Source: a virus (Duplodnaviria; Caudoviricetes). Taken from it: DNA of 64,000 nt. The position numbers and the translations under genes are program-made. The stretch spans positions 61,037 through 125,036 of IMG/VR virus record IMGVR_UViG_3300043432_000237, one strand, 5' to 3'. Below are positions 1-64,000 of the stretch, piece after piece. The notes beneath the pieces were generated by a model. It made no database searches. It worked only from the letters and a program-made list of their open reading frames with translations, and was not told the origin of the DNA. Numbering within the stretch: the first letter of the stretch is position 1; every line of letters begins with the position of its first letter.

Positions 1-34
1 TGTTCGGGGATGTGGGGCGCTGCGGCAGGGGCGG

Positions 35-433
35 GTGATGAGCGCGATAGGCATTGGCTCGAAGCTCTGGAGGTTCGACCAGAACCGGCGCTTCTACGCG
101 CCACCGGAGAACAAGGGGGGCTTCGGCAAGCTCATCTGGCGTGAGCACTGGGTCCCCATGGTGGTGTGCGGGGAGACGCGGGTGTCCTGGCTAGTCGGGT
201 ACGCGCCCAGCGCGATCAATCGCCACCGAACGCCGTCCGTCACGCACAAGCTGCCGAAGGCGGAGTTCCGAAACGGTGGGTGCCCCAGGGACTGGGCGCT
301 CTCAGAAGAGCATCTGGACGAGCTGGCGTGGGCTGAAGAAAACCGGTGTCGGCTGTCCGATCTGGTGCAGCGCTGTAACGACCCCAAGGTGCTGCGCGCG
401 GTAGATGAGGTGTTGCGTGGAGGTGCACGGTGA
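35..433 (+). CDS. hypothetical phage protein
   Basis: 132 aa ORF, GTGA overlap with next gene. Confidence 0.7.
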   Translation: MMSAIGIGSKLWRFDQNRRFYAPPENKGGFGKLIWREHWVPMVVCGETRVSWLVGYAPSAINRHRTPSVTHKLPKAEFRNGGCPRDWALSEEHLDELAWAEENRCRLSDLVQRCNDPKVLRAVDEVLRGGAR

Positions 434-1083
434 CAGTGCTGTTTACAGCTGCGGAGCTGCGAGCAATGCGGAAGGCCTTCGTGGTGCAGGACGACGGCGG
501 CGAGGGTCACGGCGACGTCGTGTTTGCGCGCAACGCGATGGAGGCCCGCCGCATCGGCGCTGCCGACCTGGACACCGACGAAACTGCGCTGACTGTTTGC
601 CGCGCACCCGAGTTCGATGCGTGCGCGAGCATGGAAGCAGTGCGTGCGGAGCAGCTGGATCGAGGCTGGTGGTTCACGTGTGGGCACTGCGAAAGGCATG
701 TTGATCAGGATGGCACCCGATACGTCGGCGAAGCTGACTACGAATATCCGTTCGATCCGGTCATCCGGGGCAGAGACGTGTACTGTGACGGGTGGTGCGC
801 GGGCGCGGAAGCGGTAGCGCACGTCGAACGACGGATTCAAAAGTGGACCGTGGTCGAGGCGGCGATGGAGAAGTTCCCGGGTGCCGTGATCTGCGACGTG
901 TCAGCGAACACCTATCACATGACCCGCAGGAACGAGATCGTACCCACGGTGCGGTTTCAGGTGCCGCCCAGGTACCACGCGACGTTTACTTGGCAGCTCG
1001 GGGACGAGACGCTGCTGATGAACGAATGCGTGCTGGAGGAGTGGAACGAGTACAGGGTGCTGAGGCAGGAGAAGCGGACATGA
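430..1083 (+). CDS. hypothetical phage protein with Cys motifs
   Basis: GGAGG RBS; GWWFTCGHC and YCDGWC motifs; coupled to both neighbours. Confidence 0.75.
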   Translation: MTVLFTAAELRAMRKAFVVQDDGGEGHGDVVFARNAMEARRIGAADLDTDETALTVCRAPEFDACASMEAVRAEQLDRGWWFTCGHCERHVDQDGTRYVGEADYEYPFDPVIRGRDVYCDGWCAGAEAVAHVERRIQKWTVVEAAMEKFPGAVICDVSANTYHMTRRNEIVPTVRFQVPPRYHATFTWQLGDETLLMNECVLEEWNEYRVLRQEKRT

Positions 1084-1403
1084 GGCTCGACAAGGTCATC
1101 GAGGCGTTACGCCCGTTTGTGGATGAGGGCTACCCGCATGTCGTCTCCAACGCTGACAAGCTGCGCGCTGCGGGCATCGTGCGCGAATACGACCGGCTCC
1201 CGCGTGCGAAAAACTACGACGCAGGCGCCGCGCAGCCAACGACTGTGGTTCTGGGGACCAATGGGCGTCACGTCGTGCTCCAGTCTTCCGGCAACGAAGA
1301 GGTCGAGCCGAGCTACATCGTCTGGTCGCCTGCTCAGGCCAGAGAGATTGCTGAGCACCTGCTGCGACTGGCGGCGCACTTGGAGGAAGGAACAAGGGTA
1401 TGA
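1080..1403 (+). CDS. hypothetical protein
   Basis: ATG at 1080 (MRLDKVIEAL) overlaps upstream stop; GGAG RBS. Confidence 0.7.
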   Translation: MRLDKVIEALRPFVDEGYPHVVSNADKLRAAGIVREYDRLPRAKNYDAGAAQPTTVVLGTNGRHVVLQSSGNEEVEPSYIVWSPAQAREIAEHLLRLAAHLEEGTRV

Positions 1404-2002
1404 CCGAGCTGGAGTCTCCGGAAGAGTTCGCCAGTGCGCTGGCTGCTAGCATGGATGTGCTGGGAGGCGGAGTGTGGTCACCTTCGGTCAGCGCCACCCG
1501 AGAAACCATCGAGCTGATTCTTACTCGGGACGCAGCGCTGGCGACCAGGCGAACTGCGCTCGATGAGGCTGCTGAGGAAATCGCGCACCTCTGCGGGTGC
1601 TCGACGTGGGACTACCCGGCCCAGTTAGTACGGTGGGTGGCCGACCTCAAGGCCGAGCGCGACGTGCTGCGCTCTGAGCTGTCTGGCGCCGCTCGCGCGC
1701 TCGAACAGGCCGATGCGTGGATCGGCGGGTTTGCAGGTCACGTGCGATCTGCGCGCGCCGCGCTGGCGTTTGGCACTCAACCCAGTAGCGGTGTGAATGA
1801 TGCCGACGTTCGCTTTCTCGCCGAAGCCATCTCCGCCCGCGATTCCACCATCCGCGCGGCGGTGCTCGAAGAGGCGGCGCGCACCTGTTCCGACCTGTCC
1901 CGCAACGCCTACCGGCACGCGCCGGACATCACCGCCGAGACAGCCGCGCATGAGTGCGCCGACGCCATCCGCGCCCTCGCCACGAAAGGACCGACCCGAT
2001 GA
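1400..2002 (+). CDS. hypothetical phage protein
   Basis: C-terminal AVLEEAA..C...ECADAIRAL motif common in phage early proteins. Confidence 0.75.
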   Translation: MTELESPEEFASALAASMDVLGGGVWSPSVSATRETIELILTRDAALATRRTALDEAAEEIAHLCGCSTWDYPAQLVRWVADLKAERDVLRSELSGAARALEQADAWIGGFAGHVRSARAALAFGTQPSSGVNDADVRFLAEAISARDSTIRAAVLEEAARTCSDLSRNAYRHAPDITAETAAHECADAIRALATKGPTR

Positions 2003-2622
2003 CCGACACCGACGACGTGATTCGTGAGGTGCGGAGGCTGGACGCGGAGGCAACGAGTGGGCCGTGGTTCTACAACAGCTACTCCACCGTGTTCTCCGAG
2101 CCGGCCTCTGAGGCGTACGAAGCGCTCGTCCAGGCCATCCCCGACGACGCGCCGGACGAGGCGTGGGAGGCCCTGCCCGCTGGCTACGTCGCGTCGGTCC
2201 CCGTCGTTGGCGGCGACACGGCTACTGCGGAGGGGTCAAAAGACGCCGCACTGATAGCCCACTTCCGCACCGCCGCCCCCCTGCTCGCGGCCGAGGTAGA
2301 GCGGCTGAGGGCGGAGAATGCGGCACGTCGCGAGGAGCTGCGCCTCGCCCAGTGTCCGAACCCGCGCGACCCGGAGTACGCCGGCCACTGTGAGACGTGC
2401 TCGGGGCTGTCCGTCGCGCGCACGCGGAGGCTTGCGGAACTGGAGGCTGAGAATGCGGAGCTGCGGGAGGCGTTGGTCGTCGCCGAGCAATCGCTGGGCT
2501 GGTGGGCGTCATCGAGCCACGCGAAGCGGTTCGTGTGGGACGGGCGCGAGCAAGACCCAAACGGCACGCACCACGCACTGGTAGTCGCCCGCGCAGCGCT
2601 CGCGAAGGGAGGCGGCAAGTGA
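1999..2622 (+). CDS. Ead/Ea22-like phage protein
   Basis: ATSGPW...DAALIAHFRTAAPLLAAEVERLR signature; AAAGGA RBS before ATG 1999. Confidence 0.7.
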   Translation: MTDTDDVIREVRRLDAEATSGPWFYNSYSTVFSEPASEAYEALVQAIPDDAPDEAWEALPAGYVASVPVVGGDTATAEGSKDAALIAHFRTAAPLLAAEVERLRAENAARREELRLAQCPNPRDPEYAGHCETCSGLSVARTRRLAELEAENAELREALVVAEQSLGWWASSSHAKRFVWDGREQDPNGTHHALVVARAALAKGGGK

Positions 2623-3359
2623 GTGAACTGAAGTTGGCGACGGGAACCGATGGCAAGTTGTGTCTGATGGCGAGCGTTCCAGGTGTCGCAGCGATGTTCG
2701 GTCTAGATGACCTGGTCCAGTGCCTCAAGGCCAACCCCGAGGCGTGCGCGGAGGTGTGGGACGCGCTGTGCGAGACGGAATGCGCCGGGCTCGTGTCGCG
2801 CCGCTGGTACGTGGGGGAGCAGACCGCGCGCAAAGAAGCCGAAGCCCGCGCAGAGAAGTTCGCCGCAGAGCGCGAGGAGAAGCCCGCGCAGGGAAGGCGG
2901 GAGGACGAACGCGAGAGAGGGGAGCCCGCTCTGACTTGCCGTGCATGTGGCAAGCCTCTCGTGGGTGAAGAGCAGCGCATCGTCGTGCCTCCCTGGATTT
3001 GCACCTGCGAGGCGTGTGCGGGCTACCCGCCTCGCTCGCGTGACGGGATTGCCCCCGACCCAGCGGTAGCGAAGGCACTGATCGAGCTGCAGGACACGTG
3101 GGGGATCGACGGAGAGCAAGCGGAGCACGTCGCCGAGGTGCTGAATGACGTCTACAATGCGGCCTACCTGTCGGCGGCGACCCAAACACATGCGTGGCGC
3201 CGGCTGACCGCGGACCCGGAATCCTGTCCGGCTGAGGGGGACACGGTGGTGTTGCTCGACGAGGACAACCAGGAGCTGCGCCTGGCCGAGTGGCCCCCGC
3301 TGGTAGCGGATCACGGCTGGACGCACTGGCAACCGGTGCCGTGGCAGGAGCCACCGTGA
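2619..3359 (+). CDS. hypothetical protein with DUF551-like C-terminus
   Basis: GTG overlap; CxxC pairs; ends WTHWQPVP. Confidence 0.6.
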   Translation: MSELKLATGTDGKLCLMASVPGVAAMFGLDDLVQCLKANPEACAEVWDALCETECAGLVSRRWYVGEQTARKEAEARAEKFAAEREEKPAQGRREDERERGEPALTCRACGKPLVGEEQRIVVPPWICTCEACAGYPPRSRDGIAPDPAVAKALIELQDTWGIDGEQAEHVAEVLNDVYNAAYLSAATQTHAWRRLTADPESCPAEGDTVVLLDEDNQELRLAEWPPLVADHGWTHWQPVPWQEPP

Positions 3360-3730
3360 GCGAGTCAGCTTGGCACGAGTGTGACCAGTGGATGGTGAGA
3401 GTCGATGGGGGTCCAGGGTTCTGGGCTCCCAGCTGTGGCGGCGTGTTCAGGTGCGACGAATGCGGAGACCTGGTGGGGTGGTGTTGCGGCGGCTCCGAGG
3501 ACTGGGTAGACGAGACCAAGCCCGATCCGGGGGTTATCTGTAACGAGTGCTGGGTGGAGCACTACGGAGAGGAAGACGACGACGATGGTGGTGGAAGGCA
3601 GAGATCTGATGGTGGTCACGCTGAAGGCACACGCTCAGCACGTGCTGCAAAGGCTACTGCGACCCGTGCGACGAATCGTCAGCGCGGAGCTGGTCGAGGA
3701 CCAGCGCGTCACCGGAGACATTCTGAGTGA
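3356..3730 (+). CDS. Cys-rich hypothetical protein
   Basis: AGGAG RBS, GTG at 3356; RCDECGDLVGWCCGG...ICNECW; 3' part overlaps next ORF. Confidence 0.5.
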   Translation: MSESAWHECDQWMVRVDGGPGFWAPSCGGVFRCDECGDLVGWCCGGSEDWVDETKPDPGVICNECWVEHYGEEDDDDGGGRQRSDGGHAEGTRSARAAKATATRATNRQRGAGRGPARHRRHSE

Positions 3731-4061
3731 GCTACTGGGCTCGCGCCGGTGCGCGGAAGGCAACGCTTGCCTGGCGCAGGAGCTGGCGCTCCGCATCGAA
3801 CGATCGGAGGCGCAGCTGTATCAGGTGGGCGCGACGCGCGGAGACATTCTGCAGCGGGCCACGCGCGTCCGGGCCTTGTTCGACGTCATGCTGAACGAAC
3901 CCGACCCGGTCGAGCTGCTGACTGCATTGGAGGACGCGCTGTACCTGGCCGAAGAGGGCTGGTCGTACGCGGACGAGTACTTCCAGAAGAAGTGGGAGTT
4001 CAAGCAACGGCTTGCTACGCTGCGTGCCGTGGTCCAGGACGCAAAGGAGAAGCTGCAGTGA
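3585..4061 (+). CDS. hypothetical protein
   Basis: 158 aa helical ORF coupled to the FkbM gene. Confidence 0.65.
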   Translation: MVVEGRDLMVVTLKAHAQHVLQRLLRPVRRIVSAELVEDQRVTGDILSELLGSRRCAEGNACLAQELALRIERSEAQLYQVGATRGDILQRATRVRALFDVMLNEPDPVELLTALEDALYLAEEGWSYADEYFQKKWEFKQRLATLRAVVQDAKEKLQ

Positions 4062-4882
4062 ACGTCGGCAAGCTGTTGGCAACGGAGGAGCGTGAGCCCG
4101 TCGAGCGCTGGGTGCGCGCGCACGTGCAGACGGTGTACTGCGGATCCAACGTCGCGCTCTGTCGCGTGCTGGGGAAGTACCTGTGCCAGGTCGACACGCG
4201 CGACTTGTCGCTGGCACCGTACCTGATGTTGGACGGTTTCTGGGAGATGTGGATTTCGCAAGCCATCGCGCGGCACGTGCAGCCGGGAATGATCTGCGTG
4301 GACGTGGGCGCGTGCTTCGGCTACTACACGCTGCTGTTTGCCGAGCTGGCGGGCCCCAGCGGTCATGTGATCAGCTACGAGCCCAACCCGGCCTGCGCTC
4401 AGCTCCTGCGGCGCACGTTGGCCTTGAACGGTCTGACTGAGCTAGTGGACGTGCGAGAGAGCGCCGTGGGCAGCGAGCAGGGCATGGCGAGACTGTGCCT
4501 CATGCCAGACCGCTGGGGCGACTCGCGGCTGAGCGAGTCCGTGCCACCGCGCGAGACCGGACAGCCCGAGTCGCTGTCGTTTGCTGTTCGGAAAGCTCCG
4601 CTGGATCTGGATCAGCGCGTGGACGTGATGAAGATCGACGCGGAGGGCTCCGAGCCGGACATCTGGGTGGGCATGCAGGAGCTGCTGCGTCGCGACAACC
4701 CGTTGGTCCTGATGGAGTTCGCGCCCTCGGCGCTCAAATCGCCCGAGGCGCTGCTGGCCCTGGTGACGTCGTCCGGCTACGAGCTGGCCATCGTGGACGA
4801 GGCGGGGCTTCGTCGCCCGGCGACCCGTGAGTACCTGCTGGGGGACGGGGAAATCAGGACCCTCTGGCTGCAGCGCCAGTAG
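4058..4882 (+). CDS. FkbM-family SAM-dependent methyltransferase
   Basis: VDVGACFGYYT, SYEPNP and MKIDAEGSE motifs; GTG start at 4058 after AAGGAG. Confidence 0.88.
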   Translation: MNVGKLLATEEREPVERWVRAHVQTVYCGSNVALCRVLGKYLCQVDTRDLSLAPYLMLDGFWEMWISQAIARHVQPGMICVDVGACFGYYTLLFAELAGPSGHVISYEPNPACAQLLRRTLALNGLTELVDVRESAVGSEQGMARLCLMPDRWGDSRLSESVPPRETGQPESLSFAVRKAPLDLDQRVDVMKIDAEGSEPDIWVGMQELLRRDNPLVLMEFAPSALKSPEALLALVTSSGYELAIVDEAGLRRPATREYLLGDGEIRTLWLQRQ

Positions 4883-4894
4883 GGCCCGAAAAAG

Positions 4895-4930
4895 TTGACC
4901 CACGCCGCCGCCCAGACCTAGCATGCCCAC
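4895..4930 (+). promoter_or_regulatory. putative leaderless promoter TTGACC-N18-TAGCAT-N6-ATG
   Basis: Same geometry recurs before about a dozen genes. Confidence 0.65.
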
Positions 4931-5344
4931 ATGGCACTAGGTGTTGGCAGCGTCGTCATGATGTCTCTCAGCTCGGCAGACTTGCCGGAGAACACTGCAC
5001 AGGGTCCGGACGTGCAGCCGCAGCCGCCGGTTCTGGGCGTGGTGGAGGCGGACGCTGGCGGCGGAGTCGCCTGGGATATCTCCTGGGGGAACGGCAACCG
5101 CACGCTGGCCGTCCCAAGCGGTGGCATTCAAGATCTCTACTCGGTCAGTCCGGCGGAACGCGCTCGGCTGTTCGGGCGCGTGGTCTCGATCGATGGCGAG
5201 AGCGCCGAGTACTGGGGCCAGGTCGTGGAGATGTATCGCCGCGGCTCGACCGAGTCCGAAGAGAAGGCGCTGGTGTGCATGTTCAGCACCGGCGCGTACC
5301 GCGAAGTCAACACGAGCGCACTGGTCGCCGTCCCGGGCCGCTGA
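4931..5344 (+). CDS. hypothetical protein, paralog of 5366..5770
   Basis: MALGVGSVV..SADLPEN..GPDV..QPP shared with next gene. Confidence 0.85.
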   Translation: MALGVGSVVMMSLSSADLPENTAQGPDVQPQPPVLGVVEADAGGGVAWDISWGNGNRTLAVPSGGIQDLYSVSPAERARLFGRVVSIDGESAEYWGQVVEMYRRGSTESEEKALVCMFSTGAYREVNTSALVAVPGR

Positions 5345-5365
5345 AGGAACTGAGGAGCAAGACAC

Positions 5366-5770
5366 ATGGCATTGGGAGTTGGATCGATCGTCACGCAGAA
5401 GGTTGCCAGCGCAGATCTGCCCGAGAACCTCGAAGGCCCGGATGTGCTTGCGCAGCCCCCTCAGTACGGCAAGGTCGTGGCCGTCGGCAGCCCGGGCTGG
5501 AACGTGCTCTGGCAGCAGGGCGTCCTGCAAACGAACATGGCGGCGACCGTGTTCGATGACCTCTACGCGGTCAGCGCGAACTCGCGCGCAGCGTACCTGG
5601 GTCAGGTCGTGCGGGTGGCCGGCGAATCACCCGAGTACCAGTACCAGGTCATGTCGATGTTCCGGCGTGGCGCGGCCGTCAACGCCGAGCGCGCCTCACT
5701 GAAGGCCCTGAACTCCCGCGGCTACCGCGAAGTGCTCGTGACGCAGCTGGTCGCCGTCACGGGTCGGTGA
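5366..5770 (+). CDS. hypothetical protein, paralog of 4931..5344
   Basis: GAGGAG RBS; colinear similarity over full length. Confidence 0.85.
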   Translation: MALGVGSIVTQKVASADLPENLEGPDVLAQPPQYGKVVAVGSPGWNVLWQQGVLQTNMAATVFDDLYAVSANSRAAYLGQVVRVAGESPEYQYQVMSMFRRGAAVNAERASLKALNSRGYREVLVTQLVAVTGR

Positions 5771-6189
5771 TGGATCTCGACCGCGCCAACCTCCTGGCGT
5801 GCGCACAGGCCTGCCTGTCGGCCATCCGCGAGGCGGATGTTGCCTGCGATGCGCTGGACCAGGACGACCGGGACCAGGCCCGCGCCCGCGCGGAGGCCGC
5901 CCAGGCTGCCAGCCAGCGCGCCCGGCGCATGCTCAAGCAGGTCGTACAGCGGCTGCCCTCCCATAGCCGCCAGGCGCGGCTGGCGCGGGCCGCCGTGGAG
6001 GCCACGGAGACGGCCATCGAGGGCTCCAGTGGGGCGGTGGAGACGGACGTGCTGGACAGCCGCCTGGGGCGCGCCCAGCGGGCTGTGGTGGCGGTGTTCG
6101 ACTGCCTCGGCGAGCCCCGGCCGCCGGTGCCGGTGCGGCAAGGTCCGGCCGCCCAGCTCCCGCGCCCGCCGCTCAGCGCCTCACGGTGA
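5767..6189 (+). CDS. hypothetical helical protein
   Basis: Coupled start, high GC3. Confidence 0.6.
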   Translation: MMDLDRANLLACAQACLSAIREADVACDALDQDDRDQARARAEAAQAASQRARRMLKQVVQRLPSHSRQARLARAAVEATETAIEGSSGAVETDVLDSRLGRAQRAVVAVFDCLGEPRPPVPVRQGPAAQLPRPPLSASR

Positions 6190-6619
6190 ACCCGAACAGC
6201 CGGGCGGTGTCGACGACCACGGGCTCCTCGCCCTGGTTCTCGAAGGTCAGGCTCAGACACTCGCCCGGGGCGCACCAGACGAAGGTCAGCAGAAGATCAC
6301 GCCCCCAGGCTTCTAGCCCGTTCTGGCGCCGCAGGTTAATGACCAGCCCGGGCTGCTCGATGCGCGTCAACACGAGGTGCTGGTCGACGGCGACCGTGCG
6401 CGTCAGGTGCACCTTGTCGCCAGGAGGCACCACCCACGTTTCTGGGTTGGGCCAGATCGATCCGTCTGCCAGTGTTCCATCCAAGGCCACCAGCACGTCG
6501 ATGGCGTTCAGTGTCGCGCGCAGCTCCTTGTCACCCAGTTGTTGCAGCGCGCTGCGCAGCAAAGCGACCTCGCTGCTCAAGACCTGCACGCGCGCCAGAA
6601 GCTGAGCAGGGGTGTCCAT
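6173..6619 (-). CDS. hypothetical protein
   Basis: 148 aa, abuts upstream gene. Confidence 0.65.
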   Translation of the reverse strand: MDTPAQLLARVQVLSSEVALLRSALQQLGDKELRATLNAIDVLVALDGTLADGSIWPNPETWVVPPGDKVHLTRTVAVDQHLVLTRIEQPGLVINLRRQNGLEAWGRDLLLTFVWCAPGECLSLTFENQGEEPVVVDTARLFGFTVRR

Positions 6620-6961
6620 CTACCGCGCGCCGTGGGGAAAGCAGAAGGGACAGTACGGTGAGCACTCCGTCGTGCCCGGGTCCAGCTGAACGCACACGCG
6701 CTCGTGAGGCACAGACTGGCGCAAGGTCGCGCGCAGCTCGGCGATGTCGTCCAGCGCGCTCGCCAAGCGCTGCTCCGCCTCGTTCCGTGCGGCCAGCGCG
6801 CTCTGCCACTTCTCGAACAGCTCCGCAATGGCCGCCCGCGCGGCGCTCGGCGAAACGATGGCCCCGAACGCTACCGAGCGAATCGCTTCCGCCCACTCGT
6901 CGGCTTCACTGCGCGCGCGGCGCAAAGCCTCCCGCAGTGTCTCTAGCTCCTGGTCAGCCAT
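6620..6961 (-). CDS. coiled-coil protein with C-terminal Cys cluster
   Basis: Heptad-like sequence; CSPYCPFC. Confidence 0.65.
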   Translation of the reverse strand: MADQELETLREALRRARSEADEWAEAIRSVAFGAIVSPSAARAAIAELFEKWQSALAARNEAEQRLASALDDIAELRATLRQSVPHERVCVQLDPGTTECSPYCPFCFPHGAR

Positions 6962-7145
6962 GGTGCGCCCGTTCGCGTTTGGCGCGCGAGCGACAGCGCG
7001 GCGAGCAGTAGGTCGGGTACCTTCCGCGTACGCGCCTCACCGGCAGTGATCCGAAACACACCGGGCAAGAACCCTGGGTCAGAATCACTTGGCGCTCCGT
7101 CCACCGCCGCTCCGAGCGGTTCAGATCACGCGCAGGGGACATCAC
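6954..7145 (-). CDS. small zinc-finger protein (CGNR-like)
   Basis: CPVC...GRYPTYCSPRCRSRAKR. Confidence 0.65.
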   Translation of the reverse strand: MMSPARDLNRSERRWTERQVILTQGSCPVCFGSLPVRRVRGRYPTYCSPRCRSRAKRERAHHG

Positions 7146-7312
7146 AAACCCATGATGAACTTCTCGATGATCTCCCGGTAGGAGACCCTGCGGTTCTCGC
7201 GCTCGCTGCGCTTGAGCGCGTACGACTGGAGCTTGTCCATCAGTGCCGGCTTGATGCGCACTGCGAGCAAATGCTCCGACTTCTTACCCTTCTGCGACGA
7301 GCTGCTAGCCAT
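7142..7312 (-). CDS. 56-aa ribbon-helix-helix-like DNA-binding protein (not in ORF track)
   Basis: Hand translation MASSSSQKGKKSEHLLAVRIKPALMDKLQSYALKRSERENRRVSYREIIEKFIMGL; strand-helix-turn-helix pattern; stop overlaps next start. Confidence 0.7.
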   Translation of the reverse strand: MASSSSQKGKKSEHLLAVRIKPALMDKLQSYALKRSERENRRVSYREIIEKFIMGL

Positions 7313-7351
7313 GTCAGCGTGACGCTAGCCGTGCTAGCAGTGCCGCGTCAA
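7304..7351 (-). promoter_or_regulatory. promoter with GCTAGC boxes (TTGACG-N7-GCTAGC-N3-GCTAGC)
   Basis: Identical geometry at 16249..16276; third GCTAGC at 7304..7309. Confidence 0.6.
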
Positions 7352-7359
7352 GCGCGAAA

Positions 7360-7923
7360 TCACAGGAGCCACTGCCAGAGGGCGCCTGCCCAGGCCGCGT
7401 AGCCCTTCGCCGTCGGGTGGATGCGGTCCGGAGCCCGCGGGATCTGCAAGGTCTGGCTCGGGAAGTACTGGGAGGCTGGGATCTTGCTCTGCAAGAAGGC
7501 GACGATGCCGTTTGAAGGTTTGGGCAGCGTCGGCGGGCCGATCCAGACCACCTCGGCCGGAGCCAAGCGTTGCAGGAGCTGGTCGAGGTAGGGGGACTGG
7601 CGCTGGACCGCGTTGCCAGTCAGGTACTCGTCGTTCGTGCCGAGCGAGACCAGCACCAGGGTCGGGCGAAAGGCCGACAGCGTCTGCTGCAGAGCCGCGC
7701 TCTGCGCCCACTGGTCGATGCGCGTGCTGACGGTGGCCGTGCCCAAAAACGGCACCTTCTGCTCGGCCGCGAGCGCCTTGAGCTGAGGCGCCAAGCCGAC
7801 CGCCAAGCTGTCACCGATCAGCAGCAGGCGCGTCCCGGCGTGCACCTTGGGTGCCCGGATGGCACGCACCAAACCCACACCGAGCGCCGCAGCGAGCCCC
7901 GCGTATACCCAACGACGATCCAC
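7360..7923 (-). CDS. SGNH/GDSL hydrolase with N-terminal membrane anchor
   Basis: IGDSLA, LGTND and DRIHP catalytic blocks; hydrophobic N-terminus. Confidence 0.88.
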   Translation of the reverse strand: MDRRWVYAGLAAALGVGLVRAIRAPKVHAGTRLLLIGDSLAVGLAPQLKALAAEQKVPFLGTATVSTRIDQWAQSAALQQTLSAFRPTLVLVSLGTNDEYLTGNAVQRQSPYLDQLLQRLAPAEVVWIGPPTLPKPSNGIVAFLQSKIPASQYFPSQTLQIPRAPDRIHPTAKGYAAWAGALWQWLL

Positions 7924-7954
7924 GATCCCGACGGTACCGCCGCCCGGGCCATCC

Positions 7955-8674
7955 TCACAAGTTTTTCAGCAGGCCCGCGCGCTGCAGAGCGAAGTAGCCG
8001 AGCACGGCCGCGCCGGCTCCCAGCGTGAGCGTGCCGAGCGACGCCGCCACCGAGGACGCGCCCAGCTTCAAGGTCACGCCCAGGTTGTTGTACGCGATGA
8101 CCGAGTAGGGGTAGCTGCCGCAACCGGCCATGTTGAGCTGCTTACTCCAGCAGCCGTTGGCGAGGTTGGTCTGGCTCGGGCAGAGGTGTCCCGCGTTGTA
8201 GTAGCTGGCGGCGGCGACTAGCCCGCGTCCCGCGGCGCGCTTGACGTTGTCGGCGAGCAGGTGGGTGCCCATGTCGATGTTCTTGCCGGGATCAAAACGG
8301 TCCTCCAGCGAGTAACCGTACATCTTGGCGACCATCGGGATGGGCTGCATGATGCCGATCGACGAGAACCCGTCGGCGCTCATGATCGTCGCCTGCTTCG
8401 CGGTCGGATAGCCGCCGGTTTCCAGCGTGGCGATGGCGACAGGCCAGCGCACGGGCAACCCGTACTTCTTGGCCGCGGCTTGAAAGTGTGCGCCCCAGGC
8501 CGTCCACATGCGGATGAAGTTCTTGCCCTGTGGACTGGTCGGGCTGTGCTCGGGCACACCTATTCCAGCGACCTCGATCTTGCCGTCAGGGAGTTCGCGC
8601 CAGTTCGCTCCGCCGCAGGGATTGGTGATCCAGGTCACGAGCTGAGGATCGCCGAATCCGGCGTCCTGGTCCAA
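7955..8674 (-). CDS. lytic transglycosylase (SLT) with C-terminal TM helix
   Basis: AAKKYGL..AIATLETGG, SIGIMQ, DPGKNIDMG and YYNAG motifs; hydrophobic tail followed by basic residues. Confidence 0.85.
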   Translation of the reverse strand: MDQDAGFGDPQLVTWITNPCGGANWRELPDGKIEVAGIGVPEHSPTSPQGKNFIRMWTAWGAHFQAAAKKYGLPVRWPVAIATLETGGYPTAKQATIMSADGFSSIGIMQPIPMVAKMYGYSLEDRFDPGKNIDMGTHLLADNVKRAAGRGLVAAASYYNAGHLCPSQTNLANGCWSKQLNMAGCGSYPYSVIAYNNLGVTLKLGASSVAASLGTLTLGAGAAVLGYFALQRAGLLKNL

Positions 8675-9080
8675 TTCCTCGACGCGCAGGCGCCCAGCTG
8701 CGCAGAGCGGTGAAGGTCGCGGCCAGCTCGACCAGATGCGCCAGGGGCAAGAGCGGCAGCGCCTCGGTCTCCGTACTCTCGGCCAGCAGGATCCTCACGA
8801 TGCGCTGGTCTCCCACGCGCTCACCGGTCACACGCAACACGCTCGCGCGGTACCGCCAGAGAGCCGCCCGCGCCAGCCACTGCACGCGCGGCAGATCTCC
8901 CGCGAGGGCCAGCTCGATCTGATTCTCTCGCGGGTTCAATCTCCAGCAGGACAGCATGGACGGAGAAAGAGCCAGCAACAGCTCCAGGCACTGGTCCTGG
9001 CGCAACGGCCCGTGCCCGACGATGCGCCGCACGCGCGTGCTGTGCCGCGCCCACGGAGGACGAGTCAGGGCAGCGCACAT
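8586..9080 (-). CDS. hypothetical protein
   Basis: GAGG RBS before ATG 9080; 3' overlap with SLT gene. Confidence 0.5.
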   Translation of the reverse strand: MCAALTRPPWARHSTRVRRIVGHGPLRQDQCLELLLALSPSMLSCWRLNPRENQIELALAGDLPRVQWLARAALWRYRASVLRVTGERVGDQRIVRILLAESTETEALPLLPLAHLVELAATFTALRSWAPARRGIGPGRRIRRSSARDLDHQSLRRSELARTP

Positions 9081-9466
9081 GTGGACCTCAGGATGACCCC
9101 GTGAGCCATCAGCACGCTGAGCACGGTGAGGCGAAACAGGGTGTCCTTTGCACGCTGTTCGGGCGGCAGATCGGAGTAGGGCACCAGGCACGGGTGCTCC
9201 TTGGTGCTCTCGTCCTTGACCGGCCCGTGTCGCCACCCATCCCGCAGCTTCAGCTCCATCCAGCGCGCGTGCATGTCCGCTGGACTGCTGTGCGGGTTGT
9301 CCAGCAGCGCCTGCACGCCCTGCAACGCCGAAGAGCGCTGCCAGGCTGGCGCGTAGTCCCAGCAGGGGTGAGAGAAGTCGTGTAGCCCACGACAGAAGGC
9401 ACGGTTGACCTCGTGCGCCGTGCGCGCGGCCAGCTCGATCAGAATCTGCTTGTTCTCAGGTGTCAT
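9065..9466 (-). CDS. RyR-domain phage protein
   Basis: HEVNRAFC..HARWMELKLRDGWRHGPVKDESTKEHPCLVPYSDLPPEQRAKD. Confidence 0.88.
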   Translation of the reverse strand: MTPENKQILIELAARTAHEVNRAFCRGLHDFSHPCWDYAPAWQRSSALQGVQALLDNPHSSPADMHARWMELKLRDGWRHGPVKDESTKEHPCLVPYSDLPPEQRAKDTLFRLTVLSVLMAHGVILRSTCALP

Positions 9467-9765
9467 CAGGCCGTCCTTTGCTTCTTGCGTTTGCGTGCCA
9501 CGGTCAGTCCATAGAGCGTGGCCAGTAGCAGCTGCGCCCCTTCGGGAAACCGCACCGCGGTGTAGGTGCGGGCGGCGACCAGCTCCGCCACGCGCTGGCA
9601 GCCCCAGCGCTCCTCGGGCGCCCGGCCGCTCAGTGAGTCCAACACGGAACCGGCGCGAGCGGCAGCCCACAAGTGCGCGTTGATGTGATGCGGAAACCTC
9701 ACGCCGCGCTCAGTCAGCAGGACGGTGCAGGTGCCGTCGCCGCACTTGACCCGAAACTTCCTCAC
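9466..9765 (-). CDS. hypothetical protein
   Basis: Coupled to VWA gene. Confidence 0.55.
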   Translation of the reverse strand: MRKFRVKCGDGTCTVLLTERGVRFPHHINAHLWAAARAGSVLDSLSGRAPEERWGCQRVAELVAARTYTAVRFPEGAQLLLATLYGLTVARKRKKQRTA

Positions 9766-11006
9766 GAGAGGCCTCGTTGCACGTGCACCACCGCGCGCAC
9801 GTAGCTCGGAACGGTCGAAACGGGCGCCGCGTGCGCGCCGATCAGCGCCACGATGATCTCCTGGGAGGGCACTGGCTTACTGGTGGGCCAAAGCGTGTGC
9901 CCGTCGGTCAACAGGATGACGACGTCGCCGTGTTTGCGCGCCGCCTCCAGACCGTTGCCCAGGTACGTGCCGCCGCCGCCCACCAGCTGGAGCTGGTCCA
10001 CGTTGCGTACGAGCTGCGCCGCCGCGGCTTCGGTGTCGCAACAGATGACGGACACAGCGTGCTGTCCGATGGCGCGCACGATGCCCGGGATCTCGGCCAA
10101 AGCAAGCGGCAGCTCTTCTGCGGCACCCATGGAGCTGGAAGTGTCGAGCACGATCACGACCCGGGGAAGCCGGCGCACCATGGCAGGCAACAGCACCCCA
10201 TTGAACGTCCCGCGCCGGCTGCGGCGCGCGTAGGAGTAGTCCTCGCAGCCCGTCGCCAAGCGGCAGGCCGCGTGAGTCTGGGCCATCAGGGTGCGCTCCC
10301 AGGGGATGGTGGGCGCGCGCAGGCGCTCGGTAGCCCAGCGCACGGTGCGCCCAGGCAGGCTGCCGTGCAGGCGCACGTGAGCCAGGATGTCCCGTGCGGT
10401 CTGGTCTCGAATCAGATCCACCTCGACCGGCCCGTAGCCTGGCACGGAGCTGTCGTCCCCCTCTTCGTAGTCTTGCGGCAAGCCGTGCGCAGCGCTGCCG
10501 CACATCAGGGGCGGAGTACTGGTGTCGTCGTCTCGGATCGCAGCGTAGTACTGCTCCCAGAACAGGTCTACGGGCTGCTGCAGCGTGCGCGGGAAGATCC
10601 GGGTCTCGTGTGCGGGCAGCCGGCCACCCTCGGCCTCCAGGTCGTCGTTGATCTCGGCGTCCGTGCACCGATTGATCAGCCACGCGGTGTGGGCCTTGCA
10701 CGCGCTGGTGCCCAGCAGCGTCTCTGCCCGGTCAGCGTGCCCGCGCAACCAGTGCTGCAGCTCGTGCAGCAAGGCCCACGAGGCCTCCGCGACCTTCCAG
10801 CTCAGGGTCGGGTCCCAGTAGACGCGCCCGCGACGGTCCACCGCAAACGTGCCAAGGCCAGGTCGCCGCACGGGTACGAGCGCCGTGAGCGACAAGGCCA
10901 GGTAGGGGCGCTTGGTCAGCGCCGCGAGGCGCACTGCAGCGAAGTCGAGAGCCATGCTGATCCATGGTACGGAGCCATCAGCCAGAGCTTCCCTGCAGAT
11001 ACTCAC
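9762..11006 (-). CDS. DUF2201-type metallopeptidase plus VWA-like domain protein
   Basis: HELQH, DAEIND, MIDAS DTSSSM, GGGGT, LLTDG; true start possibly MALDFAA. Confidence 0.88.
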   Translation of the reverse strand: MSICREALADGSVPWISMALDFAAVRLAALTKRPYLALSLTALVPVRRPGLGTFAVDRRGRVYWDPTLSWKVAEASWALLHELQHWLRGHADRAETLLGTSACKAHTAWLINRCTDAEINDDLEAEGGRLPAHETRIFPRTLQQPVDLFWEQYYAAIRDDDTSTPPLMCGSAAHGLPQDYEEGDDSSVPGYGPVEVDLIRDQTARDILAHVRLHGSLPGRTVRWATERLRAPTIPWERTLMAQTHAACRLATGCEDYSYARRSRRGTFNGVLLPAMVRRLPRVVIVLDTSSSMGAAEELPLALAEIPGIVRAIGQHAVSVICCDTEAAAAQLVRNVDQLQLVGGGGTYLGNGLEAARKHGDVVILLTDGHTLWPTSKPVPSQEIIVALIGAHAAPVSTVPSYVRAVVHVQRGLS

Positions 11007-11232
11007 GCATCTCGCGTAACGTCTCAGCCCAGCCGTTGCCGCCGTCTTCGCCCGCGAAGGTCTGCAGCCCGAGGTCGATGTGCCGCAACAGCTCGGGCGT
11101 CGCGTCCCGCGGGCAGCCGGCGAGGCTCCACTGGTTGACCAAGCGGATGATCTGATTGAGCTGCCGGCGCCCCTGGTTCCACCAGTCGATCGGCGTGTTC
11201 TCGGGCCACTCTTTCCAGTGTCGCGCGGTCAT
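10978..11232 (-). CDS. hypothetical protein
   Basis: 84 aa, coupled. Confidence 0.6.
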   Translation of the reverse strand: MTARHWKEWPENTPIDWWNQGRRQLNQIIRLVNQWSLAGCPRDATPELLRHIDLGLQTFAGEDGGNGWAETLREMREYLQGSSG

Positions 11233-11492
11233 CTGGAAGCCTTCACCGTGCGACGCAAGGCTGCCAAGGAGACGTCCGCTTCGGCCTCCTCGCGAGTCTT
11301 GCGCAGCACATCAGAGGGTATGAGCACGGCGCCGTCGCCGCGCACCAGGGCGGCAGGAAACCACGCCACGCCCGCCGGGTCGACCAGCGCAAACCACTGC
11401 GCGGGTTTCCCCGAAACCTCCTGACGCACGTGCGTGCGCAGCGTGCAGACGAAGACCTGTCCCTGCCAAGCGACGTAGTAGAGCGGGGCCAT
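11229..11492 (-). CDS. hypothetical protein
   Basis: ATG at 11492 (MAPLYYVAWQ), TAATG coupling. Confidence 0.6.
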   Translation of the reverse strand: MAPLYYVAWQGQVFVCTLRTHVRQEVSGKPAQWFALVDPAGVAWFPAALVRGDGAVLIPSDVLRKTREEAEADVSLAALRRTVKASR

Positions 11493-11911
11493 TAGATCCA
11501 CCGAGTAGACTGTTCGAGCTGGTCGAGCAAGCGTTTTCGCGCGCGCTCGATGCCGGCCACCACCCGTACCGCCGTCTCGGTATCGCCGCGGATCTTCTCG
11601 ATCAGGAGGGTCGACGCGATCATCGGATCGGCGGTCGCGACGACCTTGCCGGACTTGGCGCACACCTCCACCAGCCGCACAGTGTGCTTCTGGCTGCCTG
11701 CCTGCCAGGTGTCGAGCAGGATCGCGGCCCGCGCGTTGTAGCGCAAGCCGATCCGCACGGGCCGCATGCGCAACAAGCTCACTCCGTGATCAATGAGCAT
11801 CTTGCGCAAGTGCATGACGGTGCGTAGACCAGCGCACAGCAGCTTGTGCAACCGCTCGGGGTGGCCGTCCAAGGCGTCCAGCGTGATGTCGGTGCGTAGC
11901 CGAGCCTTCAT
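11492..11911 (-). CDS. hypothetical protein
   Basis: ATG at 11911 (MKARLRTD), GAGG RBS, overlaps ATPase stop. Confidence 0.6.
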   Translation of the reverse strand: MKARLRTDITLDALDGHPERLHKLLCAGLRTVMHLRKMLIDHGVSLLRMRPVRIGLRYNARAAILLDTWQAGSQKHTVRLVEVCAKSGKVVATADPMIASTLLIEKIRGDTETAVRVVAGIERARKRLLDQLEQSTRWI

Positions 11912-13071
11912 CGCCCACCTCGCATCATGCCAGCGGCCTGCAGCAGCGGCCGGAACAGCTCGACGGCCTTGGCCGCCTCGACAGGGTAGCCGTCCTGGGG
12001 AGCCACTTTTACCGACGCCAGTGCGCGCATGGCCATTGCCGCGATGTCCCCGTGCCCGAGCTGGTGCGCCCGGCCCATCACACGCACCCCAGCCGACCAG
12101 CGCGCCTTGGTGTTTTCGCGCAGTACCGCGTTCGTGACCTCGGTCAGGATCACGAAGATCTTGTCTCCGCGCGGCGGCAAAACGAGCCGATCGGGATGCG
12201 CCAACAGCTCCTCGGGATCGGGCAGATCCAGGTCCACGGCGTAGGCCAGGAACGCGGTCGCCGCAGCCGGGCCGACGCAGCCAGACACCAGCAGGCGAGC
12301 CAGCGGGCTGATGTTGCCCTGGTGCTGAGGCAAGCCCTGCCCGAACGAGCCCGCGGCAGCCAGCAGATCCATGGCCGCCGTCCAGCTGCGGAAGCTCGGC
12401 CACGGGCCGGACCGCGCCGCGGCATCCGTCGGCAGGTTGTCGATCGCGCTGGGCATGTGCTGCGCGAAGCCCGCCACGACCGCCCGCACGCGGTCGAGCC
12501 CCGCGCGCCAGTCGTCGGCCACGGTCACCACCGGTGGCGGCGGAAAGCCGCGCAGCATCTGCTGCACCCAGTAGTCCACGGGCATCTGCCAGGTGAGGTG
12601 GCAGAAGCGATTGGCCAGCGGCGCGCTCAGCGCGGTGCCGCTCTCCGCCTGCTCGGGCGGGTTCATGGCCGCCACGGTGGCCAGCTTCGGGATGTGCACG
12701 TCCCCCCAGGTGCCCTCGTGCACGCCGCGCATGGCCGCGGCCCGGGTCGCCGGTGGCCCGTTGCCCAGCTCGTCCAAGAACAAGCCCGCGCGGTGCTCGG
12801 CCTGCGCCAACCGGTGCACCCAGTCGCACGGCACGAGCGCGACGACGGCGGGCTGCGTCTCCGTCGCGGCCTGGGGACACGGATAGCCGCCGTACTCGGG
12901 CGGCTCGTGCAGCGCCGCGATGCTGACGTGCGACTCGTCGCAGAGCGTCCCCAGCAGGTGCCCCACAATGGAGGTCTTGCCGCAGCCCGGCGGACCCGTG
13001 AGTAGGCAGGCCACGCGCGCCTGGATGCAGACCGCCACCGCGTCGATCGTCGTCTGAAAGTCCGTGCTCAT
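11908..13071 (-). CDS. MoxR-like AAA+ ATPase
   Basis: Walker A GPPGCGKT, Walker B LFLDE, AAMNP, PLANRF, PSFRSW. Confidence 0.92.
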   Translation of the reverse strand: MSTDFQTTIDAVAVCIQARVACLLTGPPGCGKTSIVGHLLGTLCDESHVSIAALHEPPEYGGYPCPQAATETQPAVVALVPCDWVHRLAQAEHRAGLFLDELGNGPPATRAAAMRGVHEGTWGDVHIPKLATVAAMNPPEQAESGTALSAPLANRFCHLTWQMPVDYWVQQMLRGFPPPPVVTVADDWRAGLDRVRAVVAGFAQHMPSAIDNLPTDAAARSGPWPSFRSWTAAMDLLAAAGSFGQGLPQHQGNISPLARLLVSGCVGPAAATAFLAYAVDLDLPDPEELLAHPDRLVLPPRGDKIFVILTEVTNAVLRENTKARWSAGVRVMGRAHQLGHGDIAAMAMRALASVKVAPQDGYPVEAAKAVELFRPLLQAAGMMRGGR

Positions 13072-13110
13072 GTGTCGTGGTACTCCAGAGAAAGAGAAAA
13101 TCTCCCCAGC

Positions 13111-13278
13111 TCAACTAGACTTGGGATAGAGCCGCTCGGCCAGCTCGCTCAGGCGGTTGCGCGTGTCGGTCTGCTCCGTCGCCGCGAGGTCCAGCAGCAA
13201 CCTGATGACATCGCTGGCTCGGAGATAGGTCACCTCGCCCACGACCACAAACCGCACGACCACGTCGGCTTTGCCCAT
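13111..13278 (-). CDS. small hypothetical protein (55 aa)
   Basis: AGGAG RBS before MGKADVVVRF. Confidence 0.55.
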   Translation of the reverse strand: MGKADVVVRFVVVGEVTYLRASDVIRLLLDLAATEQTDTRNRLSELAERLYPKSS

Positions 13279-13306
13279 GTCTCCTGGTACGGAACCGCTC
13301 TGTAGT

Positions 13307-13332
13307 TCTCCCCTGAAAAAAAGTAGGGGAGA
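13307..13332. promoter_or_regulatory. inverted repeat TCTCCCCT-N10-AGGGGAGA in divergent intergenic region
   Basis: Perfect 8-bp arms around an A tract. Confidence 0.45.
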
Positions 13333-13361
13333 TCGCGGTGCGCTTCGGGGTACCACGAAGC

Positions 13362-14078
13362 ATGACCGTCTCCCACGAAGCCGCCCGAGGGTGCGGCTAC
13401 CGCAAGCCGAGCATGAATGGTGTGGGCATCTACCTGGTGGGGCCCGACACCCAGCAGCCCTGTGGCCGGCTGCCCATCCCACTCACGCACTGCTCGTGCT
13501 GCGGCGCGGGCATCAAGCCCAGCCGCGGCTGGACCTGGATCCGCCCCCGGGAGCTGTTCGGGGTGCCGGAGAAGCCGTGCCCGCCCCAGCGGGTCAACAA
13601 CAAGTTCACCAAGGCGCCCTGTGACACCTGCTCGCTGGGCACCGGCATGCCCGCGGGCCAGCACGGGCTGTTGTGGGTCGGCGAGGCGTTCTATCCTCGC
13701 CCCGAGGACTTCACCCGCGAGGCGGCGCGCATGGGGCTGTCGCGCAAGCTGGGCGCCTTGCCGCGCGGCTTCGAGCTGGGCGTGACGCGCGTCTACCTGG
13801 CGCACCGGCGCGCGTGCTGGAACCCCGAGACGCAGCAGTACACGGCGGGCGTGTTCTCGTCGTTCATTCCGATCAGGATCGATCTGGTGGTCGCCGACGA
13901 CGAGCACCCGCCCGAGCGCGCGGTGCAGCTAGCGAAGCAGCTGGGCGACCGTGCCAACATCCTGCGCGTGGTGCCGCTGACGCAGCAGACGGAGATGTGG
14001 CCTGTCACTGCTACGGAGGAGCCTGAAGCAACGACGACCGACGAGGAAACAGGAGGATCGCATGGCGAAAGAGAATGA
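13362..14078 (+). CDS. hypothetical phage protein
   Basis: RGCGYRK, CGRLP, LLWVGEAFY..F..EA..MGLSRK. Confidence 0.75.
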   Translation: MTVSHEAARGCGYRKPSMNGVGIYLVGPDTQQPCGRLPIPLTHCSCCGAGIKPSRGWTWIRPRELFGVPEKPCPPQRVNNKFTKAPCDTCSLGTGMPAGQHGLLWVGEAFYPRPEDFTREAARMGLSRKLGALPRGFELGVTRVYLAHRRACWNPETQQYTAGVFSSFIPIRIDLVVADDEHPPERAVQLAKQLGDRANILRVVPLTQQTEMWPVTATEEPEATTTDEETGGSHGERE

Positions 14079-14589
14079 ACTGCAAGAGTGCTTGCGTCAG
14101 GAGCGCAACGAGATCGCTTATCGGCTGTACTGCTGCCAGAAAGAACGCGACCGTGGGCTGGACGAACGTCTGCACACGGTCGATGCACTGAACGCGGTCA
14201 CCAAGCAGCAGGACGAGATCCGGCGGGCCCTGAACACCGCTTTGGGGTCGACTGAGCCTTCCTGCCACATCATGAACCTGGTGGGCGCTGCTGCTGATGC
14301 GTTGCGCCAGCTGCGCGATGAGCATCTCAGCGTGCGCGCTACCCTGGCCCCTGTGCTGGCGGCGCGCGGGTTTCCCGGGTATCCCAACCGCGCGCCAATC
14401 ACAGAGCTGGTCGCGGAAGTGGGAAAGCTGGCTGTGCGGACCTTGACAGCCGAGGACGCCATGCAGCAGGCGCACGAGCGCGCCAGCGCCGCGGAGGCCA
14501 AGTTGTCAGCTCTGCAAACGCTGGTCGAAAGCAGCCCGAAGAGCAAGCTGGCCACCGAAGCATTGCTGCTGCTGAAGTCTCGACGCTGA
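14062..14589 (+). CDS. coiled-coil hypothetical protein
   Basis: AGGAGG RBS. Confidence 0.7.
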   Translation: MAKENELQECLRQERNEIAYRLYCCQKERDRGLDERLHTVDALNAVTKQQDEIRRALNTALGSTEPSCHIMNLVGAAADALRQLRDEHLSVRATLAPVLAARGFPGYPNRAPITELVAEVGKLAVRTLTAEDAMQQAHERASAAEAKLSALQTLVESSPKSKLATEALLLLKSRR

Positions 14590-14601
14590 GGAGCCTGAGG
14601 C

Positions 14602-15048
14602 ATGAGCAAAAAGAAACGCATTCGCGAGTTGCGCCGCACGGTGGCGCAGCTGCAAGCCGCCCGCGCGCGCACTGACGCGCTACTGCGCGATTTGGACCGC
14701 GAGCTAACGGTGGTGCTGGGCTCCAAGATCGCGCCGCAAGCCTCGGGTCTCTGGGGAACCGCCCCGGAGCTGTTCTGGTTCGCGGAGAATTCAATCACGG
14801 CCCAGGTCATGCCGGCGTGGGTGCTCCTGAACGGGCACGTTGCGCACAGCGCGCATCCCGAGATGGATCGCTGGCAGCTGGTGTCCCTGATGGAGCTGGA
14901 GGCGCTGGTTGGTCCAGCACGAGCGCAGCGTTTCAGGGAGCGCCCCACGGACGCGCTGCCCAACGTGCCGTGTCCCGAGATCCGGTTTCCTCTCGGCACC
15001 TACGAGCGCCTGGACGCGCTGCGCGCGAGGGTACGGGGCAAATCATGA
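14602..15048 (+). CDS. hypothetical protein
   Basis: RBS, coupled downstream. Confidence 0.65.
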   Translation: MSKKKRIRELRRTVAQLQAARARTDALLRDLDRELTVVLGSKIAPQASGLWGTAPELFWFAENSITAQVMPAWVLLNGHVAHSAHPEMDRWQLVSLMELEALVGPARAQRFRERPTDALPNVPCPEIRFPLGTYERLDALRARVRGKS

Positions 15049-15704
15049 GCTACCACGACATGCACGATCAGCGGTTGCGCAAGCACCAGTGGTCGATGAG
15101 CGCATTGCTGGTGGAGCACCAGCTGCAGGCGGAATCGTACTGGCCTGGCGGTGCTCGCTGGGTGGTGGGCAAGCCGGGGACCAGCGTCCTGAGGTTCGAG
15201 GTGATCGCGGGCATCTGCGGCTCGCTGATCGTCCACGGTGATATCGACATCGTGCGGTTCGGTCACTACAGCGACCGGCGCGATGCGTGGAGCCGGTTGC
15301 AGTGGATGGCCTTTTGTACCGACGTGGACTACTACGTGGCGCAGAAGGCCTCCATCGGCATGGGTCGGGTTAGCGATTCAATGATCTACGACGAGGACGT
15401 GGCCCGGGCGGAGCTGTTGCGTGACCTGAAGGAAGCGCAAAGCGAAGGGCCACCTGCGCTCGCAAAAGTCCTGGAGGAAGCGCTGGAGCACTACACCGAG
15501 GACGAGCACGAGCTGCGCAACTTCCTGGCGTCGGCGGGCAACTGGGACCTATGGGAGCGCGAGTACGGTAGGTGTCTGTCTCCCTCGGTCATCCTGGCGC
15601 ACCTGGCGCTGAACAAGACCGCTTGCTTGCTGCAGGAGAAGTACGGAGAATCGGGACCTCCACTGGGAAGGATGCAACATGATGGAACTGGAAGAGCTGA
15701 GTGA
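15045..15704 (+). CDS. hypothetical phage protein
   Basis: ATG at 15045; KPGTS..F.V...GSLIVHGD...DYYVAQK. Confidence 0.7.
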   Translation: MSYHDMHDQRLRKHQWSMSALLVEHQLQAESYWPGGARWVVGKPGTSVLRFEVIAGICGSLIVHGDIDIVRFGHYSDRRDAWSRLQWMAFCTDVDYYVAQKASIGMGRVSDSMIYDEDVARAELLRDLKEAQSEGPPALAKVLEEALEHYTEDEHELRNFLASAGNWDLWEREYGRCLSPSVILAHLALNKTACLLQEKYGESGPPLGRMQHDGTGRAE

Positions 15705-15993
15705 CGACGAGCTGATCGAAGAGCTGCTGTGCCGTCAGGGCAAGGTGTCGGTGGCCACCGCCGAGGCGCGTATGCAGGTGGCCATCGAAGCCGCGAACGG
15801 CGACGAGCGCCAAGCCCTGCAGGCGCTGGAGCGCGCCCGCCTCGACTTGGTCGAGACCGCGCTCAATCTGCTCACCACCTCGGGCGCTTCGGCGCCTGCG
15901 CCGAGCCTGGCCGCACAGGCGCACGTGATCTGGGCACACGACCTGCTGCTGGAACGCCTCGAACCGGACGGCGAAGACGACGACGAGTCATGA
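15679..15993 (+). CDS. hypothetical protein
   Basis: LEELSDDELIEEL N-terminus. Confidence 0.65.
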   Translation: MMELEELSDDELIEELLCRQGKVSVATAEARMQVAIEAANGDERQALQALERARLDLVETALNLLTTSGASAPAPSLAAQAHVIWAHDLLLERLEPDGEDDDES

Positions 15994-16259
15994 AGCGCAA
16001 GCGCTGCCCGCTGTGTGGACGTAGCCGCTGGATCACGTCTTTCTACCCCTGCAAGGCGGCCAAGGACGGCCATCAGCGCCTCTGCAAGGACTGCGACAAC
16101 CAGGATCGCAAGCGTAGGTACAACCAGCCCGTCTCGCGGGATGCGCCCTGGCGACCCAGGCTGGTCCGCAAGATCTGTCCGGTGTGCAACAACCTGGGTC
16201 ACGCGCGCCCACCGGAGGGTTGCCCAGGCTGCAAGCGCCCTCCCACCCTTGACGGATAA
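15990..16259 (+). CDS. zinc-finger protein
   Basis: KRCPLCG..F....KDG....CKDC plus second CxxC pair. Confidence 0.7.
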   Translation: MKRKRCPLCGRSRWITSFYPCKAAKDGHQRLCKDCDNQDRKRRYNQPVSRDAPWRPRLVRKICPVCNNLGHARPPEGCPGCKRPPTLDG

Positions 16260-16287
16260 ACGCTAGCTGTGCTAGCGAGGAGCTAAC
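16249..16287 (+). promoter_or_regulatory. promoter with GCTAGC boxes (TTGACG-N7-GCTAGC-N3-GCTAGC-N5-GCTAAC)
   Basis: Matches 7324..7351; boxes flank the GAGGAG RBS. Confidence 0.6.
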
Positions 16288-16291
16288 ACTG

Positions 16292-16474
16292 ATGGCGGAA
16301 GAGGAGTTCGAGTACTACGAGACGCTGGGCTACGACTCTGGCGCTCCGCCCGATCCGCCTCGCGAGGCGGGCGCCGGCTGGGTGCTGCACGAAACCTTGC
16401 CACCTGCTGCGGGCCGGGCGCTCTACGTGTTCCGGTGGAGGCGCGCGTGTCCCCAGACGCAATCTGGATCCTGA
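16292..16474 (+). CDS. small hypothetical protein
   Basis: GAGGAG RBS; EFEY...GW.L....YVFRW pattern. Confidence 0.6.
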   Translation: MAEEEFEYYETLGYDSGAPPDPPREAGAGWVLHETLPPAAGRALYVFRWRRACPQTQSGS

Positions 16475-16698
16475 ACTGCCGGCGGTGTGACGACTTGTTT
16501 CGGGTGATCGAGACAATGCGGAGCTGCCAGTGCGCGCACGTGTCGGGCCAGCTGGATGCGCAAGAGCGCCCCCAGGTGGAGGGCATACAGGGACGACTGC
16601 TGCGCATCGACTGGGAAGAGTACGACGGCGCCGCGGTGGGCGAGGCGCGCCGGTGGGTGGTGGCGCAGGACGAATTGCCGCTGAACGAGGAGGGCTGA
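16435..16698 (+). CDS. small Cys-containing protein
   Basis: CRRC...RSCQC. Confidence 0.55.
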   Translation: MEARVSPDAIWILNCRRCDDLFRVIETMRSCQCAHVSGQLDAQERPQVEGIQGRLLRIDWEEYDGAAVGEARRWVVAQDELPLNEEG

Positions 16699-16702
16699 AC
16701 CG

Positions 16703-17185
16703 ATGCAAGAGGACGCATTCGACGGCGCGGACTACTACGACTGTCAAGACGCCGAGGAACTGATGCACGAGAGCGCGAGCGAGGCCATCGCGGATCTGCT
16801 CGACTGCTGGGTGACACCCCCCTGCGACACGCCCGCGGTGATTCAGGAGCACTCTCCGATCACGGTGACGGCCTACCGGCACGTGGAGATCTCAGAGGCG
16901 GAGTTTGCCACCCGGGCGTTGCACGCAGCGCAGTCCATTTTGGAAGCGCTCGACGAAGAGTACGGGGACCCCGACGGCCACCACGTGTTGCGTCAGATCG
17001 AAGAGTCGTTGGGAGCTGCGCTCGCACCCGCACTGCGCGCGTGGTGCCAGGAGCACTACCAGCCCTGGATGTGCAACCCGAGCGGCAAGCGCGTGTACGA
17101 CGCGGACGCCGTCGAGGCACTCATGCGAAAAGACAAGCCGGAGTGGTTCGAGGCCACCACCGAATCAAAGGAGCAGAACCCATGA
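16703..17185 (+). CDS. acidic hypothetical protein
   Basis: GAGG RBS, 160 aa. Confidence 0.7.
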   Translation: MQEDAFDGADYYDCQDAEELMHESASEAIADLLDCWVTPPCDTPAVIQEHSPITVTAYRHVEISEAEFATRALHAAQSILEALDEEYGDPDGHHVLRQIEESLGAALAPALRAWCQEHYQPWMCNPSGKRVYDADAVEALMRKDKPEWFEATTESKEQNP

Positions 17186-17400
17186 ACGACGAGTTGCGCC
17201 ACCGAAACCCGACCCTTGCAACCGCGCCACTGGCACTGCAGTCGCTTGTCACACGCGCCTACCTGGACGATCCGGTGCGCACAGACCGAGAGCTGCGCGA
17301 GCTGGGATTCGAGGCGTTGGCGCGCGAGCTGGCGATCGACCACCAGACGGGTCGCCTGCGCGAGAATCAGGCAACGCTGGAGCCGGGATATGCGCCGTGA
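17182..17400 (+). CDS. hypothetical protein
   Basis: AAGGAG RBS, MNDELRH start. Confidence 0.55.
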   Translation: MNDELRHRNPTLATAPLALQSLVTRAYLDDPVRTDRELRELGFEALARELAIDHQTGRLRENQATLEPGYAP

Positions 17401-17831
17401 CGGACTTCAGGGAAAAGGTCGTCGCAATACTGGATGGGTGGGGAGCGAACGACCCCGCGAACCGTCCTTGTAGCGCGCGGGGGCTGTACGAGCTGCTGTG
17501 GCCGATCTTCGCGCAACACTTTCACGTTGCGGAGGCAGCGCGCGCGGCGGCGCTCACGCTGCAGGTGGCGACCGAGTCTTTGGAGCGCGGCGGCTACTCG
17601 TCGTCGCGCATCGTGGAGCGACTGCGCGAAGAAGGACTCGCGCTCACCATGAGCGATCTCTACCCGCACGCACTGAACTTCGCCAACGCGACGGTCGACA
17701 GCCAAGCGTTGTTGGCGTTACGCGAAGCCATCGACGAGCATCTCCCGCACTACGAACCCGAGCACGAGAACGGCGACTACGAAGCGGTCGTGCGGATCGC
17801 TGGTGCGGAGCTGGTCAAGCTTACCGCCTAA
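17397..17831 (+). CDS. hypothetical protein
   Basis: GTGA overlap start (VTDFREK). Confidence 0.6.
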   Translation: MTDFREKVVAILDGWGANDPANRPCSARGLYELLWPIFAQHFHVAEAARAAALTLQVATESLERGGYSSSRIVERLREEGLALTMSDLYPHALNFANATVDSQALLALREAIDEHLPHYEPEHENGDYEAVVRIAGAELVKLTA

Positions 17832-17855
17832 CTGAATGTCCGAAAGAAGAAAATC

Positions 17856-18797
17856 ATGAAAGACCTACAGACACTGAAAAGTGATCGTGAGCGCGCAACC
17901 GTCGTGACGGTCACTCCGGCGCTGGCCCAGGAGCTGCTCAACAACAGCATCGGCAACCGTGCCTTGCGCAAGGGGGTTGTGGAGCGATACGCGCGCGAGA
18001 TGTCCGCCAAGCTCTGGAATTGCGAAGCTCCGATCTTCATCATGGTGGACCAGCGCGCCAGGCTGATCGATGGCCACCACCGACTCACAGCCCTTATTCG
18101 TGCCGGGGTCACATTGCCGTTGCGCTTCATGCTTGGCGTGGATCCTGTGCACATGGCCAAGCTGGACGGCGGCGAGATCCGCACTCTCGGAGACCGGTTC
18201 ACGGCGTGGTGTCAGGACAAGGCCGTGCGCGACCTTGTGGGCGCCTCGCCGGGCCGCGCCACTCAGGCAGCCGCCATCGTAGGATTCGTCTACAAAATGC
18301 TCACGGGACAACAGAAGCCCGGTCTCGAACCGGCCATCCGTATCGTGCGGCACTACAAAGACAGTCTCGACTACGCCCTTACGGTTTGCGGGGCCAACCA
18401 CATCACACGGCGCTCTGCAGTCATGGCAGCGGTGACGATCGCCCACCGCTACGCGCAGCAGGCGGGCGAGATCAAAAGACTCACTCACTTCACCGAAAGC
18501 CTGGTCTCCGGAGAGATGCTCGAAGCCGGAGAACCGGCCTTCACGTTGCGCAACTACCTGATCTCGACCAAGGGCAAGCGCGACACTCGAAACGTGGCGG
18601 TTGCCAGGGTGGACAGTCAGTGGGTGATCTTCGTCAAGACCCTGCACTGCATGCGGCTGGCGCTTGAAGGCCAGCTGACGCGCAAGCTCATTCCTCCCCG
18701 CGATCCCGTTGCGGCCATCGAATACTTCACTGGCGACCGGCGCGAATTGGCGCGTGCCTTGCGACTGGACGCAGCTCTCACTAAAGCCGTCGAGTAA
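17856..18797 (+). CDS. ParB/Srx-like N-terminal domain protein
   Basis: TPALAQELL..NRAL....V..YAREM...W; LIDGHHRL. Confidence 0.8.
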   Translation: MKDLQTLKSDRERATVVTVTPALAQELLNNSIGNRALRKGVVERYAREMSAKLWNCEAPIFIMVDQRARLIDGHHRLTALIRAGVTLPLRFMLGVDPVHMAKLDGGEIRTLGDRFTAWCQDKAVRDLVGASPGRATQAAAIVGFVYKMLTGQQKPGLEPAIRIVRHYKDSLDYALTVCGANHITRRSAVMAAVTIAHRYAQQAGEIKRLTHFTESLVSGEMLEAGEPAFTLRNYLISTKGKRDTRNVAVARVDSQWVIFVKTLHCMRLALEGQLTRKLIPPRDPVAAIEYFTGDRRELARALRLDAALTKAVE

Positions 18798-18814
18798 GCG
18801 GCCAGAAGCAAGTG

Positions 18815-19084
18815 CTAGCGACGCAGCACGCGAGGCAGGAGGGCGTTCAGGCGGCGCTGGCGTTCTTGGCAGGGGGAGCACTGCTCGATGCCCAACGCCC
18901 CGGTGGCTCGCGCGACCAGATCTCCAGCACCGTAGAAGCGGGGGTCGACCGGCTGCACCGGGTGCTCGTGCTCTTGCAAGAAGCGTTGGGCTTGCAGCTC
19001 GTCCTGGGGAATGGCGGCCACGCGGCAGACCGAGCAGAGCAGCTGCGTGCCCTGGTGGGTGCGGCGCGAGAACACGTGCGACAT
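18815..19084 (-). CDS. small Cys-containing phage protein
   Basis: GAGDLVARATGALGIEQCSPCQERQRRLN; TATACT-N7-ATG upstream. Confidence 0.7.
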   Translation of the reverse strand: MSHVFSRRTHQGTQLLCSVCRVAAIPQDELQAQRFLQEHEHPVQPVDPRFYGAGDLVARATGALGIEQCSPCQERQRRLNALLPRVLRR

Positions 19085-19164
19085 GGCCGTCAGTATACCG
19101 AGTTGAGAATCAGGTGTCAGATCTCTGGGCGGGTCGGCGTCTAGCAGACAGGAGGCCACGAACA

Positions 19165-26834: not shown

Positions 26835-27151
26835 GTTTGTTCGCGGATCTGTACGGCTACTGGGAACCGCCCGCCGGCTGGAAGCGCACGTCCGACGGCG
26901 CTCTGCGCGCGTCGCTGCACCATCCCGAGCACGGCAACCTGATGCTGGAGACAATCTACGACGACGACGACATCAAGGTGACCTGGATCCCGGGTGCCGA
27001 GCGCAAGGTCACTGCCTCGGAGCTGGCGAAGGCCTTTCTGGCCGACGGGCACCAGGTCACCCGATTTCACGTCAACGTACCGATCGCGGGTCAGGTCACC
27101 TGGGTCATGCGCCCACAGTCGTTTTGGGAGCGCTTGTTCGGGGGCAGGTGA
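26831..27151 (+). CDS. hypothetical protein
   Basis: ATGA overlap; ends SFWERLFGG. Confidence 0.65.
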   Translation: MSLFADLYGYWEPPAGWKRTSDGALRASLHHPEHGNLMLETIYDDDDIKVTWIPGAERKVTASELAKAFLADGHQVTRFHVNVPIAGQVTWVMRPQSFWERLFGGR

Positions 27152-27157
27152 ACCTCT

Positions 27158-27461
27158 GATGCCCCCCGGAACGCCGCTCTCGCTGAAATGTCCCCGCTGC
27201 CGCAGAGGGCAGTGGGGGCACGCGCCCCGGGAGCAGGGCTGTCGTCCCACTGGGCGATTGGAGCCGCGAGTTACCACGACCAAGCAGAAGGGGAGCGGCA
27301 ACGGCGGGCCCGCGCGCACGGGGCATCGCGGCGAAGCGCGCTGTCTCGATTGTGGGCACACCTGGTATTTCACCCATCCCTTTGCTGGCTGGACACGCTG
27401 CTACTTCCCCTCGGCGCTGCTGCCATGGTGCACTGCCTGCGTGGAGACCAAGCAGCCGTGA
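27158..27461 (+). CDS. Cys-rich hypothetical protein
   Basis: KCPRC...RCLDCGHTW; overlaps recombinase start. Confidence 0.55.
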
Positions 27462-28477
27462 CCAAGGCCATCGTCCGAGTGGTCGACAGCCCCGAGCTGC
27501 CTGTAGCCGTCGAGGACGAGCTGGAGCGGCTCCGTGAGCGCTTCTGGCGCTACGCCCAGGCCAGTACGGCCGAGAACACCAAGCGTGTCTATGGGCGCGC
27601 CTGGCGGGACTTCGTGGACTGGTGCAACACCAAGCACCTGAACGCGCTGCCGGCGCACCCGGAGACCGTGGCCTGGTACGCCGTGGCCCTGGTGGCGGGC
27701 GAGGCGGGGCGCAAGCGACCCCTGAAGATCAGCTCCGTGCTGACCGAGCTGGCAGCCATCACGCGGGCGCACGTGGAGTCCCAGCTGGCGCCGCCGACCC
27801 GAGACCCCTACCTGCGCGTCATCCTCCGCGGCATGCGCCGCGAGCACGGCCAGGAGACCGACCAGGCCGACCCCATCCTGCCGCGCCAGCTGCGGGCCAT
27901 GGTCGCCTGCGTGCTGCCCGGGCTGACCGGCACGCGCGACCTGGCCCTGCTGACCTTCGGGTGGGCGTCCGGCCTGCGGCGCTCCGAGCTGGCCGCCCTG
28001 ACCGTCTCCCAGCTGCGCTTTCGGGATGCGCAGTGCCTGGTGACCCTCGGACGCTCCAAAGGCGACCAGGAAGGCCACGGGCACACCCGCATCGTGCATG
28101 CCGGGGCGCACCTCGACACCTGTCCGGTGTCGGCCCTGCAGACCTGGCTGTCCGCGGGCCAGATCCGGGATGGCCACGTGTTCCGGAAGGTCACCGGTGA
28201 GCGCACCGTCGGCGATGGGCTGAGTGACCGCGCGGTCGACGCCATCGTGCGCCAGTACATCTTCCGCGCTCAGCAGCGCTTCCCCGAGGCCATCCCGCCC
28301 GGGCAGTACTCGGCGCACTCCCTGCGCTCGGGCGTGGCCACCACCATGTGTCTGGCCGGCAAGACCGACCTGGAGATCCGCGACCACCTGGGCCACAAGT
28401 CGATGGGCACGACGGCGCGCTACGTGCGGTTGGCCAAGACGCTTGGTAGCTCTGCGACGAAAGACGTTGGGCTGTGA
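27458..28477 (+). CDS. tyrosine recombinase (Cre/XerC-like)
   Basis: ENTKRVY..W..F..WC; RDLALL...SGLRRSEL; SKGDQ; HSLRSG; LGHKS..TTARY. Confidence 0.95.
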   Translation: MTKAIVRVVDSPELPVAVEDELERLRERFWRYAQASTAENTKRVYGRAWRDFVDWCNTKHLNALPAHPETVAWYAVALVAGEAGRKRPLKISSVLTELAAITRAHVESQLAPPTRDPYLRVILRGMRREHGQETDQADPILPRQLRAMVACVLPGLTGTRDLALLTFGWASGLRRSELAALTVSQLRFRDAQCLVTLGRSKGDQEGHGHTRIVHAGAHLDTCPVSALQTWLSAGQIRDGHVFRKVTGERTVGDGLSDRAVDAIVRQYIFRAQQRFPEAIPPGQYSAHSLRSGVATTMCLAGKTDLEIRDHLGHKSMGTTARYVRLAKTLGSSATKDVGL

Positions 28478-28522
28478 AGTTCGCGACGAACAACAATGGT
28501 CTGCCTGCGAGCTTGAAACACC

Positions 28523-28822
28523 TCAAGTCGTCTCTTGTCGAATGGCGTTCCTCCGATAGCCGCCGGGCAGTGGCCAGTAGCCGAAGCTCGTAGGGTCCCC
28601 GGGGCGTGGCCCGAAAAAGGTACCGGCGGGCGCGTAGTCGTTCAGGGCAGCAGAGAGCCCCAGGAAGGCCACCATGGCGGTCTCCGTCGACCCCAGGCTG
28701 CGCTCGGCCACCACCAGCATCCGCTCGGCGTCGGCGTCCTCCGGGTGAGCAATGCTCGCCAGCTCCTCGGCGAAGCGCGTCACCGCCTCGGGCACGTAGT
28801 CGGTACGGATCAGCTCAGTCAT
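28523..28822 (-). CDS. hypothetical phage protein
   Basis: ALNDYAPAGTFFG.RPGD...FGYW. Confidence 0.75.
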   Translation of the reverse strand: MTELIRTDYVPEAVTRFAEELASIAHPEDADAERMLVVAERSLGSTETAMVAFLGLSAALNDYAPAGTFFGPRPGDPTSFGYWPLPGGYRRNAIRQETT

Positions 28823-30834
28823 GACCGCTTGATCTTGGTGTCGACGTGATCGAACTCGCCCTCCTGTGCTGCACGCAGGAAGTGATCAGCCAGCGCCTTC
28901 GCCACCAGCTCGCGCGTCGGCTTGTTGAACATCTCGTGCCACTTCATCGAGCACCCGTTCTCCTTGCAGTACGCCTGGGCCGCGGCCTCGACGACGTAGC
29001 CCCAGAGCTTGGGCGCCAAGGCGTGATCGTAGTTGCCCTTGCGGAACTTGCGCAGTTGGTTCACGAGCGCCGAGTTGCCGTGTCCGTGGGAGCTGTGCAT
29101 CGAGAAGCGCGCGTCGTTCTCCAGGTACAGCTCCAGCTCGTCCGCCGCGTGCTGGTCAGCCGTTCCGCCGCGTGCGTTGCTCTCCATCTCGTCGTCGCCA
29201 GCAGCCGCGTAGGCGGCGTTCATGAGTGCGGCGTCCAGGATACCGCTGCCCTCGTTCACGAATTGCTTCAGCTTGCGCTTCAGGAAGTCGTTCACGGCTC
29301 CACCGCGCCTCAGCTGGGCGTGGTCATAGAAGTCTTCCCAGCGGCCGTCCCAGATACCGACGCCTTCTCCGCGCAGCGTCATGAGCACCAGGTAGGGGCC
29401 CATGTTATCCCAGAGATCGTCGGCCGTGGTTCCGCCCTTCGGTGGATGGGTGCGCACCAGCTCGTCCAGCGCGCTGGCGAGGGCGGCGTCGTACTCCTTG
29501 GCGACCCGCAGCACCTCTTCGGTCACCTCGACGTCTTCCGTGCCCAGGTCGCCGCTCTCTGCTTCCATCTCGATCAGCTGATGAAGCAGCTCGACGTCTT
29601 CGGCGAGACCGCCACGGAGCGAGTGATGGTGGTTCGGGCGCAAGCGTGAGCCACCGCGCGCGGTCGGTTCCGTCCCGGCTCCCTTGCACATGGGGCACGC
29701 GGCGCGTTCTCCAAACACCACGCCCTCGCCCTCGCAGTGCCCGCAATCCTTCCTTGGCACCTGCACGCTCACCACCTTCTTCCCCGTGCCACCCGGACTC
29801 CGCACGACCACCTGGTAGGCGCCTTGCCCCGCCGGGATGACCCACTCGGTCTCCACGGGCTCGTAGCCCTGGCGGCGCGCTTCCGCCCACACGCGCTCGT
29901 GCAGCTCGCGGTACTTCTCTGGCGGCGCACCGTTGGGCTCCAAGTCAGTAGGGTCAGGGTGCACCTGATGACTGCGTGTCGCGTGACCCAGTTGTCGGAA
30001 CTGTCCATCGGCGCCGACTCCGAAGATGACGCCCGCGCGAATGCCTCGACGTTGCGCCTCGTAGCGCGCGGCGTCCATCGCCTCGGGCACCGAATCGTAC
30101 CCGCGCGTTGGGCCGATGGTCAGGTGGGTGCCACCTCGCTGCACGAGATCCACGACGTACCTCCCGCGGTGATCGGCATGGATCACGAAGTCGTCTTGGC
30201 TTGCTCCGGTTTCTTGGTAGATGCCTCGGGCGTTCGGGGAATACGGGGACTTCACTCGCGGAACACGTTGGGCCGGGATGCCCTGCGCTCGCAACTTCAC
30301 GAACGCAGCGTCGCAAGCCTGGGCCGTGGGGTAGGACTTGAACGTCGTGTCCGACACTTTCAGGACGCGGCCTTCCTCGACCGCGCGCGCCCAGTCCGTG
30401 CGCTGCTGCCGAGATTCCCTCTTCGAGATGTTCGCCTCGTACTTCGAGCCGTGCGCGTAGTCCTCGAAATAATCGTCCGCTCGGTCCTCGTCTTCGTGCG
30501 GGGACTGCTCGAAAACGGACTGCCAGGAGCGCTCCAGGTCGTGCTCGGTGTCGTACAGGTTGACGTCCACGAACCCCTGGCTGTCCGTGAACACGATGAC
30601 GCCCGCCGCGCTGGTGATCTCGTTTCGGTCCACCGAGTTGAGCCTCGCCACTTCCTCGGGCCAGCTCTCGGCGAACTTGTCCAGGTCGAACGGACCCCGG
30701 AAGAGGTCTGCTCCCGAGCCGTCCTCCCCGAACGAGATCTGACCGTCCGAGAAACCCTCCAACATGATCGCGTGGAACAGCTCACCGGACGCTCCACTTC
30801 TCTCGAACTTCCCCGGACGCTTCTGATAGCTCAT
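28819..30834 (-). CDS. mosaic (polyvalent) protein with PN-delimited modules
   Basis: 671 aa; modules include a DSQGFV domain, a DnaJ-like CxxCxGxG finger and an ELELYLEND domain; linkers YEAN, YSPN, LEPN, LRPN, MESN. Confidence 0.85.
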   Translation of the reverse strand: MSYQKRPGKFERSGASGELFHAIMLEGFSDGQISFGEDGSGADLFRGPFDLDKFAESWPEEVARLNSVDRNEITSAAGVIVFTDSQGFVDVNLYDTEHDLERSWQSVFEQSPHEDEDRADDYFEDYAHGSKYEANISKRESRQQRTDWARAVEEGRVLKVSDTTFKSYPTAQACDAAFVKLRAQGIPAQRVPRVKSPYSPNARGIYQETGASQDDFVIHADHRGRYVVDLVQRGGTHLTIGPTRGYDSVPEAMDAARYEAQRRGIRAGVIFGVGADGQFRQLGHATRSHQVHPDPTDLEPNGAPPEKYRELHERVWAEARRQGYEPVETEWVIPAGQGAYQVVVRSPGGTGKKVVSVQVPRKDCGHCEGEGVVFGERAACPMCKGAGTEPTARGGSRLRPNHHHSLRGGLAEDVELLHQLIEMEAESGDLGTEDVEVTEEVLRVAKEYDAALASALDELVRTHPPKGGTTADDLWDNMGPYLVLMTLRGEGVGIWDGRWEDFYDHAQLRRGGAVNDFLKRKLKQFVNEGSGILDAALMNAAYAAAGDDEMESNARGGTADQHAADELELYLENDARFSMHSSHGHGNSALVNQLRKFRKGNYDHALAPKLWGYVVEAAAQAYCKENGCSMKWHEMFNKPTRELVAKALADHFLRAAQEGEFDHVDTKIKRS

Positions 30835-30896
30835 GTGTTCGGCTCCAGTGGCAGGCTAACGTGGACGCGCGCTGGCAAGCCAGTTTTCGCGCAGGC

Positions 30897-31448
30897 TCAC
30901 CAGTCGGCTGGTTTTTTCAGCTCGTCTGGATACAGCTGAAAGCTCGTCGCTTTCCCGTTTCGCTCTTCGCAGAGGACGATCAGGTTGCCCAGGTCATCCC
31001 AGAACCACGCCTGGGCGCGCCCGAGCGTGACCTTGCCCTTGAGCGTCAGCATCCGATTGCCGTATTTCACGCGGCGGCGGTCCGCTGGATCGAGCGCGTC
31101 CAGCCAGTACGCCAGCACCGACTCCTGCGCGGCGGCCACGTGACGGCGGGCTTGTCCGAGCGACTTGCGGATCCGCTTGAGCGCGAAGGCCTCAGCAGCT
31201 TCCAGCTGCAGCGGTGACCAGTCCGAACGCTCGTTGCGCAGGATGGCCACGTCGCCCTGCTCGTACATGTCCAGCCGCTGCTGCAAATTCTCCAGGACCA
31301 CTTCCAGGTCGGTGTACGACCCGTAGACGTAGCCCCCGATGATGTCCACCGCCTGCGGGCCGAAGTGATGGTTGGTGACGCCGTCGCAAATGGCCAACCA
31401 GACCTGTTCCTGCTGCACGGGGGTCAGCGCTTTCATCGTAGTGGCCAC
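30897..31448 (-). CDS. hypothetical protein
   Basis: 183 aa ORF. Confidence 0.7.
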   Translation of the reverse strand: MATTMKALTPVQQEQVWLAICDGVTNHHFGPQAVDIIGGYVYGSYTDLEVVLENLQQRLDMYEQGDVAILRNERSDWSPLQLEAAEAFALKRIRKSLGQARRHVAAAQESVLAYWLDALDPADRRRVKYGNRMLTLKGKVTLGRAQAWFWDDLGNLIVLCEERNGKATSFQLYPDELKKPADW

Positions 31449-31678
31449 CCCAGTCTACGGGCGAGGGCCGCCTGAGCTTCCCCGAACCCGCGCCGGGAGG
31501 TCATCTTGCCCACGCACTGGGTCCGTTCTCCGCGCAAGACGGTCGGGCGCTCCTCCGAAAAGACCCCGCGGCGCACCGGCCGGTTGCCCTTGTAGTAGAT
31601 CACGGCATAGGCCGTGTGGACTTGGTTCGTTCTACCGAAGGACACGGCGCGGGTGCGCGGAAGTTTGGGCTTGACCAT
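31433..31678 (-). CDS. small basic hypothetical protein
   Basis: 81 aa; start uncertain. Confidence 0.45.
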   Translation of the reverse strand: MVKPKLPRTRAVSFGRTNQVHTAYAVIYYKGNRPVRRGVFSEERPTVLRGERTQCVGKMTSRRGFGEAQAALARRLGWPLR

Positions 31679-31700
31679 GCGCCCAAGCTACCATGCGGCC

Positions 31701-32291
31701 GTGCAGGATCCCAAGCAGCTGCTGCCCCACGTGGAGTGGTCCACGCGCCGCGCTTTTCTGCAGATGGCAGCGCGGTTCGAGGCGCAGACCGGCTACGTGC
31801 TGCGCGTGCGCTCGGGCCGACGCACCTGCCAGGAGCAGGCGGAGCAGTACGGAATCGGCCGCACCTACAACCTGGGCAGCCCCACCGTCACCGGCGCGCG
31901 CGGCTGCCAGAGCTGGCACGTGCTGGCGCGCGCAGTGGACGCGGATCCGGTGCACCCTGCGACCGGCAAGGTCGTAGCCAGCTGCGAGCTGGCTAGCGTG
32001 GCCGGCGGGATCTGGGAGCAGCTGGGGGGCGTCTGGGGTGGCCGCTTCGGCGGTTTCGGCGGCTGTGGAGATCAGGGCCACTTCGAGTGGCATCCCGGAC
32101 TGTCCATCGGCCAGTTCTGCCCTGACTGGACGGCCTGTGAGGCGGTCTCCCGCAGCATCCAGACCCGAGACCCCGTCAGCGGCACCGCGTGGGCCCTGGG
32201 CGGCTTTGCTGTCGCGTTTCTCGCCGGCTGGGTCGTGCTGACCGCTCCGGGCTCCAAAGGGCAGCTGGGGCGTTTCTTGGGCCGGCGCTGA
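31701..32291 (+). CDS. M15-family (L-Ala-D-Glu-type) peptidase with C-terminal TM helix
   Basis: SGRRT..EQ..QY..GRT, QSWH...AVD, WGG.F...D.GHFE; hydrophobic tail; GTG 31701 behind leaderless promoter. Confidence 0.88.
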   Translation: MQDPKQLLPHVEWSTRRAFLQMAARFEAQTGYVLRVRSGRRTCQEQAEQYGIGRTYNLGSPTVTGARGCQSWHVLARAVDADPVHPATGKVVASCELASVAGGIWEQLGGVWGGRFGGFGGCGDQGHFEWHPGLSIGQFCPDWTACEAVSRSIQTRDPVSGTAWALGGFAVAFLAGWVVLTAPGSKGQLGRFLGRR

Positions 32292-32313
32292 GCCTCGGGA
32301 TAGGCTGCTGAGC

Positions 32314-33123
32314 ATGGCCGAGGACGTCGTATTTTTCTTCAAGACCTTCCCGGACGCGGGGACCAAGGCCTTGCCCTGGCCGGGCCCGGTCCGGCTGATC
32401 GGGGTCGACCCGCCCGCGGGCTGCCTGTGCGGGGGCTCGGACAAGCTCTGCAGCTCGGCCTACTCCTGCATGTGGCAGTCGCTGCGGGGCGCCGACGGCC
32501 GCGCCCTGCCGGGCCTGCTCGCGCGCTACGCGAAGGGCGTCACGCCCAAGCGCGTGGCCCTGGTGGGCTTCAGCGCAGCGCACGGCATCCTGAACCCGCT
32601 CCTGAACAACGACGCCGACCGACGCGCCGTCAGCGCGGCCATCCTGATCGACACCTGCTTCGGTGGCGGCAAGACGGGCTTCCAGAAGTCGCTCAAGGCC
32701 GGCGCTAGCGGCGAGCAGCTGTTCGTGACCATGACCTCGCACGACGGCAGCCCGTGGAAGAGCGCCGACGATCTGCACTCGGGCACGCTCTGCTTCGAGC
32801 GCAACGTGCTCGCTCCGACTGGCCTGCAGCCCAAGCTGGTCGAGGTGCGGGCGCCCGCGCTGCCTCCCTCGGGCGGCACGTTCCGGATCGGCAGCAACGC
32901 CTACTGGCTGCGCTACGCCAACGCCGCCGGCAAGACCGAGCTGCCGCACTACGAGATCCGGGTCAAGCACCAGAACGCTCTGCTCGCGGCGTACCTGCTG
33001 CCCTACTGGCGCGGCGAGCTGGGCGGTGGACTCCCCACCTGGGCGTACGGCGCGCTGGGTGCCGCGGCGGTCGGGGGCGGCTACTACGCCTGGTCCCGCT
33101 GGAAGAAGCGGCGCAGCGGCTAG
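32314..33123 (+). CDS. alpha/beta-hydrolase-like protein with C-terminal TM helix
   Basis: VALVGFSAA nucleophile elbow, ILID; tail WAYGALGAAAVGGGYYAWSRWKKRR. Confidence 0.7.
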   Translation: MAEDVVFFFKTFPDAGTKALPWPGPVRLIGVDPPAGCLCGGSDKLCSSAYSCMWQSLRGADGRALPGLLARYAKGVTPKRVALVGFSAAHGILNPLLNNDADRRAVSAAILIDTCFGGGKTGFQKSLKAGASGEQLFVTMTSHDGSPWKSADDLHSGTLCFERNVLAPTGLQPKLVEVRAPALPPSGGTFRIGSNAYWLRYANAAGKTELPHYEIRVKHQNALLAAYLLPYWRGELGGGLPTWAYGALGAAAVGGGYYAWSRWKKRRSG

Positions 33124-33878
33124 GGCGCGGGCAGCCAGAGCGGCGGGTCCTGGGTCTCGTAGAGCCAGGGCGCGTCCGGCACGCGCACGCGCACCGGCGG
33201 CTTCGCATCCGGCGGTCGGATCTTCTCGCGCGTGTGCACCTCGCGCACGCAGCCGACCGGCCGCCAGTCGGGCTGGAACGTCCCGCGCGTGCTCCCGAAC
33301 TCCCAGGTCTGGCGATGCCCCAGCGCACTCGCCACCTGGTGCTGGTGCTCGACGATGGGTGGGCCGTGCGCGCGGATCTTCAGTCGCATGCGATCGATTG
33401 CCCAGGCGACCGCGCAGTCCCAGCTGTGCAGGTTGCCCTGGTCGCGCATCCACCGCAGCGCCCCGCGTAGCACGGTCAGCACGTCCGCCGTCCAGTAGAG
33501 CACGCCCACCGTGCCGTACCAGGGCACCGCTTCGGAGTACCAGACGTCGTTGCCCGCGCAGTAGCCCCCGGGGTTGTAGAGCCAGCCCGCCCCGAACTCC
33601 ACGTGGTCGGGCCAGGACCACATGCGCACGTTCTGGAGAAGGTGACGGTTCACCAGGCAGTCGTCCTCCAGCAGGATGACCTGCGGCGCGGGCGACTCCG
33701 CCATGCGCTCAAACGTGCGCGCCCAGTGCTCCAGCGCCTTCATGCCGGTTGGGTGCTCGCACCAGTGGTAGTCCTCCCCGACGTCCGAGGCGTGCAGCGA
33801 CGCCCGCAGCGCGCGGTGCGCGACGTCGCGCCCGGGCGCTGCCAACACGAAGACCTCGATGCCGTCGGCCAGGCTCAA
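33120..33878 (-). CDS. putative GT-A glycosyltransferase
   Basis: VILLEDD, WD, PPIVEH...SALG. Confidence 0.65.
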   Translation of the reverse strand: MSLADGIEVFVLAAPGRDVAHRALRASLHASDVGEDYHWCEHPTGMKALEHWARTFERMAESPAPQVILLEDDCLVNRHLLQNVRMWSWPDHVEFGAGWLYNPGGYCAGNDVWYSEAVPWYGTVGVLYWTADVLTVLRGALRWMRDQGNLHSWDCAVAWAIDRMRLKIRAHGPPIVEHQHQVASALGHRQTWEFGSTRGTFQPDWRPVGCVREVHTREKIRPPDAKPPVRVRVPDAPWLYETQDPPLWLPAP

Positions 33879-34053
33879 TTTGCACCCGGCTCGCCGAGCG
33901 CCTTGCGTGCGTCGCGCTCCAAGCGTTTCCAGGCCAGCTCATGGCTCTCGCACGAGCCCTGCTCCACCGACACGCACTCCGTGCAGAAATGCACGTTCTT
34001 GATCAGCAGCAGCAACCGCTGCAGGAGCAGGCGGGCGGCGGGCTCAGTGACCG

Positions 34054-35049
34054 TCATGACCGCAGATTCTCGATCAGGGGGAGCGCCTCCAGGATACGCG
34101 AGAACCAGGTGTGGTTGCGAATCACTTCCTGGCGACCCGCACGACCGAGGTAGCGCGCCAGGTCGGGCGAGCCCAGGAGCCGCCGACACGCTGCCACCAG
34201 CTCCGCTTCGTCGCGATACACGTAGCAGTGCTCCGGACCGAACTCCTTCTCCAGACCCGGCACGTAGTGACACACGGTCGGTGTGCCTGATCCCATCGCG
34301 ATCAGCTGGCGGTCGGAGTAGTAGCGCTCGATGTCGTTGAAGTGGTTGACGTTCAGGGCAACCTTGGCGCGGCGCCAGATGTGCACCTGCTCCTTGACCC
34401 CGCACGTCCCGACCACGGGAAAGTTCCCGGGCCACCCGTTGCCCACGATGCCCACGTCCAGACCGGCGCCCTGCAACGCGCGGATGGCCGCCTCGCGCTC
34501 CAGCGTGCCCTTCGGAAACGTGCTGCCGTAGTACGAACCGCAGAACACGATCTCGGGCACTCGAAACGGTGGCTCCCAGTCGTCGGTCGGAAACAAGTCT
34601 TGCTCCCAGTCGACACCGATCTGCAGGTAGGACGCGAGATGGGCGCCGGCTGCTCGAAACAGCTCCACCTGACCCGCAGCACTGGTGAAAGTCAGGTCGG
34701 TTGCGCGGCAGATGCTGCTCAGGTACGGGCTCACGCTCGGGCGGCAGTCCCCGGTCCAGTGCGTGAAGATCGCGTGGGTGCAGCGTCGCCGAGCGTCCTC
34801 GATCGCCTCTGCGCTCAGCACGCCAGTGTCCTGCACCTGCATCCAGACCCAGTCCGGTTGCACTCGGTCGACCTTTTCGACGAACTGGGCACTGATGTGG
34901 TCCGCTCTGATCCCTTCGCGCTGCTTGGCCAGGTAGTCGAACTCGAACACGTTGTCGCGCCCGAACACGCCCTCGAACGCATGCTGCATGCCGCGCTGCG
35001 GGTGGTCGTAGTTGATGGTTGCCAGCAAGATCTTTTTCACGCTTCTCAT
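34054..35049 (-). CDS. CgeB-like glycosyltransferase
   Basis: HWTGD, IVFCGS, AKVALNV..YYSDR..AMGSG, HTWFSR. Confidence 0.85.
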   Translation of the reverse strand: MRSVKKILLATINYDHPQRGMQHAFEGVFGRDNVFEFDYLAKQREGIRADHISAQFVEKVDRVQPDWVWMQVQDTGVLSAEAIEDARRRCTHAIFTHWTGDCRPSVSPYLSSICRATDLTFTSAAGQVELFRAAGAHLASYLQIGVDWEQDLFPTDDWEPPFRVPEIVFCGSYYGSTFPKGTLEREAAIRALQGAGLDVGIVGNGWPGNFPVVGTCGVKEQVHIWRRAKVALNVNHFNDIERYYSDRQLIAMGSGTPTVCHYVPGLEKEFGPEHCYVYRDEAELVAACRRLLGSPDLARYLGRAGRQEVIRNHTWFSRILEALPLIENLRS

Positions 35050-35996
35050 GTGCCTTGCCACTCCTTGCGCGCCTCGAACGCCTCCATGCTCGCGGGCACC
35101 AGGTACTTCGCGATGCAGTGCTTGACCGTGTAGTGCTCCAGCTCGTCGAACCGCACCTCAGCCTGCTCACGCAGCGACTGCAAGCGCTCCGTCTCGCAGA
35201 GGTCCCGCAGCCAGGCCCCTTGGCGCTCCAGCACCTCGACGTCCTCCGACAGCTCGATCCGCTGGTAGTGGTGCGGCTCCAGCGGCCAGCTGTCCGGGTG
35301 GGCCTCCGCGATCAGCCCGGCCGAAGTCGACATGAGCTGCCAGAGCCGCCACTGAGGAAACGTGGCGCCCGCCGTGTGCGCCACATGCAGCGCGACCGCG
35401 GCAGTGTCCAGGCAGCCGATCAGCCGCCGACCGTAAGCTCCCGAAAGGTTGACCAGGTAGTGCCCAATGCGCTCGGACAGCGCGGGCAGGATGGTCTGGC
35501 GCCGGCCCGCCATCGAGCCCCACCAGACCAGCGACTCGAACTTGGGCGTCGACCAGCGCGGTCCGCCCGTGGCCTCGGGGGACCAGCCGAGCGGGTAGAG
35601 GGCAGCGCGCAAGCCCCAGCTGCGGAAGCGCTCCACCATGCCGGGCGTGTAGCCCAGCACCAGGTCGTGATCCTGTGCTGCAGCGCGGAAGCCCTCCCAG
35701 TGGGCGACGTGCGAGTCCAGCATGGTCGGCGCCCAGGCCTCGATCGCGTAGAGCGCGGTGCAGTGCCGACGCGACTCGGGCGGACCGATGCGCAGGTTCT
35801 GGTTGGTCCAGTCCACGTAGAAGGTCCGCTCGTCGGCGCGCTCGCTCAGCTCGACTTGATAACGCTCCGGTGTCACCACGCTATGGCACGAGTCCAGCGT
35901 CTGCAGCGTCTCGCGCAGCTCGAACAACGGACCCCACACCGCTGGCACCACGTGCCGGTAGTGCAGATCACTGATGCGGTGCAGCGGCCGTTTCAT
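35046..35996 (-). CDS. CgeB-like glycosyltransferase (divergent)
   Basis: PLGW, WWGS..GRR..L, ALHV...WRL, HYT. Confidence 0.65.
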   Translation of the reverse strand: MKRPLHRISDLHYRHVVPAVWGPLFELRETLQTLDSCHSVVTPERYQVELSERADERTFYVDWTNQNLRIGPPESRRHCTALYAIEAWAPTMLDSHVAHWEGFRAAAQDHDLVLGYTPGMVERFRSWGLRAALYPLGWSPEATGGPRWSTPKFESLVWWGSMAGRRQTILPALSERIGHYLVNLSGAYGRRLIGCLDTAAVALHVAHTAGATFPQWRLWQLMSTSAGLIAEAHPDSWPLEPHHYQRIELSEDVEVLERQGAWLRDLCETERLQSLREQAEVRFDELEHYTVKHCIAKYLVPASMEAFEARKEWQGT

Positions 35997-36230
35997 GGCA
36001 GTGCTCGACCGGAGCAACCGTAGACCTGCACCTCAGCATCCCGAAACGACTCGGACACCAGCAACTCAGAACCGCCCCGCAAATGCAGTAGCGCGCGAGA
36101 CTGATTGGACCGAGTGTCGTAAGCCACGGAGACAGCCACGATGTCGGCGCGCGCCACCGTAACCAGAGGCCCGAAAGTGTTCGGCGGGATGAACCTAGAA
36201 AAGCTCAGCGGTCGGGTCTTCTCGTCCATC
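35993..36230 (-). CDS. small hypothetical protein
   Basis: MDEKTRPL start; ..GGSELLVSESF. Confidence 0.5.
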
Positions 36231-36234
36231 ACTC

Positions 36235-36969
36235 TTAGCTCTCTCGGACGACGCCGGTCTGCTCGCGCGTGGCCTGCATGTTGTGGCCGTGCATGCGCTT
36301 GTAGCCCACCACGCGATCGATGCCGTGCGCCGGACCGTACGCGCGCGTGAGCGCCTGAAAGAAGCGCCCGTCGCTGGCGTAGTCGCCGTGATCGGTCTCC
36401 TCCCAGCTGGGCACGCGCTCGAAGCACGCGCGACGATGCGCGACCTGGTTGTGGTCCAGCACGCAGTACGGGTCGTGCACCGGTCCGGCAAAGTAGCGCT
36501 GCTCACCCGTTGGCTGCCGGTCACGACTGACATAGACCAGGCGGCCGTAGCCCACCATGACCTCCGGACGCGCGAACAGCTCGTCGAACGCCGCAAACGC
36601 GCCTGCGTCGTAGTAATCGTCGTCGGCCAGGTAGTGCACAATGTCGCCCTGCGCGTGCCGTAGCACCGCGTTGATGCCCTTCACTGCGCGCGTGGCCGCG
36701 TCGCCGCGCCAGGTCGGACGGTCCGGATTCTCGACAACGAGTGCCGAGCCTGCCAGAAAGTTCAGCAGTAGCGCCGGGTGGAAGCGGGTGGTGTAAACCG
36801 TCGGAACGCCCGCCAGTGCCTGCTGAATCGCCGTCAGCGTCGGCTCGTCCGAGGCGTCGTCGGTGATGATGAGCTGCCACTCGCCGTTGGTCTGTGCGCG
36901 CACCGACGCGATGGCCTCGCTCACCAGCTTCGGTCGGTTGTAGCTGCCCAGGATGACCGTGTGCTTCAC
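36235..36969 (-). CDS. GT2 glycosyltransferase (SpsA-like)
   Basis: SYNRP, QT...WQLIITDDAS, YLADDDYY, LDHNQVAHRR. Confidence 0.9.
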   Translation of the reverse strand: MKHTVILGSYNRPKLVSEAIASVRAQTNGEWQLIITDDASDEPTLTAIQQALAGVPTVYTTRFHPALLLNFLAGSALVVENPDRPTWRGDAATRAVKGINAVLRHAQGDIVHYLADDDYYDAGAFAAFDELFARPEVMVGYGRLVYVSRDRQPTGEQRYFAGPVHDPYCVLDHNQVAHRRACFERVPSWEETDHGDYASDGRFFQALTRAYGPAHGIDRVVGYKRMHGHNMQATREQTGVVRES

Positions 36970-37226
36970 GGCCAGATCCTGCCGCGCACTTCACACTTCA
37001 CACCTCGACACGTCTCGGTGATCCGCTGAGCGGCACGCAACGCGGACAAGCGCGTCGCGTACTCGAACTCCAGCTCCCGACTCAGTGCCGTCGCTCCACT
37101 GAACGCCGTGCCGCGACCCACCGCTTCGCGGCGCGCGACGCGCTCGATCTTCTCATCGTCGAGACACGTGGACTTGTACCGCGCGATGACGCGAAATGGC
37201 TTCCGCTTGGTCTTCACAGTTTTCAT
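36966..37226 (-). CDS. small basic hypothetical protein
   Basis: MKTVKTKRK start coupled to both neighbours. Confidence 0.55.
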   Translation of the reverse strand: MKTVKTKRKPFRVIARYKSTCLDDEKIERVARREAVGRGTAFSGATALSRELEFEYATRLSALRAAQRITETCRGVKCEVRGRIWP

Positions 37227-39055
37227 GGCTCGCGCTTGCTCCCGGTGTTGCCTTGCGTCGCGATCAGGTTGTAGCCGTGGTCCCGGTGAAAGGCGACGAC
37301 CTGATCCATCGGGTGAATAGGCCCGAAGCCCTCCTCCACCAGCTTGCGGAAGAACACTCCGTCCGAGTCGTAGTTGATACCGGCCTCCGGCCACATGGTC
37401 ACCTTGCGCAAGCAGCTGCGCCGGTGCACGACCGAGGTGTGATCGAGCTGACCACACGGATACTCGACCGGGCCGCCCGGGAAGAGATCTCGACCCTGCA
37501 GACTGCCGTCCGCGAACACCCAGCTCATCCGGCCGTACGCCATGTGCTGTTCGGGATGCGCCTCGAACCAGTCACGAAACAGCGTCAGACGATCGCGCGG
37601 GTAGAAGTCGTCGTCCGGCAGGTAGTGGATCAGCTCCCCACGCGCCAGCGGAAGCGCCCGGTTGATGCTGCGCACCGCTCGCACCTGCGCGTCGGGCCGA
37701 GGCCCCGTCGGACCCGTGCCGCGCAGCAGGATGCACTTGTACGTCGTGGTGTCGATTTCTGCCTGGATGGCTTCCAGCGTTTCAGGATCAGAGCCGTCAT
37801 CGGTGATGATCAGCTCCCAGTCGATGTCAGTCTGGTCGCGCACCGACCGGATAGCTTCGCGTACCAGCTTGGGCCGGTTGTAGCTGCCCAGGATGACGGT
37901 GTGTGTGACTGGCAAAACACCCTGGTCGATGTGCAGCAACGTGGTATGCGGACCCCGGATCGGCTCGATGAGCGCATCCGGGCTCATCTCGCGCACCAGC
38001 TGGTAGATCTCGCGCTCCGCGTAGACGTGATGCAAGAAGCGCGACGACTCGAACTGCTCGGTGGTGATCTGCTCCTGCTCTCCTAGCCATAGCGACACGA
38101 ACAGCTGACCGTGTGCGCCCGTGCGGGCAAGCAGGCGCTGCAGTGCAGTGCGCGCCTCGGGCAGGTGCCCCAGTACCTCGCAGCAGATCACCACGTCGCT
38201 GCTGCCGCCGTAAAACATCGAGGGCGTGCCGCCCAACAGATCTTCGTACCCAAACTTGAGCCGCGGGGCGTCGTTCGTGCGCACCGCCCAGGCCAGCATG
38301 CGCCGCGACACGTCTACCCCAATGTACTTCAGCTCCTGCTGCGCAGTCTGCCACGCTGCCACCAGCGCCTGCGCGACTTCGCCGGTGCCGCACCCGACTT
38401 CGAGCACCGCACTGTGCAGAGCATCTACCTGACGCACGCGGTTGCCGATTTCCATTGCCAACCAGGCGCGGTGCGCTTGCTCGTCCGCGCTCTGCCACTG
38501 CTGGCGGATCTGCTCCACCACCTCTCCGTTGTCCCAGCGCTCCCACGCGCGCTCCGGACCCGCCTGCGCCTCCATGTAGAACAGGTCATCTTGCGGCAGA
38601 CCCACATGGACAAACCCCGACCTCAAGTAGGTCTCGACCGCCGCCGAGTTGCCTCGTTTCACGTTCAGGCACAACTTGCGCAGCTGCAGGCTGCTGAACG
38701 CCCAGTCCACCGCTCCCAGCGTCAGGATCATGCCGTAGTTGCGCCCGAGCCCGCGCTTCTCACCGATCATGAGCCGCCCGAACTCCGCCGCCTTCTGCGC
38801 CCAGTCGACGTTGTAGATCGCGACCTGACCCACGGGACCTTCCTCGTCGCTCACCACGAACACGAAGTCGTTGTCCCGGTACTGGTACCGATCGAACCAC
38901 TCCTGGTGCTCCGCTTCGGTGATCTCGTCGGAGTGCAACAGCTGCTCTCGGACGCGCTGCTGATTGCGCCAGCCGCGCGTGACCGGCAGGTCGGCTGCTG
39001 ACAGTGGGCGGAAGGTCAGTCCGCCGCAGCGGAACGTGGGCAAAGCTCGTTTCAT
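37223..39055 (-). CDS. GNAT acetyltransferase-SAM methyltransferase-GT2 triple fusion
   Basis: WRNQ..VR...EH..WF, AEFGRLMIG, GRNYG (PseH-like GNAT); VLEVGCGTG, GVDVS..ML (MTase); SYNRP, TDDGS, YLPDDD (GT2). Confidence 0.9.
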   Translation of the reverse strand: MKRALPTFRCGGLTFRPLSAADLPVTRGWRNQQRVREQLLHSDEITEAEHQEWFDRYQYRDNDFVFVVSDEEGPVGQVAIYNVDWAQKAAEFGRLMIGEKRGLGRNYGMILTLGAVDWAFSSLQLRKLCLNVKRGNSAAVETYLRSGFVHVGLPQDDLFYMEAQAGPERAWERWDNGEVVEQIRQQWQSADEQAHRAWLAMEIGNRVRQVDALHSAVLEVGCGTGEVAQALVAAWQTAQQELKYIGVDVSRRMLAWAVRTNDAPRLKFGYEDLLGGTPSMFYGGSSDVVICCEVLGHLPEARTALQRLLARTGAHGQLFVSLWLGEQEQITTEQFESSRFLHHVYAEREIYQLVREMSPDALIEPIRGPHTTLLHIDQGVLPVTHTVILGSYNRPKLVREAIRSVRDQTDIDWELIITDDGSDPETLEAIQAEIDTTTYKCILLRGTGPTGPRPDAQVRAVRSINRALPLARGELIHYLPDDDFYPRDRLTLFRDWFEAHPEQHMAYGRMSWVFADGSLQGRDLFPGGPVEYPCGQLDHTSVVHRRSCLRKVTMWPEAGINYDSDGVFFRKLVEEGFGPIHPMDQVVAFHRDHGYNLIATQGNTGSKREP

Positions 39056-39591
39056 GGGTGTTTGCTCCGGTTCCAGATCGCATGCCGCTTCTGGCACTCG
39101 TCGCTGACGCCCGGCTGCGCGGCCAGCTGCTCTAGCAGCTCCCACAACTGCGCCGCGCGGCGCTGCCAGAGTTGCACCTCGAAGCGCGTGGCGCGTCGCC
39201 CGGTCACGTACCGATCGTTCTCCTCGATCAGCGCTGACGCGACGTTGCGTGCCAGGGCATCCAAGTCGATGAAGTCATCGTCTGGATCGCTCGGCGGATC
39301 GTACCGACTGATGATGCCCATGCCCTCCCGCCCGTTGCGACGCTGGTTCCAGCGCTGCACCTGCGGCTGGTCCAGCAGCACTGTCTGTAGTAGCTGCCTC
39401 AGCACCCCGCGGTCGGCGTGCAAGGTCAGCATGTACGAGCCCAGTACGGCCTCGACGCCCGGGCAGCTCCGGAAGCGGCGGCTGACCTCGACCAGCACGT
39501 CAGCCAGTCCCTCGGGTCCGGTCTCGTAGGGACTCTGGCGCACCGCCCAACGTGCCACCTCGCTGCGCAGCGAGGTCTCGGTGATGATCAT
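39052..39591 (-). CDS. hypothetical phage protein
   Basis: MIITETS start; DDDFIDLDALARNV. Confidence 0.65.
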   Translation of the reverse strand: MIITETSLRSEVARWAVRQSPYETGPEGLADVLVEVSRRFRSCPGVEAVLGSYMLTLHADRGVLRQLLQTVLLDQPQVQRWNQRRNGREGMGIISRYDPPSDPDDDFIDLDALARNVASALIEENDRYVTGRRATRFEVQLWQRRAAQLWELLEQLAAQPGVSDECQKRHAIWNRSKHP

Positions 39592-39599
39592 GTCCGCTG

Positions 39600-40772
39600 T
39601 CACGCGCGGGCTCCCAGTTCCTGCAGCCCGTCCAGCACTGCCGCGACCACGCGATCCACGTCGACCCTGCGCAGCCGCAGATGCAGCGGCAGCGACAGCA
39701 GCTCGGACGCAGCCTGGTTTGCCACGGGCGTCGGCCACTGGGCGCCGTAGAGCGGGTAGTAGTCTTGGTGGCTGGCGTAGTGCACGCCCGGGTAGATCTG
39801 CTGCTGATTCAGGTGGACCAGCACCTCGTCTCGGCGCTCTGGCACTCGGATCTGGTAGAGGTGGCGCGAGGGCACGCAGCCCGGTGTGACCTTGACGCTG
39901 TAAGCCGAGAGCATTTCCTCGTAGCGCTCCGCCAGCGCGCGCCGGTAGGCGTTGTCGACGTCCAGGTAGCGCAGCCCCACCAGCGCGAGCGCAGCATTCA
40001 AAGCGTTGCCGTGGTACTTGAAACCCAGGTGCTCGACGCCGTACTTCCACTTGTAGCGAGCATCAGGATCGAGCGTGCGCGCGTAGGTGTTGCGATCGAT
40101 CCCCATCCAGCTCAGCTTGCGCGCCAGCTCGTGCGCCTTCGGCGTGCGCATGCACAGCATGCCCCCGTCCGCCGCGGGCAAATTCTTGACGGCCTGGAAG
40201 CTGAAGCACATCGCGTCGGCGGTGGATCCCAGTCCGGCGCCAACGTGCCGCGTAGGCGCGCCATCCGTTGGGAAGCGCGTGCCGGCCATGTGGGCCGCGT
40301 CGATGATCAGATCCAGTCCGCGGTCCTGACAGAGCTGCTCGATGGTTGCCAGCTGACCGACGTTGCCGCCCAGCCCCACGAACATCACCGCCCGCGTCTC
40401 CGAAGTGATGCGCGCCACCACCGACTCGGGGTCCAAGCAGAGCGACTCGTCCACGTCCGCGAAGACCGGACGCAGACCGGCGTAGCGGATAGCGTGATTG
40501 GTCGACACGAAGGTGAGCGGGCTGGTAATGACCTCAGCGCGGCGGCGCCAGTTGTGCTGGATCTTGAGCACCTCCAGTGCCAGGTGCAGCGCAGACGTGC
40601 AGCTGTTCGTGAACAGCGCGTGCGGCAGCCCCGTGTACTCCCTCCAGGCTGCCTCCAAACGCTCGGTCAGCTCACCCGGTGCGGTCCAGCCGGCTTCGAG
40701 ACAGGGGCGCAGCTCGGCCAAGCACTCGTCGGTCCGATAGACCGGCACGAACAACTGAATGGGCTCTTTCAT
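39600..40772 (-). CDS. DegT/DnrJ/EryC1/StrS sugar aminotransferase
   Basis: NSCTSALHLA, TFVST, DAAH, FSFQAVKNL..DGG, GFKY, LSLPLH. Confidence 0.95.
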   Translation of the reverse strand: MKEPIQLFVPVYRTDECLAELRPCLEAGWTAPGELTERLEAAWREYTGLPHALFTNSCTSALHLALEVLKIQHNWRRRAEVITSPLTFVSTNHAIRYAGLRPVFADVDESLCLDPESVVARITSETRAVMFVGLGGNVGQLATIEQLCQDRGLDLIIDAAHMAGTRFPTDGAPTRHVGAGLGSTADAMCFSFQAVKNLPAADGGMLCMRTPKAHELARKLSWMGIDRNTYARTLDPDARYKWKYGVEHLGFKYHGNALNAALALVGLRYLDVDNAYRRALAERYEEMLSAYSVKVTPGCVPSRHLYQIRVPERRDEVLVHLNQQQIYPGVHYASHQDYYPLYGAQWPTPVANQAASELLSLPLHLRLRRVDVDRVVAAVLDGLQELGARA

Positions 40773-41599
40773 GCTCTCACCTCGCGCGCCGCAGCGATGA
40801 CCTCTCCTTGGAACGTCCTGTCGACGCAGAGCGCACGGTACAGGTTCTCGCCCAGCACGTCGCAGCGGTAGTCGTCGCGCACCAGGTCCCGCACCACGCT
40901 CGGCAGCTCGTCTGCCGTCGCGTCCACGTAGTCCATGCCGGGCACCAGCGGGTACGGGTCACGCAGGTGCTCGCTCACCAGCGGCAAGCGATAAGCCGCT
41001 GTCAGGGCAATCCTGATCGGCTCGCCGATCTCGACCGGCGTCTGGTGCGTGTTGACCATCACGCGACTCTCGCGCAACACCTGATCCCGCGTCTCGCCTG
41101 GCCCGGCGCAGGGAGCCTCGCGCAGACCCTGCTGGCGCAGGCGCGCCAGGATCTCGACGCGGCGCCCATGCACGTAGCTCATGTGCGCGTAGTCGAACTG
41201 CTTGCCCACCGGCTGCTCGTGCAGCCGCAGAAGCGGGTGGCTGCCCAGCGTGAGGTACTGCTGCCGAGTGTCCAGCGAGCGGTAGTGCCGATCGGAGACC
41301 CAGACCCGATCGAACACGCTCAGCGCATCGGAGACGACCTGGGTCGGCGTGGGCATGTTCGGGGCGTCGGGGCGCTCCAGGTTCCACCACACGACCTTCG
41401 CGGCGGGTGGACCCACGTGGTGCTCGCGCTTCTGACGCAGTGCCTCGACCTCGCCGTTCACGGGCGTGGTCACGTACACCGCATCGGCCGCCAGGTTGAT
41501 CTCGTCCACGTAGCAGGTCGGAAAGCCTGACAGCTCGACCAGCCGCCAGAAGTCCGCGTAGGAGTCGTAGCTCCAGCGCGTGCGAGCAAACACGATCAT
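40769..41599 (-). CDS. putative glycosyltransferase
   Basis: YDSYADFWRLV, WNLE, RDQVL..SRVMVN.H, EPIR, LPLVSE. Confidence 0.7.
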   Translation of the reverse strand: MIVFARTRWSYDSYADFWRLVELSGFPTCYVDEINLAADAVYVTTPVNGEVEALRQKREHHVGPPAAKVVWWNLERPDAPNMPTPTQVVSDALSVFDRVWVSDRHYRSLDTRQQYLTLGSHPLLRLHEQPVGKQFDYAHMSYVHGRRVEILARLRQQGLREAPCAGPGETRDQVLRESRVMVNTHQTPVEIGEPIRIALTAAYRLPLVSEHLRDPYPLVPGMDYVDATADELPSVVRDLVRDDYRCDVLGENLYRALCVDRTFQGEVIAAAREVRA

Positions 41600-42522
41600 T
41601 GGGTGGCTCCGACGCGGTACTCCCGAATGTTGGTCACGCACTCGACCGCGTACCACGGATGCTCCGTGTTCACGACCTTCGGGTACTGCTGATTGTTGCG
41701 GCGCTGAAAGTACACCTGGCGATTCCGGTTCAGGCCCTCGCCCCACTGCACCGAGGTCCGATTGCGATGCGCCTCGGGCTCGGCCGAGTGATCCTGGTGC
41801 AGCCCCTGGATCTCGGTGGCGTACACCGGTGCCCAGCCCGCCAGCGCCACCCGATCGCGGAAGTCGTCGTCCTCGGCGGCGACGCCTTCCAGGTAGACGA
41901 AGTCCACGCCGCGGATGGCCTCGATGGCTGCCTTGGGCAAGAACGACGTGTACCAGTACAGCTCCTGCGGACCGAAGTGTTGAAGCCCACCCCTGGCGTT
42001 GACGGCCTGCAGGAAGCCCTCCCAGCCGACGCTGGTCCAGTCGCGTTCGTGGCTGGACAACCAGCGGTTGGTCTCGCCGTCGCCTAGCCAGGTCAGCCCG
42101 AACAGGTAGCTCTTCTCTTTCTTGGCGATCAGGCGCTCGCGGGCGTGCGCGAAATTCTCGGGGGCGTGCAAGATCTCCGGGTGGCACAACGCGATCACCT
42201 CGCCCCGCGCCAGCGCCGTGCCGGCGTTGATGGTCAGCGCGGGCGTGTGAAACCAGTCCTCGCGCTCACCGGGCTTCCAAGTCGGGTTGCGCTTCTTCCA
42301 CAGCGGGTGCAGCTTGTGGTCCAGCTCGACGTGACGCAGGTTGATCTTGCCGATCAGGTGCTCGTACGTCTTGCTCAAGTCCTCCGTGCTGCAGTCGTCG
42401 ATCAGCACGATCTCCCACTGCTCGGGCGGCAGCGTCTGCCAGAGATACCCAGCCAGCGCGCGGCCGAACAGCTGGCCGCGGTTGTGGATGGACAGGACCG
42501 CAGAGATCTCAACCTGGGGCAT
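41596..42522 (-). CDS. GT2 glycosyltransferase
   Basis: HNR..L, EIVLIDDCSTE, IN.G...ARGE, GVD..Y..G.AAEDDDF. Confidence 0.88.
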   Translation of the reverse strand: MPQVEISAVLSIHNRGQLFGRALAGYLWQTLPPEQWEIVLIDDCSTEDLSKTYEHLIGKINLRHVELDHKLHPLWKKRNPTWKPGEREDWFHTPALTINAGTALARGEVIALCHPEILHAPENFAHARERLIAKKEKSYLFGLTWLGDGETNRWLSSHERDWTSVGWEGFLQAVNARGGLQHFGPQELYWYTSFLPKAAIEAIRGVDFVYLEGVAAEDDDFRDRVALAGWAPVYATEIQGLHQDHSAEPEAHRNRTSVQWGEGLNRNRQVYFQRRNNQQYPKVVNTEHPWYAVECVTNIREYRVGATQ

Positions 42523-43520
42523 CACATCCCCAACCAGTACGGGTGCTCGACGCTCCAGCGGATCGTGTCGGCCAAGCTCACCTCGAACGTCTTGGCGTAC
42601 TCGAACCCCATGTCGCGCAGCTTGTCCCCGTTCAGGGCGTAGCGCAGATCGTGACCCGGGCGCGCGGAGTGAAAGTCCACCAGCTCCCCGTGCAGGCGCT
42701 TGTCCAGCGTCTGAGCAATGAACTGGGCCAGTTCCAGGTTGTCCACCTCGCGCTCGCCCACGATGTTGTACTTCTCGCCGGCCGTGCCCTTGTCGAGCAA
42801 AAACAGCACCGCAGCGGCGACGTTGCGCGCGTGGATGTAGTAGCGCGAGCCGGGCTTGGTGCAGGTCTGGTCGGCGTGGATGGTGACCTTCTCCCCCTGC
42901 AGCACCTTCCGGATCGTGTTCGGGATGAACTTTTCGTGATGCTGCCGCTGCCCGAACACGTTCATGGTGTGCGTGATCAGCACGGGCAGTCGGTACGTGT
43001 TGTGGAAGGCGAGCGCCAGCTCCTCGCCGCCGGCCTTGGAGGCCGCGTACGGGTTGCCCGAGCGGTAGCGATCCCACTCCGCGTAGTGCACGCCCGTCGG
43101 CGCGGGCCCGAAGACCTCGTCGGTCGAGAAGTAGACGACCTTGCCCAGCGTGCCGTAGCGCGACTGCAGGCGCGTCGCGTACTGCAAGAGGTTGCAGGTG
43201 CCGACCACGTTGTCCATCACGAAGTCCATGGGGTTGGTGATGGAGCGATCGACGTGTGTGCTGGCCGCCAGGTGGATGATGTGGTCCACCTCACCGATCG
43301 CGTCCTGCACGTACTCGTTCAGCTCAGACTTCAGGTCGTGCCAGACGAACTGCACGCGCGACTTGTTCGCTTCCCAGGGACCAATGTCCGTTAGCCGCAT
43401 CTGGGTGGAGGTCGTGTCCAACCGATCCAATCCGACGAGGTCCCAGTCGGTCTGCTTGAGAATGGCCTCTCCGACGTGGTGCCCAATGAATCCGCTCAAC
43501 CCCGTGACGAGTACTCGCAT
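42522..43520 (-). CDS. rfbB: NDP-glucose 4,6-dehydratase (RmlB/RfbB-like)
   Basis: TGLSGFIG, HLAASTHVDRSI, FSTDEVFG, NPYAASK, EKFIP, RPGHDLRYA. Confidence 0.93.
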   Translation of the reverse strand: MRVLVTGLSGFIGHHVGEAILKQTDWDLVGLDRLDTTSTQMRLTDIGPWEANKSRVQFVWHDLKSELNEYVQDAIGEVDHIIHLAASTHVDRSITNPMDFVMDNVVGTCNLLQYATRLQSRYGTLGKVVYFSTDEVFGPAPTGVHYAEWDRYRSGNPYAASKAGGEELALAFHNTYRLPVLITHTMNVFGQRQHHEKFIPNTIRKVLQGEKVTIHADQTCTKPGSRYYIHARNVAAAVLFLLDKGTAGEKYNIVGEREVDNLELAQFIAQTLDKRLHGELVDFHSARPGHDLRYALNGDKLRDMGFEYAKTFEVSLADTIRWSVEHPYWLGM

Positions 43521-43557
43521 GGGGGCGACCCTACATCAGGCCGTGTTAGCGCCGCAA
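43521..43557 (-). promoter_or_regulatory. putative leaderless promoter of glycosylation operon (TTGCGG-N18-TAGGGT-N7-ATG)
   Basis: Matches recurring geometry; no SD before ATG. Confidence 0.6.
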
Positions 43558-43581
43558 GCGTCTTGCTAGCGCTGCCGCGAT

Positions 43582-43875
43582 TCACGCCATCTTGGGCTGC
43601 GCGAACGACGCGCTCTCGGGGGGCGGCGCGAGCAGGGCATCCTTGATGTGCGGGACGACGCGATCGGTGACACCCCAGATGGTGCCCTCGATGGCAGCGA
43701 CGAGCAGCGTGCTGGCCATCGAGGCGCGCGGGTCGCGGTAGGCCGCGAAACCGGTGAACAGGCCACCGATCATCAGGTTGTCCAGGCGGGTGTGCTGCCG
43801 CCCGGTCAGCACGGCGAAGGTGGCGCCGACGATGCCCGCGGCCATGGCAGTCTGCACCTTGATCTGGTCGTCCAT
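43582..43875 (-). CDS. small membrane protein
   Basis: 2-3 hydrophobic segments; TTGAGC-N18-TAGCCT-N7-ATG upstream. Confidence 0.7.
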   Translation of the reverse strand: MDDQIKVQTAMAAGIVGATFAVLTGRQHTRLDNLMIGGLFTGFAAYRDPRASMASTLLVAAIEGTIWGVTDRVVPHIKDALLAPPPESASFAQPKMA

Positions 43876-43925
43876 GTTGCTCAGGCTACCAGGCCAGCGC
43901 CGGGCGGCTCAACTTTCCCGACCGC

Positions 43926-44597
43926 TCAGTTCGTACGCCAGTAGTAGAAACCGCTCGGCGTTTCGCTGGACCGCCCGTCGTAGCTGGACAGGTAGTGCTC
44001 CGGACCGTCGCTGCTGACGGCTTCCTCGGCGGCGGCGTCCTCGTCGATACCGGCAATCTCGATCGCCTTCTTGACGGCGTCTTCCTTGCCGTAGATCTCC
44101 TCCAGGTAGTCCAGCGGGTACTTCAGGTCGCGCCTGGTCTTCTCTTCGGCCAACGCCTCGATCAGACCCTCGCGATCTTCCAGCACAAGCTCCTCGTCAT
44201 CGTCCTCGCCCAAGTACGGATCCTCGACCAGACTGGAGCGCTGCAGCTCCTTGATCAGCTCGTCATCGTCCATGTCGTTGAAGTCGTCGTAGTTCATGTC
44301 CTGCAGATCGGACTCCAGCTCGTCCCGCAGCTTCTTCTCGTCGATGTGCGACTCGATGAACGACGGCTCGAACATCCCTGGCTCCTCTTCCAGGTCTTGC
44401 TTGACACTGGCCACCGCCAGCTCGTGCATCGCGTCGTGGTCCTCGACGACCTGCCACTCCTTCGATCCGGACTTCACCTCGAAGACGGTGGTGTCGAACA
44501 GCGTGGTTTCGGTGATGTCCAGGTCGTCCTCGTCGTAGCCCAGCTCCTTGGCCATCTCACGCAGCACGCCCTCTTCGTCGAACGCATTCTTTGCCAT
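43926..44597 (-). CDS. highly acidic phage protein
   Basis: D/E-rich; ID.D...EEAVSSDG.EHYLSSYDG; starts MAKN. Confidence 0.85.
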   Translation of the reverse strand: MAKNAFDEEGVLREMAKELGYDEDDLDITETTLFDTTVFEVKSGSKEWQVVEDHDAMHELAVASVKQDLEEEPGMFEPSFIESHIDEKKLRDELESDLQDMNYDDFNDMDDDELIKELQRSSLVEDPYLGEDDDEELVLEDREGLIEALAEEKTRRDLKYPLDYLEEIYGKEDAVKKAIEIAGIDEDAAAEEAVSSDGPEHYLSSYDGRSSETPSGFYYWRTN

Positions 44598-44652
44598 GGT
44601 TGTCCTCGCAGCTTACCGACAGGTCGTTTCGTGGGTCAATTTCTGGGACGGG

Positions 44653-46470
44653 TCAGATCACTCGCTCGCCGGTGCCCGCGCGGTAGCGGCGCACGATCTC
44701 GAAGCTCGCCGCAGAGGGAGTGACGCCGCGGCTGACCACGCGATCGTGCTCGCCATTCGTGGCTGCGATGCGCGCGTAGGTCTTGGCTCCCTGCAGGTCG
44801 TGCGGACCGTGCGGGCCCTCACTGCTCATCGGCTCACCGTGGCGGTCGAGCACCCAGACGTAGTAGCCACCATTGGGAGTGTGTTCGCTCTGCGCAAGGT
44901 ACTCGTTCGCTGCGTTGATGGCTCCCCAACCGGCCGCCGTCAATTCGACCGATGCGCCGTCAGGGCCTTGGAAAAAGCGTACCCAGCCCGGGTACTCCAC
45001 GTCGCGCCTATCGGACGGACGGACTCTGTTCGGGTATGACTTCGCAAAGTCTACGAACCCGCGGAGTCGAGCGATTTCTTGTCGCGTGAACGCGGCGAGT
45101 GGCGCCACCCCGTTCAGTCGAGCCAGCTTGACCACCGCCAGACACTGGAAACGAGTGGCCCCGCCAGGCACCGGGAGCGCGTCAGCAATCTCTCGTGCAC
45201 CATTTCTGGCCATGCTTCCTGGTACGGCGTTCGGGCGCACTTTCTCCCCTGCGTAGTACTGGTCGTCTTCGGCCAGGTGATCCATCGCGATTTCCTGGGC
45301 CAGCGCCCAGTCGTCGGTGTGCTCCAGCTCGTGCTGGGTGCCGATCTCCAGCTGGACTGGATCGAAGTCCTCCGGTCGCATGCCGGCGGCACGGCCACCC
45401 GGTAGCCTTTCCTGAAAGGGCGAGTAGGCGTCGTTCGGCTCGAAGTTGCTTTGCGGCTCGCGCTGCACACCGCGCTCGCGCCGGTCGCGCATCCCGTCGC
45501 GATAGCCGTCGAGGAAGGCTGCACTTGCCACCGCCAACAGCTCGCGCTCTTTCTTTTCTGTTAGCGGCCTCTTCGGCAAGAGCGCAGACTTGTATCCCAG
45601 GTAGCGTTGCCAGGATTCGCTTGAGGCCTGCCTGGCCACGGTGCCCTCCAGCAACTGGGTGTCTCGGTGCGCGTCACCAAGCACGATGCGAGGCGGATCA
45701 ACCAGACCCTCTCCGCGATAAGAGCGTTCGGCCGGAGCACCTGTCTCGTCGAAAACCTGGAACTCCAGGATCGCAAAGTAGGGTTCTCCGCGCTTGTCCA
45801 CCAGCCGGTTGCCCAGCTCGTCCACGATCTCCTGTGACTGAATGAGCCAGCCCTTGTCGATGAAGACTCGCGCGTTGGGCGTCAGACTCTGTTGTCTCGC
45901 GTTCGGAGTGTGCCCCCCGCGCAACGCCTCGGCCTTGGCGATGACCTCTTCCAGGCGCTCGGCTAGCTCGTCGAGCGTGGCAGCCTGCACAGTCGAGGGC
46001 GAGAAAATTCCCTTCCACTCGCGCTTGGCCGGACTGATGCGCAAGCGATAGTCGCCCGCGCCACCAGTGAGCTGCGCGCCGCGCTCTCCGAACACGTCCT
46101 TCGCTCGATACAGGAGCTTGTGCTTCTGGTCCGCAGCCGACGGGCCACGCGGAGCTGGTGCCTCCGCCTCGTTGCGCACGATCCCGTGCTGGTAGATCAC
46201 GAACAGTGGCCGGTCGTGCAGAAACGGGTCTGACGCCGTCAGCGAGCGCTTGCCTACCAGCTGCCCACGAATGCGCACCGCCAAGCGCTCGGCTTCCGCT
46301 TCGGTGGCCACCGGCACCTCGACCGCCCAGCTGCGCGACTTGCGGAAGTAGTACAGCATCATGCCGGGCGGAGACAGCAGGCGCAGCCCGGCGGGCTTCA
46401 GGTACCGTTCTGCCGAAAACAGCTCGTGATACTCGCCCAGCTGGGCGGCGAGTTCGTGAAGAAGGCTCAT
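44653..46470 (-). CDS. mosaic protein with PN-delimited modules, including DUF5661-like module (about 45241..45432)
   Basis: LPGGRA...DFDPVQLEIG..HELEHT.D..LA.EIAMDHLAED..YY flanked by FEPN and VRPN. Confidence 0.85.
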   Translation of the reverse strand: MSLLHELAAQLGEYHELFSAERYLKPAGLRLLSPPGMMLYYFRKSRSWAVEVPVATEAEAERLAVRIRGQLVGKRSLTASDPFLHDRPLFVIYQHGIVRNEAEAPAPRGPSAADQKHKLLYRAKDVFGERGAQLTGGAGDYRLRISPAKREWKGIFSPSTVQAATLDELAERLEEVIAKAEALRGGHTPNARQQSLTPNARVFIDKGWLIQSQEIVDELGNRLVDKRGEPYFAILEFQVFDETGAPAERSYRGEGLVDPPRIVLGDAHRDTQLLEGTVARQASSESWQRYLGYKSALLPKRPLTEKKERELLAVASAAFLDGYRDGMRDRRERGVQREPQSNFEPNDAYSPFQERLPGGRAAGMRPEDFDPVQLEIGTQHELEHTDDWALAQEIAMDHLAEDDQYYAGEKVRPNAVPGSMARNGAREIADALPVPGGATRFQCLAVVKLARLNGVAPLAAFTRQEIARLRGFVDFAKSYPNRVRPSDRRDVEYPGWVRFFQGPDGASVELTAAGWGAINAANEYLAQSEHTPNGGYYVWVLDRHGEPMSSEGPHGPHDLQGAKTYARIAATNGEHDRVVSRGVTPSAASFEIVRRYRAGTGERVI

Positions 46471-49115
46471 GGCGTCCCCGCCGTGAGCGCCGTGAGCGCT
46501 CGTACCACCGCCGACCCCACTCGCGTCGTGGGCTCCCAGGTCACCACCGTCACCACGCTCTCGCCTGAGGAAGCGTCCCGCTCTTTGATTGCTTCCAGTG
46601 ACTCAAACGCCGTCGGCAAGTCGGCTACGCTTCCATCGTCCCAGGTCACTCTCCAAGAATCTGCCAGCTCGGTTACTGTGACCCTGCGCCTCGTCACTTT
46701 TGGTTTTGCTACCGCGTTCGGAATGTGCTTGACCGCTCCGCGCGGAAGCGGCTTCCTGGCGTTCGGGGTATGCTCCTCAGCCGCGCGCAAGCGATTTTCC
46801 TGCTCCGCGCGCTCGATCTCCCCCTGGTAGTTCCAGCGCGCGTAGGCGACTGCGCGCGCGTAGTCTCCGAGGCGCGCGTATTCGTAAGCGTGAGCGCGCA
46901 GCCATTCGTCCGGGTCGCGGTGCGCGAAGGCCGCCCGGATCACCTCGTTCAGCTCGCCGAGGTTTTCGTCCGCGTTCAAAGCGCGCGGATCCAGCCGAAA
47001 CATGTTGCCGCTATCGTAATTCACGACCTCGTAGCGCAGAGTGTTTGCGTCGGGGTCACGCAGAGTCACTCCTTTCAGGTTTCCGTAGTACACGACGTCG
47101 TCGTTGTAGACGTACTCGAACGGAGCGCCGCCCGTGAGATGGGAGTAAGGCTCTCCGCCGGGCTCTGGCGGCACGAAGCCGACGTCCCGCGCTTGCCCGC
47201 CACGCGGGCGCTCGACTCGCCCCGGAACTGACACCTTGCGCGGGCGTGCAGCCGCACGCTCATCCTTGAGCTTCTTCTCCTCGGCTGACACGATGCGCTT
47301 GATGGCGCGCAGCTGCTTTTCTTTGCCTGAGCACTTGGCAAAGTTTTTGGTCACTGCGCTGGCGAATGACTCGTTGTGGTAGGCGACACCGTCCGCCATG
47401 TGCGTGCACTCGTGCACGGCGGCGGCGTAGAGCCACATGAAGTGATCGTTGTCTGACAGCGACCAGATCTCGTCGCTGATACTCGGATCGGCGCGCACGA
47501 ACGGGTTGAGCATCAGCCAGTGGCCGTCGTCCTGTCGGTACTCGGCGTCGCGGTCTTCCGCGATCACGAGACCGACGCCGTACTGCTCCTTGCTGCCCAG
47601 CTGGATGAGCACAAAGCGGCACATCTCGGCCCAGCAGCGCACGAGCCTGCGCACCGCGGCCGTCATGTGCTCCGGGTAGAACTTCTTCGGGACCTTGTAG
47701 CCCTCGACCTCGTTCACCAGGAAGTAGTCCGGCTGCCAGGCCAGCTGGCGGCACGCGGCCTCCATCTGCTGGGCTCCCGAGAACGGCAGGCCCTCCATCA
47801 TGGCGGTGGCCAGCTCGGCGTTGGCCGCTACGCTGACGACCTCCGTGGTCGGTTGCTCGGCAGTGAAGCGGGAGAGAGCCTCGATCAGACTGCCCAGCTG
47901 GTCGGTGCTCAGTTCGCGCGTGCTCTTCTCGCGCGGCTTGCCGAGCGGCTCCATTGCGCCCAGCTGATCGAGCATGACGGCTTCGCGCTCGCGCGAGATG
48001 CCCTGGAACTTCTTGCCGGTGTCGTACTTTTTCTGCACCAGGCCCTTCTCTTTGCGCAGGGCGCTCGACACGTCTGCGCTCAGCTCGCTCAAGTACTGGC
48101 TGATGGCCAGCTTGATCGAGGCGCCGAAGCTGCCGTAGTTGCCCCGGAAGCCGTCACGGTTGCTCGTTAGCACCTCGGTCGAGCGCGCGTAGATTTCCAC
48201 GATCAGCTGGCCAGGGATCTCGGACGGCACCCATTCGGTGAACATCGCCAGCGAAGCCCCGTTGGCCTGGTTGTGGATGCGCACGACCATGCCGCCGTAG
48301 ATCTTCTTTTTCTTATCGTAGAACAGACTGGCGGCGCCCTGCAGATCTCGGATCTTGTCAGCCACCCTGAGATCTGCTTTCACGCGCTCGCCATCGACGA
48401 TGAAACGCACTCCGGGCACCGAGCACTTGCCGATGTAGGCCATCGCGATGGAGGACGAGGTTGCGTTGTCCGACGGCATGACCACCGTCAAGCGCGTCCC
48501 TTGTCTCATGGGAGCCGGGAAGGTCTTGTAGTCGCTACCCGATCCTTTCATCAGCACGTCGCGCGTGTGCATCTCGTAGGAGATCCAGGGCAACACCAGC
48601 AAGCGCTTGGCCTCCCCGAAGCCGCCCGTGGTGGCCGTGCTGCCCTTCTTGCCGGTGCCCTTGAACCTCATGAACACGCCGCGCAGCGTCTCCTTGTCCA
48701 TGCCCGAGCCGTTGTCCTCGCAGGTCACCTCCACGCCGCCGTCGTCGCGCGTCTTGACTGTGCACAGGATCTCGGTGGCGCCTGCGTCGATGCCGTTCTG
48801 GATGGCCTCGCGCCACCAGGCTTCCTTCCAGTTCGAGTAGTCGTCCAGGGCACCCGCGAAGAAGTCGGGGCCCATGATCATGGTGCCGCCCTCGCCCTCA
48901 CCTTCGCTTTGGTTGGGCTGGTAGCCGTCAGCGTCGACCAGGACCGCGAGTTCCTTCTCCCCGTCCAGCAGGTAGCGCTCGCCCAGCAGCTTGGCCTCAC
49001 CCGCCGTCACCAGCGCGCGGAGCTGGCCGTAGGCCGGGTGCAGGGACTTCGCACGGTAGATCCCCGGTGGGATGGCTTCGTTCGGGGCAATGTCGGTCAG
49101 CTCGATGACTCGCAT
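46467..49115 (-). CDS. GHKL ATPase plus zincin (HExxH) mosaic protein
   Basis: REAIQNGIDAGA, EDNGSGM, GGFGEA, GT (GHKL); AVHECTH...YHNESF; PN linkers at both ends. Confidence 0.9.
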   Translation of the reverse strand: MRVIELTDIAPNEAIPPGIYRAKSLHPAYGQLRALVTAGEAKLLGERYLLDGEKELAVLVDADGYQPNQSEGEGEGGTMIMGPDFFAGALDDYSNWKEAWWREAIQNGIDAGATEILCTVKTRDDGGVEVTCEDNGSGMDKETLRGVFMRFKGTGKKGSTATTGGFGEAKRLLVLPWISYEMHTRDVLMKGSGSDYKTFPAPMRQGTRLTVVMPSDNATSSSIAMAYIGKCSVPGVRFIVDGERVKADLRVADKIRDLQGAASLFYDKKKKIYGGMVVRIHNQANGASLAMFTEWVPSEIPGQLIVEIYARSTEVLTSNRDGFRGNYGSFGASIKLAISQYLSELSADVSSALRKEKGLVQKKYDTGKKFQGISREREAVMLDQLGAMEPLGKPREKSTRELSTDQLGSLIEALSRFTAEQPTTEVVSVAANAELATAMMEGLPFSGAQQMEAACRQLAWQPDYFLVNEVEGYKVPKKFYPEHMTAAVRRLVRCWAEMCRFVLIQLGSKEQYGVGLVIAEDRDAEYRQDDGHWLMLNPFVRADPSISDEIWSLSDNDHFMWLYAAAVHECTHMADGVAYHNESFASAVTKNFAKCSGKEKQLRAIKRIVSAEEKKLKDERAAARPRKVSVPGRVERPRGGQARDVGFVPPEPGGEPYSHLTGGAPFEYVYNDDVVYYGNLKGVTLRDPDANTLRYEVVNYDSGNMFRLDPRALNADENLGELNEVIRAAFAHRDPDEWLRAHAYEYARLGDYARAVAYARWNYQGEIERAEQENRLRAAEEHTPNARKPLPRGAVKHIPNAVAKPKVTRRRVTVTELADSWRVTWDDGSVADLPTAFESLEAIKERDASSGESVVTVVTWEPTTRVGSAVVRALTALTAGTP

Positions 49116-49170
49116 GGTGCTCAGTTTCGCCCGAGCACGGGGCGGCCGGCAAGTTGCCGCTCGGCCGCTG

Positions 49171-50052
49171 TCAAGTCCAGTGATTCAGGGCGTTCCGGAT
49201 GCTCGCGTCCATCTGCTCGACCGTGCGGTGCTCGCGAATCATCGCCATCCCCAGCTCCGACAGCTCGCGGGCGTACGCCGGGCCCTCGCCGGGATCCAGC
49301 AGCCGTTCGAGCGCGCGACGACGGGCAGCCGGGTCATCGTCGAGCGCGGTGTACGCCGCGGGCAGCTCTTCCGACAGGTCGCCCCAGCGCGTACCGACCA
49401 GCGGCACACCACGAGCCAGGCACTCGTGCTGGGCCAGCCCGAAGCCCGCCCAGGTCGGCAAGGGAGTCACGTAGGCCGCGCAAGCCCGCTCCAGGTCGGT
49501 GCGAGCGGAACCCTCCAGGATGCCGTTGGCGTGCCCCTGGCCGTACCACTCGAAGGGCAGCCCGCGCACTAGCTCTTCGATCAGGCCGATGTACTCCGAG
49601 CGCGCGGTCGTGGGGCGATTCAGCAGCGTCCAGATCCGGGGTGCCCACTCTTGCCAGATCGGCTCGACCTGGTAAGCCGGCGTCACGGTCGCAATGCGCA
49701 TCTGCGGGCGCCGCGCTCGATGCAGCTCTCCCACTCGTCGTGAAAAGGTCAACGCGCACCGATCTCCGTGCGGAGGAGTCAGGTTCTCGTTGCCGTTGTG
49801 TAGCATCCAGACCCGCTCGGCGCGCGGAAACAAGTTGCCCGCCCGGCCCCACTGGTTGGGTGTGCATACGAGCACGTAGTTGACGTCCCGCGGATTGCCT
49901 GCGTAGGTCGACGCCTGCAGCCAGCGTAGCTCGGCAAGCTGGTCAGTGTCGTAGAGGTCAGTGACCCAGAATTGCCAGGCAGTGGACTGGTGGAGAATGT
50001 TCAGGAGGGTGGGCGACTGCAGCGCCGCGACGACGATCGGGCCGTCACTCAT
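49171..50052 (-). CDS. GT4-like (GT-B) glycosyltransferase
   Basis: GFGLAQHECLARGVPLVGT..G.L.E; start MSDGPIV. Confidence 0.75.
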   Translation of the reverse strand: MSDGPIVVAALQSPTLLNILHQSTAWQFWVTDLYDTDQLAELRWLQASTYAGNPRDVNYVLVCTPNQWGRAGNLFPRAERVWMLHNGNENLTPPHGDRCALTFSRRVGELHRARRPQMRIATVTPAYQVEPIWQEWAPRIWTLLNRPTTARSEYIGLIEELVRGLPFEWYGQGHANGILEGSARTDLERACAAYVTPLPTWAGFGLAQHECLARGVPLVGTRWGDLSEELPAAYTALDDDPAARRRALERLLDPGEGPAYARELSELGMAMIREHRTVEQMDASIRNALNHWT

Positions 50053-51010
50053 CGTCCTGCTCGCGAATGATCCTGTCGCGTGATCGGTTGTGCTCGTCCC
50101 AGTCGACGTCGAGCGGGAGGGGCTGAGCAACGGGATCGGTGGGCGGCGCTGGATCGGTGTCTCCGGTGGGCTCGACCAGAGGAGGCAGCGACCAGTCGGC
50201 CAGCGCGTACCGAATGCTGGGCGTGATGGCGCGCAGGCTGCCCGCGTAGGCGTCGATGTTGGCCTGGCGACCCTCTGCGGTCTTGGGGTCGTGGAAGCCG
50301 GTGAAGTAGCCCTTGGAATACATGGCCGAGGCGAGCTGCTGCTCGGTGCCCGCTGGGTTGTCCAGCACCGCCTTGGCCGGCTTGCCGTTGCCCGCCAGCA
50401 GGTGCAGAAAATATTCGCAGCCGTCCGCCGGTGTCGCGAACGCCGCGAACCAGACGAAGTAGGGCACGTTGCCCCCTGAGACCGGCCGGCTGTCGCAGTG
50501 GATGTGCGCCCGGGGCACCGTGATGCCCGCCAGCGAGCCCGAGGCGAGGCCCAGGCCCGACGCCAGGATGGCTGCCTCGGCGTTGGCCGCGCGCTGATTG
50601 TGCCCGGCGCCCACGGTCGGCAACCAGGGCGCGACCTGCGCCAGCTCGGCCTGGTTGAGCGGCAGCTTCTGCCCGGTAGGCGTGACCCAGACCACCACGT
50701 GAGTGCCCTGGAAGGTCAACGTGCCCCGCAGCGCCTGCCCCGACGCTGTGAGCTGCTGGCTGGCCTGTTGCGCGATGGCGGCGTACTCGGCCGCGTTGAC
50801 GGCTCGGAAGGTGCACGCGCCCCAGTTGTTCTCGTCGTCGGCCGTGTTCGGGATCTTGTCGGGACCCGGCCAGGCGTCCCCACAGCGCGTCTCGTGCTGC
50901 GCCACCGACAGCCCGAGCACCACTGCGTGCTGCGTCGGATCGTTTCCGAAACGACGCCGCCAGGCAGTGACGAACGCATTGGCCTTCTGGTGCCACCGAG
51001 ACAGGGTCAT
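50045..51010 (-). CDS. lysozyme-fold wall hydrolase (glucosaminidase/FlgJ-like)
   Basis: AQHET.CG..W, NNWG, FAAF.TPADG, MYSKGYFTG, Y...L. Confidence 0.65.
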   Translation of the reverse strand: MTLSRWHQKANAFVTAWRRRFGNDPTQHAVVLGLSVAQHETRCGDAWPGPDKIPNTADDENNWGACTFRAVNAAEYAAIAQQASQQLTASGQALRGTLTFQGTHVVVWVTPTGQKLPLNQAELAQVAPWLPTVGAGHNQRAANAEAAILASGLGLASGSLAGITVPRAHIHCDSRPVSGGNVPYFVWFAAFATPADGCEYFLHLLAGNGKPAKAVLDNPAGTEQQLASAMYSKGYFTGFHDPKTAEGRQANIDAYAGSLRAITPSIRYALADWSLPPLVEPTGDTDPAPPTDPVAQPLPLDVDWDEHNRSRDRIIREQDDE

Positions 51011-51672
51011 GAGCGCCTCTTTCCTGCCATCCGAACCGTCCTCTTGCTAGCGGTGTACGTCGCGCGGGGCAGCTCTCCCGGGGCGACTTCAGCCAGCTTT
51101 GCCTCGTCGAACACGCGCACCGGTCGCTGGGAGCGCTGGTGTAGCATGTCTGCCGTGACGATGGCGTCTTGCAGACTCAGGCCGCTGCCTTCCTCGTAGC
51201 CGTCGCGCCCACTGAACTCCCACACCGCGTACGTGCGCGCGTCCTGGTTCGACTCGTAGCCGCCGAAGTCTTTGGCGAGCTTCCACGCCTCGTCCATCGA
51301 AAGGTTTTGGTGCTGCTCGACGCCGTTCAGGGCGACGTTGATCCCGGACTTCCCTTCGTAGAACTCCAGGATGTCGTCGTTGGGTTTCGTCAACGCGGCG
51401 GCGCCCCAGAGCGACTGGTAGGCCCAGATCTGCTGCAGCGCCGCGTGCTCGATCTGTTCCTGCAGATCGCGCGGCAGCGTGCGAGGGGTCGGCGGCTCAT
51501 TCGGGTCCGCGTAGTCGCGCAGCACCCGAGGGTCGACCCCGGCGTCCTGGGCAATCAAGATCAGACCCGCGCTGGGCGGATCCGGCATCGAGAGCCAGCT
51601 GTCCAGCTCCTCCAGTAGGAACTCGCGGTAGTACTCTGCTTGCTCACGTGCCGACATGCCGTCATCTCCCAA
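51007..51672 (-). CDS. hypothetical protein
   Basis: 221 aa; internal TKPN. Confidence 0.7.
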   Translation of the reverse strand: MGDDGMSAREQAEYYREFLLEELDSWLSMPDPPSAGLILIAQDAGVDPRVLRDYADPNEPPTPRTLPRDLQEQIEHAALQQIWAYQSLWGAAALTKPNDDILEFYEGKSGINVALNGVEQHQNLSMDEAWKLAKDFGGYESNQDARTYAVWEFSGRDGYEEGSGLSLQDAIVTADMLHQRSQRPVRVFDEAKLAEVAPGELPRATYTASKRTVRMAGKRRS

Positions 51673-51955
51673 GCGCCTTCAGCTCTTGGATAAGCTGCGG
51701 TGCCTGGTAGAGGGTATATCCGATCCCGGCGATGGCAGCAGCTATCGAGACGGCGCTGTCCAGTCGTGACCGTGCTGGTGGTCGAAATCCAGCAGCCCAG
51801 TAATGCGCGGACGCGAAGTCGTCCTCTTGCTCGTCGCTGGTGTAGGTGCTCGTGCGGCTGTCCAGCACGTGATCGACCACGGCCTTGCCCAGCGCGAAGC
51901 CGCCGACCACCACGGCGCCCACCACCAACAGCTTGGCGTTGTCCTCGGCGCTCAT
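51662..51955 (-). CDS. small two-TM membrane protein
   Basis: Two hydrophobic helices; GGAG RBS. Confidence 0.7.
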   Translation of the reverse strand: MSAEDNAKLLVVGAVVVGGFALGKAVVDHVLDSRTSTYTSDEQEDDFASAHYWAAGFRPPARSRLDSAVSIAAAIAGIGYTLYQAPQLIQELKALGR

Positions 51956-51958
51956 CGA

Positions 51959-53224
51959 TCACAGCTCCGCCCAAATGATAGCCGCCAACACGGCATCTCC
52001 GGCGCCGCCGGTGGCTGTCTGCGCGGCGACCACAAACTCGTCCGACGTGGTGGCGGCGTAGTCGGCCGGCATCAGTGTGAGCTGCTGAGGCAACGTGGCC
52101 AGCTGCGAGCTGGTGCGGCCTTGCGAATACCCCGAATACAGCAAACGCCCGTTCGTGAGGATCTCGGTGCTACTGATGTCGTACTGCATGCCGGACTCAC
52201 CGGTCGAGACGTCGACCCAGGTCGGCGCGGTACCAACACCTCGGGTTGGGTTGCGCAGAAGCCGCCAGAGCACCGTTCCGTTGGCGGTGGTGTCGTGCAC
52301 CTCGATTTGCTGCAGCGTCATCGCACGGGTTTGGTACCCGGCTTTCCACCGGATCGCGATCACTGATACCAGCGATCCGACGGGCGCAGTGCGGGCGGCG
52401 ATGCCGCGATCCGCCGACCATACTCGGCCCACCTGGTCCTGGCCGCCTTCGCTCATGACCGACGTGCAAATGCACTCCAGCGTCGCGGTTCCTCCAGGAC
52501 CCGCCGCCACGCGCGCGATCTCGTAGCGCGCTGGCAGGTTCGGGGTCTGCATGTAGACCGAGGTGATGATGTTGTTCGGGTTCTTGAAGACGTGCACGTA
52601 CGTGATCCCCACCGCGGTCACGAACGCCACGCGCACCAACCCGACGCCCAGCCACTCGTAGTCGATGATCAGGATTTGCGGCTTGGTCAGGTCGAGCGTT
52701 TGCCCACTGGGTCCCGTGCCATCCAGCTTGTCCAGGTTCCACGCGCTCTGCGGCGCAAACTCTGCATCCGACGGCGCGCCACTCACGCTGCTGCGCTGCA
52801 CGAGCCGCAGGTCGGTGCCGTTCTGCTCCAGATAGATCCCGTCGTTGACCGAGAAGATCCCCGCTCGACGACGCAGCGACGAGTGTGCCGCCCCAAACAC
52901 GAACGTCATGAACACCAGCTGGCTTTTTCCCGGCTGGTAGTTGAAGTACTGCCGGGTCTGCCGGATGTATGAGTCTCCGCTGGCCGAGGTGACGATCAGC
53001 GTCGTGGACGCACGGGGCTTGCTGTAGCTGTACGATCCTCCGCCGGTGCCCGTCAGCCACCAGCTGCGCACGTCGCCGTCGTACACCTGCTTGCTGTCGA
53101 ACAGCGTCTTCGGGCTGCTGACACGCAGTCGCCCAAACGCATCGGCGGCGCTCAGTGCGAAGTCGATGTGATCAGGATCGATCGCGGACGCGCGTGGGTT
53201 GCCAACGTCGATCTGTAGGGACAT
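51959..53224 (-). CDS. probable virion structural protein
   Basis: DAFGRLRVS.P.TLFDS, RQT..YF.YQPGKS, Q..WN.D.LDGTGPSG, EWLGVG.V, PNLP.RYEI; family I recall from phages and large DNA viruses. Confidence 0.75.
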   Translation of the reverse strand: MSLQIDVGNPRASAIDPDHIDFALSAADAFGRLRVSSPKTLFDSKQVYDGDVRSWWLTGTGGGSYSYSKPRASTTLIVTSASGDSYIRQTRQYFNYQPGKSQLVFMTFVFGAAHSSLRRRAGIFSVNDGIYLEQNGTDLRLVQRSSVSGAPSDAEFAPQSAWNLDKLDGTGPSGQTLDLTKPQILIIDYEWLGVGLVRVAFVTAVGITYVHVFKNPNNIITSVYMQTPNLPARYEIARVAAGPGGTATLECICTSVMSEGGQDQVGRVWSADRGIAARTAPVGSLVSVIAIRWKAGYQTRAMTLQQIEVHDTTANGTVLWRLLRNPTRGVGTAPTWVDVSTGESGMQYDISSTEILTNGRLLYSGYSQGRTSSQLATLPQQLTLMPADYAATTSDEFVVAAQTATGGAGDAVLAAIIWAEL

Positions 53225-53228
53225 GCAG

Positions 53229-53816
53229 TTACTCGCTCGTTACCGACACCGGCAGCAACATGAAGCTCGCCGGGACCGGCAAACGCAAGCCGCACTTGCT
53301 GACCTGGTGCGGCGTCGTGATCTTGCGACCGGTTTCGCACCACTTGTTGGTGGGTTGCTTCTGCACGCTGACGCGCAGCCCGCGCGCCGCCAGCCAGGAC
53401 GCAGGCTCGATGGCAGCAATGGTCGGCTCACCCGTCGCGCTGCGCGACACACCGAACACGCTGAAGCGCAGGCGGTCCGACAACCCGATCTGCTGCCCGA
53501 TGCCCACCGACTGGCCCTGGGCGACCTGCACCAGGAGCTTGGATGCGCCTTCGTAGACCAGGATGACCGGCTCGTGCGCCGAAGCGAGGTGCACGAAATC
53601 CGGACCGGCAGCGATCACGCGGCCCGACACCAGGCCGAAGACGGGCTGCTGTTGACCGGGGCTCTGCACGACCATCGCCGGATCGCAGCTGGAATCCGCC
53701 GCGCAGCTGACCACCCGCCCGGACAGCACGACGGCCCGGTGAGGATGGTAGAAGACACGAGCGCCAGCGCCGAGCGCCAGCGCCGACCAGGCCAGGGCAA
53801 CCAGGGGAAGAGCCAT
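53229..53816 (-). CDS. N-terminally anchored degenerate M23-like protein
   Basis: PVFG..SGRV, V.QGQSV..GQQIG, L.F.V, IEPASWL; Zn ligands not evident. Confidence 0.55.
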   Translation of the reverse strand: MALPLVALAWSALALGAGARVFYHPHRAVVLSGRVVSCAADSSCDPAMVVQSPGQQQPVFGLVSGRVIAAGPDFVHLASAHEPVILVYEGASKLLVQVAQGQSVGIGQQIGLSDRLRFSVFGVSRSATGEPTIAAIEPASWLAARGLRVSVQKQPTNKWCETGRKITTPHQVSKCGLRLPVPASFMLLPVSVTSE

Positions 53817-53870
53817 CCTGGTATCCTAAGCGCGACCGGGCGCGGTTTCCAAAAATCTGCGCGACTGGGC

Positions 53871-54134
53871 CTAGGAGACCTTGATTCCTGCTACCGCGAT
53901 GTTGATTGGGGCGTTTGGACCGGGGTAGTTCGTGCCTGCTCGGTCAGGGGTACTGGGGACGGTCCAGTCGTACCGCAGACCATTCACCGAGTCGTTGGCC
54001 TGCATGATGTAGTAGATGAGTGGAGCGCCAACGATGGAGGCCACGAACGGCAGCACCGCAGACTGCTCCAGAAAGGGCTCCACCACCTCGTAGTACGGGG
54101 CCAGCTCCACTTCGTAGGCGTTGACGTTGGCCAT
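53871..54134 (-). CDS. small hypothetical protein
   Basis: 87 aa. Confidence 0.6.
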   Translation of the reverse strand: MANVNAYEVELAPYYEVVEPFLEQSAVLPFVASIVGAPLIYYIMQANDSVNGLRYDWTVPSTPDRAGTNYPGPNAPINIAVAGIKVS

Positions 54135-54145
54135 GCTCTATCTCA

Positions 54146-55243
54146 TCACGCGAGTGTGATTGCTGTCGTGTTCCAGGGGAAACACAGATCCCCCAACACG
54201 GTGAGGTTGCGCGTGCCGGCAGCGGGGATCCCGTCCCCCTCGGCGAGCTGCGACTGCATCCACCAGAGGTCACGCACCTGCCCCAAGTAGCCGCGTCCGT
54301 TCACGATGGGGATGCTGCTCGGGAACGCTTGGCCAGGGCGCACGTAGGCTCCCACACGAAACATCGGCCACGCGCTCGCCATGTCATTGATCACGGTCGG
54401 TCCGGTGACCAACGAGGTGCTGCCGTAGTACTCCGTGTGCAGCAGAGTCAGTGCGGGGTTGCTGTTGATGCAGGCCAGGTTGACTTGGTTGGCAGCGTTC
54501 GCGAGGTTGGCTTGCACCAAGTCGCTGCTCGCCATTACCAGCGTCGCGTCGCCGCCGCCGATTTGGCAGATCGCCGGAGATGTCCACGCAGCGGGCGCGT
54601 TTTCTAGCTCGTCGATCAGCCAGAGCCCGGACGCGAACCCGTTGCGACAGACGATGGCGCGGAAGGCCTTGCCGTCGCTCGACTTCATCACGTGAAGCAC
54701 GCTGGCGCCGTTGGTGCTCGGACCACCCCAGTTGTAGGCCGCAGCCACAGGGTAAGCGCTCGCGTTTGACCCAGAGATAGCCACCGCCGCACCCGTAGGA
54801 GCTGCGGTAGCTGTCCCGTTGGTGTAGAGCGTGGTCGACCAGCCCGGATGGACCCTCCACGACCCGGTGCTGTTGCTCAGGTCGAGATAGAGGTAGTAAG
54901 GCCCTCCAGTGATCCCGGTTTGCTTCAGAACGATCCAAGAATGGTTCGAGCCTGGTGCGGCCCAGATCAGCTTGGCGTTTGTGTCCCAGCGGTCCACACC
55001 GTCGTTGTTGCCGAAGCTGCCGGCACCGCCGCTTCCGTCACACGAGCTGACGACAGTCCAGTTGCCGCTTGACGCAGTGGCTCCGTTCGAGGGATCCGTC
55101 CAAGCACCTGTGCCCAGCATCGCGTTCTTGATCGAGCGCACAGCCAAAGCGTTTGTGAGCAATACCGTGGCCTGAGCTGCAATGGCGACGTTCACCTGGA
55201 ACTGCCAGGTCCGATAGAGCGCAGGCTGGGCGAAGTTGGCCAT
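54146..55243 (-). CDS. putative virion fibre/spike protein, paralog 1
   Basis: RTWQF, WTVVSSCDGSGG, DGVDRW, HSWIVLKQTG, MKSSDG; G/A/T/S/N-rich. Confidence 0.7.
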   Translation of the reverse strand: MANFAQPALYRTWQFQVNVAIAAQATVLLTNALAVRSIKNAMLGTGAWTDPSNGATASSGNWTVVSSCDGSGGAGSFGNNDGVDRWDTNAKLIWAAPGSNHSWIVLKQTGITGGPYYLYLDLSNSTGSWRVHPGWSTTLYTNGTATAAPTGAAVAISGSNASAYPVAAAYNWGGPSTNGASVLHVMKSSDGKAFRAIVCRNGFASGLWLIDELENAPAAWTSPAICQIGGGDATLVMASSDLVQANLANAANQVNLACINSNPALTLLHTEYYGSTSLVTGPTVINDMASAWPMFRVGAYVRPGQAFPSSIPIVNGRGYLGQVRDLWWMQSQLAEGDGIPAAGTRNLTVLGDLCFPWNTTAITLA

Positions 55244-56295
55244 CAGAACACCTTCGGCTTGGTCGTGTTCCACGGGATAACGAGCGGGCCCATGGTGACC
55301 AGCGAACGGGAGTAGTTGTCAGGAAAGCTCTGGCCGCACGGGACCACGTCGCTGCCCCACCACAAATCCACCAGTGAACCCATGTGTCCGCGTGCAGCCG
55401 GAGCACTGGTGATGGCACCCCAGGCTCCGACCGCCATGAGCTGGTTAGCTGCAGCCACGTCGTTCCACATCGTACGATCCACAGCGAGTAGCGCGACGTT
55501 GGCATTCGAGGCGAACTTGCTACCCTCACCAGACAGCACCCCGTAGATCGTGTTGCCCCCGACTGTTCGAGCGAAGCTCTGAGGCGTCTGCGTGAGGCTG
55601 TTGGCTCCGATGTTGTTTGCTGCCGACTGGCTCCAGGCGCTAGCGAACAAGTCGCTCTCCACGTTCGTGGTGGCGTCTAGCATCGTTTCGATCAGCCACA
55701 CACCATTGAGCCCGGTTTGATACGTGGTGAAAACCCGGGTCGCGCGTCCATCGTCCGACATCAGAATGTGAAACCGAATTGGCGCGCCTCCACCACTGCC
55801 CCAGTAGGTGAAGTTGCGCATCACCTGCTCGTCGGCAGCCGTTGGCTTGGACGTCGCATTGCCCCCCGTGTAGCCGACCTTGCTCACCGACATGTAGATG
55901 GTGTTCGAGTCGGATCCCGAGTTCTGCAGGGCCAGCAGCCAGTACAGAGTGCCACTAGCAAGGCCCTGTGTGTTCTTCAGCACCATCCAGGAGTGCGTGG
56001 CACCGTCGGCGCTCCAGTCCAGGTCGGTGTAGACGCTCCACCGGTCCACACCGTCCCCTACTGCGCCGAAACTCACCCCGTTTCCGGAGTAGTCCACCGT
56101 CCAAAAAGTGGGCCCTGCTACGGCACCGCCTGCCTGGTCTGTCCACCCAAACTGCCCAGCTCCACCCTTCAACACGTTCTTGAGGGCCAATAGAGACTGC
56201 TGATTTTGTATCAGCACGCTGGACATCGGCGTGCGGCATAGGGTGCCTGTGTTGAACAGCCATCGGCGCGAGAAAGTCAGTGCTGCACTGGTCAC
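55243..56295 (-). CDS. putative virion fibre/spike protein, paralog 2
   Basis: RRWLF, WTVDYS, DGVDRW, HSWMVLKNT, MSDDG; GTG start 56295. Confidence 0.7.
   Translation of the reverse strand: MTSAALTFSRRWLFNTGTLCRTPMSSVLIQNQQSLLALKNVLKGGAGQFGWTDQAGGAVAGPTFWTVDYSGNGVSFGAVGDGVDRWSVYTDLDWSADGATHSWMVLKNTQGLASGTLYWLLALQNSGSDSNTIYMSVSKVGYTGGNATSKPTAADEQVMRNFTYWGSGGGAPIRFHILMSDDGRATRVFTTYQTGLNGVWLIETMLDATTNVESDLFASAWSQSAANNIGANSLTQTPQSFARTVGGNTIYGVLSGEGSKFASNANVALLAVDRTMWNDVAAANQLMAVGAWGAITSAPAARGHMGSLVDLWWGSDVVPCGQSFPDNYSRSLVTMGPLVIPWNTTKPKVF

Positions 56296-64000: not shown

Follow-up and report, generated by a model that had tools for sequence, protein, structure and literature searches.

Viral head-maturation codes combine a fixed cut residue with an upstream hydrophobic residue, and are common to packaged cargo and to core or scaffold proteins. 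The T4 gp21 site is reportedly L/I-x-E, and that of the adenovirus protease is said to be (M/I/L)-x-G-x-G; the adenovirus proteins pVII and mu, which are Arg-rich and DNA-associated, have many sites. In RNA-virus polyproteins the site of 3C-like proteases is A-x-x-Q followed by G, and polymorphic toxins carry pre-toxin motifs such as VENN in CdiA and (Q/E)LYN in Burkholderia CdiA. For phiKZ gp175 and SPN3US gp245 the site is S/A/G-x-E (PMC10052503). Polyvalent proteins (Iyer, Burroughs, Anand, de Souza and Aravind 2017, PMC5512222) are polypeptides of phages and conjugative elements that each hold many unrelated small domains together with an embedded zincin-like HExxH domain; that paper proposes, in general terms, processing by the protein's own embedded metallopeptidase, and text searches of it revealed neither a motif for linkers or cleavage nor a GHKL-zincin unit. 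The three phage proteins described here are likewise built of many small domains, but unlike the polyvalent set they have a defined Asn-ending tag at their seams, which is also present in a structural core protein. The first-pass annotation of the locus knew of no described system with this motif; consistently, neither our text searches of the polyvalent-protein paper nor our other full-text literature searches gave a description of it.

The phage is uncultivated, and its complete genome has 125 kb, direct terminal repeats and 66% G+C. The three genes lie on the minus strand of the analyzed window (a stretch of 64,000 nucleotides of this genome), as do all features located below: P0001 (28819..30834, 671 aa), P0002 (44653..46470, 605 aa) and P0003 (46467..49115, 882 aa). 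Their ORFs are open throughout in translation, and there is a 4-nt overlap between the start of P0002 and the stop of P0003, the gene upstream. Their neighbourhoods contain glycosylation, sugar-modification and accessory genes, a Tad5-like gene and an integrase, and are outside the structural operon. All three proteins are chains of independent, swappable modules. P0001 consists of M1 (residues 1-110), a poorly conserved stretch, M2 (202-299), M3 (302-400, containing a CxxCxGxG zinc-finger-like part), M4 (402-554) and M5 (555-671). These modules are found in differing combinations among homologues, and AlphaFold predicts confident domains at 6-110, 205-295, 306-360, 410-545 and 560-660; residues 361-395 have weak Pfam matches to DnaJ/Anti-TRAP zinc fingers. 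P0002, delimited by translation, Pfam, homologues and AlphaFold, comprises an N-terminal module (11-183), an unassigned middle part, a DUF5661 domain (347-410), a part that may be a winged helix, and a C-terminal module that we call GGYYVW (534-605). P0003, for which we had a Pfam HATPase_c match (102-173) and 45 homologues, has three parts, an N-terminal subdomain (13-66), a unit that combines a GHKL ATPase with an HExxH zincin (~80-765) and a C-terminal module (~805-882). Its HECTH motif (568-572) is invariant in 13 aligned sequences; the zincin had no Pfam match, and an Atlas structure search returned YgjP, WLM and M48 zincins at TM 0.42-0.48, as leads only. In the relatives P0029, P0034 and P0042 and a 1172-aa protein of the genome G002, the P0003-like and P0002-like parts are found in one protein.

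With at least five modules in P0001, four in P0002 and three in P0003, these proteins fall within the two to fifteen unrelated domains of polyvalent proteins, and DUF5661 homologues co-occur with NUDIX, SprT-like, PF18182 and PF18823 domains. Putative peptidase motifs are HECTH in P0003 and, less clearly, HELEH in DUF5661, which is a two-helix unit; P0001 has none. Pfam and PHROGs searches detected none of the polyvalent hallmark domains (ART, MTase-helicase, ArdC-N, MuF and others) in the three proteins, and no portal or terminase context was found for these proteins.

The first-pass annotation had noted 13 PN dipeptides in the three proteins, all of which we recovered at the reported positions. 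To assess this number we took the 191 predicted proteins of our own gene call of the 125-kb genome as the proteome, with expectations from within-protein shuffles. The three proteins are strongly enriched in PN (13 versus 3.0 +/- 1.65 expected, a count reached by 0 of 300 shuffles), but the proteome as a whole is not (73 versus 60.4 +/- 7.3). The extended forms are more extreme: [FYHLMIVW]-x-P-N occurs 12 times in the three proteins versus 1.0 expected, and [FYHLMIVW]-x-P-N-[AG] eight times versus 0.17, with none in the other 188 proteins, where 3.5 were expected. [ST]PNAR occurs four times, versus ~0.07 expected for the whole proteome. Since the codons of the motif copies vary at synonymous positions, the motif belongs to the protein level and is not a DNA repeat. 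The sites had also been placed at module borders, and this holds for 11 of the 13, which are at or adjoin borders defined independently by the architectures of homologues; the other two, IAPN and SYPN, lack such support.

In P0001, YSPN followed by ARGIY (Asn201, 30232..30243) forms the seam before M2. In homologues M2 is preceded by YEGN, MHKN or MRKN, and in two of them it opens the protein, as M-AKGIY and MQKN-ARGIY. The M2/M3 seam is LEPN followed by GAPPE (Asn301, 29932..29943), and reads LEPN-AAPP, YEGN-GAPPE or MQSN-AGPPQ in homologues. At the M3/M4 seam, LRPN followed by HHHSL (Asn401, 29632..29643) corresponds to HTPN-HHHSL, YRSN-THHSL and LKRN-SSLG. The last module is preceded, as had been proposed, by a variant without Pro, MESN followed by ARGG (Asn553, M4/M5, 29176..29187), with MESN-ARGG, FRAN-ARRGG and HWKN-GRRE in homologues. 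In the AlphaFold model, Asn201, Asn401 and Asn553 lie in linkers with pLDDT<50 (segments 188-203, 376-405 and 548-556, respectively) flanked by confident domains, and Asn301 adjoins one (the low-confidence segment 303-306). The region around YEAN, listed earlier as a looser variant in P0001, yielded no alignment with homologues.

P0002 has a double seam after its N-terminal module, HTPN-ARQQSLTPN-ARV (Asn190 and Asn199, 45874..45912), in a low-confidence linker; homology to P0006 stops at residue 177, ahead of it. The DUF5661 mini-domain (HELEH ... DHLAED, 45241..45432; PF18905, E 1.2e-6, pLDDT 93-97) is indeed bracketed by the motif, with FEPN before (45433-45444) and VRPN (45229-40) and MARN (45202-13) after. 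Its high-GC homologues have an Asn directly before D[AS]YSPF and an Asn-ending tag after the domain. HTPN (Asn533) then leads into the GGYYVW module (seam and module at 44656..44883, module pLDDT ~92). All 12 homologues counted have Asn at the start of this module, whatever precedes it: the upstream tags include MEWN, MTPN, MAAN, HEPN, QRPN, FRSN and YARN, and in one homologue the module already includes the Asn (ERGN-YWVW). SYPN (Asn481, 45028..45039) lies in a low-confidence segment, with no homologue-defined border at this point. IVRN, which had been listed as a looser variant, did not hold up as a seam, as it sits within a module and is not conserved. All six PN sites of P0002 are in low-confidence linkers of the AlphaFold model (~0.014 by chance), which is weak evidence alone because half of the model has low confidence. 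For P0001 and P0002, the expectation that the sites would fall in disordered linkers agrees with the AlphaFold predictions.

In P0003, YQPN followed by QSEG (Asn68, 48912..48923) separates the N-terminal subdomain from the GHKL unit. The 13 aligned homologues all keep Asn68, and YERN, YKAN, YRAN or VRPN is found at this position in more distant ones; some homologues have no N-terminal subdomain and begin near residue 81. A double seam, HTPN-ARKPLPRGAVKHIPN-AV (Asn785 and Asn800, 46716..46772), separates the GHKL-zincin unit from the C-terminal module; close homologues of ~770 aa stop at the equivalent of residue 761-765. The GHKL-zincin unit was correctly described as free of internal PN, with none between residues 68 and 785. 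IAPN (Asn12, 49080..49091) is 12 residues from the N-terminus, and the homologues align across it. Double sites 5-15 residues apart are a recurrent arrangement, reminiscent of spacer peptides: HTPN..LTPN, HTPN..HIPN, VRPN..MARN, EYESN..LRRN and HRQN..LKRN.

Comparison across homologues revised the identity of the motif. An Asn at the seams was confirmed, but Pro is not the determinant: in the aligned sequences, the key seam residue is Asn, with a hydrophobic residue or His three before it. The seam consensus is [Met/His/Tyr/Phe/Leu]-x-x-Asn, with Ala, Gly or Ser as the usual next residue. One of M, H, Y, F or L is found three before Asn in 27 of the 32 unique seams, and the sole invariant residue is Asn. 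The Pro just before Asn is a preference of the P0001-P0003 lineage only; relatives have tags without it (YEGN, MHKN, MESN, FRAN, HWKN), and a second DUF5661-bearing lineage (P0007-P0010) has an Asn-Pro form, FRDN-P and LAAN-P, with the module order swapped between P0007 and P0008. This points to a common core made of Asn and an upstream hydrophobic residue. An Asn lies within -5..+2 residues of 33 of 39 internal module starts, versus 7.7 expected, in sequences that are not phylogenetically independent.

The module shuffling predicted for relatives was observed exactly at the seams. The orders and neighbours of M2 to M5 and of the GGYYVW module vary among homologues, and one upstream module ending in YEGN precedes M2 or M3 depending on the protein; the tag therefore belongs to the seam and not to the module. 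Homology breakpoints in 86 proteins fall near hydrophobic-x-x-N above chance (z = 5.6), whereas controls with Q, D, E or S replacing N gave z <= 0 (z = -0.5 for hydrophobic-x-x-E). We also trained a PSSM on 25 seams of P0001 homologues only, with zero sequences from this genome. Among the 1,023 Asn of the proteome it ranked first Asn785 of P0003 (score 14.2), a protein unrelated to the training protein; P0001 MESN was third (10.3) and Asn190 of P0002 fourth (9.4). Seven sites scored >= 8 bits, versus 0.6 in shuffles. The P0003 relatives P0035, P0039, P0059 and P0060 have multi-module tails without the tag.

The tag also punctuates an Arg-rich core protein in this phage and two relatives. The core protein of G002 has ~40 Asn within its basic half, many as HRRN, HRKN or HRPN, and at the junction of the basic and membrane parts hydrophobic-R-R/K-N followed by Q is conserved in all three phages. 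No terminase, portal or HK97-type capsid gene was recognisable in this group of 125-180-kb phages, and the structural genes had no PHROG match.

A tag found at module seams and again in an Arg-rich core protein resembles a new cut-here code. From the sequences and structure models, we consider it an even chance that the seam tags are cleavage sites of a virus-encoded Asn-directed protease. Flexible linkers, each with one or two copies of the tag, join the folded modules; a virus-encoded endopeptidase would recognise the tag and cut at Asn, freeing the modules as separate small proteins, and the same cutting would fragment the Arg-rich, genome-associated core protein. We infer the cutting itself, as well as the exact scissile bond, the enzyme and any packaging in the virion. 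One candidate enzyme is a small protein of transglutaminase/papain fold encoded at the head of the structural operon (genome positions 34754-35287), which has an intact Cys-His-Asp triad and has counterparts in five of five related virus records; the identity of this transglutaminase-core protein among the genomes G000, G001 and G002 is 56-62%. Another candidate is the WLM/YgjP-like zincin within P0003. In the same three genomes, legumain C13, caspase-like C14, Trypsin_2, adenain C5 and S8 peptidases were absent, S77 and S78 had no match at E<=1, and no phage-encoded peptidase of known Asn specificity was found. Against cleavage also count the variability of the residue after the seam Asn, which at some seams is Pro (VAAN-P, LLN-P, LVAN-P), a residue before which most endopeptidases are poor cutters; the tagless multi-module tails of some P0003 relatives; the absence of an excess of proteins ending in Asn; and the location of the three genes outside the structural operon.

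The candidate cleavage system shares with head maturation the short-motif format and the use of one motif in cargo and in core or scaffold proteins, whereas the fixed residue is Asn instead of Glu or Gly, and a candidate enzyme has a transglutaminase fold. Substrates of a T4- or phiKZ-type prohead protease were discarded on the fixed residue, Asn and not Glu, and on the lack of S77 or S78 matches, and adenovirus-type maturation on the site residue and the lack of a Peptidase_C5 match; the likeness to adenovirus is functional only, lying in the upstream hydrophobic residue and in an Arg-rich core protein with many sites. A phage-encoded legumain-like enzyme (C13/clan CD) was rejected because C13 and C14 had no match in G000, G001 and G002; a host enzyme is possible. 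Asparagine peptide lyases seem unlikely because the seams lie in predicted linkers (pLDDT<50) outside folded modules. The 3C-like sites have the same format, in which a carboxamide residue has a small or hydrophobic one at the third position before it and Gly, Ala or Ser after it, at every polyprotein seam; here the residue is Asn instead of Gln, the virus is a dsDNA phage, and the Trypsin_2 search found no chymotrypsin-like fold. Pre-toxin motifs are likewise short Asn-ending peptides where variable modules are exchanged, but each of those secreted bacterial toxins has a single boundary, with recombination at the DNA level at a conserved sequence, whereas each phage protein here has many seams, without conservation of the codons.

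More tentatively, it is possible that an Asn-anchored seam code (hydrophobic-x-x-Asn here, basic-x-Asn-Pro elsewhere) is a general, undescribed way of building and maturing polyproteins in several lineages of uncultivated phages, in which a new Asn-directed protease, maybe the transglutaminase-fold protein, cuts both the Arg-rich genome-condensing core protein and the strings of accessory modules, as in adenovirus maturation with a different enzyme and residue. If the seams are cut, they represent a new protease specificity and a new polyprotein strategy in dsDNA phages, and the modular content of such proteins could be read straight from sequence. The [M/H/Y/F/L]-x-x-N rule, if true, would allow hundreds of giant phage ORFs that lack annotation to be divided into functional units and show where each mature unit begins and ends, as a guide to expression and structural studies, and a sequence-specific Asn-directed protease would be a useful reagent. 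Since the rule ties the accessory polyproteins to the Arg-rich core protein, among virion genes that match nothing known, it would also give a handle on virion maturation.

A less probable but still serious reading is that the tag is an uncut linker element, either a docking motif (for a packaging adaptor, chaperone, membrane or DNA) or a hinge or helix-capping insulator, kept through module recombination. The location in flexible linkers, the basic residues often found beside Asn (HRRN, LKRN, MRKN), the tolerance of Pro after it and the lack of an assignment from the protease search all agree with this, as does the finding that proteins do not end in Asn above expectation. Yet a docking motif has no obvious cause to be present at every seam, or in pairs 5-15 residues apart, and no obvious cause to be missing from the 188 remaining phage proteins. 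Protease sites typically take the form seen here, one strictly required residue with a favoured hydrophobic residue three positions before it, and the roughly 40 copies in a single Arg-rich core protein are more in keeping with fragmentation than with docking. Even if the seams are uncut, the tag would be a reliable marker of recombination-competent module borders.

Cleavage could also be protease-free, the Asn side chain attacking its own carbonyl to form a succinimide so that the backbone breaks after Asn, which we judge improbable. Asn alone is invariant at the seams, and Pro follows it at some of them and predominantly in the other lineage (FRDN-P, LAAN-P); in Asn-Pro, deamidation is blocked and backbone cleavage is favoured. 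Known asparagine peptide lyases, a family covered by a review (PMC3207474), cut Asn-Pro in reovirus mu1 and in FlhB/YscU. However, the known lyases require a folded catalytic environment and the seams are in predicted disordered linkers, the uncatalysed reaction is slow, and the bias towards M, H, Y or F at the third residue before Asn hints at a binding pocket that recognises the site. The seams might instead be relics of gene boundaries, left where former M-x-x-N genes were fused in frame, some modules perhaps being made from internal translation starts. Three before Asn, Met occurs more often than any other residue (8 of 32), homologues start with MQKN-ARGIY and M-AKGIY, P0003 and P0002 are split here and fused in relatives, and an internal ATG of the P0002-like protein of G002 has a GGAGG at 7 nt. 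We regard this origin as very unlikely: His, Tyr and Phe, at 17 of 32 seams, cannot be start codons, only one of six internal ATG sites has a well-placed Shine-Dalgarno, and no single base change turns a stop codon into one for Asn; the claim that small genes open with the motif also failed, since N at residues 2-8 (21 of 83 homologues versus 15.9 expected) is not significantly enriched. Finally, that three PN-rich proteins were merely selected after the fact, as a chance or compositional artefact, is hardly credible: although PN is not enriched genome-wide and P0002 alone has p = 5e-4 (~0.09 corrected for 191 proteins), the extended motif far exceeds expectation, sites are recovered by a matrix trained on other genomes, and the seam Asn is conserved in dozens of homologues from other samples.

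The 13 Pro-Asn (PN) dipeptides that the first-pass annotation had placed in three large proteins were all found at their reported positions. The proteins are P0001 (window 28819..30834, minus strand, 671 aa), P0002 (44653..46470, minus strand, 605 aa) and P0003 (46467..49115, minus strand, 882 aa); all three are strongly coding with clean translations, and the genes of P0003 and P0002 are neighbours with a 4-nt overlap. PN is not enriched over background in the whole proteome (73 versus about 60 expected), so the simplest statistic called for by that annotation would fail genome-wide; it is concentrated in the three proteins (13 versus 3.0 expected). In twelve of the 13, position -3 from the Asn is F, Y, H, L, M, I, V or W (1.0 expected), and in eight the Asn is also followed by Ala or Gly (0.17 expected); hydrophobic/His-x-PN-[Ala/Gly] is absent from the other 188 proteins (3.5 expected). 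Four copies of [ST]PNAR are confined to P0001-P0003. The observation of PN seams is confirmed, far beyond chance. The repeated tag is written with differing codons, which places the constraint at the protein level and rules out a DNA-level repeat or recombination signal. All four [ST]PNA tags are followed by an Arg written with a rare codon (AGG, AGA, CGA and CGA, at window 46755-46760, 45895-45900, 45868-45873 and 30226-30231); genome-wide, such codons account for 14% of Arg codons, versus 22-27% in the polyprotein genes. Translation may be slowed at the seams in this way, or codon selection may simply be relaxed in the linkers.

Our search over 5.8 billion proteins returned 14 homologues of P0001, 25 of P0002 and 44 of P0003, of widely different lengths and architectures. 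P0001 is made of five modules (M1 to M5), and its homologues differ in module subset, order and company. The first-pass annotation had called for related genomes to be compared for module shuffling at PN; in the homologues modules are exchanged at the seams, and each seam has an Asn directly ahead of the next module. M2 is preceded by YSPN, YEGN, MHKN or MRKN, M3 by LEPN, YEGN or MQSN, M4 by LRPN, HTPN, YRSN or LKRN, and M5 by MESN, FRAN or HWKN; in two proteins M2 is N-terminal (MQKN-ARGIY, M-AKGIY). The same upstream module, with YEGN at its end, leads into M2 in one protein and into M3 in another, so the tag is a property of the seam. In 12 of 12 counted homologues, regardless of the upstream part, the GGYYVW module at the C-terminus of P0002 starts at an Asn, and P0003 has a double seam, an HTPN-ARKPLPRGAVKHIPN-AV linker. 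Of 39 internal module starts in homologues, drawn from five module types, 33 have an Asn at -5..+2 (7.7 expected), with boundaries extrapolated from BLAST and counts that are not phylogenetically independent. With the same dependence among sequences, 27 of 32 unique seams carry M, H, Y, F or L at position -3 from the Asn and 22 of 32 carry A, G or S after it.

Two further, less biased tests are in line with these counts. Homology breakpoints in 86 proteins lie near hydrophobic-x-x-N with z = 5.6, and replacing N by Q, D, E or S in the pattern brings z to 0 or below. A scoring matrix built from the seams of P0001 homologues only put Asn785 of P0003, an unrelated protein, at the top of the 1,023 Asn of the phage and Asn190 of P0002 in fourth place. 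The homologue seams and these two tests identify the defining residue as an Asn with an upstream hydrophobic residue or His, and the preceding Pro is a preference of this lineage. Another high-GC lineage with DUF5661 domains has FRDN-P and LAAN-P seams, with module order swapped between relatives. The seams are not N-glycosylation sequons, since in most of them position +2 from the Asn is neither Ser nor Thr. DUF5661 itself was rejected as the seam determinant: the related virus G001 has seams without it, and low-GC DUF5661 lineages have it without seams. The domain occurs in about 4,000 clusters, most of which lack seams.

AlphaFold models bear on whether the seams lie in disordered linkers, and here the two proteins modelled differ in clarity. 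The P0001 model (mean pLDDT 72) has confident domains that coincide with the modules; pLDDT drops below 50 in the segments that contain Asn201, Asn401 and Asn553, and Asn301 borders on such a segment. The case of P0002 is weaker: all six of its PN are in low-confidence segments, but half of the model is of low confidence, the DUF5661 domain and the C-terminal module alone being confident. Foldseek searches of both full-length models against PDB gave nothing at E<=0.001, nor did a DUF5661 sequence search against PDB give any match.

Four related IMG/VR records (G001 to G004) were found through an alignment query; a related-locus search with P0003 alone found nothing. G001 (131 kb) has 48 genes in common with our virus and G002 (179 kb) has 60, including a syntenic structural block. 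The P0001-, P0002- and P0003-like proteins of these relatives bear the same seams: G001 has a linker, EYESN-KKLPLRRN-A, that is repeated, and G002 has SWKPN-A and WEPN-A. Tags also occur in a membrane-anchored, Arg-rich core protein of the structural operon (genome 44497-46287, outside the window; G002 16327-18567), whose C-terminal half is hydrophobic and Gly/Ala-rich. Our virus has MSPN-RRRR, HRRN-RRRS and MFRRN-QGF in this protein. The basic half of the G002 homologue contains about 40 Asn, many of them within HRRN, HRKN or HRPN, which punctuate repeated blocks such as FSAKQRAAALRNL. At the junction of the basic and hydrophobic parts, a hydrophobic-R-R/K-N followed by Q is kept in all three phages (G001, G002 and ours). 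One mark is thus shared between the accessory polyproteins and what is presumably a core protein of the virion. The Arg-rich protein looks like a membrane-tethered genome-condensing protein, and it may be fragmented.

The tags combine a fixed residue with a preferred upstream hydrophobic residue, lie in flexible linkers at every seam, often come in pairs spaced by 5-15 residues and are missing from other proteins. Viral processing sites are of this kind: 3C proteases cut at A-x-x-Q then G, the adenovirus protease at (M/I/L)-x-G-x-G and T4 gp21 at L/I-x-E. By analogy, the tag format is that of a polyprotein cleavage site, and we therefore favour cutting by a virus-encoded protease at the seam Asn; we put the chances of this at about even. 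The first-pass annotation had proposed an Asn-directed maturation site or packaging tag of virion-delivered polyproteins, and that interpretation is partly supported, in its seam code and module shuffling; cutting, a dedicated enzyme and virion delivery are what we infer beyond them. The seams might instead act as an uncut docking or hinge motif, or the chains might cleave themselves through Asn cyclisation. They might also be relics of gene starts. M-x-x-N protein starts, which had been noted in small genes, are not enriched, and internal translation starts were rejected: a well-placed Shine-Dalgarno sequence precedes only one of six ATG sites. Proteins ending in Asn are not enriched either.

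For cutting by a virus-encoded protease, there are two candidate enzymes. One is a 177-aa protein of transglutaminase/papain fold with an intact Cys-His-Asp triad, encoded first in the structural operon (genome 34754-35287), 56-62% identical in G001 and G002 and found in five of five related records. The other is the P0003 zincin, in which HECTH is invariant and whose structural leads (WLM, YgjP and M48) are weak. Legumain C13, caspase-like C14, Trypsin_2, S77, S78 and adenain C5 families had no match in our virus, G001 or G002. A sedolisin/subtilase-like peptidase (Pfam S8, E 6e-11) lies two genes from the P0001 homologue in two relatives (Logan contigs L005, 8038-9243, and L006, 8046-9230); it was rejected as a common enzyme because a search of our genome for S8 peptidases gave no match. 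A papain C1-like gene of our virus was rejected for having no counterpart in the relatives.

P0001-P0003 resemble the polyvalent proteins of Iyer et al. in how they work, but they are without the hallmark domains and context of those proteins. For polyvalent proteins generally, embedded zincins have been proposed to carry out processing (PMC5512222), and text searches of that paper gave neither the seam motif nor a GHKL-zincin unit such as that of P0003. Full-text searches on DUF5661, Asn-directed phage proteases, phage asparagine lyases and transglutaminase-like phage maturation proteases turned up no account of the system.

The virus record is 125,036 bp long, with direct terminal repeats, 66% G+C and 191 genes at 95% coding density (codon-model gene call, whole genome); the window is its right half. 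A 6-kb stretch compared by Megablast with phage and plasmid collections gave no match, nor did P0003 in a tblastn search of phages. The large structural-operon genes matched no capsid, portal or terminase family in Pfam and PHROGs, the Pox_A32 and Terminase_6N searches for virion typing were negative, and in our virus, G001 and G002 the same databases gave no terminase, portal, HK97-type capsid, prohead protease or A32-type ATPase. Among the structural proteins, the one conserved best (250 aa, 76-80% identity from phage to phage) has only weak leads in the Atlas, to the PRD1 P3/P2 capsid families (score 0.75-0.77). These phages, of 125-180 kb and with direct terminal repeats in G002 as well, may represent a very divergent or non-tailed virus lineage.

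The structural operon is located away from the P0001-P0003 genes, which are surrounded by a sugar-modification cluster, a Tad5-like gene and an integrase. The glycosylation genes (window 34054-43520 and 49171-50052, minus strand; genome 55536-58149) encode a DegT-type aminotransferase, two NAD-dependent epimerase/dehydratases and several GT2 and GT4 glycosyltransferases, and among them is a 610-aa GNAT-methyltransferase-GT2 fusion. So large a set suggests virion or DNA glycosylation. Inside the cluster, a 183-aa protein (window 39052-39603, minus strand) matches Tad5, the type I Thoeris inhibitor (Pfam, E 5.6e-25). Directly downstream of P0002, a 223-aa protein (window 43926-44597, minus strand) starts with MAKN and has Asn as its last residue (YWRTN). 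Its G002 homologue, 47% identical, sits within the structural block, so the protein may belong to the virion and have been relocated beside the polyprotein genes. The window also contains a cluster of tRNA-Gln(TTG), tRNA-Ile(AAT), tRNA-Arg(ACG) and tmRNA genes (23469-24631), and a Pth2-like gene is encoded on the related contig L006.
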